The notes under the pieces: generated by a model
What the model saw: only the letters and a program-made list of their open reading frames with translations
Told to the model about the DNA's origin: nothing
Databases searched by the model: none
Translations under genes and position numbers: made by a program
Shown: positions 1-64,000 of the stretch, piece by piece
Layout of the letters: every line of letters begins with the position of its first letter
How positions within the stretch are numbered: the first letter of the stretch is position 1
Assembly: GCA_964349465.1 (NCBI GenBank)
Contig: CAYGGC010000001.1
Location: 33,428-97,427, forward strand
Direction of reading: 5' to 3'
DNA from: an uncultured Gammaproteobacteria bacterium
Lineage (GTDB): Bacteria; Patescibacteriota; Patescibacteriia; SBBC01; CAIJZX01
Length of the DNA stretch: 64,000 bases

Positions 1-207
1 AACGATCAAGCGGTCACGGCGTATGAACGGGCGATTACCATGATCCCAACAGATGCTGCGCCGTACCTGGCTTTAGCTGATCATTACACCCAAGCCGGAC
101 AGTCTGACCTGGTCAAGTCAACCCTCGAACGCGGCGCGGCGAAAGCGGCGGATCCGAGCGTGATTCAACAACGACTTGAAGCGCTCAAAACGCCGGTGAT
201 AGAGTAG
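1..207 (+). CDS. 3' fragment of a CDS entering from upstream; last 68 codons, TPR-like helical sequence (…AYERAITMIPTDAAPYLALADHYTQAGQ…), stop TAG 205-207
   Basis: Open frame 1 from window edge to TAG; followed by hairpin terminator. Confidence 0.35.
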   Translation, partial: NDQAVTAYERAITMIPTDAAPYLALADHYTQAGQSDLVKSTLERGAAKAADPSVIQQRLEALKTPVIE

Positions 208-218
208 ACAATACAAAC

Positions 219-252
219 TAAAAACACCCCCGTTCCGACGGAGGTGTTTTTA
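219..252. terminator. Bidirectional rho-independent terminator: AAAAACACC-cccgttccgacgg-aGGTGTTTTT, between convergent upstream CDS (+) and topA (-)
   Basis: 9-bp stem flanked by A-run on one side and T-run on the other; overlaps topA stop codon. Confidence 0.5.
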
Positions 253-2865
253 GGTAGCTTTTCTGACTCGTCGTTTTGGTCGCTTCGGCTTACTCGCGCG
301 TTCTCGGATCAAGGTGACCGCTTGGTCGAGGGTGATTGTTTCTGGTGCTAGGTCGGCTGGAATTGTGGCATTCGTCTCACCGTCACTGACGTAGGCGCCA
401 TAGCGACCATCCAGCACCTTAATCGGTTTTTTAGAATCGGGGTCAGCGCCGAGCTCTTTCAGCGCTTTGGCTTGCCGTCGGCCGCGGCCTTTCTTTTCTT
501 GCGCAAGGAGTTCAACGGATTGCTCGAGGGTGATCGTGAGCGGATCCATCTCTGGGGGAATGCTTCGTGTATCGGTGCCGGCCTTGATGTACGGTCCGAA
601 CCGACCATTGGCAGCCATGATCGCGTCCTCGGTGCCTGGTCGAACCCCGACGTTACGCGGTAGGGCTAACAATTGTAGCGCTTGTTCAAGGGTGACTGTT
701 TCGGGGGTCATCGATTTCAGTAGGGAAGCCATCTTCGGTTTTTCTGGTTCAACTGGTTTTGACTCGCCCTTTTTACGTCGAGGTTTTTTTACCGGTTTGC
801 CGTTCTCATCTTTCTCGACCACTGGCTTCGGGGGCAGTTCCCCAAGTTGAATGTATGGGCCGAATCGTCCGACCTTGACGTAGACTTTTTTCCCAGTGAC
901 TGGATCAGTGCCGAGAGACTTTGGCCCTTCGGCCGCTTTTGTGAGCAGTTCGAGCGCGGCCGGAACGGTTAATTCATCAGGGGTGGAGGAGTCGGGAATG
1001 CTGGCCGTTTTTTCGTTCCAGCGCAAGAATGGACCGTAGCGCCCGATCCGAACCTCAATCGGGAAGCCATCATGTTCACCGATCGTGACACCGCTGGTCA
1101 AACGCGGGTCAATCGTATCTTTGACGTGATCAAGCGTCGGTTTCAGACCGTTCTCGTGATCGCCAAAGTAGAAATGACGCAGATAGGTTTTATCGTCTGC
1201 TTCACCGCGAGCAATTTCATCGAGATGATCTTCCATTGTGGCGGTGAAGGAATAATCAACCAACGTCCCTAAATAGGTTTCGAGCATGTTAACGACGGCG
1301 AAGGCGGTAAAGGTTGGGACGAGGGCCGTACCTTTTTTGAAGACGTATTCTCGGCGTTGAATGGTGTCGATAATGCTGGCGTAGGTGCTCGGTCGTCCAA
1401 TCCCGCGCGATTCCAGTTCTTTCACCAGACTCGCTTCCGTCAGTCGGGCCGGCGGTTGCGTGACGTGGTCTTTCGCGTCGAGGTTGACGACCGTGAGTGG
1501 GTCAGCCGGTTTCATTGGCGGCAGAACGACATCTTGCTCAGCGAGCTCAGCAGTTGGATCATCGCTACCTTCAACATAGGCGCGGCGATACCCATCGAAA
1601 TCAATGACTTTTCCTCGGGCGGCAAAGGTGGCTGGGCCGAGGGTAATATGGACCGCCATGCGTCGTCCGTTGCTATCGGCCATTTGTGACGCCACCGTTC
1701 GTTTCCAAATCAGTTCATAGAGCTTGTATGCTTCGCTATCAACCTTGCCTTGGACCTCATCAATCGGTTGGAACGATTCACCGGCCGGGCGAATAGCTTC
1801 ATGAGCTTCCTGGGCGTTTTTGACTTTCGTTTGGTACTGGCGAGCGGCGGGTGGTAGATACGCGTCACCGTACTGCGTGGTGATCCACTTCCGAGCAGCA
1901 TTGACCGCTTCATCAGATAACAGCGTTGAATCGGTACGCATGTAGGTGATAAACCCGTTTTCATACAACTGCTGAGCGATTTGCATCGTCCGGCGGGCCG
2001 TGAAGCGGAGCTTACGGTTCGCTTCTTGTTGGAGGGTGCTGGTCGTAAACGGAGCGTAGGGTTTTTCTGTAAACTGTTTTTCTTCGACTGAAGCGACGGA
2101 AGCTGTTGATTGACGGAGTTGTTCGGCGAGCGAGCTGGCTTTGGCTTGATCGAGCCAAATAACTTTCGTGTTCTTCAGCTGCCCAGTGGTCTGGTCAAAA
2201 TCTTTTCCGAGCGCGATGGTTTGTTGGTCGACGGAAATGAGTTCAGCCGGAAATTCTTTTCCGTCGGGGGTCGAGAAGACGGCCGCTAAATCCCAATATT
2301 GCGCCGGGCGGAAAGCGAGGCGTTCTTTTTCGCGTTCGACGAGGAGGCGAATCGCGACGCTTTGGACGCGACCGGCCGAAAGTCCGGGACGAATTTTTCG
2401 CCAGAGAATTGGAGAGACCTCATAGCCGTAGAGCCGGTCGAGCAAGCGCCGGGCTTCCTGGGCCTTGACCATATGCATGGCGAGGGGGCGGGGGTTGTCG
2501 ATCGCGTTTGCCAAGGCTCGCTTGGTGACTTCATGAAAGACAATCCGCTTAACCTTATCGGTTGGGATTTTTAAGAGTTCGGCGAGGTGCCAAGAAATTG
2601 CTTCACCTTCGCGGTCTTCGTCAGTCGCGAAGTAGATTTCATCTGCAACTTTCGCTCGTTTGCGCAGGTCAGCGACGACGTCCTTGCTTTTGGTGGGAAT
2701 TTCGTATTCGGCCGCGAAATCATGGGCAATATCAATCCCCATATCGCTTTTTGGTAAATCACGGACATGCCCAAAAGACGACCGCACGTCATAGCCCCGG
2801 CCGAGGTATTCAGAAATCTTTTTCGCTTTAGTAGGTGACTCGACGATGACGAGGGACTGGCTCAT
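250..2865 (-). CDS. topA: DNA topoisomerase I (type IA), with C-terminal lysine-rich repeat region
   Basis: N-terminal TOPRIM motif [12 protein letters not shown]…[15 protein letters not shown]; 871 aa; conserved dprA-topA synteny. Confidence 0.95.
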
Positions 2866-3953
2866 GAAGTCAGAGAGTAATACATTCCGCCGTGATGGGC
2901 AACTCGGCCGTCCAGTTCAAGCAACACCAAAGCCGCCGATATGACACTGGCCTCCAGTCTACACGATGCCACGAGAACGTCAACATGTTGCGGCTCATGG
3001 GTTAAGTGGTCGACGATGGTGGCCTGGACCGGGTCAGTTGGTCTTGTTCGGTTGTCCGCGTTGCTGGGACGAGCACTCGAAAGCGAAAATACTTCGAGAA
3101 TATCGTTGGCGGTGTGTACCGCTTTAGCTCCTAGCTGGATCCAATGAATAGGTCCGACGGATTGTGGTGAAGTAATCGGGCCAGGTACGGCGAGGACCTC
3201 TCGATTTTGGTCGACGGCGTACTTGGCAGTAATCAACGCGCCGGATTTTTCGCCGGCTTCAACGATCAAGACAGCGGGGGACAACCCCGAAATAATTCTA
3301 TTCCGTTGCGGAAAATGTTCTCGTTTTGGGGCCGCGCCGAGCGGAAATTCGCTGATGACGGCGCCGCCGGCGGCAATAATCTGCTCGGCTAGGCCATGGT
3401 TCTGCCAGGGGTAGATCCGGTCGACGCCGCAACCGAGGACGGCCACGGTGGGAACGCGCTCCGTCAGCGCGATGGTGTGGGCTAGACCGTCGATGCCGAG
3501 GGCAAGCCCGGACACAATCCCAATTCCAGTACGAGTTACTGGTCTCATCAAGATCTCCGTGACTGTTTTCCCGTATGGCGTAGGCTGGCGAGTTCCGACG
3601 ACACCAAGGAGGGTAGCCGAGAGGGCCGCGATCCGTCCCCGAACATAGAGCAGGGGCGGCGGCGCGGGTATTTCTTTCAGGAGTAACGGATACTCCGGAT
3701 CGAGAATGGTAATAATCTGAATCCGGTACTTTTCTAAGGTCGCCCGGGCCGCCGCCAGATCAATCGGCGATACACCATGGAGAATATCGGCTTGGCGATC
3801 CTGGTCGATACCAGCTAACCGTAGATTATCGACGGTCCAATGGCTGAGTGGCTGTTGGAGTAGGCTACTGGTCAGAAGCCTCAAAAAATTTTTTGGCGTT
3901 AAGCTGGGAAGTTGATGAAGAGCGGCGAGGAGGTCGGCTGGGTATATTGACAT
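2862..3953 (-). CDS. dprA: DNA processing protein DprA/Smf
   Basis: Rossmann-like DprA core ([11 protein letters not shown]…[12 protein letters not shown]…); 4-bp overlap with topA start. Confidence 0.9.
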
Positions 3954-4030
3954 AGAGAATAGAGGGAGTAGGGTAAGAAAATTGTTCCTTATGTAGTTGA
4001 TCGCGACTTTTTCCGGAGGGAGGTCGAGCA

Positions 4031-4444
4031 GTGATGAACGTGTTTGCGGTAACGGTCCGTTCCGGTCGGGTTGATGTCGAGATCGATCGGTATACCTTCA
4101 GCTTCGTAGTCGACCGCGGTCCGCGTGGTCAGGTTGAGATGGCTGAAGTGAGCTGCTGTGTTCATGGTCGGCGTGACTCAGGTATCGATCGTCACGACCT
4201 CGTCGCTCAACAGGCGCGTCGGATAGCCTGGGCACACCTCACACTGGTGTTCAGGCGGTGGTTTCTTGAGCATCCGACCGAGCGTCTCGAAACGCTTGAT
4301 CAGGAAGTGCTCTGGCTCGATCCCGCGCTTCCGCGGCTGACCAACGCCGAACGGGCGACGAACCTGGCCAAGCTTGATCAGCTGGTTAGCGGGCTGGCTG
4401 AAGCCATGAAGATGCCTACCCGGCCCGCGCCAAGACTCTCCTAA
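4031..4444 (+). CDS. Hypothetical Arg-rich 137-aa protein, no recognisable family; lone plus-strand ORF in the dprA-mfd gap
   Basis: ORF immediately followed by its own intrinsic terminator; could still be spurious in GC-rich DNA. Confidence 0.3.
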   Translation: MMNVFAVTVRSGRVDVEIDRYTFSFVVDRGPRGQVEMAEVSCCVHGRRDSGIDRHDLVAQQARRIAWAHLTLVFRRWFLEHPTERLETLDQEVLWLDPALPRLTNAERATNLAKLDQLVSGLAEAMKMPTRPAPRLS

Positions 4445-4463
4445 ATATACGGGAGAGTTTTTC
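4434..4463 (+). terminator. Rho-independent terminator GACTCTCC-taaatatac-GGGAGAGTTTTT; stop codon of ORF 4031-4444 lies in the loop
   Basis: 8-bp perfect stem + T5 on plus strand only. Confidence 0.5.
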
Positions 4464-4583
4464 TATACGAAAAACGGCGGACACGTGTGTGCCAGCCACC
4501 AATACTGAAAGACTACTCTGGGATACCTTTTTTGACAAGTCTAGCCCGCCGTTCTTGTCGGGTGTGTCGGTCGATGTGATATG

Positions 4584-7500
4584 CTACGAGGCGCTCGTGA
4601 CGTCGTCTGCACTAGCCGCCGAGTGCTTAGCTTGGTGAGGCGTCGCGTGCCCCGTTCCGGTCGTCTCGTCAAAAATCTTGATCACTGATTTGAGCTCGTT
4701 CAGCCATCGGATTCCCAGTTGGTCACGATCGATTTTAATAAATTCCGGAGTAAAGTCCCAGGCTTGATTTCGTTCCAACAGCTTGCCAATTTGCTCGGGG
4801 GTGATCATGTGTCCAAATGACACCACAATTTTTTGCTTTTTTAGACCATCAATTGAAAAGTCGGTTTGTTGAATTGCAGTGATCGGGGATTGCTGGGCTA
4901 AGATTTTTAACTCTAACGCCTCAAACAGATTAGTGAGCGGTTCAGGGAGTGCGCGTTGTTTAAATTCTTCTTTTCGGAACTCCTCGAGCTCATCAACTGT
5001 TTCAATGGCGGCAAGTCGCTGGTACAGTCGTAGTCGCTTCGGCTCGCTGTCAATAAAGTCTTTCGGGATAGCAATCTCCATCGGCAGGTCGATCAAAATG
5101 TCGCGGGTGGCGCGTGGCGGTTTGCCGGTTCGGAGCTCTTCAACCGCCTGGGCGAGGAGACGCGCGTACAGGTTTAATCCGACGGCGGTGACGTGTCCAT
5201 GTTGCTTTTTGCCAAGAATATTTCCCGTGCCGCGAATTTCTAAGTCACGCATCGCGAGCCGGAAACCGCTTCCAAGCTCCTTCGCTTCCATCAGGGCCTG
5301 GAGTCGTTTTTGTGGTCGACCAGTGACCTTGGTTTGGCGATAGAGGAAATAGGCATAAGCCTGCCGATCACCGCGGCCGATGCGGCCTCGAAGTTGATAG
5401 AGCTGGGCGAGGCCAAAGTCGGCAGCTTTATCGACAATCATTGTGTTGACGTTTGGCAAATCAAGGCCATTTTCAATAATCGTTGAGGCTAAGAGAATAT
5501 CGAGGTGTTGGTTATCAAATTGTTCCATGACATGCGACAATTTGCGTTCATCCATTTGTCCATGAGCAATGCCAATCGTCACGCCAGGCATCATTTTTTC
5601 CAAGCGCTTCTTTTCTAATTCCATCGACTCAACGTCGTTGTGGACAAAGTAGACCTGACCCTTTCGATTGAGCTCACGGCGAACAGCATCCTGAACGACT
5701 TCGTCGCTGTACGGCATGATATTTGTTTCGATCGGCCGGCGACCGTCGGGCGGAGTTTCGATGACGCTAATATCACGCAGTCCGGACAAGGCAAAATTGA
5801 GTGTGCGGGGGATCGGAGTAGCGGTTAAGGTCAGCACATGGGCTTCCTTGCGGAATTCCTTGAGCTTCTCTTTATGACGGACGCCGAAGCGTTGTTCTTC
5901 GTCGACGATAATCAGCCCGAGGGATTTGAATTGGATGTCTTGCGAGAGGAGGCGGTGGGTGCCGATAACGATATCAACGGTTCCATTGGCCAGTCCGGCG
6001 AGAACCTCAGCGTCATTTTCGTCGGATTCAAATCGGGAGAGCGCTCGAACGACGACCGGAAAATCTTTGAGACGGTTTTTAAATGTATCGTAATGTTGTT
6101 GAGTGAGAATGGTGGTTGGTGACAAGAGTGCAACCTGTTTTTTGTTCATGGCCGCGCGGAAGGCCGCCCGAATGGCCACTTCGGTTTTCCCAAAGCCGAC
6201 GTCACCGCAAACAAGGCGATCCATCGGAACGTCGCGTTCAAGATCGCTGAGCGTTTCTTGTAAGGTTCGTTCCTGGTCGGAGGTTAATTCGTAGGGGAAC
6301 TTTTCCGAGAGGGAAGCTTCCGCCCCAGGAACGGTTAACAGTTTCGGCGCGTGGGCGAGTTCGCGTTGGGCATATAAATCTAACAGTTCTTTCGCAACCA
6401 AACTGGCATCCTGCTGGATTTTCTTGGTGACGCTGGCCCATGACGAACTCGATAGCGAATGGATTTTTGGGTTGGGGCTGCCGATGTAGCGAGTAATTTT
6501 GTCGGCCGTTTCAACCGGCACGTAGAGCCGATCACCAGCAGCGTATTCGAGCACGAAATATTCGCGCGAGTGGCCGTTGACCTGCTGCAGACGCATGCCG
6601 ATAAATCGGCCAATCCCATGATCGAGGTGGACGATATTATCGCCGGCTTCGAGATCGCCAAGAAAAACATCTTCCACGCGGCGGCGATTGGCCTTTGAGC
6701 GCTCATCGCGTCCGAAGAGTTCATCGTCCGTAAGATAGACAAGTTTTTCTGATGGAGCGATAAAGCCTTGACTGAGTTCGGTGGTTGGCTGAACTATAAT
6801 TTTTTTACGGGAAATTTTATGTCGTTCGAGTTGCCCTAACAGCTCACCCTCACGATGAGACTGAATAATGACGCGGTAGTCGTCGGCGAGAAACTTCCCG
6901 ATATCTTTGGCAGCGAGTTGCCATTGGCCGTGATAAAATGGCGCCGATCGCCAATCAAGCTTCGCTGCACCGTCGCCGCCGAACGGTTCGACCGCGACCT
7001 GTTTATAGTTTTTGACGGCGTCTTTTCCGCGTGGCAGCGAATCGAGTAGGGAGCTGCGCGGGACGATAATAAGTGTTCGGAGTGGCTGAAGATAAGCGAG
7101 AAGGCTGATACGGGGATCGACTTGGCTTAAGGTTTTTGGCGCGCAGGCGAGCCGTTCGATTGAGACTGGTTTTTTTGTGCCATCAAGCGGGGTGATAGAA
7201 CTGACAGTTTGACCCTCGATATCGAGGCGGTAGGCCAGAGCTGAGCCGACCGGCCAGACATCGAGCAGGTCGCCGCGCTTTGACCATTGGCCTGGTTGGT
7301 TGACCGGCGTTGAGGGAATGTACCCGAGGTCGCCGAGCCGATCGATAAATGTCGTGAGTCCAAGTTTCGCGCCAACCTCGGCGTTAGCAAATTGTTCGTA
7401 GAGTTCGTTGGGATGAGGCAGGGATTCTGCGAAGGCGCTTTGCTGGGCGATGAGAATAACCGGCTCATGTCGGAGGAGGCGATCAAGTAAAGCACCGTCA

Positions 7501-7805
7501 ATTGGCGGGACAGCGATGACGGGACGATGTGGTTTTGCCGCTAACCACGTCTGTAACCCCTGGACCACGAGTTGCTGTTCCCGTTCGGATCCAACCAGGT
7601 AGACGAGTTGCCAAGCGGGCGGTAATTCCCCGAAAAGTTTACTGAACGCAAAGACTTCGGCCACTGGATGGGGGAGGCCGACGAACCGGCCTGAGCCGGT
7701 AGTCGTAAGTTGTTCGGTCAATAGCCGAAACGGCCCGTCGACCACTGTGTCACGTGAACGAGGCACAAACAGGTAGTTGTGATATCTATTCACATGATAG
7801 CGCAA
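4584..7805 (-). CDS. mfd: Transcription-repair coupling factor Mfd; annotated start codon is TTG, an in-frame GTG 4 codons downstream is an alternative
   Basis: 1073 aa; superfamily-2 helicase motifs (TATPIPRTL, DEEQRFGV), TRCF C-terminal domain. Confidence 0.95.
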   Translation of the reverse strand: MRYHVNRYHNYLFVPRSRDTVVDGPFRLLTEQLTTTGSGRFVGLPHPVAEVFAFSKLFGELPPAWQLVYLVGSEREQQLVVQGLQTWLAAKPHRPVIAVPPIDGALLDRLLRHEPVILIAQQSAFAESLPHPNELYEQFANAEVGAKLGLTTFIDRLGDLGYIPSTPVNQPGQWSKRGDLLDVWPVGSALAYRLDIEGQTVSSITPLDGTKKPVSIERLACAPKTLSQVDPRISLLAYLQPLRTLIIVPRSSLLDSLPRGKDAVKNYKQVAVEPFGGDGAAKLDWRSAPFYHGQWQLAAKDIGKFLADDYRVIIQSHREGELLGQLERHKISRKKIIVQPTTELSQGFIAPSEKLVYLTDDELFGRDERSKANRRRVEDVFLGDLEAGDNIVHLDHGIGRFIGMRLQQVNGHSREYFVLEYAAGDRLYVPVETADKITRYIGSPNPKIHSLSSSSWASVTKKIQQDASLVAKELLDLYAQRELAHAPKLLTVPGAEASLSEKFPYELTSDQERTLQETLSDLERDVPMDRLVCGDVGFGKTEVAIRAAFRAAMNKKQVALLSPTTILTQQHYDTFKNRLKDFPVVVRALSRFESDENDAEVLAGLANGTVDIVIGTHRLLSQDIQFKSLGLIIVDEEQRFGVRHKEKLKEFRKEAHVLTLTATPIPRTLNFALSGLRDISVIETPPDGRRPIETNIMPYSDEVVQDAVRRELNRKGQVYFVHNDVESMELEKKRLEKMMPGVTIGIAHGQMDERKLSHVMEQFDNQHLDILLASTIIENGLDLPNVNTMIVDKAADFGLAQLYQLRGRIGRGDRQAYAYFLYRQTKVTGRPQKRLQALMEAKELGSGFRLAMRDLEIRGTGNILGKKQHGHVTAVGLNLYARLLAQAVEELRTGKPPRATRDILIDLPMEIAIPKDFIDSEPKRLRLYQRLAAIETVDELEEFRKEEFKQRALPEPLTNLFEALELKILAQQSPITAIQQTDFSIDGLKKQKIVVSFGHMITPEQIGKLLERNQAWDFTPEFIKIDRDQLGIRWLNELKSVIKIFDETTGTGHATPHQAKHSAASADDVTSAS

Positions 7806-7870
7806 AAAAATGAATTTGGCAAGCCCAGCACCACTTTTACGAAACTAAAGTGGTGCTGGGCAAGGCTTGC
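7804..7870 (-). terminator. Strong hairpin (19-bp near-perfect stem, GCAAGCCCAGCACCACTTT/AAAGTGGTGCTGGGCTTGC) followed by U7 on the minus strand, ending exactly at the mfd start
   Basis: Inverted repeat 7819-7870 plus A-run 7805-7811 on plus strand (T-run on minus). Confidence 0.5.
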
Positions 7871-8334
7871 TACTCCTCACTTGAAGAAAATGACTTGGAC
7901 GAGACCTTGACAAACATTCATTTCGATGCTAAGGTGTCGCCTTCCTTCGTGCTCTTTCGTGACGGTCAGCACCTACCTACGGGCGAGAGTTTCCGGTTGA
8001 GGCAACCCCTCCTACCGCTTTAGCCGGGGACGTTATTCAGTCAGGGTTTTCCCTGGCTGGCTAGCACCTGGCCCGTAGATAGGTGACGACGGTGGTCAGT
8101 GCTTTTGTCGTCAATCGTTCTTTTGCGGTGGCCCGGGGCACGCTAAGAGTGCTGATACCCTTTTCTGGCGGTATCTCCCCAACGTGCGGATGTTTGCCAA
8201 AAAATCAGGCACCCAATCAAAGGGGATCCTGGCCACTCATTTTTGCTCGGCTAGTTGCAAGCGGCTCGGATTGTTTTAGAGGACTGGATGCCTCTCTGTC
8301 TGACTCCCGCTCTGTCGACTAGCTGGGCTCTTTT

Positions 8335-8871
8335 TTATTTTTCTGAACGAGAACTAAGGTCGCTAAGTAGCTCAGTTACGGCTTGATCGATAGCTGCCCG
8401 CACGAGTTCTCGATCTGGTGCTGGCAGGGTTTGTAAGACATAATCCTCCGTTGGGATCACATCACTTTTACCAATGCCAATCCGAATGCGCGCAAAGTCT
8501 TTGGTGCTCAAGGCATCGATAATGGACTGGACGCCGTTATGACCAGCGCTCGAGCGACTGTGTTGTCGTTTCACTTCACCGGGCGGAAAGTCGAGCTCGT
8601 CATGAATCACAACAAGGTCACGATGAAGATCCGCACCGTCGAGAGAAATGTTTTTGTAGGTCAAAAAATCTTTGAGCGCATCGCCACTCCGGTTCATGTA
8701 TGTTTGTGGCTTCACAAGCCAGTGGTCGCCGGTTCGCACGGCGAGGACATCACGCTCCTGCGACCAAGAAACGGCGAGAGCTTCAGCGAGCTGATCGAGG
8801 ACAGCGAAGCCAACATTATGGCGTGTGCCAGTATAATCCGGTCCAGGATTTCCTAGTCCAACAATGATCAT
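8335..8871 (-). CDS. pth: Peptidyl-tRNA hydrolase
   Basis: MIIVGLGNPGPDYTGTRHNVGF… canonical Pth N-terminus; 178 aa. Confidence 0.95.
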   Translation of the reverse strand: MIIVGLGNPGPDYTGTRHNVGFAVLDQLAEALAVSWSQERDVLAVRTGDHWLVKPQTYMNRSGDALKDFLTYKNISLDGADLHRDLVVIHDELDFPPGEVKRQHSRSSAGHNGVQSIIDALSTKDFARIRIGIGKSDVIPTEDYVLQTLPAPDRELVRAAIDQAVTELLSDLSSRSEK

Positions 8872-10394
8872 TGGTTCGTATTTTGGCTGGTCTGATTGGT
8901 TGGAACTTGATCCTGACCAAGAATAAGGATCAGCCGTGGCCCAGGTACCGCTTGGTTCTGATTGGCTTGGTTGGCATTGGTTGTTGAATCGAGGGAAGTG
9001 CGAAGCGTGGTGTCACCAGTCAACACCTCCCACTCAGTCAGAGTCATCGATCGACGGGCTTGACCATAGAGGCTCAGGAGCTTGGCCGTGACCGGAGCTC
9101 GTCCTGTGCTCTGATCAATCACAACGGTTTGGGGGACGGAGACATTCCGAACGGTGGTGGGTGAAGCGTCTAAACCAAGGCTGAGCAAGCCCTTCGCGAC
9201 TGCGTCGGCTAAACCGGTCGCGGTCGTGGCGTTAACGACCGTGATCGTGGCTTGTTCAGCGTCAGTCGCGGCGAAGGAAAAAATATTCTTTATAAAGAAG
9301 CGAATGTCGCCATACGTATCGTCGCGGGGGATAAGGATAAAGGCCCCGCCTAGTCCAGTGGCGTTTTTGACTAAACCATTGACGCTCGCGTCAATGACAC
9401 GATTGATAATTTGGGAAGTTTTCACGTCGCCAGCGAGTTTCGCTAAGCGGACGATTTCCCACACCTCCATATTTGTTTGACTGTGTGTCCCGAGGCTTTG
9501 GAGGATATCGCTAATTTTCAAGGGATTCGAGAGTGTCCCGAACGAGAGCAGTTTTTCTTTTAAGGCGTAGATGACTTTTTGCTGTCGGGCGGCGCGGGCG
9601 AAATCCGAACCTTCGCCGTTTGTCCCATGACGTGATCGCGAGAATTTGAGCGCCGTGGCGCCGGTCATCGTCTGCGTTCCAGCTTTGAAGGAAATGGGGT
9701 CATACCCATAGTTATTGTCCGGGTAGAGCGGATCGTAGAAGGTGGTGTCGACGGTAATCGTGACGCCACTGACGCGGTCGATGACTTCCGCGAAGCCAGT
9801 GAAATCAACTCGCGCGTAATACTGGATTGGCTGGTCGATGAGATCGCTGACGACTTTGACGGCCAGCGCCTCGCCGCCACCCGGATAGTCATTATCGCGG
9901 CCGATTGAAAGAACGCTATTAATTTTACGGAAATCGTATCCCGGAATATCGACGACGAGATCGCGGGGGACAGAAATCATCGCCAACTGGTCTGTTGACG
10001 GACGGTAGCTCATCACCATCATCGTATCCGTTAGGTAAGGCCCTTCATGTCCTGGTCCACCGATACCCATCAGGAGGATATTAATCCGATCGTCGGCTTC
10101 GCCTTTGAGTTGTTCATCATTTTGCGTGACGAGATGTGTCAGTTGCTGGAAAAAACCGACGCGGCGGTTTGAGCCATCAAGTGATTTCGTGTTGATGACC
10201 GCGATCGCGCGGTAGAGGATCCAGCCAGTGACCACAAGGGCAATAACCGCGACGACGCTCATCGTTAAAACTGTCCATCGAATCCGATGGTGGCGGACAG
10301 GAAGTCGCTGACCGGGGCGCAGCTGGTTTTCCGAAGACGGAAGCGGGCTCGGCGCTGGAGAGACCGGCTGAGGTGATGGGGTTGGGGTAGGCAT
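8868..10394 (-). CDS. LytR-CpsA-Psr (LCP) family cell-envelope polymer transferase; Pro-rich N-terminal tail, one TM. The ORF track extends to 10568, but that would overrun the divergent promoter, so Met-59 (10394) is the proposed start
   Basis: LCP domain motifs (INILLMGIGGPG…ISVPRDL…); TM helix WTVLTMSVVAVIALVVTGWILY. Confidence 0.85.
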   Translation of the reverse strand: MPTPTPSPQPVSPAPSPLPSSENQLRPGQRLPVRHHRIRWTVLTMSVVAVIALVVTGWILYRAIAVINTKSLDGSNRRVGFFQQLTHLVTQNDEQLKGEADDRINILLMGIGGPGHEGPYLTDTMMVMSYRPSTDQLAMISVPRDLVVDIPGYDFRKINSVLSIGRDNDYPGGGEALAVKVVSDLIDQPIQYYARVDFTGFAEVIDRVSGVTITVDTTFYDPLYPDNNYGYDPISFKAGTQTMTGATALKFSRSRHGTNGEGSDFARAARQQKVIYALKEKLLSFGTLSNPLKISDILQSLGTHSQTNMEVWEIVRLAKLAGDVKTSQIINRVIDASVNGLVKNATGLGGAFILIPRDDTYGDIRFFIKNIFSFAATDAEQATITVVNATTATGLADAVAKGLLSLGLDASPTTVRNVSVPQTVVIDQSTGRAPVTAKLLSLYGQARRSMTLTEWEVLTGDTTLRTSLDSTTNANQANQNQAVPGPRLILILGQDQVPTNQTSQNTNQ

Positions 10395-10561
10395 GGCGGA
10401 AGAAAATCCTGGTGAGTATAGCGAGGAACGAGAGGGTTGGCAACGCACGAGGGTAGCTTCGGAGAAGGAGGGGTAAAAAAGTCCCCCCGGCAGTCTTTTT
10501 TCTTGGTAACTCAAGACATTCTGTGGACTGATCTTAGCCAAAAAAATTAAAAAAAACGTAT

Positions 10562-10590
10562 TTGACATTCACTATCGAAAATCGTACAAT
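10562..10590 (+). promoter_or_regulatory. Consensus sigma70-type promoter TTGACA-17-TACAAT driving the giant surface-protein gene; divergent from LCP gene
   Basis: Perfect -35/-10 hexamers with 17-bp spacer; ATG 10607 lies ~10 nt after predicted TSS (short/leaderless). Confidence 0.5.
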
Positions 10591-10606
10591 ATATTTAGCA
10601 ATTTTC

Positions 10607-13600
10607 ATGGAAAAAAGAAAACTTCAACGATTTTTTTATCGGTTCTACCCCCGGCGACTGCAACGACGGAGTTTTGTTGTGTCCGCCTCGCGACGACCAG
10701 TGTTTTCCGATCTTCCGAAATTTCTCACGATCCGACAAACGGCGAAAATTCTTCATGTTCATCCAAATACGCTTCGAGCCTGGGACCGAAAAGGGAAATT
10801 GCGCGCTGTCCGTTTCGGTTCACGGCATGATCGTCGGTATTTGCGAGATGAAGTCGCGGCGGCTTGGGCGTTAACCTACGGACGTACGCCGATTGCTCGT
10901 CCGAACTTTGCTCTGCCACCACTTCGTCGGTATGCGCCGGCGCTTGGCCTGTTCTTATTGTTGCTCGGGTCTGGTTGGGCAGAGTTCTCGTCGGCCGCCA
11001 CCGAACCGGCGACCGTTGAAGTGTACGCACAACCCCGTGAATGCTCCGGTTGGGTGCAAGCGAGTGCTGCGACGAAGATTGAGCTTTCTCCAAAAAGTGA
11101 TTTCAATAAATTTAGCATCGCCAATTCAGCGCAAATACGAAGCCAAGATTTGGGCTTCACGACGGATGCTGGCGCGGCGACTGCGACGTTCGATCGTGTA
11201 GATCCTGAATTAACATGTGCACATTTCTCACTAGACGAAAAACTCACTGGTTCATTAAGCGGAACCACCGTAAGAATTTTCTTGGGTACAAACGGCCAGC
11301 TTAATTCAACCGATGCGCTGAAAGTCTCTTGGTCCCTTGATGGCAAAGACTGGGCGCTCGTTGCAACCGAGTCGGTTAAGCGAGAAGAGCAGCAACCGAT
11401 TGTCATCGATCTTCCGGCCGTCACCGACAGCCAGCGACTCGCCGATCTTCGTGTTCGCCTACAGCCTGATTTTTCCTTGAATGGAGATTCGTCGGTGTTT
11501 GTCGATGGTGTCCGTGTTGAAGCGCGTCTACATCCCCCGGAGCCGACGCCGAGTGTTCAAAGTGCCCCTGCGCGACAAAAAGAATTAGACCGATTAACGG
11601 CCTTCTCTAAAGCTAGCTACGAGTCGGATGATCAGCCGGAGGTGACCGTTCCGAAACAACAAACCAAACGACGTTTTCTATTTGGAAAAAAAGTTGAAAC
11701 GTGGAAGCTCAAAGACGTGAGCCTGATTGATAGCAAGAGCGAATCGATGTCGGTTGATTATCGATCGGTTGACCAGGTTTCCGGTGATGATACTAACGCT
11801 CGGCTTCGGTTACGTATGAGCAGCCAGCATCCGGGAAAATATATTTTACGCATCACAATGATTTCGCCGACGGGGACCATCGAAGTGGTTGAAAAAACGT
11901 TTTTGTGGGGCGTTTTAGCGGTGAATATTACTCGAGCGAACCCAGCTGTGGGTCAGACGCAGCTTGTTGGTATTGGTGTGCTGGATGATACCGGACGGAC
12001 GATTTGTGACGCATCGGTTCAGGCAACGGTAACCGACCCGAAAGGAAGAAAAACTCAGTTTGAGACAAGAAACGGATCACTCAAGACAAACCCCACCTGT
12101 GTTGATAAGGGTGTCACCAACGAGGCGGACTACCATTTCGCCCTAACGCTTGAACAGGCCGGTGTCTACCGTGTTTCGGTGACAGCAGATACAACAGTCG
12201 GCGAGCGTAAAATTGAAGAAAATTTTATTACCGAGGCGACCCAGCCGTTTACCGTCGAGCGGGTTGATTACCCGACGCGGATCTTTCCGCCAGCGGAATA
12301 TCCGGTGCGCATCGCGATCACACCGAAGAAGGATTATCTCGGCCTTGTCACGGAAGAAATCCCGACCGATTTTACAATCACCAATATTTTTCCGGCCGGG
12401 ACGCTCCGCACCGTTGGCACAACAGTCAAAAAACAATTTATTGAATGGCTGGTCGAGTGGAAAGCCGGGCAGACGTATTACCTGACGTATACGTTCGACG
12501 CACCGGATATTTCGCCGGCCTTGTTCCTAACCGGTCCGTTGACAATCGGCGGATCGTTTATCGCCGCCCCGGATTTTCAGGAATCACGCCAGTGGCAGAT
12601 TGCCTCCGACGCGATTAGCGCAAACGGTAACTTCTACTACGGCGATACGACGAACGCCGGTAAAATCAAAATGACGCCGTTCACAACCGCGTCCACCTAT
12701 GGCACTGAAGTAAACGTCAACCTTGGACCGGCGGTCAACATTATGCACGTCGTCGCGAAGACCGCCCCGACCCGGGAAGAAAAAATGATTGGCTATATTT
12801 CCGGTAACCCGACGACTGACGGTCGGCTCGATATCGTAACCGGCACGACTGGATTCGAAGCGGCCGGCGACTACACCCTTCGTTGGACCGCGACCAGCGT
12901 GACTGATGGCCAAGATTGTGACGCGGCCCCGACGGCCGGGACGTGTACCCAAGCGTTCGACCTGGGCTACGAACAGCTCTCCGGCCGCGGCCTAGTTGTT
13001 TATGCTGGTGACGCTGACGCGAGTGGCGCCCCAGATGCGGACAAAATCTATTACGCGTTGTGGGACGGTTCGGCCTGGTCACCGGACACGACCCCGAACA
13101 CCCCGAGCGCGACGAATGAACTCAGCTTGCCCGGAACCGGCGCGACACCGCGGTGGATTCGCGTCGTCCCGGCCGGCGATAACCTGGCGGATGAGCGGTC
13201 TAACCGAGCGGTCGTACTGGTGGCCGACAGTGACGACGACCTGTACGCGTACTATTGGGACGGTTCCACGTTCGACGCCGGGACCGAGCTCTTTACCACA
13301 CTCGGCAACTGCGCCTCCGCTCGCTGTTTCGACGGTAACTGGCAAGGAAATAACACTTTCATCGTCAACTACACGAACAGTGGAGTCAGCGAAGTGCGCT
13401 ACCAAAAATACTCAGTTGGTTCGGGTTGGGGCGGGGATACACAAGCCTTTACGACAGCCGCGACTCCGTCATTCCTCTTTTCTGCGGCTGATCCGACGAG
13501 CTCTCGGATCATGATTGCCAACTTTACTAGTGGTAATGATACCCGAGGCGCGGTCTGGCGAGCTGACGATGCGACTGACGGTTGGACGGTCTGCGCCTCG

Positions 13601-16600
13601 GGTGGTTGTCCGGATACGGCGGCGGAAGGTATCGGTGGACCGCAGGCCGGGATCGCATTCGAGCGATTCAGCGGCGAAGCTCTCCATGTCTTTAACGACG
13701 CCGCCAACGGTACGGCTCAGGGTAATATATACATGACGTACACACCGACCTCGACCTGGAGCGCCACCTCGACGACTGGTATTACCCCAAGCGACGACCA
13801 TCAATTCACCAAGCTGATTCCTTCACCGAACAGTGATGATATTATGGTTATCGCTGGTGACGTCGACTGCGACGTTGACGCGACAATGTGGGGTGGTTCC
13901 GCGCCGAGTACGGTTGGTTCGAACTTCGAGTTGTTGTTGTCGAGTTCGAATGGTTCATGCGCGAACTCTGTTCCGATTGCAGGCATGATGACGACGGGTG
14001 GTATTGATTTCGCTTGGAATATCTACTCCCCGTGGGGGTTGAACTGGCGGTGGACCGGCGATACGACAACGGCGAACCCGGGGTCGTACTTGGCAAACGA
14101 AAATGTGACCCCGACTGGCGTCGCTGACGCGACGACCGTTCGTTTGCGTTATGGCTTTGTGAACCGTGGGACAACGGCGCAGGCGCTTTCGGCCGAGGGC
14201 CGGAAAAAATTGCAATATACGAGTGACGACCCGGAAACGTTAACCGCGACGTGGGCTGACGTCGACGCTGATGATGGGGCCGGGATCTGGCGATATAACA
14301 ATTGTACGGCCGGAACTGACGATAGCGCGATTCCATCAGCGGTTCTGACCGCTCCGAGCGGCGGTTCAAATATCGTCGGTGATTTTATCGAAGGGTCGGG
14401 GAACATTACCCAGACCCACAGTGCCGGTCCGGCCGTCGCGATTGAAAATGATTATTGTATCGAGTCAAACGGTGCGACCGGAAGTACGACATACTATTTC
14501 CGCGCGTTTGATAACGAACAGCAGACTCCAGTCTGGCGCGAGCAAGACAACGACGGTGCGAACGACTGCGCGACCGCCGCTTGTACCTATCCAAGCTTGT
14601 CGACCGCCGCCCAGACGATTACGGTCAGTGGCACCTGCGACGCCTACGACCAAACGACGAACTGTGCCGACCTCGGTGATATCCGGGTCGCCGTCGGTGG
14701 TACGCTCCAATCTCAACTTGATACCCAGGGCGGCGGCGGACCTGGTGGCACCGACGGGACATTCTCGATCACCAGTGTTCCAAAACCTTCAGCGAACGCG
14801 ATTGTGACTGTCTTCGTTGATGGTGCGCCGGCGACGGCTAGTAATCGTGCTGTTGCGATCACTAAGTACGATGGCTCGGGTAGCATCAGCGGACTACAGT
14901 TGTTCAAAGAGCACCTAACAATCGGGTCGGCTGATACAGCCGCGACGCTAACCAGCGCGGAACTTGGATCATACGATAATTCTGTTTCGAGTAGTGACGC
15001 GGATGTTTTTCACGATTACAACGGTTCAACGACGTTTACCGTTGACTCAACCGGTTTTTCAACCCAGGAAGAACTGTATATCGGTTCCGGCTGGACCTAC
15101 CGCCCGGATTCCGGCGGCGGTGATACATTAACGACAACCAGCATCGAAATTGCGGCTGGAACATTAACCCTCGACAGCAATACGTTCAACGTCGGTGGTA
15201 GTTTCGATAACGACGGCGTTCTAACCGCCTCGACCTCGACCACGAACTTTACCGCCGCTTCCGGCACAAACACGATTGACGCCGATGGGACGGCCGCCGA
15301 GGCATTTTACAACGTTGTCTTTAATGATTCCGCTGGGTCCGCGACGTATCAACTCACGACCGTATTTGACGCGGATAATAACGTCACAATTACCGGTGGC
15401 AACTTTGACGCGAACTCGAACGCCGTGACGGTTGGCGGGAGTTGGGATAATGACGATACGTTTACGTCGGGCACGCAGACAACGACGTTTAACGCCCCCT
15501 CGGGGACCAAAACGATTGACGCTGACGGTACCGGCGCGGATTCATTTTCAAGTATCGTTTTCAATGACGCTGCCGGATCAGCAGTTTTCCAATTAACGAC
15601 CGCGATGGACGTGAATGTCGACTTGACGATCACTGGAGGAAACTTGCAGGCTCAGGGAAATCAAATTAACATTGGTGGCGTATTCGATAATGACGACACC
15701 TATACCCATGGCAACAACCTGATTGTTTTTGACGCTACGTCTGGTACGAAAAGTATGGATACTGATGGGACCGGAACCGAGGCACTCTACGATGTAACGT
15801 TTAATGACGGCGGCGGTTCAGCAACATTTGAGTTTTCCCAAGCTCTGGATATTGATCATAACGTGACTATTACGGGCGGCACCTTCTCCCGTACAGGCTC
15901 GTTTACAGTTGGGGGTAGTTGGGATAATGACGATTATTTCTTTGGGGATGGGGTTAATAATATTACCTTTGACGCGACATCCGGCACGGTGGCCATTGAC
16001 GCTCGTGGGAATTATGTTGAGTTTAGTCAGGCGGATTTTAGTATGCGGGTTGTGTTGAATGATGGCGGCGGTTCTGCGGTCTTTCAAATGACCACAGACG
16101 CGATTATTTCTAATGGTCTAGCTATTACCGGTGGCGAACTACAAGCCCAAGGACATTATATTGATCTCTGGGATGGAATTTTTGACAACGATGATACGTT
16201 TACTCACGGAAATGGCACCATCTATCTTGAAGCTAGCTCCGGAACGAACATCCACGACTTCGACGGAACCGGAACTGATGCGTTGTATAATCTTCAAATT
16301 GACGATGGCGGAGGAACGGCGACACACCAACTCTCGACCCTCCTCGACGTCGATAATAACTTAACGATTGTCGGCGGAACGCTCAACGCGAACAGTCAGG
16401 CGATCACTGTCGGTGGCAACTGGGATAACGACGATACGTTTACGTCCGGCACGGCGACCGTGACGTTCGATGCATCTGATACTGATAACACGATCGACGC
16501 TGACGGGACCGGGACGGATACGTTCTCCTCGGTGACCTTCGCAGGTGGTGATGGGAGCGGAACGTGGACTCTTACTACCGCGATGGATGTCACGGTGGCG

Positions 16601-19600
16601 ATGAATGTTGATACGAGCGATATTCTCTCGATCGATTCCGGGATGACACTCTCGCTTAATCGAACTACGACGGCCCAATCCCTGACCCTCAACGGGACAA
16701 TTCAGGGTGCCGGTCGGTTGACCTACCAACTCCCGACCAGCGTCGCAACCTTCCCGACGACCGGGACGATTAGTTCGATTTTGCGGTTTGATGCGACGAC
16801 GGACGTCCAGACCGTTCCAGAGCGAACGTATGGGGGTAATGTTGAATTGTATGAAGCGACTGGCGGGTGTGCATCCCGGACGTTTACTTTAGCTACAACC
16901 GCCGGGCAGACTCTCAACTTCAGCGGCGACCTGTCCTTGATCGAGGGTAACTGCGGCGGCGTTCCAGTGGCCGGCAATACAAATAATCCAATTGTGAACA
17001 TTACGGGTAACTTGACCCAAAACGCGAGTACGAATAGTAGCAGCATCACCGGCGGTACTCAAACCTGGACAGTTTCTGGATCAATTGATCTCCAAGATGG
17101 TGCCGCATCTTCGAGCATCACTAATCTGACCTTGAATGGTACAACAAAAACAATTGCGGTGGTCGGGTCACTTGACGTGACGGGCACCTTGACGATTGAC
17201 GGATCGTATACTGTAACTGCCAGTGCGACTAGTAATCTTTATGTTAGTGGAACCCTGATTGTTAACACCGGTAAAACTTTAGCCATCAATAGTGGCCAGT
17301 CGTTCCTCTGCGGCGGAACAGTGACACTCACCGGTACGGCACAAATATCCGGAGCCGGCACACTCACAGTCGCCTCTTCCAGCCTTGGTACTGGCGGGAC
17401 TCTTTCATCCATTGTCCGATTCGATGTATCAGGGGGTGATGTCACGATGCCAAATCGGACCTATGGTGGAGCGGTGGAGGTTTTCATGGACGATTCTGCC
17501 ACCGCCGCTCATAAGGTCATTATGGCCGGCGGAACACAAACACTACAGTCAAGTCTGTATGTCATTGATAATAGTAACACCTACAATCTCACCCTTGACG
17601 CCTCGAACGGCGGCGCGAACAACCCGACGGTTACAGTGACTGGTGATGTTGATTTTACCGGAACCGGGACGGGTTCCGAAGCGCTGATTACCGGCACGGG
17701 TACCTGGACCGTTGGTGGAAATATCGACTTTACGGGCGGGACGTTTACAGCCACGAGCGGCAACACGATGGAGATGACCGGTGCAAGTAAGACAATCACG
17801 ACGGCCGGGAGTGCACTTCATCACCTCACCGTCTCCGCGGGAAGTGTCACGGCCTCCGGAGCGACAACATTAAACGGCAATATGTTGATCTCTGGCGGGT
17901 CGTTCGCTGGTCCGGCCGCCGCGTTTAACGTCGCCGGGAACTGGACGAATTCGGGTGGTACCTATGTCGAGGGGACCGGAACAGTCACATTGAATGGCGC
18001 AACGTCAACGACGCTGAATTCTGGATGTAGTAACACGGACTCCTGCGCGAATAATAATTTTTACAACCTCGAAATTAATAAGACTGACGCGGCTGATGGA
18101 AATGACAACGTCACACTCGATACGAATGGTATCAATGTCGCGAATACGCTAACGATCACCGACGGCGAACTTGTGCAGGGCGCTCTCAATGTCCGGGCGG
18201 AAGGGGCGACGGCGGTTTCGATCGTGTCGACGGGTAAATGGAGCAATATTTCCACCGGTGACATTAAGCTCGGCGGAACGGCAACGAATAACGGGACCTG
18301 GTTGCTCGACGTTGGCGGGAATAGCGACGGTTGTGGTGGTGGTGATACCGATGATATAACCCTGACCACGACCGATGGAGCGACGCAACGATCGTTGGCT
18401 GGCTCTGGAACGTTTACTTGGTATGACGTCTCGGTCTCCTACATGAATGCGACGGTGGCGATTACGGTGAACGGCGGAACGAATGTGAGTAACAATGCCG
18501 GGAGCTTTACGTTTAATGCATGCGGTATCACCATTACCGGTACCATTTATTCTAATTCTGGCGGTGAGGCATCCGCCGTTTATAACTGCAGCTCGGATAA
18601 CCTTACTATCCATACTTCAATTTCCGGTGGCACATCGAGCAATGGAACGTGTACAGCCGTCGGCGGGACGTTCTCGATTGTTACGAACGGCCCTCCGTCA
18701 TCGGCTGGTGACCCGATCGTGTTATGGATTGATTCGGTTGAAACACCGAAGGCGACGACGGTGACCCTGGCGGCCGATACGAGTTCGAATATTTCTGGTC
18801 TCAATCTTATTCAGGATCGATTGATTCTGACGCACGAAAACGGCGGGCCGATGACGAACGCGAAATTGTCGACGGGGGATAATGGTAATGCTGGGATTCG
18901 CTATGCGGTCAGTGGCAGCAATTTGACCGTGGAAAGCGGAATGGAGCTGCATGTCGCGAGTACCAAGGCGTACACCCCGGGCGGGATGGTTACGACGACG
19001 GCTTCGGCGAGTCCATCAAGTGCGGCTGGCGATGTTCACGTCGTTGGGACAATGACGATGGGTACGTATGCGCTCTCCGTTGGCGGTGACCTAACGAACG
19101 GCGGGACGCTGTCCTTAAGCAGCGGTCAAACGACGACGATGACTGCCACCGGGTCTGGATTTACCATCACAGCCGGCGGCGCTTCATTCCAAGGCCTGAC
19201 CTTCAATGGCGCGAGCGGTGGGTGGACGAACAGTGGCGCGTTGACCGTCTCGGAAATTTGGACCGGGACGGCCGGTGGCTTCACGCAGGCCAACTCGACG
19301 ACAATAACCGTCAACGGAACCGCCTTTAGTTTGGCGAACGGCTTTACCTGGACGAAAGCAACGAGCGGCGCGAATTTGATCCTGGAGAATGCGACGAATC
19401 TCGATTTTACTGATAGCAATACAACCAAACAAGACCTCGGTGCCGTTCAGATCGGCGCCAGTCCCGGCGTGACAACGCTAAAGTCGGATATGAGCGCGAC
19501 GACCGTGACAATCCCAACGAGCGATACACTCAATACCAAGGGCTGGGACATTACGGCCAGCGGCGCGTTCGACTGTCAGGGGACCTGCACCTTAAACCTG

Positions 19601-22600
19601 ACCGATACGGCACCGAATAATGAAACTGACGGTACGATTATCGATGTCGGCGGCGACTTCACAATGTCCTCGAGCGCCACGTTTACGTCGTACTCAAATT
19701 CAACCGTCTATCTTAATTCGACGTCCGGGACTGATTCGAACCGAACATTTACAACCGGCGGAAAAGCCTACAATAATGTTGAATTGAAAAACGCTGGCGC
19801 GACGAATGACGATATTACGATTTCCGGTACGCCGTTTGATATTAACGGCACGCTCACGTTGACTGACGGTCAGGTTCGGCTCGATACGAACGATCCGAAT
19901 GTCACCCTGAACGGTAATCTTTCCATTAACGCCAATGCGACAGTCACGAAAGCCGATAACGGAACTGCGACCTGGACCTTCGACGGCGCGACCTCGCCGA
20001 CGACGTGGACCGACGGGACGGGGAGCGGCGGGCAGGATATTGGTTTAGCGATAATCAGCGGGACGACGAAGACGGTTAACCTCGCTTCGAGCGCGAAAGC
20101 GACGAAATTGACGATCGCCGCTAGTCAGGTATTTGGACTTGGGTCATCGGGGTATACTTTTACACTGACAGGGAGTGGGTTCACGCCAAACCATCCGTTA
20201 CAAAACAGTGGTACGTTGAATGAGGGGACAAACTCAACCGTGAAATTTACCGGGACATCTGATTCAGACATTGACCCCGAAGCGTTTCATCATTTAGAAA
20301 TTTCGCCTAGCGGCGCTGGGAGCCCAACCTTTACCTTCGATGTTGCGGAAACCGCAAATCCAACGACGGTCGCCGGAAATATGACTATTGGCGATTCAAC
20401 CAACGCTGTGTCTGTCCAACTTGGTACCTTTTCAGAACTAACCGTCGATGGAAATATCACGATTAGTACCAACGGAACCCTGCTTGGAAGTACTGATGTT
20501 GGGCTGAATCTTGGCGGCTCTTATACAAATAATGGCACTTTTACCGATGCTGGAAATGGAATTAATTTTACAGCCACAACTACCGGAAAGACGATCGCTG
20601 GTAATTTAACAGGTTCAAATAAGTTTTTTGCGATATTTTCCGGAAGCGGTGGAGAATGGACGAATACCAGCGCAGCTGAATTTACTGATCTCGCCATGCT
20701 TGATGGAACATTAGCAGGATCGAATAATATTACCGTTAATGGCGGGACCACAGGTACTGCAGGAATAATAAATCGCTCAGGTGGCACATTTACTCTTAAT
20801 CCTGCAAGCACATCCAGCTTCGGCCCTTCAACCGCCTCAACGTCTTGGACCTTTAACAACCTAACGTTTACCACAACGGCTGGATCGCAGATTACAACTA
20901 CTGTTACAACCTGCTCGACCTGTACATTTACGGTTAACGGGGCAATGAGTGTTGACGCAAAAGTAACTCTGACCATCGCTTCAAGTTCATGGACGGTTGT
21001 TGGGTCGTTAACAACAACAACAACTGGAGCGATTGCGTATACTGGGACACCAACCGTAACGGTGCAAGGCACGGCGCTCGGGGGCGGCACGGGGAATATC
21101 TACTTTTACAATCTCACAAAATCTGGCGCTGGCACGACGACCTGGAGCGGTACCGGGGTGAATGCCGTTCGGAATACCCTGACGCTGTCAGCTGGGACGC
21201 TGGTTGCGCCGAGTAACACACTCTATGTCAACACGTTTACCGAAAGTGGCGGTGCCTTTACACATAACTCGGGCACCGTGATGTTCAATACTGAGGCGAA
21301 CCAGACCCTGACCGCCTCCTCGACGTTTAATAACGTGACGTTCAACGATGGCTTAGTTGGTTGGTGGAATCTTGATGAAACTGCCGGTACGTCCGCCGCG
21401 GATAGTTCTGGGTATGGTCACACCGGAACCCACACAAACACGCCGACGATTAGCACCGATGTACCGACCGTAAACTTTGCCAATTCCCGAAGCTTGGATT
21501 TTAATGGCACAACACAATATGTCGATCTTGGGACGGCGCCGTTTATTAACACCGAATTCGCCGATAAAATTACGTTATCAGCGTGGGCAAAACCAGCAAA
21601 TTTAACAAACTCTGGGACGATTATTGGAAAATCCTTTGACACGAATCATAGTTCTCCTTTTTACCACTGGAACCTCTTTCAAACAGGCAGCCAGATTTGT
21701 TTTCGAGTTGGGAGTACAAATATTTGTAGCGCAACAAGTACGTTAACGACAAGTTGGCAATTGATCACTGGTGTCTACGATGGATCGAATATGTATCTCT
21801 ATCGCAATGGCACGCAGGTGGCGACAACCGCGAAAACAGGGAATGTCGGAAATGGGCTGCAAAGCGCACGAATCGCCGGTCGTGATACGCCGGGTGCCGG
21901 TTTATCGGAATACTTTGCTGGGAAAATTGATGATGTGCGTATTTATCGTCGTGCTTTATCCTCAGGCGAAGTGACGACGTTAAGCAACGGCGACGAATGG
22001 GGATTAACTGGCGCGACCTGGACTCTCGGCGCTGATCTAACGCTCGCCGGGACGCTCGGAATAAAAACCGGTACACTTGATACACATGTCACCAACAATC
22101 GGTCGATCACGGTCGGCAGTAGTTGGTTGAATGACGGGGGCGTCTTTACCGCTCGGGCCGGGACAGTGACGATGAATGCGGGCTCGTCGGGCAAAACAAT
22201 TACCGCCGGTCAGCAAAGTTTCTATCTCCTCAATCTCAATAACGCTAGTGGTGGCTGGACAATGAGTGAGGTCTATACGACCCCGACGATAACCGTGAGT
22301 AATAATATGGTTATTACGGCCGGAACGCTGACCTCGTTAGCGGGCACGCTGTCGGTCGGCGGAGATTTTAATAATGCCGGAACGTTCACGCATAACTCCG
22401 GAACCGTGACGATGACTGGGAGCTCGAAAAATATTACGGGTGGATCGGCGACGACCTTTAATAATCTCACGATTTCTGGCACAACCGGGGTTGACGCGGC
22501 GGGGAGTGATGCGACTGTTGCTAGCCAATTAACCGTCGACAATACCAAGACGCTGACGATCAACAGCGGTCGAACAGTGACACTCTCCGGTACGAGCGGA

Positions 22601-25600
22601 ACAACACTGTCCCTCGTCGGAACGATTACCGGTGCGGGGCGATTGACCTATAAAAATAACGCCACCGCCTTCCCCGCGACTGGCACCATCTCTTCCATTC
22701 TCCGCATGGATGCGACGGCCGGTGACCAATCGATTGGCGGTACCAACTCCGCAACGCGAACATTCGGCGGGTTAGTTGAAATATATTCGAACTCTGCCGG
22801 CACGGCAAAAACAGTAACGCTGGAAAACGGGACTGCTCGAACATTTGCCTTCTCCGGTGCGCTCAATATTATTGCTGACAATACACAAGATCTGACCTTA
22901 ACGGCGGATACCGCTACTGATCCTACTGTCACGGTTACTGGCGATATTGATTTTACTGGAACCGGTGGGGGATCCGAAATTTTGGTGGCTGGTTCTGGAA
23001 CATGGACGGTATCCGGAAATGTTGATTTCACAGCTGGTACCTATACTTCTACCAGCGGAAATAAACTGGTCATGAATGGGACATCAAAAACGTTAACTTC
23101 CGCGTCGCAGGCACTGTATGACTTTGAAGTGTCGGCTGGTACGGTAGCTATTTCTGATGCCACAACTATTTCTCGCGATATGATTCTCAGTGGCGGGACA
23201 CTCACGGGCCCAAGCGGACTGACGGTGAGTGTCGGGCGTGACTGGACGAAGACGAGTGGTTCCTATACAGCAAATACTGGAACTGTTGCCTTAACAACCT
23301 CGACATCGGCAACAATTAGCGGCAGTAACACCTTCTACAATTTGTCTGTTACTGGTATCGGCGCAGCAAAAACTGTGTTAACGGTGGCGGCGACGACGCA
23401 AACCGTTACTGGCACGTGGACGGTGACGGGAGCTTCAGGGCAATTGGTAACTATTAATGCGGCTACAGCAGCACAGTGGAACGTCAACCCAACCGCTGCC
23501 AGTCTTGATTATGTTGATATTTCCTACACAAATAACCAAGGATCGACAATTTGTGCAACTCATTCACAGTCTACCAGTGGAAATAATACAGCGATCACGG
23601 TGACTGCTGGGGCGGGTTGTGGAATTACCATCTCTGGAGTCATTCGTCAAAGCTCCAATGAAACTTCGGCCTATGATTGTTCAGCCAATACGTTGACCAT
23701 CGGAGCTGTTGTGAACGGAGGAACAAGTGCGACCGCTGATTGTACACTGAATACCGGTGTCTACTCGATTAATGCCGCCAACGCGCCATCTGCGGCCGGC
23801 GATCCAATCGTGGTCTATATTAATAATGGAGAAACGCCGATAGGTACAACCGTTTCTCTGTCAGTTGATACATCTTCAAATATTACCAACCTAGATATTA
23901 TTGACGGCCGTTTAGTCACAACGTATGAAAATGCCGGACCGATGACCAACGCAAAAATGGCCACTGGTGATAACGGGAATGCTGGTATTAGGTATTCCGT
24001 GGCCACAGGAAATCTTACCGTCGAGTCTGGAATTGAATTACATGTGAAGAGTGGAAAGACGTTTACACCGGGCGGCACAGTAACGACAACCGCTACTGGT
24101 ACAACAGCTGGGCCTGCAGGTGACCTTCATATTGCTGGAACCTTAACTATGGGCACAAATGCCTTAACCGTTGGTGGTGATTACAATAATGCTGGTACGT
24201 TCAATAAAACGAATACGCAAACGACGACCTTAGCGGCAACTGGCACCGGCTTCACGATTACACCTGGAACAGGCGATATGAATAATTTGACTGTCAGTGG
24301 CGACGCCGGTGGAAATGGAACATATACATTGTCTGGCGCAAATTTGACGGTCGATGGAATTTTGAATGTTAACACTGGTGACACGTTAGCAATTGATACC
24401 AGTCGAACGCTGACAAATTCTGGCTCAACAGACGCTAGCATTAGTGGCACGATTTCTGGTGCTGGAACATTACGATTTGTGAATGGATCTGGCGGTCCAG
24501 GTACGGGCGGTACCATTTCGGTATTAACTCTATTTGATGCTTCGAGCGGTGATATTGCGTCTACAACGGTTGATGCACGCACATATAGTGCAACAGTGGA
24601 ATTGTATGCGAGCTCGTCGAGTGATCGTACAATTACACTCCCATCGTCAACAATAACGTTGTCTGGGTCTTCCTCACATCTCCACATGAAAGCTGATGGC
24701 GCCGGCGACCTCACTGTCGACGGTGCCGCAAATAATCCAACCGTAACGGTTGGTGGAGATATTGCCCTTAACGGTACTGGTGGCGGCGTTGAAGCGTGGG
24801 TGGCCGGAGATAATACGTGGACTTCGTCTGGCAACGTTGATACGGCCCAAGGCTTTTATGCTCCGCATATGGCGGTTCTCAATCCAACCTGGGATAATTA
24901 TGGCTACGAACAGGATGATTATGCTGATGATGGCTTCGGTGGTTGTGATTTCTTAGGCACAAGCTCAAATGCGGGCACAAGTTCTTCGACCTCGCTTACT
25001 CAGGGGTATACAACTGGAGCCTCAACGTCATGTTCGCCATCGGGCACTGATTTCCGCTACCGATCATATTTAAAGTTTAACCTCTCTGGTATTTCAAACA
25101 CAAACACGGTAACTCGTGCAGACCTTCAGATTCATGCTTCAGCTGCCGGTGGAGCCTTTACGGTGTATCGCTCAAATAATGATGCGCCGGATGGTGTGGC
25201 AGCGGGTAGTTTGTATGCAGTGGGCTTAAGTACTGGCTTAAATAGCGTGTATAGTTATGCCACTGGAGTCAACATGATCCCAATGGCACTTGATGGCATG
25301 GCAAATATCCAAAGTTCACTTGGAAATGCCGCCTATGCGGTTGTGCTTGATGGTAGTTCAAGCCTCTCGACTTTGACTTCAACAGATAGTGCCACCAATA
25401 AACCTAAACTTCGAGTCGGATATGTCACCACAGCAACGACTCCGACCTTAGTCATGAATGGAACTGGAACGCTCTCTGGTGGAACGCAGTCTGGTTTTTA
25501 TAACTTGACGATGTCAGGGACAAACACCTTTAACGCCTCTCATGAGGCAAATATTTACAATACTCTGACCTTGTCTGGCTCGATTACGACCAACTCCGCT

Positions 25601-27124
25601 CCGGTGGTTATGGCTGGTTCTGCTTCAACCGTTATAGGTGGGAATAATACCTTAGGCAACCTGACGGTCAGTGGCGGAACCACGACCTTGACGACGTCTG
25701 ACCTCACGACGTCGCTCAATGTGCAACTCCTAAGCAGTGGTACTCTCTCCATCGCTTCGGGCCGAACCTTCACCGCGCAAGGCAATGTGCTTTTGAACTC
25801 GGGGACAACAATCTCGGGCGCTGGGACACTGACGATGACCTCAACATCATCGGGCCCAGGAACGGCCGGGACGTTATCCTCGGTTGCGCGTTATGATGCG
25901 ACGGGTGGAAATATCGCGAACACAACCCTTGATGCGCGAACCTATGGGGGAGCGGTGGAGTTCTATAGCAATAGTGGGAGCGCACGGACTGTGACCGCGC
26001 CGAGCTCCGGTACGTTTATATTCTCCTCAAGCGTTACGACTTCAAGTGTCGGTGGCAATACCTTGACGGTCGACCTTGACGATACAACTGATCCGACGGT
26101 GACGATTGCGGGGGCGACGACCCTTGGCGCGAATACGACAATGCAAGCACCAAGCAGTACCACTCTGACGCTGAACGGGAACTATACCAACAATGGAACA
26201 TTTACTGACAACAGTGGCACGGTCGCGTTGGCCGGATCTGCTCAACAAACCCTCTCGGGGACGATGACTGGATCGTCGGACTTCAATAACTTGACGGTCA
26301 CAAACGCTTCAGGATCAAATCCGGAATCAAGTCCATCGGTCATTTTCGGTGCGGCTGCCAGCGCGGCCGGGACGTTTACCGCGACAACAGCGGATACGAA
26401 ACTTCGTTTCACCTCGAGTGCGACCTACACCTTCTTGAATGTGACAATGAATGGGCAGGCCATCGGCACACGCGTCTACTTACGGAGCTCAAGCACGGGT
26501 ACACAATGGAACCTTGTCTCGACCGGAACCCAAACTGTTTCCAATACAGACGTGCGTGATTCGAACGCGTGCGGTGGAGATACGATCGATGCGATCGATG
26601 GGACGAGTCAAGACTCAACCCATAACGATTGCTGGAACATCAATACGATTAGTATGTCGATCTCGGATACGACGATTGGCTTCGGTGCCTGCACCTCGGG
26701 ATCCGCTAGATATGCGACAGGGGATACAAATGGGGCGTCGAGCGATAGTGCGGATGCACATACTATTTCCGTCGCGACAAACGCCCGAGGTGGGTATAGC
26801 CTGACGGTCACCGGCTCAACGCTGACCGGTACCGGTGGAACGATTACGGCGCTCGGCGGTTCGGCCACGGCTTCAAGTCCCGGATCCGAACAATTCGGAG
26901 CGCGGGCGATAAAGAATAGCGGCACGGGAACGGTGAGTAGCCCGTTCGACACCGCGAACTGGGCGTTTACCCCAAGCACGACGCAAACGGTCGCCAGCTA
27001 TACCGGAGCATCATCGAGTTACTCTGCCGCCTACGGTCTGCGCTATATTTGTAACGTGGCTGGAACAACGGAAGCGGGGAGTTATTCGACTGATCTGACG
27101 TACATTCTTACGGCGACGTTCTAG
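10607..27124 (+). CDS. Giant (~5,500 aa) repeat-rich cell-surface protein: N-terminal cytoplasmic excisionase/MerR-type HTH, single TM/signal anchor, then a huge extracellular region with beta-helix-like Thr/Gly/Asn-rich repeats, a LamG domain, a DNRLRE-like domain and a C-terminal ~150-aa domain shared with the next gene (ORF track starts at TTG 10562)
   Basis: Uninterrupted 16.5-kb ORF; HTH LTIRQTAKILHVHPNTLRAWDRKGKLRAVRFG; hydrophobic APALGLFLLLLGSGWA; multiple internal repeats. Confidence 0.85.
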   Translation: MEKRKLQRFFYRFYPRRLQRRSFVVSASRRPVFSDLPKFLTIRQTAKILHVHPNTLRAWDRKGKLRAVRFGSRHDRRYLRDEVAAAWALTYGRTPIARPNFALPPLRRYAPALGLFLLLLGSGWAEFSSAATEPATVEVYAQPRECSGWVQASAATKIELSPKSDFNKFSIANSAQIRSQDLGFTTDAGAATATFDRVDPELTCAHFSLDEKLTGSLSGTTVRIFLGTNGQLNSTDALKVSWSLDGKDWALVATESVKREEQQPIVIDLPAVTDSQRLADLRVRLQPDFSLNGDSSVFVDGVRVEARLHPPEPTPSVQSAPARQKELDRLTAFSKASYESDDQPEVTVPKQQTKRRFLFGKKVETWKLKDVSLIDSKSESMSVDYRSVDQVSGDDTNARLRLRMSSQHPGKYILRITMISPTGTIEVVEKTFLWGVLAVNITRANPAVGQTQLVGIGVLDDTGRTICDASVQATVTDPKGRKTQFETRNGSLKTNPTCVDKGVTNEADYHFALTLEQAGVYRVSVTADTTVGERKIEENFITEATQPFTVERVDYPTRIFPPAEYPVRIAITPKKDYLGLVTEEIPTDFTITNIFPAGTLRTVGTTVKKQFIEWLVEWKAGQTYYLTYTFDAPDISPALFLTGPLTIGGSFIAAPDFQESRQWQIASDAISANGNFYYGDTTNAGKIKMTPFTTASTYGTEVNVNLGPAVNIMHVVAKTAPTREEKMIGYISGNPTTDGRLDIVTGTTGFEAAGDYTLRWTATSVTDGQDCDAAPTAGTCTQAFDLGYEQLSGRGLVVYAGDADASGAPDADKIYYALWDGSAWSPDTTPNTPSATNELSLPGTGATPRWIRVVPAGDNLADERSNRAVVLVADSDDDLYAYYWDGSTFDAGTELFTTLGNCASARCFDGNWQGNNTFIVNYTNSGVSEVRYQKYSVGSGWGGDTQAFTTAATPSFLFSAADPTSSRIMIANFTSGNDTRGAVWRADDATDGWTVCASGGCPDTAAEGIGGPQAGIAFERFSGEALHVFNDAANGTAQGNIYMTYTPTSTWSATSTTGITPSDDHQFTKLIPSPNSDDIMVIAGDVDCDVDATMWGGSAPSTVGSNFELLLSSSNGSCANSVPIAGMMTTGGIDFAWNIYSPWGLNWRWTGDTTTANPGSYLANENVTPTGVADATTVRLRYGFVNRGTTAQALSAEGRKKLQYTSDDPETLTATWADVDADDGAGIWRYNNCTAGTDDSAIPSAVLTAPSGGSNIVGDFIEGSGNITQTHSAGPAVAIENDYCIESNGATGSTTYYFRAFDNEQQTPVWREQDNDGANDCATAACTYPSLSTAAQTITVSGTCDAYDQTTNCADLGDIRVAVGGTLQSQLDTQGGGGPGGTDGTFSITSVPKPSANAIVTVFVDGAPATASNRAVAITKYDGSGSISGLQLFKEHLTIGSADTAATLTSAELGSYDNSVSSSDADVFHDYNGSTTFTVDSTGFSTQEELYIGSGWTYRPDSGGGDTLTTTSIEIAAGTLTLDSNTFNVGGSFDNDGVLTASTSTTNFTAASGTNTIDADGTAAEAFYNVVFNDSAGSATYQLTTVFDADNNVTITGGNFDANSNAVTVGGSWDNDDTFTSGTQTTTFNAPSGTKTIDADGTGADSFSSIVFNDAAGSAVFQLTTAMDVNVDLTITGGNLQAQGNQINIGGVFDNDDTYTHGNNLIVFDATSGTKSMDTDGTGTEALYDVTFNDGGGSATFEFSQALDIDHNVTITGGTFSRTGSFTVGGSWDNDDYFFGDGVNNITFDATSGTVAIDARGNYVEFSQADFSMRVVLNDGGGSAVFQMTTDAIISNGLAITGGELQAQGHYIDLWDGIFDNDDTFTHGNGTIYLEASSGTNIHDFDGTGTDALYNLQIDDGGGTATHQLSTLLDVDNNLTIVGGTLNANSQAITVGGNWDNDDTFTSGTATVTFDASDTDNTIDADGTGTDTFSSVTFAGGDGSGTWTLTTAMDVTVAMNVDTSDILSIDSGMTLSLNRTTTAQSLTLNGTIQGAGRLTYQLPTSVATFPTTGTISSILRFDATTDVQTVPERTYGGNVELYEATGGCASRTFTLATTAGQTLNFSGDLSLIEGNCGGVPVAGNTNNPIVNITGNLTQNASTNSSSITGGTQTWTVSGSIDLQDGAASSSITNLTLNGTTKTIAVVGSLDVTGTLTIDGSYTVTASATSNLYVSGTLIVNTGKTLAINSGQSFLCGGTVTLTGTAQISGAGTLTVASSSLGTGGTLSSIVRFDVSGGDVTMPNRTYGGAVEVFMDDSATAAHKVIMAGGTQTLQSSLYVIDNSNTYNLTLDASNGGANNPTVTVTGDVDFTGTGTGSEALITGTGTWTVGGNIDFTGGTFTATSGNTMEMTGASKTITTAGSALHHLTVSAGSVTASGATTLNGNMLISGGSFAGPAAAFNVAGNWTNSGGTYVEGTGTVTLNGATSTTLNSGCSNTDSCANNNFYNLEINKTDAADGNDNVTLDTNGINVANTLTITDGELVQGALNVRAEGATAVSIVSTGKWSNISTGDIKLGGTATNNGTWLLDVGGNSDGCGGGDTDDITLTTTDGATQRSLAGSGTFTWYDVSVSYMNATVAITVNGGTNVSNNAGSFTFNACGITITGTIYSNSGGEASAVYNCSSDNLTIHTSISGGTSSNGTCTAVGGTFSIVTNGPPSSAGDPIVLWIDSVETPKATTVTLAADTSSNISGLNLIQDRLILTHENGGPMTNAKLSTGDNGNAGIRYAVSGSNLTVESGMELHVASTKAYTPGGMVTTTASASPSSAAGDVHVVGTMTMGTYALSVGGDLTNGGTLSLSSGQTTTMTATGSGFTITAGGASFQGLTFNGASGGWTNSGALTVSEIWTGTAGGFTQANSTTITVNGTAFSLANGFTWTKATSGANLILENATNLDFTDSNTTKQDLGAVQIGASPGVTTLKSDMSATTVTIPTSDTLNTKGWDITASGAFDCQGTCTLNLTDTAPNNETDGTIIDVGGDFTMSSSATFTSYSNSTVYLNSTSGTDSNRTFTTGGKAYNNVELKNAGATNDDITISGTPFDINGTLTLTDGQVRLDTNDPNVTLNGNLSINANATVTKADNGTATWTFDGATSPTTWTDGTGSGGQDIGLAIISGTTKTVNLASSAKATKLTIAASQVFGLGSSGYTFTLTGSGFTPNHPLQNSGTLNEGTNSTVKFTGTSDSDIDPEAFHHLEISPSGAGSPTFTFDVAETANPTTVAGNMTIGDSTNAVSVQLGTFSELTVDGNITISTNGTLLGSTDVGLNLGGSYTNNGTFTDAGNGINFTATTTGKTIAGNLTGSNKFFAIFSGSGGEWTNTSAAEFTDLAMLDGTLAGSNNITVNGGTTGTAGIINRSGGTFTLNPASTSSFGPSTASTSWTFNNLTFTTTAGSQITTTVTTCSTCTFTVNGAMSVDAKVTLTIASSSWTVVGSLTTTTTGAIAYTGTPTVTVQGTALGGGTGNIYFYNLTKSGAGTTTWSGTGVNAVRNTLTLSAGTLVAPSNTLYVNTFTESGGAFTHNSGTVMFNTEANQTLTASSTFNNVTFNDGLVGWWNLDETAGTSAADSSGYGHTGTHTNTPTISTDVPTVNFANSRSLDFNGTTQYVDLGTAPFINTEFADKITLSAWAKPANLTNSGTIIGKSFDTNHSSPFYHWNLFQTGSQICFRVGSTNICSATSTLTTSWQLITGVYDGSNMYLYRNGTQVATTAKTGNVGNGLQSARIAGRDTPGAGLSEYFAGKIDDVRIYRRALSSGEVTTLSNGDEWGLTGATWTLGADLTLAGTLGIKTGTLDTHVTNNRSITVGSSWLNDGGVFTARAGTVTMNAGSSGKTITAGQQSFYLLNLNNASGGWTMSEVYTTPTITVSNNMVITAGTLTSLAGTLSVGGDFNNAGTFTHNSGTVTMTGSSKNITGGSATTFNNLTISGTTGVDAAGSDATVASQLTVDNTKTLTINSGRTVTLSGTSGTTLSLVGTITGAGRLTYKNNATAFPATGTISSILRMDATAGDQSIGGTNSATRTFGGLVEIYSNSAGTAKTVTLENGTARTFAFSGALNIIADNTQDLTLTADTATDPTVTVTGDIDFTGTGGGSEILVAGSGTWTVSGNVDFTAGTYTSTSGNKLVMNGTSKTLTSASQALYDFEVSAGTVAISDATTISRDMILSGGTLTGPSGLTVSVGRDWTKTSGSYTANTGTVALTTSTSATISGSNTFYNLSVTGIGAAKTVLTVAATTQTVTGTWTVTGASGQLVTINAATAAQWNVNPTAASLDYVDISYTNNQGSTICATHSQSTSGNNTAITVTAGAGCGITISGVIRQSSNETSAYDCSANTLTIGAVVNGGTSATADCTLNTGVYSINAANAPSAAGDPIVVYINNGETPIGTTVSLSVDTSSNITNLDIIDGRLVTTYENAGPMTNAKMATGDNGNAGIRYSVATGNLTVESGIELHVKSGKTFTPGGTVTTTATGTTAGPAGDLHIAGTLTMGTNALTVGGDYNNAGTFNKTNTQTTTLAATGTGFTITPGTGDMNNLTVSGDAGGNGTYTLSGANLTVDGILNVNTGDTLAIDTSRTLTNSGSTDASISGTISGAGTLRFVNGSGGPGTGGTISVLTLFDASSGDIASTTVDARTYSATVELYASSSSDRTITLPSSTITLSGSSSHLHMKADGAGDLTVDGAANNPTVTVGGDIALNGTGGGVEAWVAGDNTWTSSGNVDTAQGFYAPHMAVLNPTWDNYGYEQDDYADDGFGGCDFLGTSSNAGTSSSTSLTQGYTTGASTSCSPSGTDFRYRSYLKFNLSGISNTNTVTRADLQIHASAAGGAFTVYRSNNDAPDGVAAGSLYAVGLSTGLNSVYSYATGVNMIPMALDGMANIQSSLGNAAYAVVLDGSSSLSTLTSTDSATNKPKLRVGYVTTATTPTLVMNGTGTLSGGTQSGFYNLTMSGTNTFNASHEANIYNTLTLSGSITTNSAPVVMAGSASTVIGGNNTLGNLTVSGGTTTLTTSDLTTSLNVQLLSSGTLSIASGRTFTAQGNVLLNSGTTISGAGTLTMTSTSSGPGTAGTLSSVARYDATGGNIANTTLDARTYGGAVEFYSNSGSARTVTAPSSGTFIFSSSVTTSSVGGNTLTVDLDDTTDPTVTIAGATTLGANTTMQAPSSTTLTLNGNYTNNGTFTDNSGTVALAGSAQQTLSGTMTGSSDFNNLTVTNASGSNPESSPSVIFGAAASAAGTFTATTADTKLRFTSSATYTFLNVTMNGQAIGTRVYLRSSSTGTQWNLVSTGTQTVSNTDVRDSNACGGDTIDAIDGTSQDSTHNDCWNINTISMSISDTTIGFGACTSGSARYATGDTNGASSDSADAHTISVATNARGGYSLTVTGSTLTGTGGTITALGGSATASSPGSEQFGARAIKNSGTGTVSSPFDTANWAFTPSTTQTVASYTGASSSYSAAYGLRYICNVAGTTEAGSYSTDLTYILTATF
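10730..10880 (+). other. Excisionase/MerR-type helix-turn-helix DNA-binding domain at N-terminus of the giant protein (cytoplasmic side of the TM segment)
   Basis: Motif …LTIRQTAKILHVHPNTLRAWDRKGKLRAVRFGSRHDRRYLRDEV… matches the HTH_17/excisionase family pattern. Confidence 0.55.
18515..19010 (+). repeat. Intragenic duplicated segment, copy 1 (~165 aa, NACGITITGTIYSNSGG…TTTASAS); ~65% aa identity to copy 2 at 23607-24100; GC ~52%
   Basis: Direct comparison of translated segments; third-position G/C rich. Confidence 0.6.
21330..21985 (+). other. LamG (concanavalin A-like lectin) domain within giant protein
   Basis: LVGWWNLDETAGTSAADSSGYGHTGT…LDFNGTTQYVDLG…ITLSAWAKP…WQLITGVYDGSNMYLYRNG…FAGKIDDVRIYRRALSSGEV matches the LamG family pattern. 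Confidence 0.65.
23607..24100 (+). repeat. Intragenic duplicated segment, copy 2 (GAGCGITISGVIRQSSNE…TTTATGT); GC ~45%, A/T-rich third positions, unlike copy 1
   Basis: Same amino-acid block encoded with different codon preference. Confidence 0.6.
24900..25440 (+). other. DNRLRE-like carbohydrate-binding-type domain within giant protein
   Basis: …FRYRSYLKFNLSGISNTNTVTRADLQIHASAAGG…KPKLRVGYV pattern. Confidence 0.4.
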
Positions 27125-27164
27125 GAGTAATGGTCAAGAGGGAGGGCTACGGAGTGACCCCCTT

Positions 27165-27193
27165 TTGACGTTTCCTAAAAATTGTGCTATACT
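27165..27193 (+). promoter_or_regulatory. Promoter TTGACG-17-TATACT upstream of the 360-aa secreted protein gene
   Basis: Good -35/-10 with 17-bp spacer, 70 bp upstream of ATG 27265. Confidence 0.45.
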
Positions 27194-27264
27194 ACATACA
27201 TATCAACATATCCCCTAAAGGCTGGGGATTTAAAAACCCATATTTTTAGCCAAAAAACACACTC

Positions 27265-28347
27265 ATGATACACCTTATGAACAAGTCCCAACGACGCGCA
27301 ATTTCGATAATTGCGATGTTTGCAGTTCTGTTTGGTGCAAATTTCGGCTTTGTAGGCATCGCGAACGCCGCAACGGTGACGAGCTTTAAAGACGTCCAAA
27401 CGACGCTCGTTGATTCGGCTAATTCAAACCACACCATTTCATGGGTTTCTCCGAGTGGGGTAGCAAACGCGTCGACAATTGTCCTCACTTTTGCGACAGG
27501 CTTCAGTTTAACTGGGGTGATTGAAAACGATATCGACATTGCCGGTTCAACGGAGGGAGAACTAACGACCGCAGCTGATTGTACCGGCGCTGAAAATGCT
27601 GGCGTCGTTCCATCAGGACAAACAATCACGATTACACTGTGTACTGGTGATGGTGGAGACTTTACAAACTCGGAGACCATTACGGTCGAAATCGGGACGA
27701 ACGCAACCGCGTCGGGGACTGGCGCGAACCAAATTAATAACCAAACGGAAGCGCAAAACAACTCTGATCCAAAAATTACCTTGACCTCGGGTGCCAGCGA
27801 TACTGGAAGCTTGTCGGTCGAAGTGATTGCCGATGATAGCGTGAACGTAACGGCGACGGTTGATCCTTCGATTACCTTTTCTATTTCTGACACAACGATT
27901 GGTTTTGGAACGTTGACCACTGGTGCGGCTCGATACGCCAACGGCGCAGCGAGTGGCTCAGCCTCGGTTACCCCCGCTCATACGTTAACAGCTGGTACGA
28001 ATGCGGCGTCTGGGGTGGCGGTTACGTACAATGGTGCGTTGTTAACGAGTGCCAGCAATAACATTGATGCGGCCTCGATCACGGGCGATGCGGATGGTAC
28101 ACCAGGGACCGAACAGTTTGCAATTAGTTTTGATGATAACGGTTCGGCCTTCACAATGGTCAGCGCCTACGATGAAGCTTCGAATAACTCGACTTTCGTC
28201 GCCAGCACAACGACAACCATCTTCTCCACGACCGCGCCGGTTGCTTCCACGGCCGTTGATGCACACTATCTCAGCAACATTGCCGCAAACACTCCGGCTG
28301 GTAGCTATTCAACAGATATTACCTATATTGCGACCGGTACGTTCTAA
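27265..28347 (+). CDS. Secreted 360-aa protein; signal peptide; C-terminal ~150 aa homologous to the C-terminus of the giant protein (…DTTIGFG…ARYA…AGSYSTDITYIATGTF), possibly WxL-like
   Basis: N-terminal signal (AMFAVLFGANFGFVGIANA); clear alignment of C-terminal domains of the two proteins. Confidence 0.8.
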   Translation: MIHLMNKSQRRAISIIAMFAVLFGANFGFVGIANAATVTSFKDVQTTLVDSANSNHTISWVSPSGVANASTIVLTFATGFSLTGVIENDIDIAGSTEGELTTAADCTGAENAGVVPSGQTITITLCTGDGGDFTNSETITVEIGTNATASGTGANQINNQTEAQNNSDPKITLTSGASDTGSLSVEVIADDSVNVTATVDPSITFSISDTTIGFGTLTTGAARYANGAASGSASVTPAHTLTAGTNAASGVAVTYNGALLTSASNNIDAASITGDADGTPGTEQFAISFDDNGSAFTMVSAYDEASNNSTFVASTTTTIFSTTAPVASTAVDAHYLSNIAANTPAGSYSTDITYIATGTF

Positions 28348-28386
28348 TCGGTCGATCTTTCATCCGACATTTTAACGCCAAACGCC

Positions 28387-29391
28387 ATGCGCCAACGCAC
28401 TGCTCTCCTCGTCTCGCTCAGTGTGTTCCTCGCCGGCGTTTTTGGTGTTGGTTCGGCTCAGGCGCTAACGCTTGTTCCCCCGAGTCTTGAATACACATCA
28501 GCGAAGGGTCAGGTTATTGAGTCACGCGTCAAATTATTGAACAATGAAAATCGGACGCTGGTTTTGACACCCTCCACCGCCAATTTCGGCGCGAAAGATG
28601 AAACTGGCGAACCGGATTTTAAGTTTGACGCGCCTTCAGCTGATCTCTCAGCTTGGATCCAGATTGATAAAGCGCAATTAACACTTGATCCGGGTGAAAC
28701 AAAAGAAGTCCCGTTTACGATCGCCGTTCCGACCGACGCTGAACCAGGTGGTCATTACGCTGGGATTTTTTTCGCCAGCGGTGGCACGGCCACTGGTGGT
28801 GGACAAATCGGGGTTCAGTCGAAGCTCGGGACCCTTGTCATTTTGACGGTTGACGGGAATATTCGTGAACAAGCGGCCATTAGCTCGGTTAAACTTGACG
28901 GTCCTTCAAGCTTGAGCCGTCCTCCAGTCAACCTGAATGTACGAATTAAGAACAGCGGTAACGTTCATGTGAAACCAAAAGGCAAGGTCACTATTTTAAA
29001 TATGTTTGGTGGGGAAGTTGAAACGATTACCCTCCCGCAGGACAAGAATGTGTTGCCGGGCCAAACACGTCTCTTTGAAGTGTCTTGGGCGAAACGTTCG
29101 ACCGAGGCGAAGAAAGGAAATTTCTTCCAAGAAATTGGCGCTGAATTCTCTAACTTCGCACTTGGAACATACACGGCAAACGTTGAAGCAACCTATGGGC
29201 AAAACGATAAAACGATGATTGGGAAGGTCCAATTCGTGATTATCCCATGGCACGCTCTATTAGTTCTGTTCTTGGGCTTAGTGCTGATCATCATCGTCTT
29301 TACGGTTGGTCTCAAATCCTACAATCAAATGGTGATTCGCAAGGCGCAGGCCGCGATGACCAAATCGACGCCGCCGGAAATAAAGAAATAA
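28387..29391 (+). CDS. Cell-surface protein with signal peptide and C-terminal TM anchor + short basic tail; architecture resembles DUF916/DUF3324 (CscA-like) proteins of WxL loci
   Basis: Signal peptide, beta-rich ectodomain, C-terminal helix IIPWHALLVLFLGLVLIIIVFTVGL then KSYNQMVIRKAQ…. Confidence 0.75.
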   Translation: MRQRTALLVSLSVFLAGVFGVGSAQALTLVPPSLEYTSAKGQVIESRVKLLNNENRTLVLTPSTANFGAKDETGEPDFKFDAPSADLSAWIQIDKAQLTLDPGETKEVPFTIAVPTDAEPGGHYAGIFFASGGTATGGGQIGVQSKLGTLVILTVDGNIREQAAISSVKLDGPSSLSRPPVNLNVRIKNSGNVHVKPKGKVTILNMFGGEVETITLPQDKNVLPGQTRLFEVSWAKRSTEAKKGNFFQEIGAEFSNFALGTYTANVEATYGQNDKTMIGKVQFVIIPWHALLVLFLGLVLIIIVFTVGLKSYNQMVIRKAQAAMTKSTPPEIKK

Positions 29392-29397
29392 ATATCG

Positions 29398-30252
29398 ATG
29401 GGGTGGAGATCGTTAACGATCCGTGGGGCGCTGATCTTAATCAGCGTTTTTACGATTTTTTCCTGGCCGAGTGACGCCAAGGCATTTGATGTTACAGTGA
29501 CGGCGACGGTTGTTGATGAAAGTTCGACGCCCCCGGCAAATCCGGTTGTTGAGTTTAAGGGCGTGGCAGCGCCACGAGGTGTGGTGTCGGTGGCGCGAAA
29601 TGGTGTAGTGATTATGACAAGTCCAACCGGCGATTCGGCAGCGTTTGATATTGTAATCGCCGATCAACCAGTAGGTCAGCAGATCTACGATATTACGGCG
29701 GTTGACAATGATGGGCGGTCGTTAACGCCGATGACCTTTGCACTAAATCTCAGCCTTGGTTCAACGACGATTATTCTCGGAATTTTTCTCGGGCCATCCA
29801 TCACGATTGATAAACCGGAAGTGAAGTTGGGCGAAACCGTAACCGTGGCCGGTGCGACGTTGCCGAACAGTACGGTGACCGTGACGGTGAATTCAGTCCA
29901 GGTCAAAAACTATAGTTTTTTGGCCGACGCGAATGGTCGGTGGCAGAAAGATATCAATACCGCCGATATTGGAGTTGGTAGTCATACCGCGAAGGCGCAA
30001 GCGACGATGTCTGGAACTGGCGTATCGGAATTTAGTTCGAGCGTCGCGTTCGCGGTCAACCCCCTCGGACAATGCGATGCAAAAAAAAGTTCCGATTTGA
30101 ACTGTGACGGACGGGTGAACTTAACGGACTTTAGTATCTTGTTATTCTTCTGGCAGCAGCGAAATCCGGCGAATGCTCGGGCTGACGTTAACGCCGATAG
30201 CCGGGTGACCATCGTTGATTTTAGTATCATGTTGTTCCAATGGACCGGATAA
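29398..30252 (+). CDS. Secreted Ig-like protein with C-terminal type-I dockerin module (two Ca-binding repeats)
   Basis: DLNCDGRVNLTDFSILLFFW and DVNADSRVTIVDFSIMLFQW = canonical DxNxDGxVNxxD dockerin repeats. Confidence 0.8.
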   Translation: MGWRSLTIRGALILISVFTIFSWPSDAKAFDVTVTATVVDESSTPPANPVVEFKGVAAPRGVVSVARNGVVIMTSPTGDSAAFDIVIADQPVGQQIYDITAVDNDGRSLTPMTFALNLSLGSTTIILGIFLGPSITIDKPEVKLGETVTVAGATLPNSTVTVTVNSVQVKNYSFLADANGRWQKDINTADIGVGSHTAKAQATMSGTGVSEFSSSVAFAVNPLGQCDAKKSSDLNCDGRVNLTDFSILLFFWQQRNPANARADVNADSRVTIVDFSIMLFQWTG

Positions 30253-31358
30253 TTCTTCGTGGAGCTATACTCGGACTGGCGCTGTTTGTGCTTCAGGTTC
30301 CAGCTGTTCGTGCAGTTGGACCAGCGGTTCGGTTAGTTGGACCATCTGGACAAGTTGAAGCTGGAACTATCTGGCCAGTTGAGGTCCGAGTTGATACCGC
30401 CGGCCTGAATATCAACGCAGCAGAGATTCATTTGTCGGTCATCGGGGTGGGCACGGAAATTACTCGCTTGGGTCGCGAATCATCGATTTTAACGCTCTGG
30501 CCAGAAGTCCCGAGTATCAATGCCGCGACAGCCAAATTTGTTGGTGGGCGACCAGGCGGGGTCGTCGCCGTCGACGCGCTCGTCGGAACGATGTTTGTTG
30601 TTGCTCGCCAGGCCGGTCCGGTGACGATCAACCTGAACTCGGTCACGAGTGGATTGTACCGGCACGATGGTAACGGTACGCGCGTCCAAACTGAGCCTGC
30701 TAGCCTTGAGGTGCAAGTGGCGGACGATCTGGTGCCGGCGTTAGCAATTACCTCGACGACCCATCCAACCGAATCGACCTGGGGCCGAGTTGGGGAAATT
30801 GATGTCGCGTGGGAAGCGTTGCCAGACGAGCAGTTTAGTTACCGACTTTCTAATGATATTGGGGTAGTTCCAGACGATGACATCGATAGCGGTCTCGTTC
30901 CGTTGCGGTTTGATGGACTCGACGATGGGGTCTGGTACTTCGTGATCAAACGCCGCTTACCTGGAGAACCATGGTCATCGGTTTTTCAACGACGCTTCCT
31001 ACTTGATCGAACTCCGCCGGAACCGTTCACTGTTCGTCAACCAGCTTCAAAAACAGTTGCCGGCCGCGCCCTCCTGACTTGGACCGCCTTGGACCGGACC
31101 GCTGGCGTGACGGCCTATCAGGCTACGGTCAACGGACGCGTGGTTGGGGAAGTTGTTAGTCCGTTGGCCCTTCATCCAGATTGGCGTGGTCAGACAATTC
31201 AGATCGTGGCGATCGATGCGGCCGGAAATCAGCGCCTGAGCGAGCCGTGGTTGTACGGGAAACGCCAAGTGGCTATGCCGTGGTGGGCTTGGACCGTGAT
31301 TGGTGTAGTTTTTCTGGGACTCGTCTTCGAGGTCGGTCGCGTAGTCCGACGTCGTTAG
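30240..31358 (+). CDS. Cohesin-domain protein paralog 1: signal peptide, cohesin-like N-domain, Fn3-like middle domain, C-terminal TM anchor
   Basis: Cohesin-like N-domain (…LVGPSGQVEAGTIWPVEVRVDTAGLNINAAEIHLSV…); DRTPPEPFTV; C-terminal TM WWAWTVIGVVFLGLVF. Confidence 0.75.
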   Translation: MDRIILRGAILGLALFVLQVPAVRAVGPAVRLVGPSGQVEAGTIWPVEVRVDTAGLNINAAEIHLSVIGVGTEITRLGRESSILTLWPEVPSINAATAKFVGGRPGGVVAVDALVGTMFVVARQAGPVTINLNSVTSGLYRHDGNGTRVQTEPASLEVQVADDLVPALAITSTTHPTESTWGRVGEIDVAWEALPDEQFSYRLSNDIGVVPDDDIDSGLVPLRFDGLDDGVWYFVIKRRLPGEPWSSVFQRRFLLDRTPPEPFTVRQPASKTVAGRALLTWTALDRTAGVTAYQATVNGRVVGEVVSPLALHPDWRGQTIQIVAIDAAGNQRLSEPWLYGKRQVAMPWWAWTVIGVVFLGLVFEVGRVVRRR

Positions 31359-31383
31359 CTATTTTGTGGTATACTCATAGCCT

Positions 31384-32769
31384 ATGGAGGCGCGTCGAGG
31401 CATGGTTTATCGAGCGGTCGCCTGGCGCAGCGGAGTCATCGTTAGCGCCATGCTCTGGTGCTTTTTTGCGAACACGCACTCAGCGCATGCTGCCGCCTCA
31501 TTAAAAATTACCCCCGCCTCAGGGACGTACGAGGTGGGAGCGTTGGTTGACGTTTCCTTCTTACTTGATACGGGCGGAGATGCCGTGAACGCGGTTCAGG
31601 CCGACATTCAATTTCCGGCCGATAAGTTACAGGTTGTGAATCCAGTCGCGAGCACCTCGTTTATTTCCGTCTGGGTCACAACGCCGACCTATTCGAATAC
31701 TGACGGGACTTTAAAGTTTCAGGGCGGCTTACCAAGTCCAGGGATTAAAACGAGCGGTGGTGTTATTAGTACCGTTTCATTTCGTGTGAAGGCGGCGGGT
31801 CGTGCGACGATTACGTTCGCATCCACCTCAAAAGTTTTACGGAACGATGGTGAGGGAACAAATATTCTTAGTTCAACCGGGACGGCGGATTTTACCTTGA
31901 AAGTCCCGCCGCCTGAGGGTCCGGTGGTAAAAAGCCCAACCCATGGTGATCTCAATCGTTGGTACAATTCCCCCCAAGTCCAGTTTGTGTGGGACTCGGT
32001 CGACGGTGCGAGTGGCTACAGTTATTCCTTCGATCAGAACGCGAAAGTAACCCCTGACGAAACGATTGAAGGAATAACAGCGGCCACCAGCATGAAGGCG
32101 ACTGGGGATGGTGTATGGTTTTTTCATATCCGAGCGAAGACGGACACCTGGGGCGGAACGACGAGTTTTCCGGTCCAAATCGATACGACCCCGCCGGCCA
32201 GTTTTACGCCCACGTTTGATCATGACCTGATTACCATCGAAGATGTTGGGACCCTGCGGTTTGTTACGACCGACGGCGCTTCAGGTCTTGATTACTATGA
32301 AGTAAAGCAGGTCACCTTGACCGGGGATGCGGCGACAAATAGTTTGTTTGTGGAATCGAGCAGTCCTTACGTTATCCCAAAACTGGGAGCAGGAAAATAT
32401 GAATTTATCGTGCGTGCATTCGACCGCGCCGGAAATACAACCGAAGGCAAGGGGCAGCTGGAAGTTATTGCTAGCGGCGTGCCCTTCTATGCCCGAGTTC
32501 CGATCCTGCGCGACCCAGCGGTGGCAAACGGGGCGCTTGTTGTCCTGGGATCGCTCTTTGTCGGGGCCGCTTCGATGCTGGTCCTTCGGCGGGTCCGTGT
32601 CCGTTCAACCTTCCAGCATGATTTTGAGCGGCTCGAACGAGACGCGCATCGAAAGGCTGAGCAACTGCAACGCGAACTTGAACAGCTGCGTTCGGCCCAG
32701 CGACTGGTGCAGAGTGATCTTGGGCCCGACCCCGGACTATCTCCTCAGCCTCATCAGCCGCCACGATGA
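31384..32769 (+). CDS. Cohesin-domain protein paralog 2 (cohesin + Fn3-like + TM + coiled-coil/Pro-rich cytoplasmic tail)
   Basis: ASLKITPASGTYEVGALVDVSFLLDTGGDAVNAVQADIQFPADKLQVV cohesin signature; paralogous to neighbours. Confidence 0.8.
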   Translation: MEARRGMVYRAVAWRSGVIVSAMLWCFFANTHSAHAAASLKITPASGTYEVGALVDVSFLLDTGGDAVNAVQADIQFPADKLQVVNPVASTSFISVWVTTPTYSNTDGTLKFQGGLPSPGIKTSGGVISTVSFRVKAAGRATITFASTSKVLRNDGEGTNILSSTGTADFTLKVPPPEGPVVKSPTHGDLNRWYNSPQVQFVWDSVDGASGYSYSFDQNAKVTPDETIEGITAATSMKATGDGVWFFHIRAKTDTWGGTTSFPVQIDTTPPASFTPTFDHDLITIEDVGTLRFVTTDGASGLDYYEVKQVTLTGDAATNSLFVESSSPYVIPKLGAGKYEFIVRAFDRAGNTTEGKGQLEVIASGVPFYARVPILRDPAVANGALVVLGSLFVGAASMLVLRRVRVRSTFQHDFERLERDAHRKAEQLQRELEQLRSAQRLVQSDLGPDPGLSPQPHQPPR

Positions 32770-34421
32770 AATATTTTTTTACCATCCTTATCAGCGTATT
32801 TGCGAGTCTACTGACGACGTCGTTTGCTTCGGCCGCGACGCTGTCACTCAGTCCGGCATCGACTACGACACAGGTCGGCCAAACGGTTGTGACGACTGTG
32901 CGCGTGAACGCGGCTGGGACGACGATCAACGCGGCTGAGGCGACAATTTCTTTTCCGTCGGATCTGTTGAAGTTGGTTAGCGTGAGTAAGTCGGGCACGA
33001 TCTTTAAGTTTTGGACCGTTGAACCGAGCGGCTCGAATAGTTCTGCGCGGGTCATTTTTTCTGGTGGTTTGCCGAGTCCAGGCTATTCCGGCAGCGCTGG
33101 GACGATTGTCAAAGTTACGTGGCAGGCCTTAGCAGTGGGAACAGCAAACATCTCCGTGACTGGCGGGAAAGTGTTGGCGAATGATGGGCTAGGCACGAAT
33201 GTTCTCACCGGACAGTCTGGTGCGTCATACACGATTCAAGCAACCACGACGATCCCAACCAAGCCGACTGGTCCGGTTGCGCCAGCATTGAGTTCGCCGC
33301 AGTTTTCTAGTCAGCAGCAGTGGTACGCCGAAAAAAATGCCACTATTACGTGGACCCGACCGACCGGCATTGAAGGGGTAAGTTATGAATTGAATCGTGA
33401 GTCTACCACGGTGCCAGACGAGACGTTTGAAAATAATTCCGGCAGTACAACAGTAGAGTTAACCGAAGATGGGGCTTGGTATTTTCATCTGCGAGCGAAA
33501 TACGCGACGGGCTGGAGCAGTGTTGCTCGATTAAAGCTACAGCGCGATACGACGCCGCCGGAACCGTTTGAGATTTCGGTTGAACGAGATCGTGGCTTAG
33601 CTGACCCGAGCCCGACGCTCTCGTTTGCCGCGACGGATGGATTGAGCGGTATTGTTGGGTATACCGCGGCGGTCAATGGATTGCCCGGGGTGCCGGTGAC
33701 GAGTCCGTATACAATGACGGTTGAGCAGGCTGGTGAATACCACGTGGTCATCACCGCCACTGATGGCGCTGGCAACTCCCGGGCGAGCGATGTGACGTTT
33801 TCGGTTGAAGGGTATGCGGTTCCGAAAATAACATATGTTTCCACGCCCCTTATCCTTCTGCAGACCCTGACCGTCCGTGGTACGGCTCAGGCTGGGGATC
33901 AGGTCAATATCTTTCTCGATGGCGAATTACTGGACTCAACCTACGCCGGTGCCCCCAATGTCGCGGCAACTGATGGTACCAACGTACGGCTGACCTGGAA
34001 TTTTACATCTGAAAAAACATTTAGCCCTGGTAAACATCGTTTAACCGTTACTGCTACCGGTGCCGACGGGCAAACAAGCTTGGCGAGCGATCCAGTAACT
34101 TTTTTCGTTCGTGGCACAACACTTGAGTTTAACGGACGCCCGATTGCGACCTTTGCGGCGATACCGATTCTTGGTATCGCGATGATTCTGTTTTTCACCT
34201 TGATCGCCTTTGTGATGAGCCAGCTCTGGATGACCACTCGTCGACTTGAGCGCCGGGAAAAGGTTGTTGACCAGGAACTTCAGGAGCTTCGGACGGCGGT
34301 AGAAAAAGGTCATGTTCCAGACACAGCGCTGAAACAGGCGATCACCATGATTGACGATGATCTCGTTGGGCGTCGACGGACTCCGAAGCGCGCACCGCGA
34401 CGGCGTACAAAAAAAACATGA
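32766..34421 (+). CDS. Cohesin-domain protein paralog 3 (cohesin + Fn3-like + Ig-like + TM + basic tail)
   Basis: ATLSLSPASTTTQVGQTVVTTVRVNAAGTTINAAEATISFPSDLLKLVSV cohesin signature; 4-bp overlap with paralog 2. Confidence 0.8.
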   Translation: MKYFFTILISVFASLLTTSFASAATLSLSPASTTTQVGQTVVTTVRVNAAGTTINAAEATISFPSDLLKLVSVSKSGTIFKFWTVEPSGSNSSARVIFSGGLPSPGYSGSAGTIVKVTWQALAVGTANISVTGGKVLANDGLGTNVLTGQSGASYTIQATTTIPTKPTGPVAPALSSPQFSSQQQWYAEKNATITWTRPTGIEGVSYELNRESTTVPDETFENNSGSTTVELTEDGAWYFHLRAKYATGWSSVARLKLQRDTTPPEPFEISVERDRGLADPSPTLSFAATDGLSGIVGYTAAVNGLPGVPVTSPYTMTVEQAGEYHVVITATDGAGNSRASDVTFSVEGYAVPKITYVSTPLILLQTLTVRGTAQAGDQVNIFLDGELLDSTYAGAPNVAATDGTNVRLTWNFTSEKTFSPGKHRLTVTATGADGQTSLASDPVTFFVRGTTLEFNGRPIATFAAIPILGIAMILFFTLIAFVMSQLWMTTRRLERREKVVDQELQELRTAVEKGHVPDTALKQAITMIDDDLVGRRRTPKRAPRRRTKKT

Positions 34422-35122
34422 ACACCTCGTCAAATGTGTGGCTGGTTATTCCGACCTATAATGAGCGGTCGAACCTTGAGGCGCTTGTCCGGCGGATTAC
34501 CACCGCTGGCTCATGGAATATTCTGATTGTTGACGATGCGTCGCCGGACGGGACGGGCGCGTTGGCTGATGATTTGTCACAACGTTGGCCGCAGTTGGCT
34601 GTCCTCCATCGACCGAAGAAGGAAGGACTTGGCCCGGCCTATCGGCATGGCCTACGTGAAGCGCTTGATCGAGGGGCAGAGCTCGTGATTCAGAGCGACG
34701 CGGACTTATCGCATCCACCGGAACTGATTCCGACGATGATTGAGCGCCTTCAGACGACTGATCTCGTTATTGCCTCACGATATGTGGCGGGCGGTCGAAT
34801 GAATATTGGTTGGCAGCGGCGCTGGATTAGTTTGATTGGGAACGTCTACATTCGATTCATGCTGGGTTGGTCGGTTCGAGACTGGAGTACTGGGTTTAAG
34901 GGTTGGCAGGCGGGGATGCTCGATCAGGTTCTGAAAGCGCCATTACGAACCTCCGGCTATGCTTGCTTAATGGAGATGACGTGGTGGGCAAGAAAGTTCG
35001 GTGGGCGAGTCGCCGAGGTACCGCTTGATTTTGTTGATCGGACAGCCGGCGACTCAAAATTTTCCATCCGTATTATTCTTGAGGATATCAAGATGGCCTG
35101 GGAATTGCGTTGGCGACGGTAA
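34418..35122 (+). CDS. GT2 polyprenyl-phosphate mannosyltransferase (Dpm1-like dolichol-/undecaprenyl-phosphate mannose synthase)
   Basis: LVIPTYNERSNL…IVDDASPDGT…QSDADLSHPP motifs; translationally coupled to cohesin paralog 3. Confidence 0.9.
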   Translation: MNTSSNVWLVIPTYNERSNLEALVRRITTAGSWNILIVDDASPDGTGALADDLSQRWPQLAVLHRPKKEGLGPAYRHGLREALDRGAELVIQSDADLSHPPELIPTMIERLQTTDLVIASRYVAGGRMNIGWQRRWISLIGNVYIRFMLGWSVRDWSTGFKGWQAGMLDQVLKAPLRTSGYACLMEMTWWARKFGGRVAEVPLDFVDRTAGDSKFSIRIILEDIKMAWELRWRR

Positions 35123-35125
35123 GAC

Positions 35126-35154
35126 TTGCCAAGCGGACAAAAAACTGGTATACT
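35126..35154 (+). promoter_or_regulatory. Promoter TTGCCA-17-TATACT upstream of tRNA-Val
   Basis: Hexamers with 17-bp spacer ~110 bp upstream of tRNA. Confidence 0.4.
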
Positions 35155-35265
35155 GTTCCTGTTCTTGCGCAAGATTAGCCAAAAACATTGGGTCCAGAAC
35201 CCAATCGAAGAGGCTCATAAAATCTGCGGAGCCGGAGCAGGCCTCGCGCTGTGTCCATCGGACTA

Positions 35266-35342
35266 GGTCGCATAGCTCAGTTGGTTAGAGCGTTCCGTTC
35301 ACATCGGAAAGGTCCCTGGTCCGAGTCCAGGTGCGACCACCA
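35266..35342 (+). tRNA. tRNA-Val (anticodon CAC), CCA encoded
   Basis: Manual cloverleaf: acceptor GGTCGCA/TGCGACC, D-arm GCTC…GAGC, anticodon stem TTCCG/CGGAA loop TTCACAT, T-arm CCTGG-TCCGAGT-CCAGG, discriminator A, CCA. Confidence 0.9.
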
Positions 35343-35353
35343 GAAAAATTCTC

Positions 35354-36055
35354 ATGCCCTCCACACCACCAAACCCAGCCCCACAAAATCCGCTCGGCGA
35401 CCCTCGCGCTTTCCAAGGGACCAGCACCAATCTAAAAAAATTAGCGGCCGGCGAAAAGCGTTCGGATTTTTTGCCGAGTTTTAGTAAAGGGTTCGGCGGG
35501 TTCGTGTGGGAAATGGCGAAGATTATTATCATTGCCTTGATTATCATCAAGCCGATTCATGCCTACGTTCTTCAACCATTCTATGTCAAAGGCGCATCGA
35601 TGGAACCGACGTTCTTTAACAACGAGTATCTTATTATCGACGAACTGTCCTATCGGTTTCATGAACCGCGTCGTGGGGATGTCATTGTGTTGCATAATCC
35701 CGTCCTGAATGATGAGTTTTTGATTAAGCGGATCATCGGTTTACCCGGCGAGCGACTCGTTATTGATCAGGAAGGTATTCGTGTTGCCTCAAGCCCCACC
35801 GGAGAATTACGCGCCCTGGATGAGCGGGCATACCTCTCGGCGAATGTGGTCACGAGCGCGGCGGTCGATGTTATTCTCGGAAATGAAGAATACTTTGTCA
35901 TGGGTGATAACCGTCCGGCGAGCCTTGATTCGCGTAGCTTTGGTCCGGTCCAGCGAGAAACGATCGTTGGCCGAGCTGGAGTTCGGGCTTGGCCAGTCCA
36001 TCGGGCCCGCACCTTCCCCACACCTAAAATTCCTTTACTTACCCCGACTCGTTAG
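35354..36055 (+). CDS. lepB: Signal peptidase I (S26 family); true start may be internal (Met at 35513)
   Basis: GASMEPTF (Ser box), LIKRIIGLPGE, YFVMGDNRPASLDSR motifs. Confidence 0.85.
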   Translation: MPSTPPNPAPQNPLGDPRAFQGTSTNLKKLAAGEKRSDFLPSFSKGFGGFVWEMAKIIIIALIIIKPIHAYVLQPFYVKGASMEPTFFNNEYLIIDELSYRFHEPRRGDVIVLHNPVLNDEFLIKRIIGLPGERLVIDQEGIRVASSPTGELRALDERAYLSANVVTSAAVDVILGNEEYFVMGDNRPASLDSRSFGPVQRETIVGRAGVRAWPVHRARTFPTPKIPLLTPTR

Positions 36056-36066
36056 TCTCTATTTGT

Positions 36067-37473
36067 ATGGCCAAAGAAATTACTCCGCCGCAGTTACTGC
36101 GTGGCATGAAAGATATATTACCGAACGACCAACCATACTGGTGGAAAATTTTTGATTTAGTGCGCGTCGCGGCCCGAGACTATGGTTTCGAACGGATTGA
36201 AACCCCCGTGCTTGAGTCGACCTCACTCTATACGCGTTCGGTGGGTGATTTGACGGACATTGTTCAGAAAGAGATGTACACCTTTACCGACAAGAGCAAT
36301 GACAATGTCACACTACGCCCAGAAGGCACCGCTGGGGTGGTTCGGTCCTATATCGAACACGGGATGCTCAACTTGCCACAGCCAGTCAAAATGTGGTATT
36401 TCATGCCATTTTTTCGTCATGATCGACCACAAGCCGGACGCTACCGACAGTTCTGGCAGTTTGGCTTCGAGGTTCTTGGCGCCCCGCAACCGGTCATTGA
36501 TGCTCAGCTGATTCTCTTAGCGCGTTCGATTTATAAGAGCGTTGGGATCGAGACTACGATTCAGATTAATAGCATCGGTGACCCGTCTTCACGAACGGCC
36601 TATATTAAGGCCCTCCAGGCTTTTTTCAAAACGAAAAAGTCGGAATTGACCGATGAGCACAAACTCCTCCTGCAAAAAAATCCTTTACGATTGCTCGATA
36701 GTAAGGACGCCGTCATTCAAGAATTACTGACCGATGCGCCGCAGATTGTCGATTACCTCGATGAGGCCTCACGCGCCCATTTTGTTCAGGTGCTTGAGTA
36801 TCTCGATGAGTTAGAGGTGTCCTATGTTCTGAACCCGCGCCTGGTTCGGGGTCTGGATTATTATAATCGCACGGTGTTTGAAGTTTGGCCAGTTGGTGAT
36901 GATGGTGCGCAAAGCGCTTTAGGCGGCGGGGGACGCTATGATTCCTTAGTCCAAACCCTCGGTGGTCGCGAGACCCCAGCGGCTGGATTTGCCGGCGGCG
37001 TCGAACGGATTATTTTGAAGATGAAAGAACAGCAATTACCGCCGGCGCCGCTTGACCGGCCGGAGATTTACCTCGCCCAACTCGGGGAACCAGCCCGGAA
37101 AAAAATGTTGCGGTTGTTCGAAGGATTACGGGCTGAAGATATTCGCGTCGCCGAGAGCCTGACGAAGGATGGGTTAAAACAGCAGCTCGAAGTGGCGAAT
37201 CGGATTGGCGCGCACTATACGCTCATCATCGGTCAAAAAGAATTGATGGATGATACAATTTTGATTCGGGACATGGAAAACGGCATTCAAGAAATCGTTG
37301 ATTATAATAAGGCTGTGGGTGAAGTAAAAAAACGCTTGGAAAAAAATCGCGCGAACGGGACGATGCCGGTGACTGGGATGGTTCAGCCAGAACGGTTAGA
37401 TCGCTATCAGGCCGCGGTGCCGGATGATACGGCCGATGAGCCTGACCACAGCGCCCAACCAGACGAAGAGTAG
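36067..37473 (+). CDS. hisS: Histidine--tRNA ligase
   Basis: MAKEITPPQLLRGMKDILP… class II aaRS HisRS motifs; 468 aa. Confidence 0.95.
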   Translation: MAKEITPPQLLRGMKDILPNDQPYWWKIFDLVRVAARDYGFERIETPVLESTSLYTRSVGDLTDIVQKEMYTFTDKSNDNVTLRPEGTAGVVRSYIEHGMLNLPQPVKMWYFMPFFRHDRPQAGRYRQFWQFGFEVLGAPQPVIDAQLILLARSIYKSVGIETTIQINSIGDPSSRTAYIKALQAFFKTKKSELTDEHKLLLQKNPLRLLDSKDAVIQELLTDAPQIVDYLDEASRAHFVQVLEYLDELEVSYVLNPRLVRGLDYYNRTVFEVWPVGDDGAQSALGGGGRYDSLVQTLGGRETPAAGFAGGVERIILKMKEQQLPPAPLDRPEIYLAQLGEPARKKMLRLFEGLRAEDIRVAESLTKDGLKQQLEVANRIGAHYTLIIGQKELMDDTILIRDMENGIQEIVDYNKAVGEVKKRLEKNRANGTMPVTGMVQPERLDRYQAAVPDDTADEPDHSAQPDEE

Positions 37474-37474
37474 T

Positions 37475-37825
37475 ATGCAGGATCCACAATGCATTTTCTG
37501 CAAAATCGCGGCGGGAGAAATCCCGAGTACCGCGGTTTTTGCTAATGATGAACTCTATGCTTTTCCGGATATCAACCCAAAAGCCCCAGTTCACTTGCTT
37601 ATTATTCCGAAGGATCATGCGATGCGATCAATCGCTGAAATGACCGATGATCAACAGGCCTTGGTTGGCCGGATGATTGGTCTGGCGAAACGCCTTGCGG
37701 AAGAACGAGGGATCGCGACTGACGGCTACCGTCTCGTCTTTAATGTCCGGCACCACGCCGGCCAGGAAGTTGATCATGTCCACCTTCATCTGCTCGGTGG
37801 GCAGCCTCTCGGGCCATTGGGTTAG
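37475..37825 (+). CDS. HIT-family (histidine triad) nucleotide hydrolase
   Basis: CIFCKIAAGEIPS… and HVHLHLLGG histidine triad. Confidence 0.85.
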   Translation: MQDPQCIFCKIAAGEIPSTAVFANDELYAFPDINPKAPVHLLIIPKDHAMRSIAEMTDDQQALVGRMIGLAKRLAEERGIATDGYRLVFNVRHHAGQEVDHVHLHLLGGQPLGPLG

Positions 37826-37972
37826 GAGATACATCAGGTTCTTGCCCTCAGGCCGGTCGGGCCCGTTTTTGTGATGGGTCAGTCACATTTGACACACTCG
37901 GTCGAGAATGGTATAGTCGACCTGTGATTTTTCATATGAGTAGACTATCTTTCGAAGGAGGTGTTGTGATTC

Positions 37973-38251
37973 ATGGTTGAAGTAAAAAAGCGAAATAACG
38001 AGTCGACGGAAAGCCTCCTCCGGCGATTTTCCAAGCGCGTTCAACAGAGCGGCGTGCTTTTGCGTGCAAAAAAGCGCCGTTTCTACGAAAAAGGCAAGAA
38101 CAAGCGAGCTTTGCGCGCCGACGCGCTTCGCCGGATTAATATCCGCGGCGAACGCGAAATTCTCCGGAAACTCGGGAAACTCGAAGAATACGATCTCAAA
38201 AAGCGCGGACCGCGTCGTAAACCGTTACCACGCGTAACCATTCCGCAATAA
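37973..38251 (+). CDS. rpsU: 30S ribosomal protein S21 (with basic C-terminal extension)
   Basis: …LLRRFSKRVQQSGVLLRAKKRRFYEKGKNKR… S21 signature. Confidence 0.85.
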   Translation: MVEVKKRNNESTESLLRRFSKRVQQSGVLLRAKKRRFYEKGKNKRALRADALRRINIRGEREILRKLGKLEEYDLKKRGPRRKPLPRVTIPQ

Positions 38252-38264
38252 TCCCTCTCGCCAT

Positions 38265-38705
38265 ATGGCCTTGATGGAACAAATCGAAAACGACTACAAA
38301 GAGGCGTTTAAGGCCCACCAGACGGCGAAAGTCAGTATGCTCCGGATGGTCAAATCAGCCTTGAAAAACGTCGAAATCGCCGTTCGTCACAATCTGACCG
38401 ACGAAGAAATCATCGCCGTGATGACCAAAGAGGCGAAACGTCGCCGTGAATCTATAGCGATGTTTCAAGAGGCTGGTCGGACTGAGCTGGTCGATCAAGA
38501 AAACGCCGAGCTCCAAGAGTTGATGCTCTATCTACCAACACAAATGAGCGATTCGGAAGTCGAAGCGCTTGTCGTGGCCGTCATAAGCGAACTGAAAGCG
38601 ACGGCAAAAGATTTTGGTCAGGTGATGAAAACCGTGACCGAACGATCGAAAGGCCAGGCCGATGGCAGTCGCGTCGCGCCGGTCGTCAAAAAACTTCTCA
38701 AGTAA
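38265..38705 (+). CDS. yqeY: GatB/YqeY-domain protein
   Basis: Conserved rpsU-yqeY pairing; YqeY-like sequence over full length. Confidence 0.85.
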   Translation: MALMEQIENDYKEAFKAHQTAKVSMLRMVKSALKNVEIAVRHNLTDEEIIAVMTKEAKRRRESIAMFQEAGRTELVDQENAELQELMLYLPTQMSDSEVEALVVAVISELKATAKDFGQVMKTVTERSKGQADGSRVAPVVKKLLK

Positions 38706-38730
38706 ATCAATTCAAAACTCTTCCCGTTTC

Positions 38731-41700
38731 ATGCGTCGTATTTCCATGCGCCGACAGCATGCCTGGGTCCTGACCGGACTCATCCTCGTCACCGTTCTCG
38801 CGGTGGCGGGGCTTGGGGTTGCGTCGCGAGCTTCGGCCCAGACGACGTTTAGCGTCGAATCGATTGGCGGCCAAATTGGTCTCGGCGACGCCGATCTTCG
38901 TCAGGTTGTCTTGAACGTTATCCGCTGGGTGCTCGGAATTCTCACGCTGACCGCGGTCGTCTATATGATGTATGGCGGCTATTTATGGCTGACGGCGGCG
39001 GGGAACGAGAAGCGGGTCGAAAAAGCGAAACAGGTTATTCTCCAAGCCGCAATTGGGTTAGTGATTGTCTTGCTGGCCTGGGCGATTGTGCTTTTCGTGA
39101 CTCGCTCGTTAGCGAATGTGACAAACACCAGTAATCCAGATGGCGGAAGTACCGGTGGAACCTGTAACCCATTGATTGAAGAGTGCGGAGAAGTGACCGC
39201 TTTTGACGTAACTAATATCGCGAGTTGTGCAGTCGGCGATGCGAACAGTAACGTTCCGCGTTCGAGCGCGATCCAGTTGACCTTTAACGCGAACCTGAAA
39301 GACGGAGCGGTCCAACAAGCTGTTGCAGACGACGTGACAAACGCAAATCCGCCGAACCTCATCGTCCAAAAGTGCGCGAATAATGATTGTGCAAACCCAG
39401 CGAACCTGAGCACCCCGGTGCCACTCGAAAATCAACGTTTTATTTCCGGAACGAAGCCAACGACGACCGGCACGCCACCGCAAGCTGACTGGACCCAAAA
39501 GGGGAAGGTCGTGACCTTTTATCATGTGGCGAATGATACGCTGGCCGCGGATGCGCGACTGTTTGAGCCGAACCAAAAATATCTCCTGACGATTCCGGCG
39601 AAAGATGCGAGCAAGGCGTTGCTTGATGTGAACGATCGGAAAGTCCAAAACTGTCGCCGACAGACGTCGGATATTGCCGGTCTGCCTGGGTGCGACGCGT
39701 CGGGAACCGATCGGATTACTTGGGAATTTACGACTGGGGCCGATACGGATGGTCCAGCCCTCAGTGTCGCGTCAGCCTACCCATCATTTGCCTATCAAAC
39801 GTCGACCGTTTCGCCAAATCGTTCTGTCGATCGCTCGAGCTTCCTGTCGATTCAATACAATACCCCGATAGATTTTAATACGCTCACGGCCGATAATTTT
39901 AAAGTGTTTAAATGCGGCACGACAAATATCCCATCGGCAACGAATGACTGGAACGAATGCGATGATGAAACGGCTAATCAAATCCCGTCGAGCAACTTCG
40001 TGGTTGAGCCCCGACCGGATGGTCGCGGTGGCCTTCTTCGACTCGTCAGCCCAGCGCTGTATGAGGCTTTTACCTGGTACAAAGTCGAAGTCAGCAATGT
40101 TCGAAGCCTCTGTGGCCGCGTGCAAGAACCTCCGACGAAAACCTGGGTGTTCCAAACGAACGACGCTGTCCCAGGGGTGAAAAAAGTGTATCCGCGTGAT
40201 GGGTACCAAAACGCTTGCCCAGCGACGAAGGTGTTTATTCAGTACGCGACCTCGATGTGGGACGGCTCGTCGTTTGACTGTAATGTCGGCGGTGGGAGCT
40301 ATGTCTCGCGCGGCCTGATGACGAATAATCCGGGCCGGACACTTATTCCCTCGAGTGTCTTTGATGCGAACGATCCGAAGACCTGCACGATGTATGAATT
40401 TAGTTCGACCTCGACGTTACTGCCGCCGAACACGAATTTTGAAGCGCGGGTCGAATCCGATTTGGTCATTGATACGAATGGCCGAAAACTCAACTATGGC
40501 TATACCGTCGCGGGGAGCACCAGTGAAGGGCCATGGGCCTTTAAGACGGCCACGGCGTCGACCTGCGCTCAGGAACCTGTCATCATCAAAGTTTCTCCGG
40601 GGCAAGGGCCGGACGGGTTATGTTTATCCGTGATTGGCGACTACTTTGAAAAAGTGAACCTTGCGGATACAAACACCGATCGTCCTGATGCTGGCGACGG
40701 CTTAACCTTACGAGCGCGGAACCAGACCGCCGATACGTGGACGAATGATTTTATTGTCTCGAGCGTTGACGCTGGTCCGACGGGCGGGGGACTCACCCGT
40801 AACGCGTCGCATCCGTATGTCGTAACGGTCAATTACCCCGCGCCGATTGGTCCGCTGGTCAGCTCGCCGGAAAATTTTTATCTCACTGATGATCCGGCTT
40901 CGCAGGGCCCATGTCTCACGAAAATTTCTCCGACCCAAGGACCGGTGAATACGACGGTGGTCGCGACCGGAAAACGGCTTGGGACCGGTGGCCAGGTTGA
41001 ATACAGCACAAAAATTCCTCCTAACTGGACCGTGGCTGGTTCATGGACCGACACACGAATTGATGGTATCAACGTCGACCCTGGGTCGCCCGGTGGCCGT
41101 GGTGACGTGACGGTGGTAACCGGTGGGCAAGTGAGTAACCCGTTGCCATATACAGTGAAGACAGTTGTTGACGCTCCAGGAACAGCGCCTCGGGTTGTTG
41201 AGACGACGACCTGTAGCTCAACGACGACCCCGAGTCCGAATCCGCGACGCGATGAAGCTGCGGCTTGTATAAACGCTTGGCCGTCGGCTCGCTTTACGGT
41301 TGAGATGGACCCAGCAACATTGAATCAAACGAATATTCGTCTTGAATCATGCGATGCTGGTTACACCACTTGTGCGCCGGTTGTAGCGGTAGTGGACGCA
41401 GATGCAAACAATCGTGGTTTCAAGATAAAACCCACGGCCAACCTCCTCCCAGCGACGGCCTATCGGGTGACGATTTCTGGCGTCACGAGCGCTGACGCCG
41501 TGCCGATGGCTGGAATCTACCAATGGCGATTTACGACGAAAGCCGGGAATGTTGAATGTCCGATCGATCGCCTGGTTATCAATCAAAGCGACCGCGTCTT
41601 TAATCGCGCCTTTACTCTCGGGTTACCAACTAGCGTAACCGATAGCGCCTGCAATGAAATTGACGGTAGTGGGCTAACCTATGCGTGGAATAATTCCGAT

Positions 41701-44325
41701 CCGACCATTTGCGCACTTATCCCTGGGCATACCGGCTATCAAAATATTTGTCGCAGTGACGACCCGTTGGTGGTCGAAGGTGAAACACGTGTGCGCGCGA
41801 GCCTGCCGAGCGAAAACATTACCTCTAACGAAGTGAAAATTACTGCTGATCTGGTGGCGTGTGAAACTTCCGCCCAATGCGCCTGCGGTGGAAACTTGTC
41901 CTCACAATGCGTTGGAGGAAAATGCCAACCGGTTGTGACCTCAATCAGTCCGAACAACGGTCGGGTTGGTACCTGGGCGACGATCGAAGGGTGTTGGTTC
42001 GGAACCTACAATGCGGCGAATAGCAAAGTAGTCTTTTCTGACAACAAAGAAGGTATTGTCCCCGTCTCTGCTTCAAATGCCTGTACGGCCGGAAATACCT
42101 GGACGAACACGCAAATTATCCGTGAAGTTCCGACACTTGAAGAACCAACGAATGATGTGACGAATGACGCGGTGACTGGACCGGTTCGGGTTGTTCGTCG
42201 CGATCAGGTTTCGGTGAGTAGTAGTCCATTGGAATTTCAGATTAGTCCGGAAGAATACCCGAAAATTTGTCGAATTGATCCGAGCTCGCGCCGGCCGGGT
42301 GAAGTCGCGACGGTCTATGGAAAAGATTTAGGGACGGACCAGGGGAGTGGCGACAGTCTGACCTTGTCAGATGATGATACGACGACGGTGACGCCCTTCG
42401 CGGGCTATCCGCAGTGGGACGCTGATCGAATTGGTGTGGTGGCGCCAAATCCTGGCGTTGGCTTGAATGTCTATGGCGCCGGAAAAGTACGCGTGACGCA
42501 CCTTGGAAAAACCTCTAACCCACTAGCGATGACGCTCGTCGATCCAACCGCTGGCGGTGGAACCGGATCTTGTGCGGCTGCCGATCTTTGTGTGGATGAT
42601 TCAACGTGCGGGACAGGTCGCGGCTGCGGCTTCGATCATTGCTGTGCGACCCGCCCAGTCGTGACCGCGACGCGGCCGTTGGCTGGGGAAACGGATGTTT
42701 GCCGGAATACGCAAGTGCAAGTTGATTTTAGTCAGCCACTCTTACCAGCCTCTGTCACGTCGGCCACGTTCCGCTATCTTGATGGTGCACAAGTCGTCCA
42801 GGGCAAAGTCGGGCTCTTGAGTAACCGAACAACGGTGACCTATACGCCGGGCCTACTTTCACCGAACAGTATCCAGAGTTTGAAACTTACCCCAGCAGAT
42901 GGGCAATCAACCTTACTCCGTGGCGTCACTGGGGTACTCGCGGATATTCCGTCATCCTTCTCTCTCGGCTTTACCTCGAGCGCGGCGATCTGCGCGCTTG
43001 ATCGCGTGGTGGTCACGCCGGCCAGTAAAATTCTGACTGCGACCGGACAAACGTACTCGCCGGATCCGCTCGCGCAAGCCTTCAGTGGTCGTCGTTCGGC
43101 GCCGCTCAGCGAGGTGCCTGGTGTGTATGAATGGGATTGGCGCTGGGAACGGGTTGGCGGCAGCGATGCTATCGCGACCGTGCAGAATCAGAATTCTCCG
43201 ACGACGACCATTCAGGCGGGGACGACGCGTGGAAAAATTGCCGCGAAAGCGACGGCGAAAGTCACGGTCGACAATAACAATAACGCCACGGTCAATCGTG
43301 AAGCCTCCGGTCAAACGAGCGTGACGGTTGATTTCTGTGAAAACCCTTGGGTCTTTACTGATCAAGCGGCGAATTGCACGGCGAATCCAAATCCTGGGTC
43401 GACTGCCGAAGACGCCTGCCCAAGTTTCCACATGAAACTCTATTATTGCGCGAGTGCCTCGGAACCGTTACTCAACCATCAAGCGATCGAGGGTCGAAAC
43501 CGCGTCGATCCCGCTCGGAAGAAAAGCTTCTTCTTTAAGGAATCTGAAGCTAGTCAGGACGCTATTGGGGTACTGGTTTTTGCCAACCCGGAACTGTTAT
43601 CACCGTACGATTGGTTCAAAGATCGTTTCCCCGGCGTCAACCCAGGCTCCTCCACGACGATTGGTGGATACCCAGCGGTGCGGACGGGCACAACGGCGTA
43701 TATTGGTGTGACGGATTTGACCGACGCTGGTCAGTTGGCCGGGTATATGTTTGTCATCGATTTTAATTCCAATAGCGCTTCATCGTCGACCCAGTCTATC
43801 TACAATCGCATCCTCAGCACCATTGAATTTAATGCGACCCAGTCTCTGAGTGATGACGACCGAGCTGCGATCGTAAGTGATACGCAACGGGTCCAGGATC
43901 TCCGCAGCATTAAGTCCCTATTGGAAGTGTATAAAACAGCGAATAGTCGTTACCCAGATCTTCCGGCGGGTTCCTTTATTCCGGGCTTTACCACCTCAAC
44001 CTGGCCGTCGTGGCAACGCGAGTTGGCGAATGCCCTTGGTCGAACTCTGCCGAGCGACCCGACCAATGGATTTGCGCCAGGCGTCTGTCAGGCCCCATAT
44101 GAAGCGGCGAGTTGCTGGGCCGAGTCAACCCGACAATTTCAATGCCCGGTTGGGTCACAGATCTACTCCTACAAAACCCTGAATGGGGGATCGAGTTACG
44201 AGTTGTTCGCGAATTTGAAATATACCGGTGCTGGCGGATTCAATAATTTTACGGGGAACCCGTGTACCGGCCTCGGTACAAATAATAGTACCTGCGCCTG
44301 CTTTAACTATCGAGTTACGCCATGA
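38731..44325 (+). CDS. Large (~1,865 aa) surface protein: N-terminal CPR-type 'T4SS_pilin'-like module (signal peptide + two hydrophobic helices) followed by numerous IPT/TIG- and Ig-like domains and Cys-rich segments (ORF track start 38662 overlaps yqeY)
   Basis: N-terminus LNVIRWVLGILTLTAVVYMMYGGYLWLTAAGNEKRVEKAKQVILQAAIGLVIVLLAWAIVLFV; repeated …ISPxxGxxGTxxTIxGxxFG motifs. Confidence 0.8.
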   Translation: MRRISMRRQHAWVLTGLILVTVLAVAGLGVASRASAQTTFSVESIGGQIGLGDADLRQVVLNVIRWVLGILTLTAVVYMMYGGYLWLTAAGNEKRVEKAKQVILQAAIGLVIVLLAWAIVLFVTRSLANVTNTSNPDGGSTGGTCNPLIEECGEVTAFDVTNIASCAVGDANSNVPRSSAIQLTFNANLKDGAVQQAVADDVTNANPPNLIVQKCANNDCANPANLSTPVPLENQRFISGTKPTTTGTPPQADWTQKGKVVTFYHVANDTLAADARLFEPNQKYLLTIPAKDASKALLDVNDRKVQNCRRQTSDIAGLPGCDASGTDRITWEFTTGADTDGPALSVASAYPSFAYQTSTVSPNRSVDRSSFLSIQYNTPIDFNTLTADNFKVFKCGTTNIPSATNDWNECDDETANQIPSSNFVVEPRPDGRGGLLRLVSPALYEAFTWYKVEVSNVRSLCGRVQEPPTKTWVFQTNDAVPGVKKVYPRDGYQNACPATKVFIQYATSMWDGSSFDCNVGGGSYVSRGLMTNNPGRTLIPSSVFDANDPKTCTMYEFSSTSTLLPPNTNFEARVESDLVIDTNGRKLNYGYTVAGSTSEGPWAFKTATASTCAQEPVIIKVSPGQGPDGLCLSVIGDYFEKVNLADTNTDRPDAGDGLTLRARNQTADTWTNDFIVSSVDAGPTGGGLTRNASHPYVVTVNYPAPIGPLVSSPENFYLTDDPASQGPCLTKISPTQGPVNTTVVATGKRLGTGGQVEYSTKIPPNWTVAGSWTDTRIDGINVDPGSPGGRGDVTVVTGGQVSNPLPYTVKTVVDAPGTAPRVVETTTCSSTTTPSPNPRRDEAAACINAWPSARFTVEMDPATLNQTNIRLESCDAGYTTCAPVVAVVDADANNRGFKIKPTANLLPATAYRVTISGVTSADAVPMAGIYQWRFTTKAGNVECPIDRLVINQSDRVFNRAFTLGLPTSVTDSACNEIDGSGLTYAWNNSDPTICALIPGHTGYQNICRSDDPLVVEGETRVRASLPSENITSNEVKITADLVACETSAQCACGGNLSSQCVGGKCQPVVTSISPNNGRVGTWATIEGCWFGTYNAANSKVVFSDNKEGIVPVSASNACTAGNTWTNTQIIREVPTLEEPTNDVTNDAVTGPVRVVRRDQVSVSSSPLEFQISPEEYPKICRIDPSSRRPGEVATVYGKDLGTDQGSGDSLTLSDDDTTTVTPFAGYPQWDADRIGVVAPNPGVGLNVYGAGKVRVTHLGKTSNPLAMTLVDPTAGGGTGSCAAADLCVDDSTCGTGRGCGFDHCCATRPVVTATRPLAGETDVCRNTQVQVDFSQPLLPASVTSATFRYLDGAQVVQGKVGLLSNRTTVTYTPGLLSPNSIQSLKLTPADGQSTLLRGVTGVLADIPSSFSLGFTSSAAICALDRVVVTPASKILTATGQTYSPDPLAQAFSGRRSAPLSEVPGVYEWDWRWERVGGSDAIATVQNQNSPTTTIQAGTTRGKIAAKATAKVTVDNNNNATVNREASGQTSVTVDFCENPWVFTDQAANCTANPNPGSTAEDACPSFHMKLYYCASASEPLLNHQAIEGRNRVDPARKKSFFFKESEASQDAIGVLVFANPELLSPYDWFKDRFPGVNPGSSTTIGGYPAVRTGTTAYIGVTDLTDAGQLAGYMFVIDFNSNSASSSTQSIYNRILSTIEFNATQSLSDDDRAAIVSDTQRVQDLRSIKSLLEVYKTANSRYPDLPAGSFIPGFTTSTWPSWQRELANALGRTLPSDPTNGFAPGVCQAPYEAASCWAESTRQFQCPVGSQIYSYKTLNGGSSYELFANLKYTGAGGFNNFTGNPCTGLGTNNSTCACFNYRVTP

Positions 44326-44810
44326 ACCCTGACGACGTCACCTCATCAAACCCCCCATCGTTATTGGCTGGACGACGAAAATGGGCTATACTAGTAGCTG
44401 TTCTGCTGATGATCGCCACGATGATCGTTGTGATTGTCCAACAGCGCGCCGCTCCGGTTACCGAGCCAACGAATACCGGTTCGACGAATGCTGCCGAAAC
44501 GACACCGAGTGCAAAACGATCAAACACATCGCAACAGGTGACAATCCCGCAGGTAGCCGACGCGGATAAGGATGGTTTATCCGACCAGCGTGAGGCGCAA
44601 CTGAAGACCAATCCAAAACTTGCGGATACCGACGGTGATACGCTCAGCGACTACGATGAGGTGATGGTTTACATGACCGACCCCACTAAGCAGGATTCGG
44701 ACGGCGATACCTTCCCAGATGGCGACGAAGTCCGGACCGGAAATAATCCGAACGGAACCGGTACGTTGCTCAACCTTCCCCAAACATTATCAAATATCAA
44801 CGCTCAATAA
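44322..44810 (+). CDS. Membrane-anchored protein with thrombospondin type-3-like Ca-binding repeats (DxDxDGxxDxxE)
   Basis: N-terminal TM (WAILVAVLLMIATMIVVIV); DADKDGLSDQRE / DTDGDTLSDYDE / DSDGDTFPDGDE repeats. Confidence 0.65.
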   Translation: MNPDDVTSSNPPSLLAGRRKWAILVAVLLMIATMIVVIVQQRAAPVTEPTNTGSTNAAETTPSAKRSNTSQQVTIPQVADADKDGLSDQREAQLKTNPKLADTDGDTLSDYDEVMVYMTDPTKQDSDGDTFPDGDEVRTGNNPNGTGTLLNLPQTLSNINAQ

Positions 44811-44821
44811 CCACCACGCCT

Positions 44822-45925
44822 ATGTTCGAGAACACTCCTCCGCAGTCCGGCTTGCCTTCGTCGGCTCCGAGCCCGATGCCGGGCATGCCTACTTCCGCGC
44901 CGAGCCAACCAGCCCCATTGCCGCAACCGAAAGTGTTCACGATGCCGGAAAAATTCCGGAGCACGGGTGGCAGTCCGAAGTCAGGTGGTTCACGAGGGAC
45001 AAAACGGTTGATGATTATTTTGATTATCGTGACCGTCGTGGCTGGACTCACTGTTGGTGGACTGTATGTCTTCAACAATGTCCTCAACCAGGACACGGCG
45101 AACGACAACGCAAACACCAACACCGTCGTTGATGAGAATTTGAACGTGGTGAATACGAATACGACGGACGAAAATCTGAATAGCGAGAACAGCAACTTGA
45201 ATGGTGTGACGAACGAGAATGTGAACGCAACCGCTAACCTGAATACGTCTTTGAATAGCAATACAAATAGCGCTACCACCAACACGAACGCTACTACGAA
45301 TGGCAACACGAACACTTCAACAGTGGCCACGAGCCCACTGCCGTCGAGCACCGATACCGATGCTGACGGCCTAACTGATATTGAAGAAACCGTGTATGGC
45401 ACGAACGCTAGTCAGCCAGACTCAGACGGTGATTCCTTTATCGATGGCAAAAAGACTGATACGACGGGCACGATTGGCGAGGTGTTTAATGGATATAATC
45501 CGGCCGGCGACGGACGTCTTGAGGGCTCTGCCCTGGTAAAGCGCCAAGAGAATGCCACGAAAGAGTATAGCCTGCTCCTGCCAACGCCATGGACGGCGGT
45601 GACCGATTCCGCTGGCGGAGTCTTAATTAACCCGTCACAGTCAACCGGCGAACTGTTTCAAGTCCGGGTTGATGCCAATCCAAGCAAGCTGACACCACAA
45701 CAGTGGTACCTCGCCGCGAACCCATCGGCCAACGCGGCGGAACTTACTTCAATTACGGTCAACGCTCTTGAAGGCTTGTATTCCGAAGACCAAAGCACCG
45801 TCTATCTTTTCCGCGATACGAAGGTCTACATGATTCAGTATTCAACTGGATCGCTGACCCAGGTCAACTATCGAACAACCTTCGATATGATTGTACGGAG
45901 CTTCAAACTTGTCGCCGCGAGCTAA
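44822..45925 (+). CDS. Membrane-anchored protein with Pro-rich N-terminus, Asn/Thr low-complexity linker, TSP3-like repeats and a C-terminal globular domain
   Basis: TM LMIILIIVTVVAGLTVGGLYVF; DTDADGLTDIEE / DSDGDSFIDG repeats. Confidence 0.7.
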   Translation: MFENTPPQSGLPSSAPSPMPGMPTSAPSQPAPLPQPKVFTMPEKFRSTGGSPKSGGSRGTKRLMIILIIVTVVAGLTVGGLYVFNNVLNQDTANDNANTNTVVDENLNVVNTNTTDENLNSENSNLNGVTNENVNATANLNTSLNSNTNSATTNTNATTNGNTNTSTVATSPLPSSTDTDADGLTDIEETVYGTNASQPDSDGDSFIDGKKTDTTGTIGEVFNGYNPAGDGRLEGSALVKRQENATKEYSLLLPTPWTAVTDSAGGVLINPSQSTGELFQVRVDANPSKLTPQQWYLAANPSANAAELTSITVNALEGLYSEDQSTVYLFRDTKVYMIQYSTGSLTQVNYRTTFDMIVRSFKLVAAS

Positions 45926-46352
45926 GCGGAATAATTCCGCGGACATCACCGTTACGTTCCGGGTTGCGGCCGGCCTCTCGGCCGGCCGTGTCCGCGCTTG
46001 GGCGCAGGCCGCAAGGCAGCGACTGCCATCGCGTCACGGGCACCTCTCCATCGTTTTTGTTGGGCCGGTCGCAAGCCGTCGGTTAAATCGACAGTACCGC
46101 GGCAAAGATCGGGCCACGAATGTCCTCAGCTGGTTATGGCCCGAGAATGGACAGCCCAGTGGGGAAGAGGAGTGGGGTGAGATTGTCCTCTGTCCGGCTG
46201 TCGTTCGACATGAGGCCCCAGCGTATCAGCGATCGTATGCACAGCACGTTCAGCGACTCATTGAACACGGTCTTATTCACTTGCTCGGTCTTGACCACGA
46301 AACTTCGGCAGAACAACGTCGCTGGCAACGCTACGAACGACGGCTTCCATAA
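45891..46352 (+). CDS. ybeY: Endoribonuclease YbeY (rRNA maturation factor)
   Basis: HGLIHLLGLDHE zinc-binding motif; ybeY-dgkA synteny. Confidence 0.85.
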   Translation: MYGASNLSPRAKRNNSADITVTFRVAAGLSAGRVRAWAQAARQRLPSRHGHLSIVFVGPVASRRLNRQYRGKDRATNVLSWLWPENGQPSGEEEWGEIVLCPAVVRHEAPAYQRSYAQHVQRLIEHGLIHLLGLDHETSAEQRRWQRYERRLP

Positions 46353-46356
46353 TTCT

Positions 46357-46728
46357 ATGATCATCAGTCCCGCCCGATTCTGGAAAAGCTTCCGCTACGC
46401 TCGTCATGGCCTGGCCCGAGCGATGGCGACCGAGCATAGTTTCCGGATTCACGTCCTCGTCGCGATCGTCGTTGTTTTAGGAATTCTGTTGCTGAAACTC
46501 AACCGGGCTGAAGCGGCCGTTTTAATACTGTTGGTCAGCTCAATCCTGACGCTCGAACTGGTGAATACTGTTGTGGAGCGTTTTGTTGATATGCTCGAAC
46601 CACGGATGCACCCGTACGTCGGCGTCATTAAAGACCTGATGGCCGCCGGAGTGCTGATTACCTCAATTGCCGCCGCCGTCATCGGCATCGTTATTTTTTG
46701 GCCCTACCTGACCCCGCTTTGGGCCTAG
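46357..46728 (+). CDS. dgkA: Diacylglycerol/undecaprenol kinase DgkA family (3 TM)
   Basis: Three-TM DgkA-like membrane protein (…ELVNTVVERFVDM…); ORF track 46120 start overlaps ybeY in another frame, Met at 46357 used. Confidence 0.85.
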   Translation: MIISPARFWKSFRYARHGLARAMATEHSFRIHVLVAIVVVLGILLLKLNRAEAAVLILLVSSILTLELVNTVVERFVDMLEPRMHPYVGVIKDLMAAGVLITSIAAAVIGIVIFWPYLTPLWA

Positions 46729-46735
46729 AGGAGGA

Positions 46736-46756
46736 CTGAACACTTGTAGTGTTCAG
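46736..46756. promoter_or_regulatory. 21-bp palindrome CTGAACACT-tgt-AGTGTTCAG immediately after dgkA stop, ~85 bp upstream of ftsA
   Basis: Perfect 9-bp inverted repeat; near-identical copy at 48091-48111. Confidence 0.4.
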
Positions 46757-46839
46757 TGGGTTTTCCACAGCCCTCGTCATAGACGCGAAAATGGTTTATA
46801 CTTTACAAGTCAGTAGTTTCATGTCCTTGTACTATCGTT

Positions 46840-48084
46840 ATGGCTCGATCTGAGCTTTTCACCGGTCTTGATATCGGTTCATCTGCAATTCGCGTTGTCG
46901 TCGCCCAGCGTCAGCCCGGCGGGGACGGCCTCCATGTTCTTGGCGCTGCCGAAGGACCAGCTGAAGGCATGTCGAAGGGGAGTATTACTAGTATTGAAGA
47001 TGCGGTTTCTTCGATTTCTGCTACGCTCGAAAAAGCTGAACGGATGACCGGGGTGCCAGTAGAGCACGCGACGGTTTCGATTAACGGTACTCATGTTGTT
47101 TCGCAGGAAAGCCACGGCATTGTCGCCGTGGCCAAAGCTGATGGGGAAATCAAGCAGAATGATGTTGATCGCGTGATTGAAGCGGCCCAAGCTGTCGCCA
47201 CTCCGCCGAACTACGAAATCCTTCATGTCGTGCCACGTGCCTACACCGTCGATAACCAGCATGGAGTGAAGGATCCGATTGGGATGAGTGGAATGCGTCT
47301 CGAAGTCGATACGCAGATTATCCAAGGCCTGACCGCTCAAATTAAAAATCTGCAAAAAGCGATCTACCGCACCGGCGTCAATATTGATGACATGGTGTTG
47401 TCTGTTTTAGCCTCGTCGTTAGCCTGTGCCTCAAAGCGGCAGAAGGAACTCGGCGTAGCGGTCTTGAACATCGGTTCGGCGACGACATCGTTAATGGTCT
47501 TCGAAGAAGGGGACGTCATGCACACAAAGATTTTACCGGTTGGCGCCAGTCATATCACCAATGACGTCGCGATTGGGTTACGCATCTCGATCGATCTGGC
47601 TGAAAAAGTGAAACTTGAATATGGCACGGCGATGCCGGATGACGTCCAGAAGCGGGAAGAAATTAATCTCTCCGAGCTTGGCGGCGATGACCTGACTGTT
47701 TCCCGCCGACATATTTCCGAAATTATTGAAGCCCGCGTTGAAGAAATGTTAAAAATGATCGACCGTGAGTTGCAACAGATTGACCGCTCTGGGTTGCTCC
47801 CAGCTGGAATCATCATTACCGGTGGTGGGGCGAAACTGCCGGGCTTGGTCGACTTAGGTAAGCGCGAATTCCGCTTGCCGGTTGGGATCGGTTTCCCGCA
47901 AGGTTACTCGAGCGCCATCGATAAAATTCAAGATCCCTCATTCGCAACCGCCCTCGGGCTGGCGAGCTGGAGCGCCGACGTTCAAGACCAAGGCGGGATG
48001 ATGGGAAATATCGGCGATCGCTTCTCGGCGGTCGGCGATACGGTCGGAACGATCCGGCGCTGGGTCAAGGGGTTACTCCCATAG
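46840..48084 (+). CDS. ftsA: Cell division protein FtsA
   Basis: Actin-like ATPase; LFTGLDIGSSAIRVVVA… canonical FtsA N-terminus. Confidence 0.95.
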   Translation: MARSELFTGLDIGSSAIRVVVAQRQPGGDGLHVLGAAEGPAEGMSKGSITSIEDAVSSISATLEKAERMTGVPVEHATVSINGTHVVSQESHGIVAVAKADGEIKQNDVDRVIEAAQAVATPPNYEILHVVPRAYTVDNQHGVKDPIGMSGMRLEVDTQIIQGLTAQIKNLQKAIYRTGVNIDDMVLSVLASSLACASKRQKELGVAVLNIGSATTSLMVFEEGDVMHTKILPVGASHITNDVAIGLRISIDLAEKVKLEYGTAMPDDVQKREEINLSELGGDDLTVSRRHISEIIEARVEEMLKMIDRELQQIDRSGLLPAGIIITGGGAKLPGLVDLGKREFRLPVGIGFPQGYSSAIDKIQDPSFATALGLASWSADVQDQGGMMGNIGDRFSAVGDTVGTIRRWVKGLLP

Positions 48085-48090
48085 GCGGAA

Positions 48091-48111
48091 CTGAACACTA
48101 AAAGTGTTCAG
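48091..48111. promoter_or_regulatory. Second copy of palindrome CTGAACACT-aaa-AGTGTTCAG, right after ftsA stop and upstream of ftsZ promoter (TTGCGG-17-TATACT)
   Basis: Same 9-bp arms as 46736-46756. Confidence 0.4.
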
Positions 48112-48168
48112 ATATCCACCGTCACCCTTTTGCGGTGCTTTCATCAATTTGCTATACTCCGTTCGCCC

Positions 48169-49362
48169 ATGCCACCACGAAACTCTATGGAAGTAAAACC
48201 TCAAATCGAAACCTTCGCCAAGATTAAAGTTGTTGGTGTTGGTGGTTCGGGTGGTTCGGCCTTAAATCGAATGATGCAGCATAAAATTCGCGGCATCGAT
48301 TTTGTGGCGGTCAATACGGACGCTCAGGCGCTGCACCACAACGCAGCGCCGCAAAAAATCCATATTGGAAAAACAACAACCCGTGGACTCGGAGCCGGGA
48401 TGGATCCGGAAACCGGTCGAAAGGCGGCCGAAGAGGATAGCGAAGAAATCCATGACATGCTCAAGGGCAGTGATATGGTTTTTATTACCTGCGGACTTGG
48501 TGGTGGAACCGGAACTGGCGCCGCGCCACTCGTCGCCGAATTAGCCAAAGATGTTGGCGCCCTCACGGTCGCCGTTGTGACCAAGCCATTTTCCTTCGAA
48601 GGAGCGCAGCGCAAACAACTCGCCGATTCGGGGTATCTCGAATTGGCGGAAAATGTTGATACGATTATTACGATCCCGAACGATCGACTGTTACAAATCA
48701 TCGACAAAAAAACCTCACTCCTCGAAGCCTTTCAGGTTGTTGATGATGTTCTTCGCCAAGGGATTCAAGGTATCGCCGAGCTGATTACTGTCCCGGGCTT
48801 GATCAACGTCGACTTTGCTGATGTGAAAGCGATCATGAAAGAACAGGGGACAGCGCTGATGGGGATTGGCCGAGCAACCGGCGAAACCCGCGCGGTTGAT
48901 GCGGCCAAGAACGCGATTGATTCGCCGCTCTTGGAAGTGCCGATCGATGGTGCGAAAGGTATTCTCTTTACCGTCACTGGTGGCCCAAGCTTGGGGATGT
49001 ATGAAGTGAATGAAGCCGCTCGCATTATTACTCAGTCGGCCGACCCGGCAGCAAAAATCATCTTCGGCGCGATTATTGATGAGGCCATGAAAGATGAAGT
49101 GAAGGTCACGGTCATTGCGACCGGCTTCGGCAAAGGCGCGAACCGACCGACCAAGAAGGCCATCACTGGTGGATCAATGATGCCATTTGAGCAACCAAAA
49201 CCGATGATGGACAAGCCAAAGCCACAGCCGGTAGTCTCTGCCCCGATGCCGACCACGAGTGCACCAAGTATGCCCACCTCGCGTCCGATTGTCTCATCGG
49301 CAAAACCAAAAGAAGAGGATGACCTGGAAATTCCAGCGTTCATCCGAAAAAAAATGATGTAG
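48169..49362 (+). CDS. ftsZ: Cell division GTPase FtsZ (ORF track start 48130; ATG 48169 sits ~9 nt after a TATACT -10, possibly leaderless)
   Basis: GGGTGTG tubulin signature, KIKVVGVGGSGGSALNRM. Confidence 0.95.
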   Translation: MPPRNSMEVKPQIETFAKIKVVGVGGSGGSALNRMMQHKIRGIDFVAVNTDAQALHHNAAPQKIHIGKTTTRGLGAGMDPETGRKAAEEDSEEIHDMLKGSDMVFITCGLGGGTGTGAAPLVAELAKDVGALTVAVVTKPFSFEGAQRKQLADSGYLELAENVDTIITIPNDRLLQIIDKKTSLLEAFQVVDDVLRQGIQGIAELITVPGLINVDFADVKAIMKEQGTALMGIGRATGETRAVDAAKNAIDSPLLEVPIDGAKGILFTVTGGPSLGMYEVNEAARIITQSADPAAKIIFGAIIDEAMKDEVKVTVIATGFGKGANRPTKKAITGGSMMPFEQPKPMMDKPKPQPVVSAPMPTTSAPSMPTSRPIVSSAKPKEEDDLEIPAFIRKKMM

Positions 49363-49380
49363 GTCGTTGACCTGGTAGCA

Positions 49381-50880
49381 ATGTCAATCAATCCACGGAC
49401 GTCAGGGAGTCGAACGCTCCGGCGAGTTGCTTGGGTGGGTTTTTTCGTATTGGGGTTGGTCGCCGTGACATGGGCGATCGCGAGTATCCGCATCGACGAA
49501 GTCTTTACCGCTCACGCCCAAGACACCGGGAATATGTGGCAGACGATGTGGAATGTCGGCCATGGTCACGGTTTCACTATGACCTTTTCAAATACCGGTG
49601 AGCAAGTATCACGCCTAGCGATTCACGCCGACTACCTCCTGATTCTGCTGGCGCCGCTGAGCTGGTTCGCGACGTCAGACGCATTGGTCGCTCTGCAAGC
49701 GCTTGCTGCGGTGGCTGGGGCGTGGTTTTTATGGTCGGCTGTTATCGCGATCACGTCCCGGCCTAGCCTTGGTTACGCCTTAGCGGCAGGGTATCTTCTG
49801 TCCGGGGCGGTCGTCTATCCGGTGCTGTGGCAAGTGCATCCGGTCACGTTCCTATTTCTCTTTGGGCTAGCTGGGATTGAGGCGATTGTTCTCCGCCGAC
49901 GGGCGTGGGTGCTCGTGATGTGGTTTGGGTTGGCCCTGATCACAAAAGAGAATGTTGGGTTCTTGATCGGACCGATCTGGTGGTATTTTTTACGCGCGTA
50001 TGACCGGCGCCGTTTGGCGTGGTGGCTCCTTGGCATTGGTCTAGCGTGGTCAACTGCGCATTTCGCTTGGTTTATTCCGGCCGCGAGAACCGACGGCACG
50101 AACCATTTTGCGTGGGCAATGTATTACGGCAGTTTGGGTGAGACGCCCGGAGAAATTCTTCGACGACTCTTGCAGGGTGGAGAACTTGGTTGGCGGCTGA
50201 TGCGGCCTGACCATGTCGTGACCGCATTGGCGATGATCCTGCCGATGGTGGGCCTTGCCTGCTTGAGCCCAGTCGCGCTTCTCGCCCTTCCGGCTTTATT
50301 GCCGCACTGGCTGAGTGATACCAAGACGGTCCATACTATTTTCCATATTGCCCATGTTCCGGCCATGGTTGTGCTTCTGATTGCTGGACTGGACGGACTG
50401 CGACGTTGGCGACGGATTGCGCAGTGGCGTTGGCTACCACTCGCGGTTATTCTGGGCAGTGTGGCGATGTCAGTTGCGATGAGTCCATATCCTTGGAGCT
50501 GGCAGTGGCAACCGGAGATGTGGACGCGCGACCCCGGTCGGATGAGTGTCTTAGCCCAGCGTCAACTATTACCACCAACCGCTAGCGTCAGTTTTACGCG
50601 GGAGCTTGGGCCGCAGTGGCGATCCTACGAATACAGCGCCTTATTTCCACAGGCCTGGATGTCGGTTGAGTATATCGTGCTCCATGAGCCGGTCTGGTGG
50701 AATCAACAGCCGAATACTGACAAGACCGTCTATCAGTGGTATCGTGAATTCCTTGATCGTTCCGTGGCCTTTGAGCGCCTGTACCAGTCAGGCACCGATC
50801 GGATCTATCGTCGAATACCCGGATCTCAACTCGAGTCAGTGCCTGGGGAATATCTGCCGGGTACATATAACTTCTACTAA
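49381..50880 (+). CDS. DUF2079-like polytopic membrane protein, paralog 1
   Basis: …WNVGHGHGF… and …HADYLLILLAPLSWF… signature shared with the next gene. Confidence 0.75.
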   Translation: MSINPRTSGSRTLRRVAWVGFFVLGLVAVTWAIASIRIDEVFTAHAQDTGNMWQTMWNVGHGHGFTMTFSNTGEQVSRLAIHADYLLILLAPLSWFATSDALVALQALAAVAGAWFLWSAVIAITSRPSLGYALAAGYLLSGAVVYPVLWQVHPVTFLFLFGLAGIEAIVLRRRAWVLVMWFGLALITKENVGFLIGPIWWYFLRAYDRRRLAWWLLGIGLAWSTAHFAWFIPAARTDGTNHFAWAMYYGSLGETPGEILRRLLQGGELGWRLMRPDHVVTALAMILPMVGLACLSPVALLALPALLPHWLSDTKTVHTIFHIAHVPAMVVLLIAGLDGLRRWRRIAQWRWLPLAVILGSVAMSVAMSPYPWSWQWQPEMWTRDPGRMSVLAQRQLLPPTASVSFTRELGPQWRSYEYSALFPQAWMSVEYIVLHEPVWWNQQPNTDKTVYQWYREFLDRSVAFERLYQSGTDRIYRRIPGSQLESVPGEYLPGTYNFY

Positions 50881-50882
50881 CT

Positions 50883-52430
50883 ATGGTGTTGCCGTGGCGT
50901 CGAATGAGCCCCCCAATCTTGCTTGTCTGGGTTGGCATTGTCGCGTATACCCTGGCCTTGTCCTGGTTTTCTTTGGGCCGGGCCCATAACTTCAATGCCG
51001 GTTGGTATGATTTGGGTATTATGTCCCAGACGGTCTGGAATGTTGGGCATGGCCATGGGTTTATGTTCACCAACCCGGAGCTTGGCCCGAATGGCCAGCA
51101 TGGAGTTCTCATGGCGCGGTCGGCGATTCACGCTGATTATTTCCTGATGCTCTTGGCTCCGCTGAGCTGGTTTGGTTCGACGAGCGACAATCTCCTCGTC
51201 GCGCAAACAATTATTCTGGCTCTCGGGGCCTGGCCACTGTTTTTATTGACGAGACGGTTAACTGGACGACCTTGGCTCGGTGCGTTATTGGCCTGGGTGT
51301 ATTTGCTCTATCCGCCGCTCCAAGGCGCGAACCTGTTTGACTTTCACTCGGTGACGTTGTCCGTAACCTTCTTCTTAGCCGCGGCTGAGGCGGTTGTGGC
51401 CAAGCGTCATCGCTGGTTTTGGGTGTGGGTTGGACTGTCGCTGATCACCAAAGAGCAGGTCGGAGTGACGATCGGTCTCCTTGGCGGAGCGTTGTATTGG
51501 TGGAGTGGGGAGCGACGCCGAGCGTTCTGGGCACTAGCTATTCCGTGGGCCTGGACGCTACTCCAGTTGTTTGTCGCGATTCCGCTGTCTCGCCCAGGCC
51601 AAACGAGCCACTTTATCTACCAGAAGTTTTATGATGTTGAAGGGGAGAGCCCGCGTACAATCCTAAAAACGATAGTGAACCCACGCCGTGCGTGGGATTT
51701 ATTGGCGACGAAGACCCACTTGAATGCGGCTTGGCAGCTCGCGTTACCCCTCGGGCTCCTTCTTCCGTTACTTAGTCCGATTGTCTTGCTTGCCTTACCC
51801 GAAGTACTTCTCTATTGGCTCTGGGACACGCCGAACCCGCAAACCCTCTTTTTTCATTACCACGCTTTGTTTATTCCCTTCCTGTTCTTGGCGCTGGTTT
51901 TCAGCTGGCGTAATTTGCAGACACTTGTGACTCGTTGGTGGCCTCGGGGTCGCTTGATTATGAGTATTATCTGGATAGTGGCCGTGATAGGTGGGACTGG
52001 AGTGGCCGTTTGGAAATACAGTCCGTGGCCATGGAGCACCCAGACCCGTTGGCCGCTGGTCGATTGGAAAGAACGCTTAGCGCCGCAAGCCCGAGAGGCG
52101 CTGGCGATGATCCCGGCCTCGGCGCATGGCGTGGCGATTACTCAAAACCTCGGCGCCTTCATCAACGAGCACCCCATGGTCCAAATCGTTCCGAATGGCC
52201 TCGGGCAAGTTGATTATGTCATGGTGCTTCAGCGGAATTTTGACGCAAATACAAAGACTGATGGACGTCGCCGGTCCGAAAAAGTCATGCTTGAACAACT
52301 GATTCCATATCTACAGGCCTCGTCGGGGTATCGGCAGCTATACCATGCTGATCGGGTCTGGTTATTTCAACGAATTGGGCCATTGACCGAGCCTGAACCA
52401 ACGTGGCCAGAGAACATCCTCGGGCGGTAG
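50883..52430 (+). CDS. DUF2079-like polytopic membrane protein, paralog 2 (tandem duplicate)
   Basis: …VWNVGHGHGFMF…AIHADYFLMLLAPLSWF…; ~40% identical to paralog 1. Confidence 0.75.
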   Translation: MVLPWRRMSPPILLVWVGIVAYTLALSWFSLGRAHNFNAGWYDLGIMSQTVWNVGHGHGFMFTNPELGPNGQHGVLMARSAIHADYFLMLLAPLSWFGSTSDNLLVAQTIILALGAWPLFLLTRRLTGRPWLGALLAWVYLLYPPLQGANLFDFHSVTLSVTFFLAAAEAVVAKRHRWFWVWVGLSLITKEQVGVTIGLLGGALYWWSGERRRAFWALAIPWAWTLLQLFVAIPLSRPGQTSHFIYQKFYDVEGESPRTILKTIVNPRRAWDLLATKTHLNAAWQLALPLGLLLPLLSPIVLLALPEVLLYWLWDTPNPQTLFFHYHALFIPFLFLALVFSWRNLQTLVTRWWPRGRLIMSIIWIVAVIGGTGVAVWKYSPWPWSTQTRWPLVDWKERLAPQAREALAMIPASAHGVAITQNLGAFINEHPMVQIVPNGLGQVDYVMVLQRNFDANTKTDGRRRSEKVMLEQLIPYLQASSGYRQLYHADRVWLFQRIGPLTEPEPTWPENILGR

Positions 52431-52527
52431 GTTGTCCACAGGTAGATGGGGAGTGAAGCGTCGGAAAATATCGTGAATCTATCTCCCGAGGCGTTTTTAC
52501 AGGAGGTTTTTTCATTTTTTCCGATTC

Positions 52528-52582
52528 TTGACCCACCCCTAGATGTAGTAGTATACTACCCCCACGCAGTACTAGATGTAGT
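52528..52582 (+). promoter_or_regulatory. nrdR promoter TTGACC-18-TATACT overlapped by palindrome GTAGTATACTAC and two direct repeats CTAGATGTAGT spaced 33 bp: candidate NrdR/other operator
   Basis: Hexamers and repeats read directly; located ~165 bp upstream of nrdR ATG 52748. Confidence 0.45.
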
Positions 52583-52747
52583 GGTCATATCGAAAACGCG
52601 ATTGACCGCCTTCAAACAAAACCTCAAGAACATTCACACTCACGTCCCTGCCCAGCGGGCCCCGGTTCCCCGCCTCTCTGGCTGCTTTTGCTGGTCGTTT
52701 CAGCTCGTCTGAATTGCCTGACGCAGCGGAGTTTTCTCTATCTTCAG

Positions 52748-53221
52748 ATGAAGTGCCCATCCTGCCACAATAGCGATACGAGCGTCACTGATTCCCGCGT
52801 GACGGAAGAAGGTTTAGCGATCCGTCGTCGCCGCGAATGCGATAAATGCGGGTATCGATTCTCAACGGTCGAAGAAGTGGAAATTCTTAACTTGACGGTG
52901 GTCAAGCGGGATGGCGCTCGGGAGCCGTACGATCGCGATAAGGTTGAAGCTGGTGCGCGGAAAGCCCTGGAGAAGCGTCCGATTACTGGTGACACGTTGA
53001 AAAAGTTAATTGGCCAGATTGAACGAGATATCCAGGTTCGTGGCCGAACCGAAATTACGTCGCAACAGATTGGGGAGATCGTCATGAAACGATTACAGCG
53101 TATTGATCAGGTTGCCTACATCCGCTTTGCCTCAGTCTACCGTCAATTCCAAGATATCGAATCCTTTAAGCGCGAACTGAATCGGTTGACCGGCCCACGT
53201 CGACCAAATAAAAAAACCTAA
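52748..53221 (+). CDS. nrdR: Transcriptional repressor NrdR (zinc ribbon + ATP-cone)
   Basis: [18 protein letters not shown]…[12 protein letters not shown]…. Confidence 0.9.
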
Positions 53222-53342
53222 CTCTATTTATTTCAAACTAAACCGTCCGTCCATGCCTGACTCCACGATCGCCTCGGATCGCCTCCGATCCGCCTCATCG
53301 ACCACTCGCACCGCCGCTGTTCCAAAACGGACCGGACCGGGC

Positions 53343-56300
53343 ATGAAAATTCGTCGCCTGTTTACGATGGTGGGACATGATCCGCTCGAGCAGCTTCAAT
53401 ACGAGCTTCGCTCATCGATCATCAAAAATCCGGATGGGAAGATCGTGAAAGAAATAAAGAACGTTGAAGTCCCGGTCACCTGGAGTCAGGTCGCGACCGA
53501 TATTTTAGCGCAAAAGTATTTCCGCAAAGCCGGTGTGCCACAGAAAGACGCGACCGGGAACCCGATGATCGGTGTGGACGGTCAAGCGGTGCTTGGTTCG
53601 GAAACGAGCGCGAAACAGGTGATTCGCCGCTTAGCTGGAACCTGGAGATTCTGGGGTGAAAAGTACGGCTACTTTTTTTCGAAGGAAGACGCGCAGGCCT
53701 ATCAAGACGAGATGGAGCACATGCTTATCCGCCAAATGGGTGCCCCAAACTCGCCACAATGGTTTAATACCGGCTTGAACTGGGCGTATGGCATCACCGG
53801 CAGCCCACAAGGCCACTACTATATTGAACCGGAAACCGGCGTTCTGAAGAAATCAGAAGACGCCTATACCCACCCGCAACCACACGCCTGTTTTATTCAG
53901 AAAGTGAATGACGACCTGGTGAATGAGGGTGGGATTTTTGATCTCGTAACGCGTGAAGCGCGTTTGTTTAAATTTGGTTCAGGCACGGGAAGTAATTTCT
54001 CTAATCTCCGCGGCGCGAAAGAAAAACTGTCCGGCGGTGGTACGAGCTCGGGGCTCATGTCATTCTTGCGGATCTTTGATCGCTCCGCGGGGGCGATTCA
54101 ATCCGGCGGTACGACCCGTCGAGCAGCGAAAATGGTAATCATTAACGCTGACCACCCGGATATTGAAGAATTTATAAATTGGAAAGTGATTGAAGAACAA
54201 AAAGTGGCGGCACTGGTTTCGGGGAGTAAAACAAACGCGAAATACCTGAACGAAATCATGCAGACCGCTGCGACCGAGAACACGACGGATTACCATAAGA
54301 ACGAACCGTTGAAAAAAGTGGTTCGGGCGGCGCTCCAGCGCAACGTACCGCTCAATTACATTGTTCGCGTGCTCGCGCTCGTTGAACAAGGTCACGCGAC
54401 GATTGATTTCCGAACATATTCAACCCACTTTGAGGGTGATGCGTACAACACCGTTTCCGGACAGAACTCGAACAACTCGGTCCGCGTGACAAATGAGTAT
54501 ATGGGCGCGGTCGAACGGAACCAAGATTGGAATTTAACTTCTCGTACCAATGGCTCGGTCATGAAGACATTGAAGGCTCGCGAACTGTGGGAAGAAATTG
54601 GGTATGCCGCGTGGGCTTGCGCCGACCCAGGTTTGCAATTTGATACAACCGTGAACGAATGGCACACCTGCCCTGAGGATGGTCGGATTAATGGTTCGAA
54701 TCCGTGCTCGGAATATATGTTCTTGGATGATACGGCCTGCAACCTCGCTTCAATCAACTTGGCGCATTTCTATAATGCTGAGAACGGGCAATTTGACACC
54801 GAGGGCTTTAAACACGCCGCCCGGATTTGGACGATCACGCTGGAAGTTTCCGTGTTGATGGCGCAATTCCCGAGTAAGGAAATTGCCGAGCTGTCGTATA
54901 TTTTCCGGACGCTTGGACTTGGGTATGCGAACCTCGGGACGGTCTTGATGATGATGGGCGTGCCGTACGACTCGCCGCAAGCTTTATCGATTGCTGGCGC
55001 CATTAGCGCAATTATGACCGGCGAAGCGTATGCAACCTCGGCCGAAATGGCGAGTCACCTCGGCGCTTTTCCGGGTTACGAACGGAACCGTGAACACATG
55101 CTCCGCGTTATTCGGAACCATCGCCGCGCCGCCTACAACGCTCCTGAAGGCGAGTACGAAGGGCTGACAATCAAACCGATGGGAATTAATCCCGAACACG
55201 CCTCTGACGCCCTGGTGAAATCCGCTCGTGAAACGTGGGACCGGGCCTTGCAATGGGGGAAGGAGCATGGCTTCCGCAACGCCCAAGTGACCGTCATCGC
55301 GCCAACCGGAACGATCGGCTTGATCATGGACTGTGATACGACCGGCGTCGAACCAGATTTCGCGATTGTGAAATTCAAGAAACTCGCCGGCGGCGGATAT
55401 TTCAAAATCGTTAACCAATCCGTTAACAAAGCCTTGAAGCGCCTCGGGTACTCGGAACAGCAGATTAAGGACATTGAAAACTATTCGCGTGGGGCCGGAA
55501 CCCTCGTCGGCGCACCATTCATCAATCACGAAACCTTGAAGACAAAAGGTTTGAATAGCGAAGATCTGGCCAAGATGGAGCTCTCGCTCGACGGCGCCTT
55601 CGATATCCGGTTCGTCTTAAACCCGCTAACCTTCGGTGAAGAAACCATGAAGCGCCTTGGTCTCGGCGCACACGCGAACGAAAGCGCCTTCAACGTGCTC
55701 GAAGCGCTCGGCTTCACAAAAGAACACATCAACGCTGCCAATGAATATGTGACCGGGACGATGACCACTGAAGGCGCGCCGCACCTCAAGACTGAACACT
55801 ATCCGATTTTCGATTGCGCGAATAAGTGCGGCACGAAGGGGGAGCGCTATATTGCCTACAACGCTCACGTGAAAATGATGGCCGCGGTGCAACCGTTCAT
55901 TTCTGGCGCGATCTCAAAAACGATCAACATGCCGTCGAACGCGACGATCGAAGAAGTAAAACAAGTCTATTGGGATTCGTGGAAAATGATGATCAAAGCT
56001 GTCGCGCTCTATCGCGATGGATCAAAACTTTCTCAGCCCCTCAATAGCACCTCGGAAGAGGACGAAGTGGCGATGCTGGGTGATGAGGAAGACAACGTTG
56101 CCGAAGTAACCCCGCAGATGGTCAACGCTGTTGCGACCGTGAACGCGGTGAAGCGAAAACTGCCTTCGAAGCGCGTCGGCTGGACGCAGGAAGCGGTCGT
56201 CGGTGGACACAAAGTCTTCGTTCGGACCGGCGAATATGATGATGGTCGACTCGGCGAAGTCTTCATCGATATGTATAAAGACGGCGCGGCCTATCGCTCC

Positions 56301-56759
56301 CTGATCAACTGCTTCGCGATTTCGATTTCGAAAGGCTTACAACACGGCGTACCGCTCGAAGAATACGTTGATACCTTTACCTTCACGCGGTTTGAACCCG
56401 CCGGTCCGGTCCAAGGTCATCCGAACCTGAAAATGTCGACCAGTATTCTTGATTACATTTTCCGTCTTCTGGGCTACGAGTATCTCAACCGTGATGATCT
56501 TGTCCAAGTCAAACCAGAAGCGGGTGAACATCCGGTGCAGGTCCAGCTGCCAACGATGCAACCGGTCGTGGCTGAAAAACCCCGTAGCCAAGCAACCAGC
56601 GCTGTCTCGATGAGCCCGTCCGAACCGGATTCACGCTCAACTGCCCGCGCTCAAGGCTTTACCGGTGATACTTGTACCAACTGTGGTTCAATGAAAATGA
56701 AACGCAACGGCTCGTGCATGGTCTGCATCGAGTGCGGAACCACCACCGGCTGTAGCTAA
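53343..56759 (+). CDS. nrdJ: Class II (adenosylcobalamin-dependent) ribonucleotide reductase NrdJ, long form with C-terminal Cys4 zinc ribbon (ORF track start 53253)
   Basis: N-terminus …[13 protein letters not shown]… typical of NrdJ; …[22 protein letters not shown] at C-terminus. Confidence 0.9.
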
Positions 56760-56788
56760 TATTATTCACTAACTTCCGAACGGAATGG

Positions 56789-57622
56789 TTGAACCGCTCG
56801 AAACACTGGACAAGAGAAATGGGAATATGGTTTCGTCCTAAGGACCCCTCAGCTAAACGTAAAAATGTTCAGAAGAAGCGCCAAAGCACCTCCAGCCTTG
56901 GTGCTTCTGGTAAAGTGCTAGCGAGTGTTTCAATTATTTTCAGTGGGCTGTTCGCTGCAATCGTCGCCCCGATTTTGACACCGTTTGCACAGGCCTACTA
57001 TAACAAGCATTTTGGACCTCCCAAAACTTACGTTTCTTTGACCGGAAACGAACCAACGGTGTTTGGCCAGCCCAAAGGGTGTATTAACTGGTCGTTGTCA
57101 GTGATGAAGTTGCTGAGCGAATGTGAGAACGGATATTTATTGTCAGTCGACGGGGTGCCAGAAAAATCTCGAGTGGATTTCGAAATTATCCCGTGCTCCG
57201 ATAAGTTGAACACATATATAATTTTGGAAAACGGGTTTATGTTATTTATAGGTGACGGTGACCGTCGGTCGGTGATTCTAAAAAAAATGAACGCCGATGG
57301 AACATGGAGCTATTGGAAACCGGATGGCTACGAAAAGGAGAAAGTGTTTCTTCCTTCCGAAATTCCAATCAACCACGCCTTACGTGGAGCTATAGATATT
57401 GATGCAAAACCCAAGGAATCTGGTTCTCGAGAGGTTGAGCTTTCCATGCGCTTTTATGATGCTGACGGGGCGTTGATTGAATCAGGTGAAATTACATGGA
57501 ACTTTACGCTCACACATAGTTTTGACTCCGATGCGCGAGTTGGAATTGGCCTGGCGGATCCGTATCTAAACACCTCTCCATGCGTAAAAATTAATACATT
57601 TAAGGTGACTAGCCGAGACTAA
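56789..57622 (+). CDS. Hypothetical membrane-anchored protein; markedly lower GC than flanks
   Basis: Hydrophobic segment LASVSIIFSGLFAAIVAPIL; AT-rich codons; no family recognised; stop overlaps btuR start. Confidence 0.6.
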   Translation: MNRSKHWTREMGIWFRPKDPSAKRKNVQKKRQSTSSLGASGKVLASVSIIFSGLFAAIVAPILTPFAQAYYNKHFGPPKTYVSLTGNEPTVFGQPKGCINWSLSVMKLLSECENGYLLSVDGVPEKSRVDFEIIPCSDKLNTYIILENGFMLFIGDGDRRSVILKKMNADGTWSYWKPDGYEKEKVFLPSEIPINHALRGAIDIDAKPKESGSREVELSMRFYDADGALIESGEITWNFTLTHSFDSDARVGIGLADPYLNTSPCVKINTFKVTSRD

Positions 57623-58197
57623 TGCCTCTACGCGCTCCAAAAACCCTCCGTGCCGCTGACCGTGGTCTCACCCATGCCTATATTGGTGACGGCAAAGGAA
57701 AAACCACCGCCGCGGTTGGTACTGCAGTCCGGGCGGTTGGGTACGGTTGGAAGGTGTGTTTTCTCCAGTTCGTCAAGGAGGCAGCCTGGCCGAGCGGGGA
57801 GCGGCAATCGCTCCGCAAACTTGGGATCGAAGTCCTCGTCGTCGGCGAGGGATTCTTTAAAATCCTGAATGATCGGAAACCCGAGGAGGTGCATAAAGCG
57901 ACCGCCCTGAAAGCCCTCGAGGTCTTGCGGGAAAAAGTTTTCTCTGGGCAGTATAAGTTAGTTGTCGCCGATGAACTCGGTTCAGCGATTGACGAAGGGA
58001 TTCTCGAAAAAAAGTTGGTGGAAAAATTCATGAAGGATCGAGCGAAGGATAAGGTTGCAAAAATGGTTCATCTGATTTGGACCGGCCATAAAAAAATTCC
58101 ATCACTTTTGAAATATGCCGATTTGGTGACGGAAATGAAGATGGTCAAGCACCCATACTATAAAGGTATTATTGCGACCAGAGGCCTAGATTACTAA
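57622..58197 (+). CDS. btuR: Cob(I)yrinic acid a,c-diamide / cob(I)alamin adenosyltransferase (CobA/CobO/BtuR family)
   Basis: GDGKGKTTAAVGTAVRAVGYGWKVCFLQFVK P-loop and C-terminal VKHPYYKGIIATRGLDY characteristic of the family. Confidence 0.85.
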   Translation: MPLRAPKTLRAADRGLTHAYIGDGKGKTTAAVGTAVRAVGYGWKVCFLQFVKEAAWPSGERQSLRKLGIEVLVVGEGFFKILNDRKPEEVHKATALKALEVLREKVFSGQYKLVVADELGSAIDEGILEKKLVEKFMKDRAKDKVAKMVHLIWTGHKKIPSLLKYADLVTEMKMVKHPYYKGIIATRGLDY

Positions 58198-58207
58198 ACT
58201 GTGAGCT

Positions 58208-58510
58208 ATGAAATACAATAAACTTGTCCGCGATAACATCCCAGCCATCATCAGTGCTAAAGGCGGTACAGCGGTGACGCACATTGCAACGCCCGAGGAA
58301 TACGACGAAAAAGTACGGACAAAACTCCAGGAAGAAGTAACGGAATTTTTGGAGAGTAATAACCCCGAGGAGCTCGCTGATGTCCTGGAAGTTCTCTATG
58401 CAATTGCCGGCCGACTCGGTCACACGAAAGAAACCCTTGAAACACTGCGGCGACAAAAAGCCGATGAGCGGGGTGGGTTTCAAGAAGGTATTATCCTTGA
58501 GGAATCGTAG
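58208..58510 (+). CDS. Small MazG-like nucleoside triphosphate pyrophosphohydrolase domain protein
   Basis: MKYNKLVRDNIPAII…ELADVLEVLYAIA…ADERGGFQEGIILEE. Confidence 0.8.
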   Translation: MKYNKLVRDNIPAIISAKGGTAVTHIATPEEYDEKVRTKLQEEVTEFLESNNPEELADVLEVLYAIAGRLGHTKETLETLRRQKADERGGFQEGIILEES

Positions 58511-58524
58511 AGCAAACATCTAGT

Positions 58525-58700
58525 TGACGGTGAGCCGCTCTTTCGCTACACTCGAACCTCGGTAAGCCGGTGTCATTCCGGCAGGGTCCCGCCACCGTAT
58601 ACTCGGACGCCGTTCTGCCCTTGTCGATGGGTAGAAAAAGACAAGACCTTCGTGGAAAGGCAGCAATCTTCGTGCACGGATTGCCTGCTACATCACGTTG
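58525..58700 (+). promoter_or_regulatory. Probable cobalamin (AdoCbl) riboswitch in the 5' leader of the DUF4430 lipoprotein operon
   Basis: GGUAAGCCGGUGUCAUUCCGGCAGGGUCCCGCCACCGUAUAC fits the B12 element core (…GGUG.AA.UCC…CCCGCnACUGU… with B12-box GCCACCG); downstream GUGGAAAGGCAG; 223-nt untranslated gap. Confidence 0.5.
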
Positions 58701-58733
58701 GCGGGTAGTTTATTTATAACCCCCAACAAACGT

Positions 58734-59102
58734 ATGAAGAAGAAAATCCTTATCCCAGTTCTGGCGCTCGCCCTCTTCGGCGCGTCATGCTGGACACAGT
58801 CGGTCAACATCAATTCAAGGACGCTCAACGAAAACGGTAACACGAACACCGTCGCCTGTGCCGCCGCCGCGGGCAATCCGTCGTATGCTGGTCAAGACGG
58901 GAAAAATGCTTTAGAATTACTGCAAGCAGATCATCAGGTCGACGTCAGCGCCGAGGGCTTCGTTAACGCCATCGACGCGAAGAAGCCGGCCGATCGTCAA
59001 TTCTGGGCCTTCTATGTCAATTGCAAACAAGCCGAAGTCGGCGCCAAAGACTATCAAACGAAAACCAGCGACCTTGTCGAGTGGAAGCTTGAAAGTTTCT
59101 AA
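58734..59102 (+). CDS. DUF4430-like (transcobalamin-like) lipoprotein, putative surface B12-binding protein
   Basis: Lipobox LALALFGAS-C; …ELLQADHQVDVSAEGFVNAIDAKK…QFWAFYVNCKQAEVGAKDYQTKTSDLVEWKL pattern of DUF4430. Confidence 0.75.
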   Translation: MKKKILIPVLALALFGASCWTQSVNINSRTLNENGNTNTVACAAAAGNPSYAGQDGKNALELLQADHQVDVSAEGFVNAIDAKKPADRQFWAFYVNCKQAEVGAKDYQTKTSDLVEWKLESF

Positions 59103-59190
59103 GCAACCACGTCGTTCGACGCGCTCGGCAAAACCTCGCCTGACGAAGGTGAGGAAAGCTTTACCGTCTCAAACGAATACCGCCAACACC

Positions 59191-59727
59191 ATGGCGATGA
59201 CGACGGCAGTTCCCGAGCGCCCGAGCCATGGCCCGATCACTCCAGTCATGCCGAGTGCTCGGTTAGCCTTACCGACGGAGGAGTTGAACGCGAGTGCAGG
59301 ACCACTCGATTGGAAAGCGCTCGTGATGGCTGGGTTACTCGCTCTGGGTTTTTCCTCGACCTTTCTTGGGCCGGCCTTGCGCATTCAAACTGATCAACGG
59401 ATCGGCGGCCAGATTCTTGGCGAAAGCGATAGTCAGCCGCTCACGATTCCCGTGACGGTTGAACGAAATGACCAAGTGGCCACCATTGTGACGAAGCCGT
59501 CAACCGGGACGATGACCGACGCGTTGGCTCGCGCTGCCGCCAAGCTCGGCGGGACGTTACGGTACGACAGCCGCGGGTCATCAATCTACCTGACCGAATA
59601 TTTGTCGACGAAAAACACCGCCGAAGCGGCCTGGGTCGTGCGTCATAACGATGTCGTCGTGACGGACCTCAGTTCAGTGCTACTACGGCAAGGTGACACA
59701 GTGACGATTAGCTCGCGGCGACCATGA
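59191..59727 (+). CDS. Single-TM membrane protein with beta-rich extracytoplasmic domain (possibly second DUF4430-like module); ORF track start 59014 overlaps previous gene in another frame
   Basis: TM WKALVMAGLLALGFSSTFLG; …AWVVRHNDVVVTDLSSVLLRQGDTVTI. Confidence 0.5.
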   Translation: MAMTTAVPERPSHGPITPVMPSARLALPTEELNASAGPLDWKALVMAGLLALGFSSTFLGPALRIQTDQRIGGQILGESDSQPLTIPVTVERNDQVATIVTKPSTGTMTDALARAAAKLGGTLRYDSRGSSIYLTEYLSTKNTAEAAWVVRHNDVVVTDLSSVLLRQGDTVTISSRRP

Positions 59728-60290
59728 GCCTATCTCCGAAGCGTTCGGTTCTGACGATCGGCCTATTCCTTATCACCGCTGGGATTGTTTTGCGTGTTGC
59801 ACGGCATTACGGCTTGATCGAGCTGCCGCCGAACTTCGCGCCCGTGAGCGCGATCGCGATGTTTGGCGCGGTTCTGTTACCGCGCCGCTGGGCGGTGATT
59901 ATCCCTTTTGTTCTGATGTTCGCGAGCGATTGGCTGATCGGGTTTTACCTTCTGCCGATTATGCTGACGGTCTACGCGAGCTTTGGTGTGAGCATCGTGA
60001 TTGGTTGGTGGCTGCGACGACGCGTGACGACCGGCCGAGTGTTAGCGAGTAGCCTCGTTGGCTCGATTGTTTTTTTTCTCGCGACCAACGCGGCTGATTG
60101 GGGGTTTGGGAACTGGTACCCGCATACGATGGCCGGGTTACTCCAGGCCTATGCTGCCGGACTTCCATTCTTTCGAAATACGGTCCTCGGCGACCTGATC
60201 TACACGGGTGTTGCTTTTGGCGTCTACGGCGCTGTTATGGTATATTTCCGGCGTCGCGCCACCGTAACCGCGACCGTCAATGGCCAATAA
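59724..60290 (+). CDS. Small polytopic (5-6 TM) membrane protein; candidate ECF-type S component (substrate possibly cobalamin, by operon context)
   Basis: 188 aa, hydrophobic throughout; translationally coupled within riboswitch operon. Confidence 0.65.
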   Translation: MSLSPKRSVLTIGLFLITAGIVLRVARHYGLIELPPNFAPVSAIAMFGAVLLPRRWAVIIPFVLMFASDWLIGFYLLPIMLTVYASFGVSIVIGWWLRRRVTTGRVLASSLVGSIVFFLATNAADWGFGNWYPHTMAGLLQAYAAGLPFFRNTVLGDLIYTGVAFGVYGAVMVYFRRRATVTATVNGQ

Positions 60291-61179
60291 TATCCGTCGT
60301 TATCAACCACGTCGATCATCTGGCTCCAAGCCCTGGGCCCGGATTGTGATTGGTTTGCTGGTGATTGTGGCTTTGGTCTTCATCGGTCGTGCCGTTCTGA
60401 GTGGAAATGGACGCGAAAATACATCGGCGACGAATGAGCCGAGTATTACTCTCGTGAACGACGCTGTCGCGTCGAACACGAACGCCTCCGATCTCCCAGC
60501 GAACACGAACGTAGCCACGAAGGAGAACACAAATGCGACGACGACTGAACCGGAATTAACAACGGTGCCTGAAGGGGTTTGTGCCGAACCGATTGCGAAA
60601 TACGGAGACAACAAGGTCGCTGTGTTGACCTTTGAAATGTCCGCAGCGAATGATAACGCGAAACAACTTCTCGCCCAGTTGAAAAAAAACAACACCCCGG
60701 CAAGTTTTTTTGCCACCGGAACGTTCGCTGAAAAAAATCCTGACTTTCTCAAAAGTGTTGTGTCGGATGGGTATAGCGTCTATAACCGCGGATACGATAG
60801 CACCAACCTAACGACGCTCACCGCCGAGACGATTCCGGTCCAACTGACGAAGGCCGCAGCGGCGATTGAAGCGGCGACAGGATTATCACCGACGCCATAC
60901 CTTCGACCAGCTTTTAGTGACACCAATGAAACCGTTGTGAAGGCTGCGACAGAGGCAGGGTACTGTCTTATTCTCGGGACGATCGACGCCACTGATTGGC
61001 AAGATGGTGTGACCGCCGCGGCCGCGGTCGATCGTGTTATGGCGAAACTTCAGCCCGGGATGATTATTCAACTTCACGCTGGTTATGATATTACCGCGGC
61101 TACCGTCGCGGGTCTGGCGACGGAGATGAAGGCAAAAGGGTATAGTCTTGTGACTCTGCCAACGCTCCTGAACTCATAG
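60280..61179 (+). CDS. Membrane-anchored polysaccharide deacetylase (NodB/CE4) family homolog with non-canonical catalytic motifs
   Basis: …VAVLTFEMSAAN…ASFFATGTFAEKNP… resembles NodB motifs 1-2 but TFDD->TFEM and no H-x-x-x-H. Confidence 0.7.
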   Translation: MANNIRRYQPRRSSGSKPWARIVIGLLVIVALVFIGRAVLSGNGRENTSATNEPSITLVNDAVASNTNASDLPANTNVATKENTNATTTEPELTTVPEGVCAEPIAKYGDNKVAVLTFEMSAANDNAKQLLAQLKKNNTPASFFATGTFAEKNPDFLKSVVSDGYSVYNRGYDSTNLTTLTAETIPVQLTKAAAAIEAATGLSPTPYLRPAFSDTNETVVKAATEAGYCLILGTIDATDWQDGVTAAAAVDRVMAKLQPGMIIQLHAGYDITAATVAGLATEMKAKGYSLVTLPTLLNS

Positions 61180-61181
61180 AT

Positions 61182-61751
61182 ATGTTTACTGTCACGCGGC
61201 GCGTTAGTTTTTCCGTCGCGATCGCTCTACTCCTTGGCTGGGGAGCGATGTCGATCATGATTTTTCAATCGTCGAACTATTTATTGGCCGCCGAAACAAC
61301 CGATGAACACCGGGCGCAACCAGCAGCCGGAGTACGCCTGACGTTTCAAATCGACAAACGGATCTATCGGGGCGGGGAGCCAGTCCTAATTTCGTTACGC
61401 AATGATAGTCGAAAAGCAATTACGCTTGCCACGAACGCTGGTGGTTGTGGGTCTGGGTGGTGGTGGCTTCAACGGCAAGGTGCGGATGAATTAGAGTGGC
61501 GTGACGTGAGCCGCGGAAAAACGCCTTGCACCAGCGTTTCGAGTGGGCTTGAGTCTTTTTCCAAGGGTGCGTTGAAGACTGATGAATGGAATGGATTATT
61601 GATGACGGAAGCAATCGGCGAAGTTTTTGCGGAGGCACCGACTGGAACGTACCGGTTGGCAGCGCCATTTCTCGTTGGGGGAGAGGTGACCGAGACAGAT
61701 TGGAAGACGCAAAGCCGCTGGCGGTATTCGCCGGGGTTTACCATTCAATAA
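61182..61751 (+). CDS. Hypothetical secreted protein (signal peptide, Cys-containing)
   Basis: N-terminal hydrophobic segment; no family recognised. Confidence 0.6.
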   Translation: MFTVTRRVSFSVAIALLLGWGAMSIMIFQSSNYLLAAETTDEHRAQPAAGVRLTFQIDKRIYRGGEPVLISLRNDSRKAITLATNAGGCGSGWWWLQRQGADELEWRDVSRGKTPCTSVSSGLESFSKGALKTDEWNGLLMTEAIGEVFAEAPTGTYRLAAPFLVGGEVTETDWKTQSRWRYSPGFTIQ

Positions 61752-61754
61752 TCT

Positions 61755-61790
61755 TGACGAGTTGTAGGAACTACTACATACTGTAGTAGT
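61755..61790 (+). promoter_or_regulatory. htrA promoter region: TTGACG -35 followed by 21-bp palindrome ACTACTACA-tac-TGTAGTAGT overlapping the -10
   Basis: Perfect 9-bp inverted repeat 61770-61790, 22 bp upstream of htrA ATG. Confidence 0.4.
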
Positions 61791-61812
61791 AATTATCTTT
61801 CATCAGCACCCT

Positions 61813-63009
61813 ATGGAACCATCCATCCCATCTATCCCACCAACCCCGGTGCGTAACTCCTCACTCTTACTGACCATTGGACTGAGCTTGTTAATCGGCG
61901 GCGCGAGTGGTGGTCTGGTCGGCTATTCAGTCGCGAAGAATCCAAGCACAACGGCCATCGTCGGGACCCCAAAAACGATTGCGGTCGAAGAAGATTCGGC
62001 GACGGTTGATGTGGTGGCTAAGGCGAGTCCGGCGGTCGTGAGTATAATCATCACCAAAGACTACTCAAAAGTTTTTCAGAACAGTCCGTTTTCGCCCTTC
62101 GATGAATTCTTTTTTGGCTCGCGCACGCAACAGCCCGAAGGGAAGCAAGAAGTAGGCGGTGGAACCGGATTTATTGTTTCGGACGACGGTACGATTGTAA
62201 CGAACAAGCACGTCGTTGATGATGATGAGGCCGAATACACTGTGGTGCTCAATGATGGAAAACGGTATGACGCGAAAGTGGTCGCAAAAGATCCGACGAA
62301 TGATGTGGCGATTTTGAAAATTGAGGCGACGGATTTACCAACCCTAGCTCTCGGTGATTCCGATAAAGTCCAGAGCGGTCAATCAGTTCTGGCGATTGGG
62401 AATGCGCTTGGTCAGTACCGTAACACAGTGACCAAAGGCATTATCTCGGGGAAGTCGCGGACAATTACGGCCAGCGATGCGTCGGGGCAGAGTGAAACCC
62501 TTGAAGACGTGTTTCAAACCGATGCGGCAATCAATCCAGGAAATTCTGGTGGTCCGTTACTCGACTTGGCCGGTTCAGTGGTAGCAATTAATACCGCGGT
62601 CAGTCGCGATGGCCAGTTGATTGGCTTTGCTATACCGATTTCGGTCGTGAGGCGCGATCTTGATTCGGTCCGCACCAGTGGGAAAATTGTTCGGCCGTAT
62701 CTTGGGGTCCGCTATGTCGTAATTACTGACTCGCTGGCTGAAAAGAATAGTTTGCCGGTAAAAACCGGAGCCCTGGTTCAGCGCGGGACGAACGCCGACG
62801 AGCTTGCGGTTATTCCGGCTAGTCCGGCTGATAAAGCGGGGATTGTCGAAAATGATATTCTAACGAAAATCAACAGCAAAGAAATTAATAGTGACCACTC
62901 GCTGGTTGGTTTGCTGAGCGCTTTCAAGCCCGGTGACAAAATTACGGTCGAAGTCTACTCGAAGGGAGTAAAAAAGGATGTGACGGTTACTCTCGAAGAA
63001 AAGACCTAG
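61813..63009 (+). CDS. htrA: HtrA/DegP-family serine protease (trypsin-like domain + PDZ)
   Basis: GTGFIVSDDGTIVTNKHVV, DVAILKI, GNSGGPL catalytic triad contexts. Confidence 0.9.
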   Translation: MEPSIPSIPPTPVRNSSLLLTIGLSLLIGGASGGLVGYSVAKNPSTTAIVGTPKTIAVEEDSATVDVVAKASPAVVSIIITKDYSKVFQNSPFSPFDEFFFGSRTQQPEGKQEVGGGTGFIVSDDGTIVTNKHVVDDDEAEYTVVLNDGKRYDAKVVAKDPTNDVAILKIEATDLPTLALGDSDKVQSGQSVLAIGNALGQYRNTVTKGIISGKSRTITASDASGQSETLEDVFQTDAAINPGNSGGPLLDLAGSVVAINTAVSRDGQLIGFAIPISVVRRDLDSVRTSGKIVRPYLGVRYVVITDSLAEKNSLPVKTGALVQRGTNADELAVIPASPADKAGIVENDILTKINSKEINSDHSLVGLLSAFKPGDKITVEVYSKGVKKDVTVTLEEKT

Positions 63010-63048
63010 CCCAATCATCACAGCGCCCCACCGTTCGGCGGGGCGCTG

Positions 63049-63369
63049 TTGTTTTTACCGATAGTCTTGTATACTCAAGTAAAGGTTTATCCACAAACAG
63101 AAAAACATATGGAGTCACGACGAAGTTCTATGCTGAATGCGCCAATGGTTATCGCCTTAATGGCGTTCGCGATCGTGGCTTTTCTGTTTTTGATTGACAC
63201 ATCAATCAGCCCTAATAACTCTAACACAACAACGACCACGTCTACTCAGAAAAAAGTGGCCCCGACGACAAATGATAATCAGAATCTCAACACTGCGGAT
63301 ACGACGGAAGGGACGTTTGAGACGAACCTGAACGTGAATTCAGCGAGTGACGATTTGTCGGCGGAATAA
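63049..63369 (+). CDS. Small hypothetical membrane protein (one TM, Asn/Thr-rich tail)
   Basis: TM MVIALMAFAIVAFLFLI; followed by strong terminator. Confidence 0.5.
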   Translation: MFLPIVLYTQVKVYPQTEKHMESRRSSMLNAPMVIALMAFAIVAFLFLIDTSISPNNSNTTTTTSTQKKVAPTTNDNQNLNTADTTEGTFETNLNVNSASDDLSAE

Positions 63370-63377
63370 TCTTCGAT

Positions 63378-63414
63378 AAAAAACGGGCGCCTTCCTGGTT
63401 GCCCGTTTTTGTTT
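63378..63414 (+). terminator. Rho-independent terminator AAAAACGGGC-gccttcctggtt-GCCCGTTTTTGTTT
   Basis: 6-8 bp GC stem + T-run, directly before prfB. Confidence 0.6.
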
Positions 63415-63433
63415 GTCGTGATAGGCTGAGCTC

Positions 63434-64000
63434 ATGACTGACCTCGTGCGGCACCTCGACGAACTCCAGCGCAAGATTACGGCCGCGCGGGGCTTACTTT
63501 GACTTCGGTCAATTACGACAACGGGCCGGTGAACTAGAGGAGGCGATGAGCCAGCCGGATTTTTGGTCGGACCGGGCGACGGCTGAGACGGCTAGTCGCG
63601 AACTGAGCAGCCTAAAAAACACGATCGATGGTTGGGAGTCGCTTGAACGTGACGTAGTGAGCTGGAAAGAGCTAGCCGAGCTGGTTGATGAAAGTCAGCG
63701 ATCTGAAGTCGAAACGCATCTTGCGGAGCTGGCTGAACGGTATCAACAACTCGAGTTTCAGTTACTCCTCTCAGACGACTATGATACTGCCAATGCGATT
63801 GTGGCGATTCACGCCGGGACGGGCGGGACGGACGCGATGGATTGGGCGGCTATACTTGAACGCATGGTTCTGCGATTTTGTGAACAACGGGGATGGAAAA
63901 CGAAAGTGGTTGATCGTTCAGTTGGACAAGAAGCGGGGATTAAGAGCGTTACCTTCGAGGTGCTGGGTCAGCATGCCTACGGGTATTTGAAATCCGAGGC
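63434..64000 (+). CDS. prfB: Peptide chain release factor 2 (5' part; continues beyond window) with programmed +1 ribosomal frameshift at CTT TGA C (63497-63503)
   Basis: Frame 0 MTDLVRHLDELQRKITAARGLL-stop; +1 frame continues DFGQLRQRAGELEEAMSQPDFWSD…IHAGTGGTDAMDWAAILERM…; SD-like GGGG upstream of shift site. Confidence 0.9.

What the first reader, a model, noticed from the sequence alone, without database searches (positions are those of the whole stretch)
10395..35122. Approximately 24.5-kb cell-surface locus: giant protein + WxL-like/DUF916-like pair + dockerin + three cohesin paralogs + GT2
Eight consecutive co-directional genes encode only secreted or membrane-anchored products. (a) A 5.5k-aa repeat-rich giant protein. 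(b) A 360-aa secreted protein whose C-terminal domain is homologous to the giant protein's C-terminus. (c) A 334-aa protein with signal peptide and C-terminal TM anchor. (d) A dockerin-bearing Ig-like protein. (e) Three tandem paralogs, each cohesin + Fn3-like + C-terminal TM. (f) A Dpm1-like GT2, possibly for protein/glycan mannosylation. The layout combines two known surface-assembly logics. Cohesin-dockerin docking would pair the three membrane-anchored cohesin receptors with one dockerin ligand. A CscA/CscB/CscC-like (DUF916 + small WxL + large WxL) arrangement, known from Firmicutes, appears around the giant protein. Such a composite has not, to my knowledge, been described around a giant protein in CPR-like genomes.
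Basis: partly seen in the sequence, partly recalled or inferred. Interest (0 to 1): 0.78.

Follow-up and report, generated by a model that had tools for sequence, protein, structure and literature searches.

The report
CPR pilus locus with dockerin anchor
This is a conserved operon of ultra-small (CPR/Patescibacteria) bacteria for a recently discovered "Pam" pilus. In this version the tip appears to be a 5,505-residue adhesin, and the base appears to be plugged into the membrane through a cohesin-dockerin pair.

Summary

The core is not a WxL cluster by sequence. It is a Pam-type donor-strand pilus system, described in CPR bacteria in a 2026 preprint and already modelled in NCBIfam. Both C-terminal domains score above that model's cutoff. 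The 334-aa protein folds like E. faecium WxLIP and chaperone-usher chaperones.

Three things are new:
- The order giant / pilin / chaperone / dockerin protein / cohesin proteins recurs in 28 of 55 informative species loci. Dockerin and cohesin genes almost always occur together.
- The dockerin protein is a pilin derivative. It keeps the pilin donor strand (VxVTATV) and has lost the acceptor domain. The giant keeps the acceptor and lacks the strand.
- The giant's export signal carries a conserved DNA-binding HTH domain.

Inferred model: giant tip, pilin shaft, dockerin-bearing terminator, membrane cohesin anchors. No binding was tested. Verdict: a new variant of a known kind.

The parts
10562..10590 (+). 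Promoter-like site TTGACA-17 nt-TACAAT, 17 nt upstream of the giant gene's ATG
   Evidence: Read directly from the sequence. Function was not tested.
10607..27124 (+). Giant protein, 5,505 aa. Proposed role: pilus tip adhesin.
   Evidence: ORF. Repeats cover 71% of residues. Laminin_G_3 scores 86 bits. Homologues of 2,300-6,500 aa have the same N- and C-termini.
10712..10852 (+). N-terminal cytoplasmic HTH_17/MerR-type DNA-binding domain of the giant (aa 36-82)
   Evidence: Pfam HTH_17 31.3 bits against 27; MerR_1 25.9 against 21.6. The region aligns in 15 representative clusters and was read directly in six fetched sequences.
10931..10996 (+). Single hydrophobic span (aa 109-127) followed by SSA|A. 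Proposed role: signal-anchor with a signal-peptidase site.
   Evidence: Sequence. Small residues at -3/-1 are kept in six homologues. The L012 homologue has an ordinary signal peptide at the equivalent point. Cleavage is inferred.
21503..21973 (+). LamG / concanavalin-like lectin domain inside the giant
   Evidence: Pfam PF13385, E=3.4e-24
26645..27121 (+). C-terminal Pam pilin CTD (truncated Ig acceptor) of the giant, not preceded by a donor/linker strand
   Evidence: NF058581 65.4 bits against 55. BLASTP to the pilin, E=6e-23, with a 5-residue gap where the pilin has its linker. No linker motif in any giant homologue examined.
27265..28347 (+). Pam-type pilin, 360 aa: signal peptide, N-terminal beta-sandwich, linker, C-terminal acceptor domain
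   Evidence: NF058581 59.7 bits against 55. AF2 pLDDT 87.7. 428 homologues.
27838..27870 (+). Pilin linker SVNVTATVDPS (aa 192-202). Proposed role: donor strand.
   Evidence: It sits in one of the best conserved blocks of alignment A2. It is not in a strand in the monomer model, and pLDDT is lower there. In the Pam cryo-EM structures the equivalent linker fills the neighbour's CTD.
28387..29391 (+). Membrane-anchored two-Ig-domain chaperone (PamC/D-like, WxLIP-like), 334 aa, with a C-terminal TM helix at aa 288-309
   Evidence: AF2 pLDDT 90.3. Foldseek: WxLIP 9i1y/9i25 E~1e-11, then RbmA, then CfaA/CsuC/FimC/Caf1M. PF06030 21.9 bits, below its cutoff.
29398..30252 (+). Dockerin protein, 284 aa: signal peptide, N-terminal strand, Pro-rich spacer, two Ig domains, dockerin. 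Proposed role: pilus terminator and adaptor.
29485..29520 (+). Mature N-terminal strand FDVTVTATVVDE, carrying the same VxVTATV motif as the pilin linker
   Evidence: The motif is present in 33 of 37 dockerin-protein ORFs (34 of 36 orthologous loci once long forms are counted) against 10 of 794 background ORFs.
30091..30231 (+). Type I dockerin with two intact Ca-binding loops (DLNCDGRVNLTD, DVNADSRVTIVD)
   Evidence: PF00404 35.8 bits against 22.9. 33 of 33 scanned family members (window protein plus 32 orthologues) hit. It is the only dockerin in the window.
30240..31358 (+). Cohesin paralogue 1, 372 aa: signal peptide, cohesin-like domain, Fn3/Ig domains, C-terminal TM (aa 348-366)
   Evidence: No Pfam hit itself. 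23 of 31 scanned family members hit Cohesin. The family profile hits ScaB cohesin 4ums, E=1.8e-3.
31384..32769 (+). Cohesin paralogue 2, 461 aa: cohesin at aa 41-166, TM at aa 381-401, charged cytoplasmic tail
   Evidence: PF00963 27.1 bits against 24.1; alignment A3
32766..34421 (+). Cohesin paralogue 3, 551 aa: cohesin at aa 29-140, extra Ig domains, TM at aa 463-488, charged tail
   Evidence: PF00963 25.6 bits against 24.1; Big_13 27.5 bits
34418..35122 (+). Soluble Dpm1-type GT2 (polyprenyl-phosphate hexose synthase-like). An accessory gene, present in only some related loci.
   Evidence: PF00535 97 bits. PDB 5mlz, E=2.9e-31. Present in nine related GTDB loci.

Best explanation
The locus encodes a Pam-type pilus: a chaperone-dependent, usher-less, donor-strand-exchange pilus of a Kerfeldbacteria-like CPR bacterium. 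It is a previously undescribed variant.

Shown:
- The giant and the 360-aa protein both end in the Pam pilin acceptor domain.
- The 334-aa protein is a membrane-anchored chaperone of the PapD/WxLIP fold.
- The dockerin protein carries the pilin donor-strand motif at its mature N-terminus and has no acceptor domain.
- Three paralogues are cohesin-Fn3-TM proteins.
- All of these genes travel together across species.

Inferred mechanism:
1. All components are exported by Sec.
2. The membrane-tethered chaperone caps the open groove of each acceptor domain.
3. The giant has a groove but no donor strand, so it can only sit at the distal tip, in a FimH/PapG-like topology. Its lectin and repeat regions act as the adhesin.
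4. Pilins add at the base. Each inserts its VxVTATV linker into the groove of the previous subunit.
5. The dockerin protein inserts the same strand into the last pilin. It has no groove of its own, so it terminates growth, like PapH or PamR.
6. Its Ca-dependent dockerin then plugs into the membrane-anchored cohesins and fixes the fibre to the cell.
7. The Dpm1-like GT2 may supply lipid-linked sugar for glycosylating the Thr/Ser-rich subunits.
8. The HTH-bearing signal anchor of the giant is probably cut off by signal peptidase and left in the membrane.
For: Identity of the parts:
- NF058581 scores above cutoff on both CTDs.
- The Pam system is defined by cryo-EM in M. amalyticus.
- The chaperone model has pLDDT 90. 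Its top matches are WxLIP and chaperone-usher chaperones.

Polarity logic:
- Pilins carry the linker motif directly before the CTD, and giants never do.
- 33 of 37 dockerin-protein ORFs carry the motif right after the signal peptide, against 1.3% of background ORFs.
- Long dockerin variants begin with a full pilin N-domain plus linker, E=1e-51 to 1e-32 against pilins. The family is therefore a pilin whose acceptor domain was replaced by Ig-Ig-dockerin.

Coupling:
- Of 55 loci with enough downstream sequence, 28 have dockerin plus cohesin genes, 1 has the dockerin gene only, and 0 have cohesin genes only.
- Most checked dockerin/cohesin loci have a giant directly upstream of the pilin.
- CTD-only PamT-like proteins as the sole tip candidate occur in 10 loci, none with dockerin/cohesin genes.
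- Six of the 55 loci that lack dockerin/cohesin genes instead encode, at the same position, one 745-1,230-aa protein with a pilin N-domain plus a hydrophobic segment; in five of the six that segment lies in the C-terminal part. Three of the six also carry the linker motif. This looks like a fused equivalent.

Domains:
- Dockerin hits 33 of 33 scanned family members and Cohesin hits 23 of 31.
- Both dockerin Ca loops are intact.
Against: - No physical interaction was tested or modelled. No multimer prediction was available.
- The NCBIfam scores are only 5-10 bits above cutoff, and the PamT equivalog is far below its cutoff.
- The pilin model's structure searches return generic Ig-fold adhesins and pilins, not a specific pilin class.
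- The N-terminal strand of the dockerin protein could be an ordinary edge strand rather than a donor strand.
- The Pam preprint reports a different anchor (PamR) and is itself not peer reviewed.
- There is one dockerin for two or three conserved, non-identical cohesin proteins. Simple anchoring does not explain this.
- The closest solved relative of the chaperone (WxLIP) is proposed to hold WxL proteins statically, not to polymerise them.
- GT2 is missing from many related loci.
Confidence: 0.6

Rival explanations
1. A static WxL/Csc-type surface complex with no filament. The 334-aa WxLIP-like protein stays bound to the C-terminal domains of the giant and of the 360-aa protein and simply displays them on the membrane, as proposed for Firmicutes WxL clusters. 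The cohesin-dockerin proteins would be a separate display module.
For: - The best solved-structure match is WxLIP, including the entry 'WxLIP bound to long WxL'.
- The composition of one WxLIP-like protein plus a small and a large protein sharing a C-terminal domain fits the WxL cluster definition.
- PF06030 gives a sub-threshold hit, and one homologue has a precomputed PF06030 hit.
Against: - There is no WxL Pfam hit, and the conserved C-terminal signature has no W-x-L motif.
- The 360-aa protein has the two-domain Pam pilin layout with a highly conserved linker. Relatives of this family form filaments by cryo-EM.
- The dockerin protein carries the same strand motif and, in its long forms, a whole pilin N-domain. 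A separate-module view does not predict this.
Confidence: 0.2
2. A cellulosome-like or general cohesin-dockerin scaffold. The membrane cohesins would recruit dockerin-bearing enzymes or adhesins encoded elsewhere in the genome for glycan binding or degradation on the host cell, with the pilus genes merely neighbouring.
For: - The cohesin and dockerin domains are genuine.
- There are two or three distinct cohesin proteins but only one local dockerin.
- A dockerin-domain protein is essential in the epibiont Southlakia and was interpreted as glycan-targeting.
Against: - No CAZyme or other catalytic domain occurs in the locus.
- The dockerin and cohesin genes are locked to the pilin-chaperone pair in 28 loci. 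They are replaced by a fused pilin-N-domain/hydrophobic-segment protein in six others.
- The dockerin protein is a pilin derivative.
Confidence: 0.1
3. The giant is a membrane-anchored fibre rather than a tip. Its N-terminal TM is not cleaved, so it stays tethered by the HTH-TM end. Its distal C-terminal acceptor domain would then nucleate a short pilin chain or capture the dockerin protein, giving an inverted arrangement.
For: - The N-terminal region has a long cytoplasmic domain and a single TM, like a type II anchor.
- Cleavage was not tested.
Against: - Small -3/-1 residues follow the TM in all seven sequences examined.
- A homologue has an ordinary cleavable signal peptide at the same point.
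- In this arrangement the dockerin end would point away from the membrane cohesins.
Confidence: 0.1

Closest known systems
Pam pilus of Candidatus Mycosynbacter amalyticus (PamA/B/E pilins, PamT tip, PamC/D chaperones, PamR anchor). Source: bioRxiv 10.64898/2026.03.03.709456 and NCBIfam NF058579/NF058581.
   Same: - CPR-restricted.
[quoted passage not shown]
- A PapD-like chaperone with a C-terminal TM helix, and no usher.
- A tip subunit that has the acceptor domain but no linker.
- A base subunit that donates an N-terminal strand.
   Different: - The tip is a 5,505-aa repeat/lectin protein instead of a ~240-aa PamT.
- There is one pilin and one chaperone instead of three and two.
- The single RbmA-like PamR is replaced by a soluble strand-Ig-dockerin protein plus two or three cohesin-Fn3-TM proteins.
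- The giant has an HTH-bearing signal anchor.
- The lineage is Kerfeldbacteria-like rather than Saccharimonadia or Microgenomatia.
- The neighbours are tRNA-Val, signal peptidase and HisRS rather than ATP synthase.
- The preprint mentions none of cohesin, dockerin, giant or WxL.
WxL / Csc cell-surface clusters of Firmicutes (WxLIP = DUF916+DUF3324+TM, a small WxL protein and a large WxL protein). Sources: Siezen 2006; Hassan 2023, PMC10599100; PDB 9i1y and 9i25.
   Same: - A ~335-aa protein with a signal peptide, two Ig domains and a TM helix. It is the best structural match.
- A partner pair of a small and a large protein sharing a C-terminal domain.
- A predicted strand insertion from the membrane protein into that domain.
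   Different: - The shared domain is not Pfam WxL, and its conserved C-terminal signature has no W-x-L motif.
- PF06030 is below its cutoff, and DUF3324 gives no hit.
- WxL proteins are thought to bind peptidoglycan non-covalently and are not known to polymerise.
- No cohesin or dockerin genes are reported in those clusters.
Chaperone-usher pili of Gram-negative bacteria (Fim/Pap, and the archaic Csu and CFA/I types)
   Same: - The chaperone fold matches CfaA, CsuC, FimC and Caf1M, E~1e-8 to 1e-7.
- The donor-strand logic is the same.
- The two-domain tip adhesin topology is the same: a binding part N-terminal and a pilin domain C-terminal, as in FimH and PapG.
- A terminator lacks the capacity for further exchange, as PapH does.
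   Different: - There is no usher and no outer membrane.
- The chaperone is membrane-tethered.
- The donor strand is an internal linker between two domains rather than an N-terminal extension, except in the dockerin protein.
- Anchoring is proposed to be by cohesin-dockerin.
Cellulosomal and non-cellulosomal cohesin-dockerin systems
   Same: - A type I dockerin with two Ca-binding repeats.
- Cohesin modules on cell-anchored scaffold proteins.
   Different: - The anchors are single-cohesin TM proteins, not SLH- or sortase-anchored multi-cohesin scaffoldins.
- The only local dockerin sits on a pilin-derived protein, not on an enzyme.

Membership tests
Pam pilus system (CPR) | Pilin subunits ending in the Pam C-terminal truncated Ig domain (NCBIfam NF058581) | tested here: met
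   59.7 bits (360-aa protein) and 65.4 bits (giant C-terminus) against a cutoff of 55. The domain lies at the extreme C-terminus in all but one detected homologue, a weak partial hit.
Pam pilus system (CPR) | Two-domain pilin with a conserved linker strand between the N-terminal sandwich and the CTD | tested here: met
   The AF2 model shows two beta domains with an exposed segment at aa 185-202. The linker DDSVxVTATVDPS is among the most conserved blocks. Its donor function is inferred from the preprint.
Pam pilus system (CPR) | PapD/FimC-like chaperone carrying a C-terminal TM helix (PamC/PamD) | tested here: met
   pLDDT 90 model with helix 288-325. Foldseek hits to chaperone-usher chaperones and WxLIP. 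No NCBIfam Pam chaperone model matched.
Pam pilus system (CPR) | PamT tip pilin (equivalog NF058579: single CTD, no linker) | tested here: not met
   19-21 bits against a cutoff of 240. The giant has the CTD-without-linker property but is not a PamT orthologue.
Pam pilus system (CPR) | PamR: one RbmA-like 2xFnIII protein with an N-terminal strand and a C-terminal TM | tested here: inconclusive
   No single such gene is present. The strand sits on the dockerin protein and the Fn3+TM on the cohesin proteins. The M. amalyticus sequences could not be fetched for a direct comparison.
Pam pilus system (CPR) | Assembly into extracellular helical filaments | not testable with these tools
   Needs microscopy or biochemistry.
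WxL / Csc cluster | At least two proteins with a Pfam WxL domain (PF13731) carrying dual W-x-L motifs | tested here: not met
   The 360-aa protein has no Pfam family at E<=1. The giant shows only HTH and LamG. The C-terminal signature reads ...YSTD(I/L)TY(I/V)xTxTF.
WxL / Csc cluster | WxLIP: DUF916 (PF06030) + DUF3324 (PF11797) + TM helix | tested here: inconclusive
   PF06030 scores 21.9 bits, below its 27.3 cutoff, and PF11797 gives no hit. The family profile hits EfmWxLIP1 at E=0.03. The fold and architecture match best of all PDB entries.
Cohesin-dockerin pair | Type I dockerin with two Ca-binding repeats | tested here: met
   PF00404 35.8 bits against 22.9. Loops DLNCDGRVNLTD and DVNADSRVTIVD are intact. 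33 of 33 scanned family members hit.
Cohesin-dockerin pair | Cohesin module (PF00963) | tested here: met
   27.1 and 25.6 bits against 24.1 for two paralogues. The third is supported by 23 of 31 scanned family members and by a profile hit to ScaB cohesin.
Cohesin-dockerin pair | Ca-dependent binding between the two modules | not testable with these tools
   There is only co-occurrence: 28 loci with both, 1 with the dockerin gene only, 0 with cohesin genes only.
Chaperone-usher pilus | Outer-membrane usher | tested here: not met
   No usher family appears in any locus product. CPR cells lack an outer membrane (established knowledge).
Dpm1-type polyprenyl-phosphate glycosyltransferase | GT2 catalytic domain closest to Dol-P-Man synthase | tested here: met
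   PF00535 97 bits. 5mlz matches at E=2.9e-31 over the catalytic domain only. All NCBIfam equivalogs are far below cutoff, so sugar and lipid specificity are unknown.

The most novel reading that the evidence does not exclude
CPR bacteria outside the Saccharimonadia build an usher-less donor-strand pilus with three unusual features:
- The base is held non-covalently in the membrane by a cohesin-dockerin plug.
- The tip is a multi-thousand-residue adhesin.
- The tip adhesin's cleaved signal anchor is a membrane-tethered HTH transcription factor, which would couple export of the adhesin to gene regulation.

The same evidence implies that CPR Pam pili, Firmicutes WxL clusters and Gram-negative chaperone-usher pili are branches of one ancient chaperone/strand-complementation family.
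Probability: 0.2. Interest if true: 0.85.

Novelty: new variant of a known kind. Interest (0 to 1): 0.62.

Why it matters
CPR bacteria live attached to host cells, and how they hold on is largely unknown.

- If the model is right, it gives a testable architecture for the attachment organelle of a large, uncultivated part of the radiation.
- It assigns a role to the giant genes common in these genomes.
- It shows cohesin-dockerin used as a structural anchor for a pilus rather than for enzyme display.
- It links three systems studied separately: Pam, WxL and chaperone-usher.
- The dockerin-cohesin split, set against the fused pilin-N-domain anchor protein found in other lineages, is a natural experiment supporting the base-anchor role.
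- The HTH-in-signal-peptide family would be a new way to tie a DNA-binding domain to secretion.

Tried and rejected
- Pfam and NCBIfam gave no WxL hit for either C-terminal domain, so I dropped WxL membership.
- I looked for a PamR/PamC/PamD match in NCBIfam and found none.
- The pilin family profile found nothing meaningful in PDB sequences.
- I considered the HTH-giant fusion an assembly or frameshift artefact. I rejected this because 15 representative clusters (each a 50%-identity cluster) align across the HTH region, and five full-length sequences I read show the whole HTH-TM-giant-CTD architecture.
- I considered the 334-aa protein to be PamR-like, because RbmA ranks high. I rejected this because its TM-scores to RbmA (0.23) are much lower than to WxLIP and chaperone-usher chaperones (0.37-0.41).
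- Promoter and terminator scans inside the operon were no better than shuffled controls.
- A homology search with the dockerin-protein profile returned no named cultivated Saccharibacteria. Orthology to the essential Southlakia dockerin gene therefore stays open.
- My custom CTD HMM missed the window's own giant, probably because of HMMER's bias filter. NCBIfam and BLASTP do detect it.

Full report
OBSERVATION

The window carries eight consecutive + strand ORFs from the giant gene to the GT2 gene. Three junctions overlap by 13, 4 and 4 nt. A tRNA-Val gene at 35266-35342 follows the GT2 gene, then signal peptidase I and HisRS. The surroundings are housekeeping genes of a small-genome bacterium: TopA, DprA, Mfd, Pth, an LCP ligase, FtsA, FtsZ, NrdR and a class II RNR.

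The TTG at 10562 that opens the mechanical ORF is the -35 hexamer of a TTGACA-17-TACAAT site. The first ATG is at 10607, giving a 5,505-aa product. That product is 16.5% Thr, 12% Gly and 10% Ser. Residues 1376-5375 (71% of the protein) consist of internal repeats at 35-56% identity.

WHAT THE PARTS ARE

- Dockerin_1 scores 35.8 bits against a cutoff of 22.9.
- Cohesin scores 27.1 and 25.6 bits against 24.1 in the 461- and 551-aa proteins.
- GT2 scores 97 bits.
- WxLIP_PGBD (DUF916) scores 21.9 bits in the 334-aa protein, below its 27.3 cutoff.

The 372-aa protein has no hit of its own. It is a clear paralogue, and 23 of 31 scanned members of its family alignment hit Cohesin. The family profile finds a cellulosomal cohesin (4ums, E=1.8e-3) and a chitinase Fn3 domain.

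The giant shows an N-terminal HTH_17/MerR domain and a LamG domain. The GT2 is closest to the catalytic domain of Pyrococcus Dol-P-Man synthase (5mlz, E=2.9e-31), so 'Dpm1-like' is fair.

The key result is from NCBIfam. The C-terminal ~130 residues of both the 360-aa protein and the giant match NF058581, 'Pam pilus system pilin subunit', above cutoff (59.7 and 65.4 bits against 55). The two domains are 37% identical (E=6e-23). Neither has any WxL hit.

WHAT IS KNOWN ABOUT PAM PILI

A 2026 preprint (10.64898/2026.03.03.709456) solved filaments of the CPR parasite Mycosynbacter amalyticus by cryo-EM. Its main points:
- The linker of one subunit fills the groove of its neighbour.
- PamC and PamD are PapD-like chaperones with a C-terminal TM helix.
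- PamT has only the acceptor domain and is placed at the tip.
- PamR is RbmA-like, with an N-terminal strand and a C-terminal TM. It is proposed to terminate and anchor the fibre.

The preprint never mentions WxL, cohesin, dockerin or giant proteins.

THE CHAPERONE AND THE WxL QUESTION

An AF2 model of the 334-aa protein (36-sequence alignment, pLDDT 90.3) shows a signal peptide, two beta-sandwich domains and a long C-terminal helix.

Foldseek against the PDB ranks E. faecium WxLIP first (9i1y, and 9i25 'bound to long WxL'; E~1e-11, TM 0.39-0.51). RbmA comes next with poor TM-scores (0.23). Then come the chaperone-usher chaperones CfaA, CsuC, FimC, Caf1M and DraB. The family profile also touches EfmWxLIP1 by sequence (E=0.03).

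The published WxLIP description is a signal peptide, two Ig domains and a TM helix in a 337-365-aa protein, with a strand predicted to insert into the WxL domain. That is the same design.

The partner domain, however, belongs to the Pam family rather than to Pfam WxL. Pam, WxL and chaperone-usher systems may be distant relatives. I could not test the CTD-WxL relationship directly.

SYNTENY

A profile of the chaperone recovered 78 loci from species-representative genomes. By their titles most are Patescibacteria: Kerfeldbacteria (best, 50% identity), Uhrbacteria, Microgenomatus, Moranbacteria and Saccharimonadales, plus several MAGs with implausible non-CPR labels.

I screened six-frame ORFs with the window proteins. 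Of 55 loci with at least 4.5 kb downstream of the chaperone:
- 28 have both a dockerin-protein gene and one or more cohesin-TM genes, in the window's order.
- 1 has only the dockerin gene.
- 0 have only cohesin genes.

The ancestral set appears to be one short (~380 aa) and one long cohesin protein. The window's lineage has duplicated the long one. GT2 follows in nine related GTDB loci. Signal peptidase and HisRS follow in many.

Most checked dockerin/cohesin loci have a gene of more than 2,200 aa directly upstream of the pilin, usually truncated by my 10-kb flank. That gene ends in a Pam-type CTD. L014 is an exception, and L016 and L040 have shorter proteins with the same ending.

POLARITY EVIDENCE

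In the pilin family, one of the best conserved blocks is the linker and first CTD strand, DDSVxVTATVDPSITFSISDTTIGFG. In the monomer model that linker is unstructured and less confident.

I used the pattern [VIL]x[VI][STG][AG]xV to track the linker:
- Most 340-380-aa pilins carry it just before the CTD.
- No giant does. In giants the CTD follows a conserved Cys-containing segment, and the BLAST alignment shows a gap where the linker would be.
- 33 of 37 dockerin-protein ORFs carry it at residues 31-69, immediately after the signal peptide and before a Pro-rich spacer. Background is 10 of 794 ORFs.
- Two of the four exceptions (L006 and L009) are long forms of 437-444 aa. In these the motif sits near residue 190, after a domain homologous to the pilin N-domain. 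A third long form (L050) shares that N-domain but lacks a strict motif match. E-values against pilins are 1e-51 to 1e-32.

The dockerin protein family is therefore a pilin in which the acceptor domain has been replaced by Ig-Ig-dockerin.

Two more observations fit this:
- Loci in which a small CTD-only (PamT-like) protein is the sole tip candidate never have dockerin/cohesin genes (0 of 10).
- Six of the 55 loci that lack dockerin/cohesin genes encode, at the same position, one 745-1,230-aa protein with a signal peptide and a pilin N-domain. Five of the six have a hydrophobic segment in the C-terminal part, and three carry the linker motif. This looks like a fused equivalent of the split dockerin-plus-cohesin pair.

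MECHANISM (INFERRED)

1. The giant has a groove but no strand, so it can only occupy the distal end, like FimH, PapG or PamT.
2. Pilins polymerise beneath it by linker insertion, handed over by the membrane-tethered chaperone.
3. The dockerin protein has a strand but no groove. It caps the proximal end and docks, through an intact two-loop type I dockerin, onto the membrane-anchored cohesins.
4. The window holds exactly one dockerin and three cohesins.

None of these contacts was modelled or measured. The need for two or three distinct cohesin proteins is unexplained.

THE HTH DOMAIN

The giant begins with an HTH_17/MerR domain (aa 36-82), one hydrophobic span (aa 109-127) and the sequence SSA|A.

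This is not an artefact. A search of 1.8 billion representative proteins found 15 clusters (each a 50%-identity cluster), with members of 343-6,524 aa, that align from about residue 1 across the HTH. Of six sequences I read, five are full-length and have the HTH, a TM with small -3/-1 residues, the giant body and a Pam CTD. The sixth is a 538-aa fragment with the same N-terminus.

A homologue in L012 has an ordinary signal peptide at the equivalent position. A Saccharimonadales-type locus (L059) has an 85-aa stand-alone HTH homologue next to its pam genes. I infer a cleavable signal anchor with a DNA-binding N-region. Its function is unknown.

VERDICT

The claim of no precedent is overtaken by the Pam preprint and by NCBIfam.

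What remains new is a conserved variant of the Pam system with a giant tip, a pilin-derived dockerin terminator, membrane cohesin anchors and an HTH-bearing signal anchor. I found no description of this combination. It is a new variant of a known kind, supported by sequence and comparative evidence only.

Noticed in passing
window 10712-10996: The giant surface protein starts with a cytoplasmic HTH_17/MerR DNA-binding domain, then a single TM and an AxA-like site. The region aligns in 15 representative clusters with members of 343-6,524 aa. The whole HTH-to-CTD architecture was read directly in five full-length sequences. A DNA-binding domain inside what looks like a cleavable signal anchor is unusual.
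   Followed up: partly
window 10562-10590: A near-consensus sigma-70-type site (TTGACA, 17 nt, TACAAT) lies 17 nt before the giant's ATG. It overlaps the annotated start of the divergent LCP-family ORF (8868-10568, - strand), so that ORF's real start is probably further in.
   Followed up: no
window 35266-35342: ARAGORN calls a tRNA-Val (CAC) between the GT2 and signal peptidase genes. The Rfam gathering-threshold scan of the whole window reported no family at all, not even tRNA.
   Followed up: no
window 38662-45925: A second large secreted protein (1,887 aa) has an N-terminal T4SS_pilin domain (PF18895) and Big_5 repeats. It is followed by a 162-aa TSP3-repeat protein and a 367-aa protein with no credible Pfam hit. 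This may be a separate surface or type IV secretion-related module.
   Followed up: no
window 49381-52430: Two tandem DUF2079 polytopic membrane proteins. My own recollection, not tested here, is that this family is thought to be GT-C-like. If so, they could use the lipid-linked sugar made by the Dpm1-like GT2 to glycosylate the Thr/Ser-rich pilus proteins.
   Followed up: no
window 53253-56759: The class II ribonucleotide reductase is unusually long (1,168 aa). Its barrel domain matches in two stretches, and it has a C-terminal TSCPD domain. This could be an insertion or an intein.
   Followed up: no
L023 14471-16620; L044 14472-16618; L036 7038-9181: Some related loci carry a second pilin-chaperone pair downstream of the cohesin genes. 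That second pilin did not match the strict linker motif.
   Followed up: no
L026 11043-14597; L030 4130-7465; L037 2424-5972; L039 11002-14319; L049 11019-14393; L071 10827-14519; L027 5735-8059; L066 4034-6271: In loci without dockerin/cohesin genes, the gene after the chaperone often encodes a 745-1,230-aa protein with a signal peptide and a pilin N-domain. Most have a hydrophobic segment in the C-terminal part (seven of the eight listed) and about half carry the linker motif. This looks like a fused base anchor. Six of these loci fall among the 55 with enough downstream sequence.
   Followed up: partly
L005, L009, L014, L019, L021, L049 and others (record titles): Several MAGs carrying this CPR-specific locus are titled Gammaproteobacteria, Pirellulales, Methylomirabilis or FCPU426. 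These are probably mislabelled or contaminated bins.
   Followed up: no
literature (PMC10633639): A dockerin-domain protein (SEML1_0315) is essential for the epibiotic growth of the cultivated Saccharibacterium Southlakia epibionticum. Whether it is an orthologue of the pilus dockerin protein found here was not established.
   Followed up: partly
L015, L016, L018, L019, L020, L028, L033, L034, L040, L047, L057: Many related loci have two chaperone paralogues (~305-315 aa and ~333 aa), as M. amalyticus has PamC and PamD. The window has only one.
   Followed up: no

Follow-up and report, generated by a model that had tools for sequence, protein, structure and literature searches.

The window, meaning the whole 64,000-nucleotide stretch of DNA that was analyzed, contains a 16.5-kb gene for a giant surface protein of a Patescibacteria bacterium, 5,505 amino acids long and with no internal stop codon (Table 1). 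The parts of the protein follow one another in a single frame: a basic tail, a winged helix-turn-helix (HTH) domain of the HTH_17 type, a hydrophobic segment, and an acidic ectodomain. Upstream is a divergent gene of the LytR-CpsA-Psr (LCP) type, whose likely start is near 10394, judging from homology and from a promoter at 10443-10415. Downstream are genes for two smaller exported proteins and, at the end of the conserved gene cluster, for signal peptidase I. The order mfd-pth-lytR<>giant...GT2-lepB-hisS is conserved: lytR-pth-mfd was found 5' of the giant gene at 16 loci, and lepB has the same position in two related loci, L084 and L085.

Table 1. Features of the giant gene and its surroundings (coordinates along the window)
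Feature	Coordinates	Strand	Evidence or remark
Divergent LytR-CpsA-Psr (LCP) gene	8868..10394	-	listed ORF reaches 10568
Conserved cis-element, candidate operator for the HTH	10503..10543	+	alignment of relatives' loci
A-rich tract, element to -35	10540..10561	+	sequence read directly
Sigma-70-type promoter TTGACA-17-TACAAT	10562..10590	+	11/12 matches, 17 nt before ATG
Giant surface-protein ORF	10607-27124	+	start codon ATG, 10607-10609
Start codon and basic N-terminal tail, residues 1-38 (MEKRKLQRFF...)	10607..10720	+	motif conserved from Met
Winged HTH, BldC/Xis/MerR-N type, residues 31-95	10697..10891	+	Pfam, AF2, structure matches
Arg-rich cytoplasmic linker, residues 96-108	10892..10930	+	length varies, net positive in all members
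Hydrophobic segment, residues 109-125, signal-peptide h-region or signal anchor	10931..10981	+	Kyte-Doolittle, AF2
Predicted signal peptidase I site S129-A130-A131 / T132	10991..10999	+	alternative GWA125/E126
First ectodomain, residues ~132-345	11000..11641	+	invariant P143, C146, G148, W149; Cys pair C146/C204
Giant acidic Thr/Gly/Ser-rich middle region	11642..26641	+	composition; length varies among homologues
Laminin_G_3 domain in middle region	21503-21973	+	Pfam E = 3e-24
C-terminal beta-sandwich domain, ~160 aa, ending ...YSTDLTYILTATF, and stop	26642..27124	+	conserved in complete members
360-aa secreted protein with the giant's C-terminal domain	27265..28347	+	signal peptide …GIANA/ATV
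334-aa protein, signal peptide, weak DUF916/WxLIP_PGBD-like domain, C-terminal TM anchor	28387..29391	+	
Signal peptidase I (lepB), end of conserved cluster	35354..36055	+	Pfam Peptidase_S26, E = 4.5e-40

Proteins of this kind are found well beyond the window. Word-indexed searches with residues 1 to 334 returned no matches, and with the family alignment they returned small HTH proteins only. Giant homologues were first revealed by an exhaustive HMMER search with residues 1 to 200, which identified more than 20 proteins of 2,100 to 6,700 amino acids aligned from residue 1. The architecture of HTH, hydrophobic segment, and giant ectodomain recurs in more than 20 protein clusters. Among the best 80 GTDB-species loci, 25 have the HTH, the hydrophobic segment, and the open reading frame (ORF) in one frame, with the ORFs exceeding 2,000 amino acids and extending beyond the 6-kb flank. 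Carriers of the architecture amount to about 25 GTDB species of Kerfeldbacteria and other Patescibacteria. The HTH is also found outside giant proteins, including free paralogues of 58 to 74 amino acids with the identical VHPNTLRxWD...DRRY motif, which are widespread in Patescibacteria but absent from the genes encoded within the 64-kb window, as well as tandem-HTH repeats and a natural protein of 119 to 126 amino acids at locus L046 that consists of the HTH and transmembrane (TM) segment only. Locus L028 was considered as a "split" version and rejected; the gene after its small HTH gene is MltG-like and unrelated, and the long tblastn match proved to be noise. A literature search found no prior description of an HTH-led giant protein.

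The HTH-led giant fusion is genuine and evolutionarily conserved, and we regard its reality as nearly certain. A fusion of this kind could arise artificially if two separate genes, a small HTH gene and the giant one, were joined by a sequencing or assembly error, or could be misread if translation started downstream of the HTH, but no point in favor of either was found. Positions 10401 to 11400 are 100% identical in three independent assemblies (ENA ERZ27247837, Logan ERR3094302, and ERR3094292), the ENA gene call likewise gives a protein of 5,505 amino acids with HTH_17, and the frame is uninterrupted in 25 species. The motif MxKRKxQxF is kept from the first methionine in homologues at 35 to 55% identity, the HTH residues are strongly conserved, and the promoter lies directly 5' of the ATG. 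The in-frame TTG at 10562 given in the ORF list falls within the -35 hexamer of this promoter, and the only in-frame alternative starts between the HTH and the predicted cleavage site are TTG codons within the hydrophobic core (h-region). Because the architecture and the N-terminal MxKRKxQ motif are common to about 25 GTDB species, a frameshift or wrong start is excluded, and an artefact is barely credible. The missing Shine-Dalgarno sequence at the giant gene is uninformative because the genome does not use Shine-Dalgarno sites. The original prediction of an HTH of the excisionase/MerR type at the N terminus of the giant protein, in frame and with no hidden stop or downstream start, thus stands.

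The C-terminal domain of the giant protein was modeled by AF2 with a pLDDT of 84 to 95; across 19 members it matches no Pfam family, including the WxL domain (PF13731), and it has no significant fold match in the PDB. The same domain makes up part of the secreted 360-residue neighbor (phmmer E = 3e-25), which has 87 orthologue clusters of about 330 amino acids in Patescibacteria and whose gene also directly follows that of the giant protein in L084 and L085. Assignment of the region as a WxL/Csc-type locus was rejected, as the C-terminal domain contains no WxL domain and the WxLIP_PGBD match of the 334-residue neighbor (21.9 bits) is below the cutoff of 27.3. At the other end of the exported region, the conserved Cys pair of the first ectodomain is on the outer side, and an HMM of this ectodomain matched only HTH-bearing ORFs in all of the loci examined.

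The HTH matches Pfam HTH_17 (PF12728) over residues 39 to 85 with 36.1 bits against a cutoff of 27, and MerR_1 and MerR also match above their own cutoffs. Among the Pfam DNA-binding types, only HTH_17/MerR-type families were found at the N terminus and none of the others, including OmpR/PhoB (Trans_reg_C). The AF2 model of the domain (pLDDT 93 to 97) has a beta-alpha-alpha-beta-beta-alpha topology, and the nearest structures are the excisionase Pukovnik Xis (gp37; 4j2n, rmsd of 1.2 Å, 42% identity) and BldC of Streptomyces (6amk/6ama). Foldseek comparisons with BldC and Xis gave TM-scores to target of 0.8 to 0.87, rmsd values of 1.1 to 1.5 Å, and identities of 36 to 42%, and these two proteins are also the top sequence matches among solved structures. 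In the model, helix 3 comprises residues 80 to 91 only and is followed by a linker and the hydrophobic helix, with no coiled-coil dimerization helix and no effector domain. Classical MerR proteins share the beta-alpha-alpha-beta-beta-alpha N-terminal domain, and many MerR N-terminal domains appeared in the fold search; they differ in having the long dimerization helix, an effector domain, and a spacer palindrome. As modeled, the domain is therefore a small monomeric MerR-like domain of the BldC/Xis type and not a classical MerR.

The DNA-contact residues of BldC are retained in the HTH. BldC contacts DNA through Trp31, Arg47, and Arg48 (PMC5859096). These residues align with W59, R76, and R77, which are among the family invariants (H52, N54, T55, R57, W59, D60, G63, R69, R73, D75, R76, and R77). 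The lack of a dimerization helix is likewise shared with BldC and Xis. Head-to-tail binding to direct repeats, as in BldC, is hinted at indirectly by the tandem-HTH relatives, which would fit such an arrangement, and by (G/C)TAA(G/C) boxes 22 bp apart in the conserved cis-element beside the promoter. In contrast to BldC and Xis, which are soluble proteins of about 55 to 70 amino acids, the domain is at the N terminus of a 5,505-residue exported, membrane-tethered protein. It also falls below the cutoffs of NCBIfam BldC (NF033787, 30.9 bits against 77) and the excisionase model TIGR01764 (25.5 bits against 28.8), and it lacks a recombinase or integrase partner or any mobile-element context, its neighbors being housekeeping and envelope genes in conserved synteny.

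The HTH of the giant protein is very probably a cytoplasmic, membrane-tethered DNA-binding domain. Other purposes are conceivable; the cytoplasmic HTH of RodZ binds MreB, giant autotransporters have extended signal peptides of the ESPR type that influence targeting and the kinetics of translocation, and N-terminal signal-peptide extensions are frequent on very large secreted proteins of other phyla. Together with the observation that the HTH of the giant proteins always accompanies this single cargo family, such cases would be consistent with a protein-interaction or export-control module that does not bind DNA. This is quite improbable given that the DNA-contact residues of BldC are invariant, that the surface is strongly basic, and that close free-standing and tandem-repeat HTH proteins carry the same motif, as would be expected of DNA binders. 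The parts of RodZ come in the same order (HTH, single TM segment, and external domain), but its HTH is of the XRE type and binds MreB rather than DNA, and it includes neither a giant protein nor a peptidase site.

The sole strongly hydrophobic stretch of the giant protein is at residues ~109 to 125 (YAPALGLFLLLLGSGWA, the top Kyte-Doolittle segment) and is modeled by AF2 as a helix at residues 106 to 123. In all 22 members tested, net charge ranges from +10 to +26 for the N-terminal region and from -40 to -366 for the ectodomain, satisfying the positive-inside rule and supporting the original placement of the HTH in the cytoplasm, ahead of a single hydrophobic segment and a giant region that is exported. 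The segment had been interpreted as a single TM fusion. It is indeed the only one, but its role as a permanent anchor is called into question by the length of the h-region, which is that of a signal peptide (uncharged core of 14 to 17 residues in the window protein), and by an AxA site 15 residues before the invariant Cys (C146). Across 46 members, the position 15 residues before this Cys is Ala in 32, position -17 is Ala or Val in 37, and position -14 is Asp, Glu, or Gly in 25, whereas the columns flanking this [A/V]-x-A site and the [D/E/G] that follows it are unconserved. Residues 127 to 142 are disordered in the AF2 model.

As read from the sequence, the layout of RRY, then APALGLFLLLLGSGW, then AEFSSAA with T after the predicted cut has the basic n-region, the h-region of 7 to 15 residues, and the small residues at -3 and -1 that are characteristic of Sec type I signal peptides. 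Its position is atypical, since the h-region begins at residue ~109, after a folded domain, and not within the extreme N-terminal ~30 to 40 residues. To our knowledge, there is no characterized precedent for a folded domain of 100 residues ahead of a bacterial signal peptide. Because a site of the signal peptidase I type is found 15 residues before the invariant Cys, the hydrophobic segment resembles a signal peptide more than a stable membrane anchor, and the HTH looks like part of a 131-residue leader. This suggests that the HTH module may be cut off as a leader instead of anchoring the ectodomain permanently; the chances that cleavage occurs at the AxA motif appear evenly balanced. Counting against cleavage, members of subfamily 2 have a hydrophobic stretch of 29 to 34 residues, which exceeds the h-region of a typical signal peptide.

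If the segment is instead a permanent signal anchor, the ectodomain would stay covalently joined to the HTH in the manner of ToxR, TcpP, and CadC, and host contact, mechanical load, or oligomerization of the ectodomain would alter DNA binding by the HTH or trigger regulated intramembrane proteolysis that sets it free. This main alternative to a cleaved leader is essentially the reading of the original prediction. These regulators likewise have an N-terminal cytoplasmic DNA-binding domain, one membrane pass, and an extracytoplasmic C-terminal part, and some regulators of this type are under proteolytic control. Their DNA-binding domain is an OmpR/PhoB-type winged helix, joined to a small periplasmic sensor and not cut by signal peptidase, whereas the giant protein has an HTH_17/MerR-type fold, an ectodomain of more than 5,300 residues, and AxA after the hydrophobic segment. 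Topology and the evidence for DNA binding fit the uncleaved form as well as the cleaved one, the uncharged segments of subfamily 2 would suffice for a stable TM helix, and the first ectodomain is strictly tied to the HTH, as would be expected of two communicating parts. A one-component regulator and regulated proteolysis are both plausible. Permanent anchoring is nonetheless rather unlikely, as the AxA motif is at a fixed position just outside the membrane, the h-region of the window protein is short, and the C-terminal domain is common to freely secreted neighbors, which points to attachment at the C terminus. Since the HTH is of the monomeric BldC/Xis type without a dimerization helix, a ToxR-style dimerization switch is also not obvious.

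The promoter of the giant gene, originally identified as a TTGACA-17-TACAAT consensus, is real and is kept in relatives, as the same TTGACA...TAnAAT is found at an equal distance from the ATG in loci L004 to L009, L012, L015, and L016. Beside it is a conserved cis-element that the original prediction had missed and that is the best clue to the target of the HTH. In the window it consists of TTGGTAACT (box 1, 10503-10511), 16 variable bp, CTGA (box 2, 10528-10531, the equivalent of CTAA in relatives), TC, TTAGCC (box 3, 10534-10539), and AAAA. The consensus is a gapless ~40 bp, TRGTAAST-N16-CTAA-NN-TTAGCC, and 24 loci from different species align without gaps over 64 columns, of which T12, T15, A16, T19, A44, and G45 are invariant. 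The full element occurs once in the 64-kb window. It was found upstream of 21 to 23 of the 25 HTH-giant genes and near 1 of 55 free-standing HTH genes (Fisher p = 2.6e-14 for 21/25 versus 1/55). In type-1 loci the element is upstream of the promoter at a constant 20 to 22 bp from the -35 hexamer, with an intervening A-rich tract that may be UP-element-like; in type-2 loci it is downstream of the promoter, in the 5' untranslated region (UTR). The spacing of element to promoter is constant within both locus types, and because the element is 5' of the promoter in one and 3' in the other, one regulatory sign cannot fit both.

Several other explanations of the element were considered. A structured RNA was rejected; RNAalifold gave 0 pairs, there was no Rfam match, covariation in a hand-drawn hairpin (columns 33 to 37 with 44 to 48) was not above that of shuffles, and complementarity within the element is confined to some type-2 loci. 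None of the alternative promoter types fits (ECF-like, sigma-54, MerR type with a 20-bp spacer, or extended -10 TGGTAAGT), as there is no conserved -35 at the proper distance, the would-be -10 has no conserved final T, and the invariant positions are outside the hexamers; this possibility is rejected, if not fully. Nor is there an element palindrome in a 19- to 20-bp promoter spacer: the spacer is 17 bp, and the element is outside it with a center that is neither conserved nor palindromic. An invertible promoter switch was rejected because the window contains a single copy of the element. The right-hand 10-mer, TTAGCCAAAA, was considered as the mark of a regulon. It has three exact copies in the window (about 0.12 expected for a random 10-mer by our own estimate), one in the 5' region of each of three units: the giant gene, the gene for the small C-domain protein, and the operon of tRNA-Val and lepB. 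This part of the element may serve a more general role because of its presence at the two further 5' regions; TTAGCCAAAA was not conserved at the matching places in two related genomes. A metagenome scan with a strict element pattern gave 16 matches, all of them chance-like, with no HTH gene downstream and with mismatches in the conserved columns that had not been part of the search.

The gapless conservation of the element, its single copy in the window, its association with giant genes, and its constant spacing to the promoter support the promoter of the giant gene itself as the target of the HTH, as does the lack of support for an RNA structure. We place the probability that the element is this target just short of even. 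Counting against such a target, the element is on different sides of the promoter in the two locus types, covariation between HTH residues and element bases was not found, the right-hand 10-mer recurs elsewhere in the window, and the free paralogues with the same recognition helix could be the true binders.

Binding beside its own gene could also have a structural, nonregulatory purpose, with the HTH pinning the chromosome, at the gene's upstream element, to the membrane much as RacA anchors DNA at the pole, or holding gene, mRNA, and translocon together while the protein is translated and exported co-transcriptionally (transertion). RacA of Bacillus subtilis, complexes of which with DNA are among the fold matches (5i44), uses a MerR-like winged HTH to link DNA to the cell envelope; the element adjoins its own gene with one copy per locus, and the HTH is, by its place in the sequence, the first part to emerge from the ribosome. 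RacA differs in being soluble and docking via DivIVA, with neither a giant surface protein nor a peptidase site. A tether of this type is improbable, as the element keeps a fixed distance from the -35 or -10 hexamers, which suggests interaction with RNA polymerase, and there is no evidence of multiple sites or spreading, but it is compatible with autoregulation and hard to tell apart from it. The original prediction had also raised a decoy role; as a decoy, the tethered HTH would titrate the sites or partners of a free small HTH_17 regulator. Free paralogues with an identical recognition helix are available in Patescibacteria for such competition. The window encodes none, the element is not near the genes of the free paralogues themselves, and no specific evidence for a decoy was found, making this role highly improbable.

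In the cleavable-leader reading, the hydrophobic segment would be part of a Sec signal peptide with an extended N terminus. Signal peptidase I would cut after A131 (in relatives, at the corresponding AxA) and release the giant ectodomain with a mature N terminus of TEPATVEVYAQPR, and the released protein would be kept on the surface via its C-terminal domain and partner proteins. The remnant would be a membrane-tethered HTH of ~131 residues, oriented with its N terminus inside and produced 1:1 with the exported giant. Either this tethered HTH or the nascent, still uncleaved chain may bind the (G/C)TAA(G/C) boxes beside its own promoter, coupling synthesis and export of the giant to transcription of the gene through autoregulation. 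Support comes from the signal-peptide-length h-region, from the AxA at fixed positions (-17/-15/-14 from C146) in a stretch predicted to be disordered, from the ordinary signal peptide (ANA, with A after the cut) of the neighbor with the same C-terminal domain, and from the natural HTH-TM-only protein at L046. That the leader is cleaved off and stays as a membrane-tethered regulator of its own promoter is the explanation we favor, with a probability somewhat below even. A more elaborate version is distinctly speculative and on balance unlikely: the HTH would be a "signal peptide" transcription factor (TF), with each export event entailing one signal peptidase I cut and leaving one tethered BldC-like HTH, whose feedback on its own promoter would act as an export counter. 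In this version, the tethered HTH might be freed further by an intramembrane protease.

Conceptual parallels exist in other secretion systems. In autotransporters and TPS proteins, the ESPR is an N-terminal extension ahead of the h-region of giant cargo, and in the enterococcal pheromones cut by Eep a leader has a second life after cleavage. The ESPR comprises about 25 unstructured residues and the pheromones are peptides of 7 to 8 residues, whereas the extension in the giant proteins is a folded DNA-binding domain of ~65 residues plus tails. We know of no precedent for a folded DNA-binding domain as a signal-peptide extension, and a literature search found none.

What is new here is the BldC/Xis-type identity of the HTH, the site of the signal peptidase I type, and the promoter-adjacent cis-element. 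Patescibacteria are ultra-small, mostly attached to host cells, and have very few recognizable regulators; for attachment to the host, their giant surface proteins are prime candidates. An HTH joined to an export signal and a dedicated cis-element would provide a concrete regulatory circuit in a phylum with almost none. If the leader is cleaved, it would be the first case known to us of a folded TF domain embedded in a bacterial signal sequence and would widen the view of what signal peptides do after cleavage; if the export counter is true, it would represent secretion-coupled feedback on a 16.5-kb gene, without a described counterpart. Both parts of the module are compact, at 131 residues and 40 bp, which makes them accessible in heterologous hosts despite the lack of a culture. 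Its conserved design suggests an undescribed link between the export of giant proteins and gene control.

The giant gene is open without a stop from an ATG at 10607 to 27124 and encodes 5,505 amino acids (aa), of which residues 39-85 match Pfam HTH_17 with 36.1 bits against a gathering score of 27; the MerR_1 and MerR models likewise exceed their cutoffs. Hydropathy analysis of the whole protein found a sole strongly hydrophobic stretch, at residues ~109-125 (YAPALGLFLLLLGSGWA). The original prediction that a helix-turn-helix (HTH), a hydrophobic segment, and a giant ectodomain share one frame thus holds, as does that of a promoter directly upstream: a sigma-70-type TTGACA-17-TACAAT at 10562-10590 matches 11 of 12 consensus positions. 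The listed open reading frame (ORF) extends to a TTG at 10562; this codon falls within the -35 hexamer, so that the predicted transcript has the ATG as its first start codon. A Shine-Dalgarno-like sequence was seen at 1 of the 33 gene starts inspected in the window (a 92-aa ORF at 37973), and its lack at the giant gene is therefore uninformative. Several promoters in the window lie just 15 to 20 nt 5' of the start codon, a spacing that would imply very short leaders or leaderless mRNAs. The extreme N terminus, MxKRKxQxF, is conserved from the first Met among homologues, which fixes the start codon and argues against a true start downstream of the HTH.

The fusion is not an artefact, an explanation with next to no chance of being right. 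Three independently assembled contigs (ENA ERZ27247837 and Logan ERR3094302 and ERR3094292), located via the upstream LytR protein, are identical to the window over 10401-11400, with no frameshift or stop at the fusion, and gene calling in ENA gave the identical 5,505-aa product, HTH_17 included. The architecture is also shared by other species. When residues 1-200 were searched exhaustively with HMMER against 1.84 billion representatives, 1,149 matches were obtained, more than 20 of which were proteins of 2,100 to 6,700 aa that aligned from residue 1 through the HTH and the hydrophobic segment to the start of the ectodomain. In a scan of one genome per GTDB species, the motif VH[PVA]NTLRxWD was encoded in 279 stretches; 25 of the best 80 loci encoded the HTH and the hydrophobic segment in frame with a long ORF (in most cases one that passes 2,000 aa and leaves the 6-kb flank), and ~50 of the remainder had free-standing HTH genes of 58 to 74 aa. 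The closest loci carry the label Candidatus Kerfeldbacteria, and the rest are various Patescibacteria. Five GTDB loci (TPA_asm; L005, L006, L011, L012, and L016) are titled "uncultured Gammaproteobacteria bacterium," and all five carry the HTH-giant gene; the lytR, pth, and mfd products of L005, L012, and L016 are 45 to 71% identical to those of the window, in a Patescibacteria-type locus. These labels are almost certainly wrong, and small-HTH matches labelled Pacearchaeota, Bathyarchaeia, and Neomarinimicrobiota may likewise be binning errors.

An AlphaFold2 model of the N-terminal module, built on a 19-sequence alignment, contained a winged helix (beta-alpha-alpha-beta-beta-alpha) at residues 31-95 with a pLDDT of 93 to 97, followed by the hydrophobic segment as a helix (106-123) and a disordered stretch (127-142). 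By sequence profile and fold, the top solved structures were mycobacteriophage Pukovnik Xis (4j2n; rmsd, 1.2 Å; 42% identity) and Streptomyces BldC on DNA (6amk and 6ama; rmsd, 1.1 to 1.5 Å; 36% identity), with RacA and the N domains of classical MerR proteins ranked next. BldC contacts DNA through residues of the recognition helix, Trp31, and His46, Arg47, and Arg48 of the wing (PMC5859096). In the profile alignment, Trp31 and the wing positions correspond to W59, D75, R76, and R77; W59, R76, and R77 never vary in the family, nor do H52, N54, T55, R57, R69, and R73. With its contact positions invariant, the HTH looks fully competent to bind DNA; a role for it apart from DNA, in export control or protein binding, seems distinctly improbable, and a purely structural tether between DNA and membrane, RacA-like or serving transertion, is unlikely. 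The "excisionase/MerR-type" label needs narrowing: the domain is not a classical MerR, since helix 3 of the model stops at residue 91, with neither a dimerisation helix nor an effector domain after it. It would act like BldC or Xis, yet it scores below the NCBIfam cutoffs for BldC and for excisionases and lacks their context, lying among housekeeping and envelope genes rather than in a mobile element. Close relatives of the HTH also occur as tandem arrays in single polypeptides (P0004, P0005, P0009, P0019, and many proteins of 110 to 190 aa): the 623-aa P0004 has 8 matched HTH stretches, many relatives have two copies, and in P0126 two copies precede a transmembrane (TM) segment and a 1,642-aa protein. 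Such arrays would suit a protein that binds repeated DNA sites head to tail, as BldC does.

Comparison of the regions upstream of related giant genes identified a ~40-bp element that aligns without gaps in 24 loci (10503-10543 in the window), with the consensus T-R-G-T-A-A-S-T-n-A, variable bases, and C-T-A-A-n-n-T-T-A-G-C-C-A-A-A-A and with T12, T15, A16, T19, A44, and G45 invariant. It can be read as three (G/C)TAA(G/C) boxes, two of them direct and 22 bp apart and the third inverted, 2 bp past the second. The full element is present once in the 64-kb window. It lies upstream of 21 of the 25 HTH-giant genes by a strict pattern (23 by eye), against 1 of 55 free-standing HTH genes (Fisher P = 2.6e-14 for 21/25 versus 1/55). 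It matched no known RNA, RNAalifold found no structure in it, and a candidate hairpin was rejected for want of covariation; a metagenome scan returned chance-level matches only. Its placement is fixed, in either of two ways. At type 1 loci (the window, L004 to L009, L012, L015, and L016), the element is located in the divergent lytR-giant intergenic region and ends 20 to 22 bp 5' of the -35 hexamer of a conserved TTGACA/TAnAAT promoter. At type 2 loci, it lies between the -10 hexamer of a consensus promoter and the start codon, beginning ~17 nt (or ~33 nt) after the hexamer and stopping ~18 nt short of the start codon. The simplest reading is a protein-binding DNA site that is variably placed relative to the promoter, and the HTH is the prime candidate for its binder because the element strictly co-occurs with HTH-bearing genes. 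The element could instead be bound by free-standing paralogues, whose recognition helix is the same; that the HTH is a decoy for such a paralogue appears very improbable.

The 10-mer TTAGCCAAAA, the right-hand end of the element, has three exact copies in the window, each in a 5' region, against ~0.12 expected by our own estimate for a random 10-mer. The third is accompanied by TGGTATACT at nearly the spacing of the element's TTGGTAACT. The 10-mer is not conserved at the corresponding places in the related loci L084 and L085. Between the lytR promoter and the element, at 10470-10502, a GC-containing hairpin stands between an A-run and a T-run (AAAAAAGTCCCCCCGGCAGTCTTTTTT), in the manner of a bidirectional terminator, yet no gene ends there.

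Features of the giant-gene region in the window
Feature	Position	Strand	Remark
TTAGCCAAAA, copy 1	10534-10543	+	upstream of giant gene
TTAGCCAAAA, copy 2	27246-27255	+	19 nt 5' of ATG of 360-aa C-domain gene
TTAGCCAAAA, copy 3	35175-35184	+	20 nt past -10 of promoter for tRNA-Val, lepB, hisS
Conserved cluster	250-10568; 27265-37473	-; +	synteny
C-terminal domain of giant protein	26642-27121	+	~160-aa beta-sandwich

Gene order places the giant gene in a cluster that is conserved and vertically inherited. Divergent mfd, pth, and lytR genes lie upstream of it in 16 related loci, some with a GT2 gene between lytR and the giant gene, and across Patescibacteria lineages (L084, L085, and L004 to L021) the synteny extends over topA, dprA, mfd, pth, and lytR, all divergent from the giant gene. 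Downstream, in the window, L084, and L085, come one to three small C-domain proteins, followed in turn by a DUF916-like protein anchored at its C terminus, dockerin and cohesin proteins, GT2, (tRNA), lepB, and hisS; signal peptidase I (lepB) always stands at the close of the cluster. Among the loci compared, a hidden Markov model of the first ectodomain matches HTH-bearing ORFs only, so that the HTH, the signal segment, and the first ectodomain travel together. Both as listed and as annotated in ENA (566 aa), the ORF of lytR begins at 10568 (minus strand) and overlaps the -35 of the giant promoter. Its first ~58 residues resemble translated noncoding DNA; because relatives are homologous only from a later point on and a TTGCCA-17-TATACT promoter is present at 10443-10415 (minus strand), the true start is probably an ATG near 10394. 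A second large protein in the window (38662-44325; 1,887 aa) has an N-terminal T4SS_pilin domain (PF18895) and Big_5 repeats and no HTH.

The HTH is predicted to be cytoplasmic and the remainder exported, because in 22 of 22 members examined the net charge is +10 to +26 before the hydrophobic segment and -40 to -366 after it and because a Cys pair just outside the membrane is conserved in subfamily 1 (C146 and C204 in the window protein). The proposed single TM segment stands as regards number; its nature probably does not, since the segment looks like a signal peptide. Its uncharged core spans just 17 residues, preceded by RR and followed by AEFSSAA|TEP. When 46 nonredundant members were aligned on C-x-G-W, a motif invariant in the first ectodomain, position -15 was Ala in 32, -17 was Ala or Val in 37, and -14 was Asp, Glu, or Gly in 25; the neighboring columns and the hydrophobic segment itself were unconserved. 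This AxA pattern, which reads as the -3/-1 rule of signal peptidase I, keeps a constant distance to the point where the folded ectodomain begins and falls within the segment modelled as disordered, and from it we infer cleavage. The hydrophobic stretch of subfamily 2 is 29 to 34 residues, which is long by signal-peptide standards. The main rival, possible if doubtful, is a ToxR-like transducer that stays uncleaved and whose HTH is controlled by events at the ectodomain.

The product of the next gene (27265-28347, plus strand; 360 aa) has an ordinary signal peptide (…GIANA|ATV) and a C-terminal domain homologous to that of the giant protein (E = 3e-25). The domain is kept in every complete family member, ends in both proteins with G-x-Y-S-T-x-x-T-Y-x-x-T-x-T-F, and defines a patescibacterial family of secreted "hypothetical proteins" of ~330 aa (P0167 to P0253). 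It matched no Pfam family and no PDB fold significantly; its sole, weak and nonsignificant resemblance was to chaperone-usher pilins. The sharing might indicate a surface fiber of small subunits with a giant component. As the module is shared with proteins that need release from the membrane, a permanent N-terminal anchor would be unnecessary.

A DNA-binding-competent, BldC/Xis-type winged HTH on the cytoplasmic side is fused through a short hydrophobic segment and an AxA site to a giant exported protein, and a dedicated conserved cis-element lies beside the promoter. The model that we tentatively prefer, at somewhat less than even chances, is a cleaved leader. The hydrophobic segment would serve as an N-terminally extended signal peptide cut by signal peptidase I at AxA (A131|T132 in the window protein), and the giant protein would be kept on the surface by partners and by its own C-terminal domain. 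An HTH-TM remnant of ~131 residues, left 1:1 with each exported molecule, would bind the element at its own promoter and tune transcription. A natural protein of 119 to 126 aa in a Saccharibacteria metagenome-assembled genome (L046, 6049-6429) consists of this HTH and a C-terminal TM segment alone (tail anchored), and its gene is divergent beside that for a 1,155-aa surface protein, from which we infer that a tethered HTH can be a functional unit.

In overall layout, the giant protein is like ToxR, CadC, or RodZ, but its HTH fold differs, it has a peptidase site as well, and its ectodomain is larger by two orders of magnitude. A literature search of incomplete coverage, which took in a giant-gene survey (10.1101/2023.11.21.568195) and a recent patescibacterial genome paper (PMC13059738), found no account of a giant protein led by an HTH. 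The arrangement is a variation on a known class, the membrane-tethered transcription regulators; feedback by leader cleavage, if real, would make it a new kind of device.

Follow-up and report, generated by a model that had tools for sequence, protein, structure and literature searches.

A giant gene of 16.5 kb lies on the forward strand of the 64-kb stretch of DNA that we analysed (the window), at positions 10607–27124; all parts of the gene described below are on the same strand. The ORF list and its translation gave a product of 5505 aa from an ATG start, and a 5505-aa product is encoded at the same place in an assembly held at ENA. The mechanically defined ORF begins with a TTG at 10562 and overlaps the divergent LytR-family gene. 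The host is an uncultured, Kerfeldbacteria-like member of the Patescibacteria. The gene order TopA-DprA-Mfd-Pth-LytR-giant gene, with dprA 7 kb from the giant gene, is preserved in three relatives that carry a syntenic giant gene (R1, R2 and R3; TopA 79–90% identical). Record look-ups gave no match for the downstream gene in its 360-aa form, nor for P0215.

Near the N-terminus, a MerR-type helix-turn-helix motif (HTH_17, Pfam PF12728; 31.3 bits against a cut-off of 27) is encoded at 10721–10861. It is probably cytoplasmic, and R1, R2 and R3 retain the motif. The hydrophobic segment YAPALGLFLLLLGSGWAEF (10931–10987) is, from its sequence and hydropathy, a putative membrane anchor or signal anchor. 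Further downstream, a Laminin_G_3 domain (LamG, PF13385) scored 86.1 bits, above the gathering threshold of 27.6. A lectin-type domain at 24983–25411 matched PF24517 (E=3.3e-5) with 24.2 bits, which is below the gathering cut-off of 26, and we therefore call it CBM96-like only. The C-terminal domain (26450–27121) is also C-terminal in the next gene (27667–28344; 34% over 233 aa by tblastn, E=1e-20). A phage origin of the gene was considered and rejected, the sole matches being to generic LamG domains at 28–30%.

An AlphaFold2 model of the part encoded by 22442–23521 contained short strands throughout (pLDDT 92.7, pTM 0.91). All Foldseek matches of this model in the PDB were beta-helix proteins, at weak scores (E at least 0.098, TM at most 0.3), with UpaB, HMW1, TibA and EtpA at the top. 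The modelled part is predicted to be a beta-solenoid. Pfam and NCBIfam gave no match to the TPS domain (PF05860), an autotransporter barrel or other secretion domains anywhere in the protein, and a PDB sequence search returned no match. The best explanation is that the product is a giant cell-surface fibre of a Kerfeldbacteria-related Patescibacterium, composed of an N-terminal HTH, one hydrophobic anchor and a beta-solenoid stalk of ~5300 aa that bears the lectin-like LamG and CBM96-like domains.

Intragenic repeats and GC3 blocks

Six tandem repeats of ~80 aa, 23–56% identical, are located at 15218–16675. Two larger paralogous blocks, A (17165–19276, GC3 0.59) and B (22442–24379, GC3 0.44), share 47.7% aa identity over 631 aligned codons. 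The paralogues were found by chunked BLAST; BLASTP of the whole protein against itself gave the self-match only. An earlier examination of the letters without database searches (the sequence-only reading) had counted five copies of a ~200-aa unit. We located all five, each of ~190 aa and with pairwise identities of 32–48%: unit 1 at 16586–17155 (GC3 0.57), unit 2 at 17189–17761 (0.52), unit 3 at 22466–23059 (0.50), unit 4 at 24278–24859 (0.39) and unit 5 at 25733–26287 (0.59). The codon contrast described for the pair 18515–19010 and 23607–24100 also held (GC3 0.60 versus 0.41): at identical amino acids, a GC-ending codon upstream was paired with an AT-ending codon downstream 29 times and the reverse occurred 10 times (p=0.003). 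The accompanying figures needed correction, as aa identity is 60% rather than ~65%, and total GC is 53.6% versus 48.0% rather than ~52 versus ~45.

These intragenic repeats are ancient. Nucleotide identity between copies is 34–60%, and synonymous sites are saturated, with the same codon used at a fraction of only 0.33–0.42 of the identical amino acids. The window contains no exact repeats of at least 21 nt, and a search of it for perfect or near-perfect arrays of the slipped-strand type found none. Saturation at synonymous sites and the absence of exact repeats of this length exclude collapsed repeats. The proposal that the copies did not arise by simple in-situ tandem duplication is upheld for a recent version of that process, which is excluded by identities of 32–60% together with synonymous saturation.

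The overall GC3 of the giant ORF is 0.537, and 150-codon windows span 0.34–0.72. In the other 33 genes of the window, GC3 has a mean of 0.569 (sd 0.050, minimum 0.467; 140 windows). Penalised-likelihood segmentation (change-point analysis) of GC3 divided the giant gene into ten blocks that alternate between ~0.60 and ~0.40. Each of the nine change points gained 7.9–25.4 lnL, compared with 7.4 for the 99th percentile of the best single split in shuffled sequences. The GC3 heterogeneity of the gene is real and far above chance, which confirms the mosaic of GC and codon usage that had been proposed.

Block 1 (10562–12229, GC3 0.47) forms, with the sequence up to nt ~12622, a conserved N-terminal module that is collinear in R1, R2 and R3. 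Block 2 (12230–15538, GC3 0.63, peak 0.72) has no counterpart in these relatives from nt 12623 on. Block 3 (15539–16315, GC3 0.44) consists of copies 3–4 of the ~80-aa repeats, which by themselves have a GC3 of 0.41–0.45, and block 4 (16316–20119, GC3 0.61) holds units 1 and 2 as well as paralogous block A. The next block, low1 (20120–21058, GC3 0.38; support interval of its start 20096–20285), begins where collinearity with R2 stops. A short high-GC3 block (21059–21346, 0.70) leads to low2 (21347–21970, GC3 0.43). Low2 is the LamG domain, which begins with DGLVGWWNLDE and ends with RALSSGE; block and domain edges coincide, with support intervals of about ±50 aa. After a further high-GC3 block (21971–22771, 0.61) comes low3 (22772–25501, GC3 0.40) with the CBM96-like domain, and the C-terminal region forms block 10 (25502–27121, GC3 0.59). 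The low-GC stretches placed at ~20500–21060 and ~22860–25700 by the sequence-only reading were correct and are refined here to low1 and low3; the LamG block, the two ~80-aa repeats of block 3 and the N-terminal module are low in addition. The motif FYNL is common to two low-to-high transitions. Conserved DNA was not found there, and the motif was rejected as a marker of crossover sites.

The low blocks have a GC3 of 0.40, versus 0.61 in the adjoining blocks (z=−12.4); GC1, GC2 and amino-acid composition are the same in both. Usage shifts toward both A and T at the third position in 16 of the 16 synonymous codon families examined. With composition unchanged and every family shifted, an artefact of amino-acid composition was rejected as the cause. 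An intrinsically low GC3 of LamG domains was rejected as well, because at 11 homologous loci the mean difference between LamG and its flanks was −0.001. Codon usage of the high blocks equals that of the other window genes. A GC3 block structure was seen in six of ten homologous giant genes and not in housekeeping genes.

Three assemblies from different runs and assemblers (a MEGAHIT k141 assembly from ENA and two from Logan) match the window at 100% identity through 20568, including the junction at 20120, save for a single mismatch in 15 kb in one of them. For the junctions past 20568, independent assemblies provide support by product length rather than by sequence-level reading: the product encoded on the ENA contig is complete at exactly 5505 aa, and the frame of a Logan contig is open to 26784. 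This leaves some room for an assembly chimera, in which the contig would join giant-gene pieces from two co-occurring populations of different GC. The data are metagenomic, other assemblies of this population break at ~22127, 26784 and 27183, inside the gene or just past it, and one contig begins at 27043. However, such a chimera would need nine successive in-frame joins, the window lacks the exact repeats of at least 21 nt that could mislead an assembler, and both the agreement across the 20120 junction and the full-length product argue against it. We consider a chimera very unlikely.

The syntenic gene in R1, R2 and R3

The syntenic products comprise 5505 aa here and 3581 aa and ~3800 aa (3724–3840) in two relatives; in R3, the gene is known for its first 713 aa, the contigs from two samples stopping there, just after the conserved module. 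The common N-terminal module comprises 670 aa, and beyond aa ~670 follow segments that are mutually unrelated between species. The stretch from nt 17627 to ~20090 is collinear with R2 (55–88% aa identity), and R1 matches there only at paralogue level. Conversely, nt ~23027–24800 in low3 is collinear with R1 (50–81% aa identity), with R2 matching only at paralogue level. Per 120-aa chunk, block A reaches 88% identity with R2, its nearest relative, and block B reaches 81% with R1, compared with only 53% between A and B here; neighbouring blocks of a single ORF therefore differ in their closest relative. R2 collinearity ends (~20100) at the GC3 break of 20120. Most of low3 is present in R1; low1, LamG and the CBM96-like block had no counterpart in the first ~3263 and ~3308 aa of R1 and R2, the last ~320 and ~530 aa being outside the comparison. 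Since the syntenic gene of the relatives is a different patchwork, module gain, loss or replacement occurs at this locus. This agrees with the domain shuffling or recombination proposed by the sequence-only reading; the lower-GC donor that belonged to the same proposal fared less well (see below).

The R1 counterpart of low3 has a GC3 of 0.63–0.73, equal to the R1 background, indicating that low GC3 is not inherent to the low3 module. GC3 in the window minus GC3 in R1 was −0.293 at the low3 counterpart versus −0.104 in five housekeeping genes. The GC3 of the N-terminal module falls 0.06–0.12 below that of the remaining gene here and in two of the three relatives, R1 and R2. As it is depressed in three genomes, a local GC3 depression could be inherited without transfer. 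The dN to R1 was 0.16–0.40 for low3 and 0.24–0.56 for the N-terminal module. Synonymous sites were saturated against every available relative (pS 0.65–0.85), even the closest (TopA 90%), which ruled out dating of the exchanges by dS.

Hypervariability of the locus between species might also arise from programmed variation, with the low blocks copied from silent cassettes or diversified by a DGR or by slipped-strand repeats; the end of the R3 contigs at aa 713 in two samples would fit such a process. Apart from the C-terminal domain (34%), no DNA or protein copy of parts of the gene was found elsewhere in the 64-kb window, and silent cassettes inside the window were therefore rejected. The neighbouring genes scanned yielded no reverse transcriptase, recombinase or mobile-element domains. 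DGR hallmarks were not found either (no RT domain in the scanned ORFs, no template-like DNA copy in the 64-kb window), perfect repeats are absent, and the population is nearly clonal across samples. These findings make programmed variation highly improbable. They also bear on the antigenic or adhesive variation suggested earlier, the within-population form of which is unsupported: three assemblies from different samples show a difference of 1 nt over 15 kb, and recombination-driving repeats are absent.

Origin of the low-GC3 blocks

Searches for relatives of the low blocks among 5.8 billion proteins, GTDB species genomes and JGI metagenomes found nothing closer than 41–52%, and the scans of GTDB species genomes and JGI metagenomes gave no match above 44% identity. 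The proteins returned by the homologue search were all at most 1520 aa long. R1 comes nearest to low3, with no more than 81% per chunk, and has a higher GC. The sequence-only reading had named recombination with a lower-GC relative; such a donor was not found in these searches, and the genomic GC of R1, R2 and R3 (0.525–0.58) equals or exceeds that of this genome. The loci of the best matches had a GC of 0.47–0.50 for low1 and low3 and of 0.51–0.55 for the high blocks, a comparison that we discarded as evidence, identities being only 37–47%.

The giant gene is a real patchwork. Its best explanation, in which we place about even confidence, is an exchange of modules between related lineages, with lower-GC donors for the low blocks. 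Following the conserved 670-aa module, each lineage would rebuild the locus by gaining, losing and replacing modules as the gene recombines with its diverged homologues in other lineages. The proximity of dprA makes uptake of DNA plausible. The blocks with GC3 of ~0.6, matching the codon usage of the genome, would be long-resident, and those of ~0.40 (low1, low2 and low3) would be newer arrivals from lower-GC donors, their composition not yet drifted to that of the host. A regression over 27 homologous giant ORFs predicts a GC1 shift of −0.043, and the observed value of +0.002±0.017 was counted against lower-GC transfer. This test of GC1 and GC2 is weak, since neither value shifts in alignments of genes from close relatives whose GC3 differs by 0.1–0.3.

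Alternatively, the low blocks may have been inherited vertically, with synonymous sites at a different equilibrium for local reasons. Selection or GC-biased gene conversion could be weaker in segments unable to recombine with relatives; rare-codon selection and slow translation around particular modules, or locally different mutation, are further possibilities. Such a cause would be in keeping with a shift confined to third positions at unchanged amino-acid composition, with the failure to find a donor in the databases searched, with the depressed GC3 of the N-terminal module here, in R1 and in R2, and with the resemblance between the dN values of low3 and those of this vertically inherited module. 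However, neither the R1 counterpart of low3 nor LamG domains elsewhere are GC3-depressed. Intergenic GC of this genome is 0.506, above the GC3 of the low blocks, so relaxation to the local neutral composition would be insufficient to reach 0.40. The lineage-specific stretch 12623–15538 is high in GC3 and does not fit a rule by which non-recombining segments become AT-rich, and mutation bias does not readily account for a sharp alternation over 300–2700 nt inside a single transcript. We therefore regard a local cause as rather unlikely.

A bolder extension of module swapping, improbable in our view, would make the locus a ‘swap site’ at the level of species, serving the recognition of hosts or surfaces in Patescibacteria. 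A conserved N-terminal module of HTH and anchor would be joined to a beta-solenoid stalk. Natural transformation would pass segments of this stalk and its lectin-like cargo (LamG, CBM96-like) between lineages that differ in GC, and the low-GC3 blocks would be the latest captures. The conserved cytoplasmic HTH might couple outside contact to transcription, making the protein a membrane-bound one-component regulator whose ectodomain comprises 5300 aa.

Giant surface proteins are the likeliest contact organs of the ultra-small, host-dependent Patescibacteria, and their evolution is poorly documented. The present gene offers a clean, quantified case of module-by-module rebuilding between related species, in which codon composition alone delimits modules to ~50 codons, lectin-like cargo domains included. 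As six of ten homologues are blocked, GC3 mapping could be a cheap way to find, in other giant genes, where modules begin and end and which of them are candidates for recent acquisition.

Relation to known systems

In a hypervariable repeat gene of a Gracilibacterium, perfect 9-nt repeats form arrays that vary within the population (PMC6851277). Like the giant gene, this is a surface-type CPR gene at which assemblies fragment and for which diversifying pressure is presumed. The giant gene differs by its lack of perfect repeats of at least 21 nt and by showing almost no within-population variation.

Giant repetitive surface proteins of uncultured bacteria are known from Omnitrophota and others (bioRxiv 10.1101/2023.11.21.568195); a term search of that text gave no occurrence of ‘codon’, ‘recombination’ or ‘mosaic’. 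The protein described here resembles these proteins, as well as FHA/HMW1 and autotransporter passengers, in its very large size, predicted beta-solenoid stalk, lectin-like inserts and probable position at the cell surface. Unlike FHA/HMW1 and autotransporters, it gave no match to a TPS domain or barrel and carries an N-terminal HTH_17 and one hydrophobic anchor instead.

According to the model of Lawrence and Ochman, recently acquired DNA of atypical composition is said to ameliorate later. The low blocks would conform to this picture in being AT-richer than the host, most strongly at third positions, with first and second positions lagging, and their codon usage departs from background in all 16 families, as would be expected of recent acquisition. 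The difference is that in-frame pieces within one gene are concerned here, not whole genes or islands.

The classic interspecies mosaic genes are pbp2x and pbp2b of Streptococcus pneumoniae and penA of Neisseria, whose donor species have been identified along with near-identical donor blocks, at a nucleotide divergence of ~5–20%. In the giant gene, by contrast, a donor was not found, synonymous sites are saturated, the blocks are recognised by a GC3 of 0.40 versus 0.60, and whole modules have been gained and lost besides being replaced. It shares with the classic cases an intact ORF, sharply bounded alternating blocks of different history and a closest relative that varies by block, here with a competence gene nearby. 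No new mechanism emerges from the giant gene, which clearly exemplifies a phenomenon already known.

Block structure of codon usage in the giant gene

The giant gene, which encodes a predicted surface fibre, had an overall GC3 (GC at third codon positions) of 0.537. Across 150-codon windows, however, GC3 ranged from 0.34 to 0.72, compared with 0.569±0.050 and a minimum of 0.467 in the other 33 genes of the window (140 windows). Penalised-likelihood segmentation divided the gene into ten alternating blocks (GC3 0.47, 0.63, 0.44, 0.61, 0.38, 0.70, 0.43, 0.61, 0.40 and 0.59), with breaks at 12230, 15539, 16316, 20120, 21059, 21347, 21971, 22772 and 25502 and support intervals of about ±15 to 60 codons. 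The gain in lnL per break was 7.9–25.4, and thus always above the 99th percentile of the best split in shuffled sequence (7.4). The among-window variance (100-codon windows) was 4.4 times binomial, versus 0.5–1.0 times for both the long housekeeping genes and the window's other giant gene. The homogeneous second large gene (38662-44325; 1887 aa, T4SS_pilin and Big_5 domains; uniform GC3 of 0.56, one segment) served as internal control. These results bear out the sequence-only reading, which had described the gene as compositionally heterogeneous.

The pooled low blocks (20120-21058, 21347-21970 and 22772-25501; 1431 codons) had a GC3 of 0.401, compared with 0.608 in the adjoining high blocks (z=−12.4); intergenic sequence of the window has a higher GC (0.506). 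GC1 (0.454 versus 0.452) and GC2 (0.574 versus 0.581) did not shift. The amino-acid composition was the same and all 16 synonymous codon families examined shifted, to A- and T-ending codons alike, which excludes an amino-acid artefact and indicates a true difference in codon usage. Codon usage of the high blocks resembled that of other genes of the window. Low-GC3 blocks also hold the two longest antisense ORFs within the gene, 20521-21090 (−; 189 aa) and 24181-24834 (−; 217 aa); neither gave a match in a Pfam scan, and they are probably a by-product of composition.

Over 1-20568, which takes in the 20120 junction, the window agreed with three further assemblies of this population made from different runs (one ENA MEGAHIT contig, two Logan contigs), apart from a single mismatch in one of them. 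The complete 5505-aa product is present on the ENA contig, and one Logan contig has an open frame to ~26784. We therefore consider an assembly chimera very unlikely; a small chance remains because direct reading of junctions in a second assembly extends only to 20568. Breaks in independent assemblies of this population occurred at ~22127, ~26784, 27043 and ~27183, clustering near the 3′ end of the gene and the 191-nt spacer 27125-27315 (41% GC), and the window holds no repeats of at least 21 nt to account for them.

Intragenic repeats and syntenic relatives

The five recurring units reported from the sequence are real (~190 aa each, 32–48% identical; GC3 0.57, 0.52, 0.50, 0.39 and 0.59). The gene also carries six 80-aa repeats in tandem (15218-16675) and a larger duplicated pair, block A (17165-19276) and block B (22442-24379), 47.7% identical over 631 codons. 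For the example pair of the sequence-only reading, the direction of the difference held (GC3 0.60 versus 0.41), while its figures required correction, to 60% amino-acid identity and a total GC of 53.6 versus 48.0%. Identical amino acids in paralogous copies shared the same codon in just 0.33–0.42 of cases, so that synonymous sites are saturated between copies and recent duplication is excluded as their origin, in agreement with that reading, which had argued against simple in-situ tandem duplication. The collapsed repeats that it had raised as a possible artefact are excluded by the absence of any exact repeat of at least 21 nt across the 64 kb.

The closest sequences to the low blocks in large databases were only 41–52% identical. 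Walking out from conserved neighbour genes, we found three relatives, R1–R3, which share the order TopA-DprA-Mfd-Pth-LytR-giant gene. R3 (TopA identity 90%, locus GC 0.525) could be read to aa 713 of the giant gene, at the contig end; R1 (86%, 0.566) encodes a giant product of 3581 aa, of which the first 3263 were read, and R2 (79–81%, 0.575) one of 3724–3840 aa, of which about the first 3200–3300 were read. All four genomes are collinear over the N-terminal ~670 aa (36–83% identity), as far as the motif QWQIASDxIS. Beyond this point, 12623-16546 of the window, aa 694-1825 of R1 and the R2 sequence are mutually unrelated. Both R3 contigs (L050 and L051), from two different samples, stop at aa 713, ~40 aa past the point where lineage-specific sequence takes over, a sign that strain heterogeneity may begin exactly there.

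Collinearity resumes with R2 over 17627-~20090 (55–88% identity) and stops at the GC3 break at 20120, and ~23027-24800, within a low block, is collinear with R1 (50–81%). Nothing in the sequenced parts of R1 or R2 corresponds to the 20120-21058 block, the Laminin_G_3 (LamG) domain at 21347-21970 or a CBM96-like stretch. Within the duplicated module, pairwise identities were 0.59 (A-R2), 0.67 (B-R1) and 0.53 (A-B), and the 3′ third grouped clearly as (A,R2) and (B,R1). Each intragenic 'paralog' thus pairs with an orthologue-like counterpart in a different relative. Such a pairing would reflect either an old duplication followed by differential loss or an exchange between lineages.

The R1 counterpart of the low block had a GC3 of 0.63–0.73, matching that of R1 neighbour genes (0.667). 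The difference between window and R1 was −0.293±0.030 in the low block versus −0.104±0.011 in five housekeeping genes. In 11 homologous loci, LamG was not lower than its flanks (mean difference −0.001). Low GC3 is therefore not intrinsic to the module but a property of the copy in the window. GC3 blocks, 2–5 per gene, were seen in six of ten homologous giant genes of other Patescibacteria and allies; the remaining four were homogeneous. The R2 orthologue has a sharp low block of its own (aa 3070-3308; 0.50 versus 0.78), similar to the window gene at paralog level only. The N-terminal module had a lower GC3 than the remainder of the gene in the window (10562-12229; 0.47 versus ~0.60), R1 (aa 1-577; 0.55 versus 0.68) and R2 (aa 1-766; 0.63 versus 0.78); this dip is an inherited local depression that does not require transfer.

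The giant protein and its neighbours

The ORF list and translation give an ORF of 10562-27124 (+). Its mechanical start, TTG 10562, overlaps the start of the divergent LytR-family gene (8868-10568, −); an independent gene call, that of the ENA assembly, places the start at ATG 10607 (5505 aa). LytR has 508 aa in the NCBI annotation, and the divergent promoter region would then be longer. An HTH_17/MerR-type helix-turn-helix (within 10721-10987; Pfam, 31.3 bits) is followed by a single hydrophobic segment (10931-10987) and ~5300 aa with abundant Thr, Gly, Ser, Ala and Asn. This odd architecture, a cytoplasmic-type, DNA-binding HTH joined to a 5300-aa ectodomain, is perhaps that of a membrane-bound one-component regulator. 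The N-terminal motif LPKF(L/I)(T/S)(I/L)(R/S)QTA..L.VHPNTLR.WD is kept at the 5′ ends of all three relatives (L045, L048, L050). Laminin_G_3 was the sole other confident Pfam domain (86.1 bits), the CBM96-like stretch scoring slightly under threshold, and a PDB sequence search gave no match. AlphaFold2 modelled 22442-23521, from an alignment of 31 sequences, as a confident all-beta solenoid (pLDDT 92.7, pTM 0.91); its Foldseek matches were weak, and all were beta-helix adhesins, tailspikes or antifreeze proteins. Judging from fold and domains alone, this predicted fibre, a membrane-anchored beta-solenoid carrying lectin-like inserts, most plausibly serves an episymbiotic cell in adhesion or recognition.

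Core genes surround the giant gene (TopA, DprA, Mfd, Pth, LytR-family protein, signal peptidase, HisRS, FtsA, FtsZ and class II RNR), together with small cohesin/dockerin-type proteins; source-named TopA and LytR homologues belong to Candidatus Kerfeldbacteria or Patescibacteria. Over its C-terminal ~224 aa (26450-27121), the giant protein is homologous to the C-terminus (27667-28344) of the product of the next gene, 27316-28347 (34% identity, E=1e-20). The second gene downstream had a weak match to WxL-interacting-protein peptidoglycan-binding domains, and cohesin/dockerin-type genes come next (stretch 28387-34421). With the giant gene, these may form a surface-attachment cluster.

Origin of the blocks

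The simplest account, for which we judge the chances roughly even, is that recombination with diverged homologues would have rebuilt the locus as modules were gained, lost or replaced, the blocks of GC3 0.40 being comparatively recent, still un-ameliorated arrivals from lower-GC lineages. The main rival, a local in-situ cause acting at synonymous sites alone, appears possible and clearly less probable. Four points favour this rival. No donor was found, and the GC of all sampled relatives is equal or higher; the lower-GC relative proposed from the sequence did not appear. In protein divergence from R1, the low block resembles the N-terminal module, which is vertically inherited. That module's GC3 is down by 0.06–0.12 in this genome as well as in R1 and R2, proof that local depressions can be inherited. 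The absent GC1/GC2 shift is weak evidence either way, because aligned genes of these relatives differ in GC3 by 0.1–0.3 with GC1 and GC2 unchanged. Against each of the relatives, synonymous sites have reached saturation (pS 0.65–0.85), which puts the timing of any transfer beyond measurement.

The antigenic or adhesive variation suggested earlier is supported as hypervariability between species, but not within the population, which is nearly clonal. Since the window also shows no cassette copies, no reverse transcriptase in the ORFs scanned and no perfect repeats of at least 21 nt, programmed cassette, DGR or slippage variation is extremely unlikely. The CPR hypervariable gene of PMC6851277, in contrast, relies on perfect short repeats. 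In the giant-gene preprint, a search of the text for 'codon', 'recombination' and 'mosaic' gave no occurrence of any of these terms. Precedents already exist for mosaic genes of surface proteins, for acquired DNA of atypical composition and for the giant repetitive proteins of uncultured bacteria, and the giant gene is a well-resolved further case of these phenomena.
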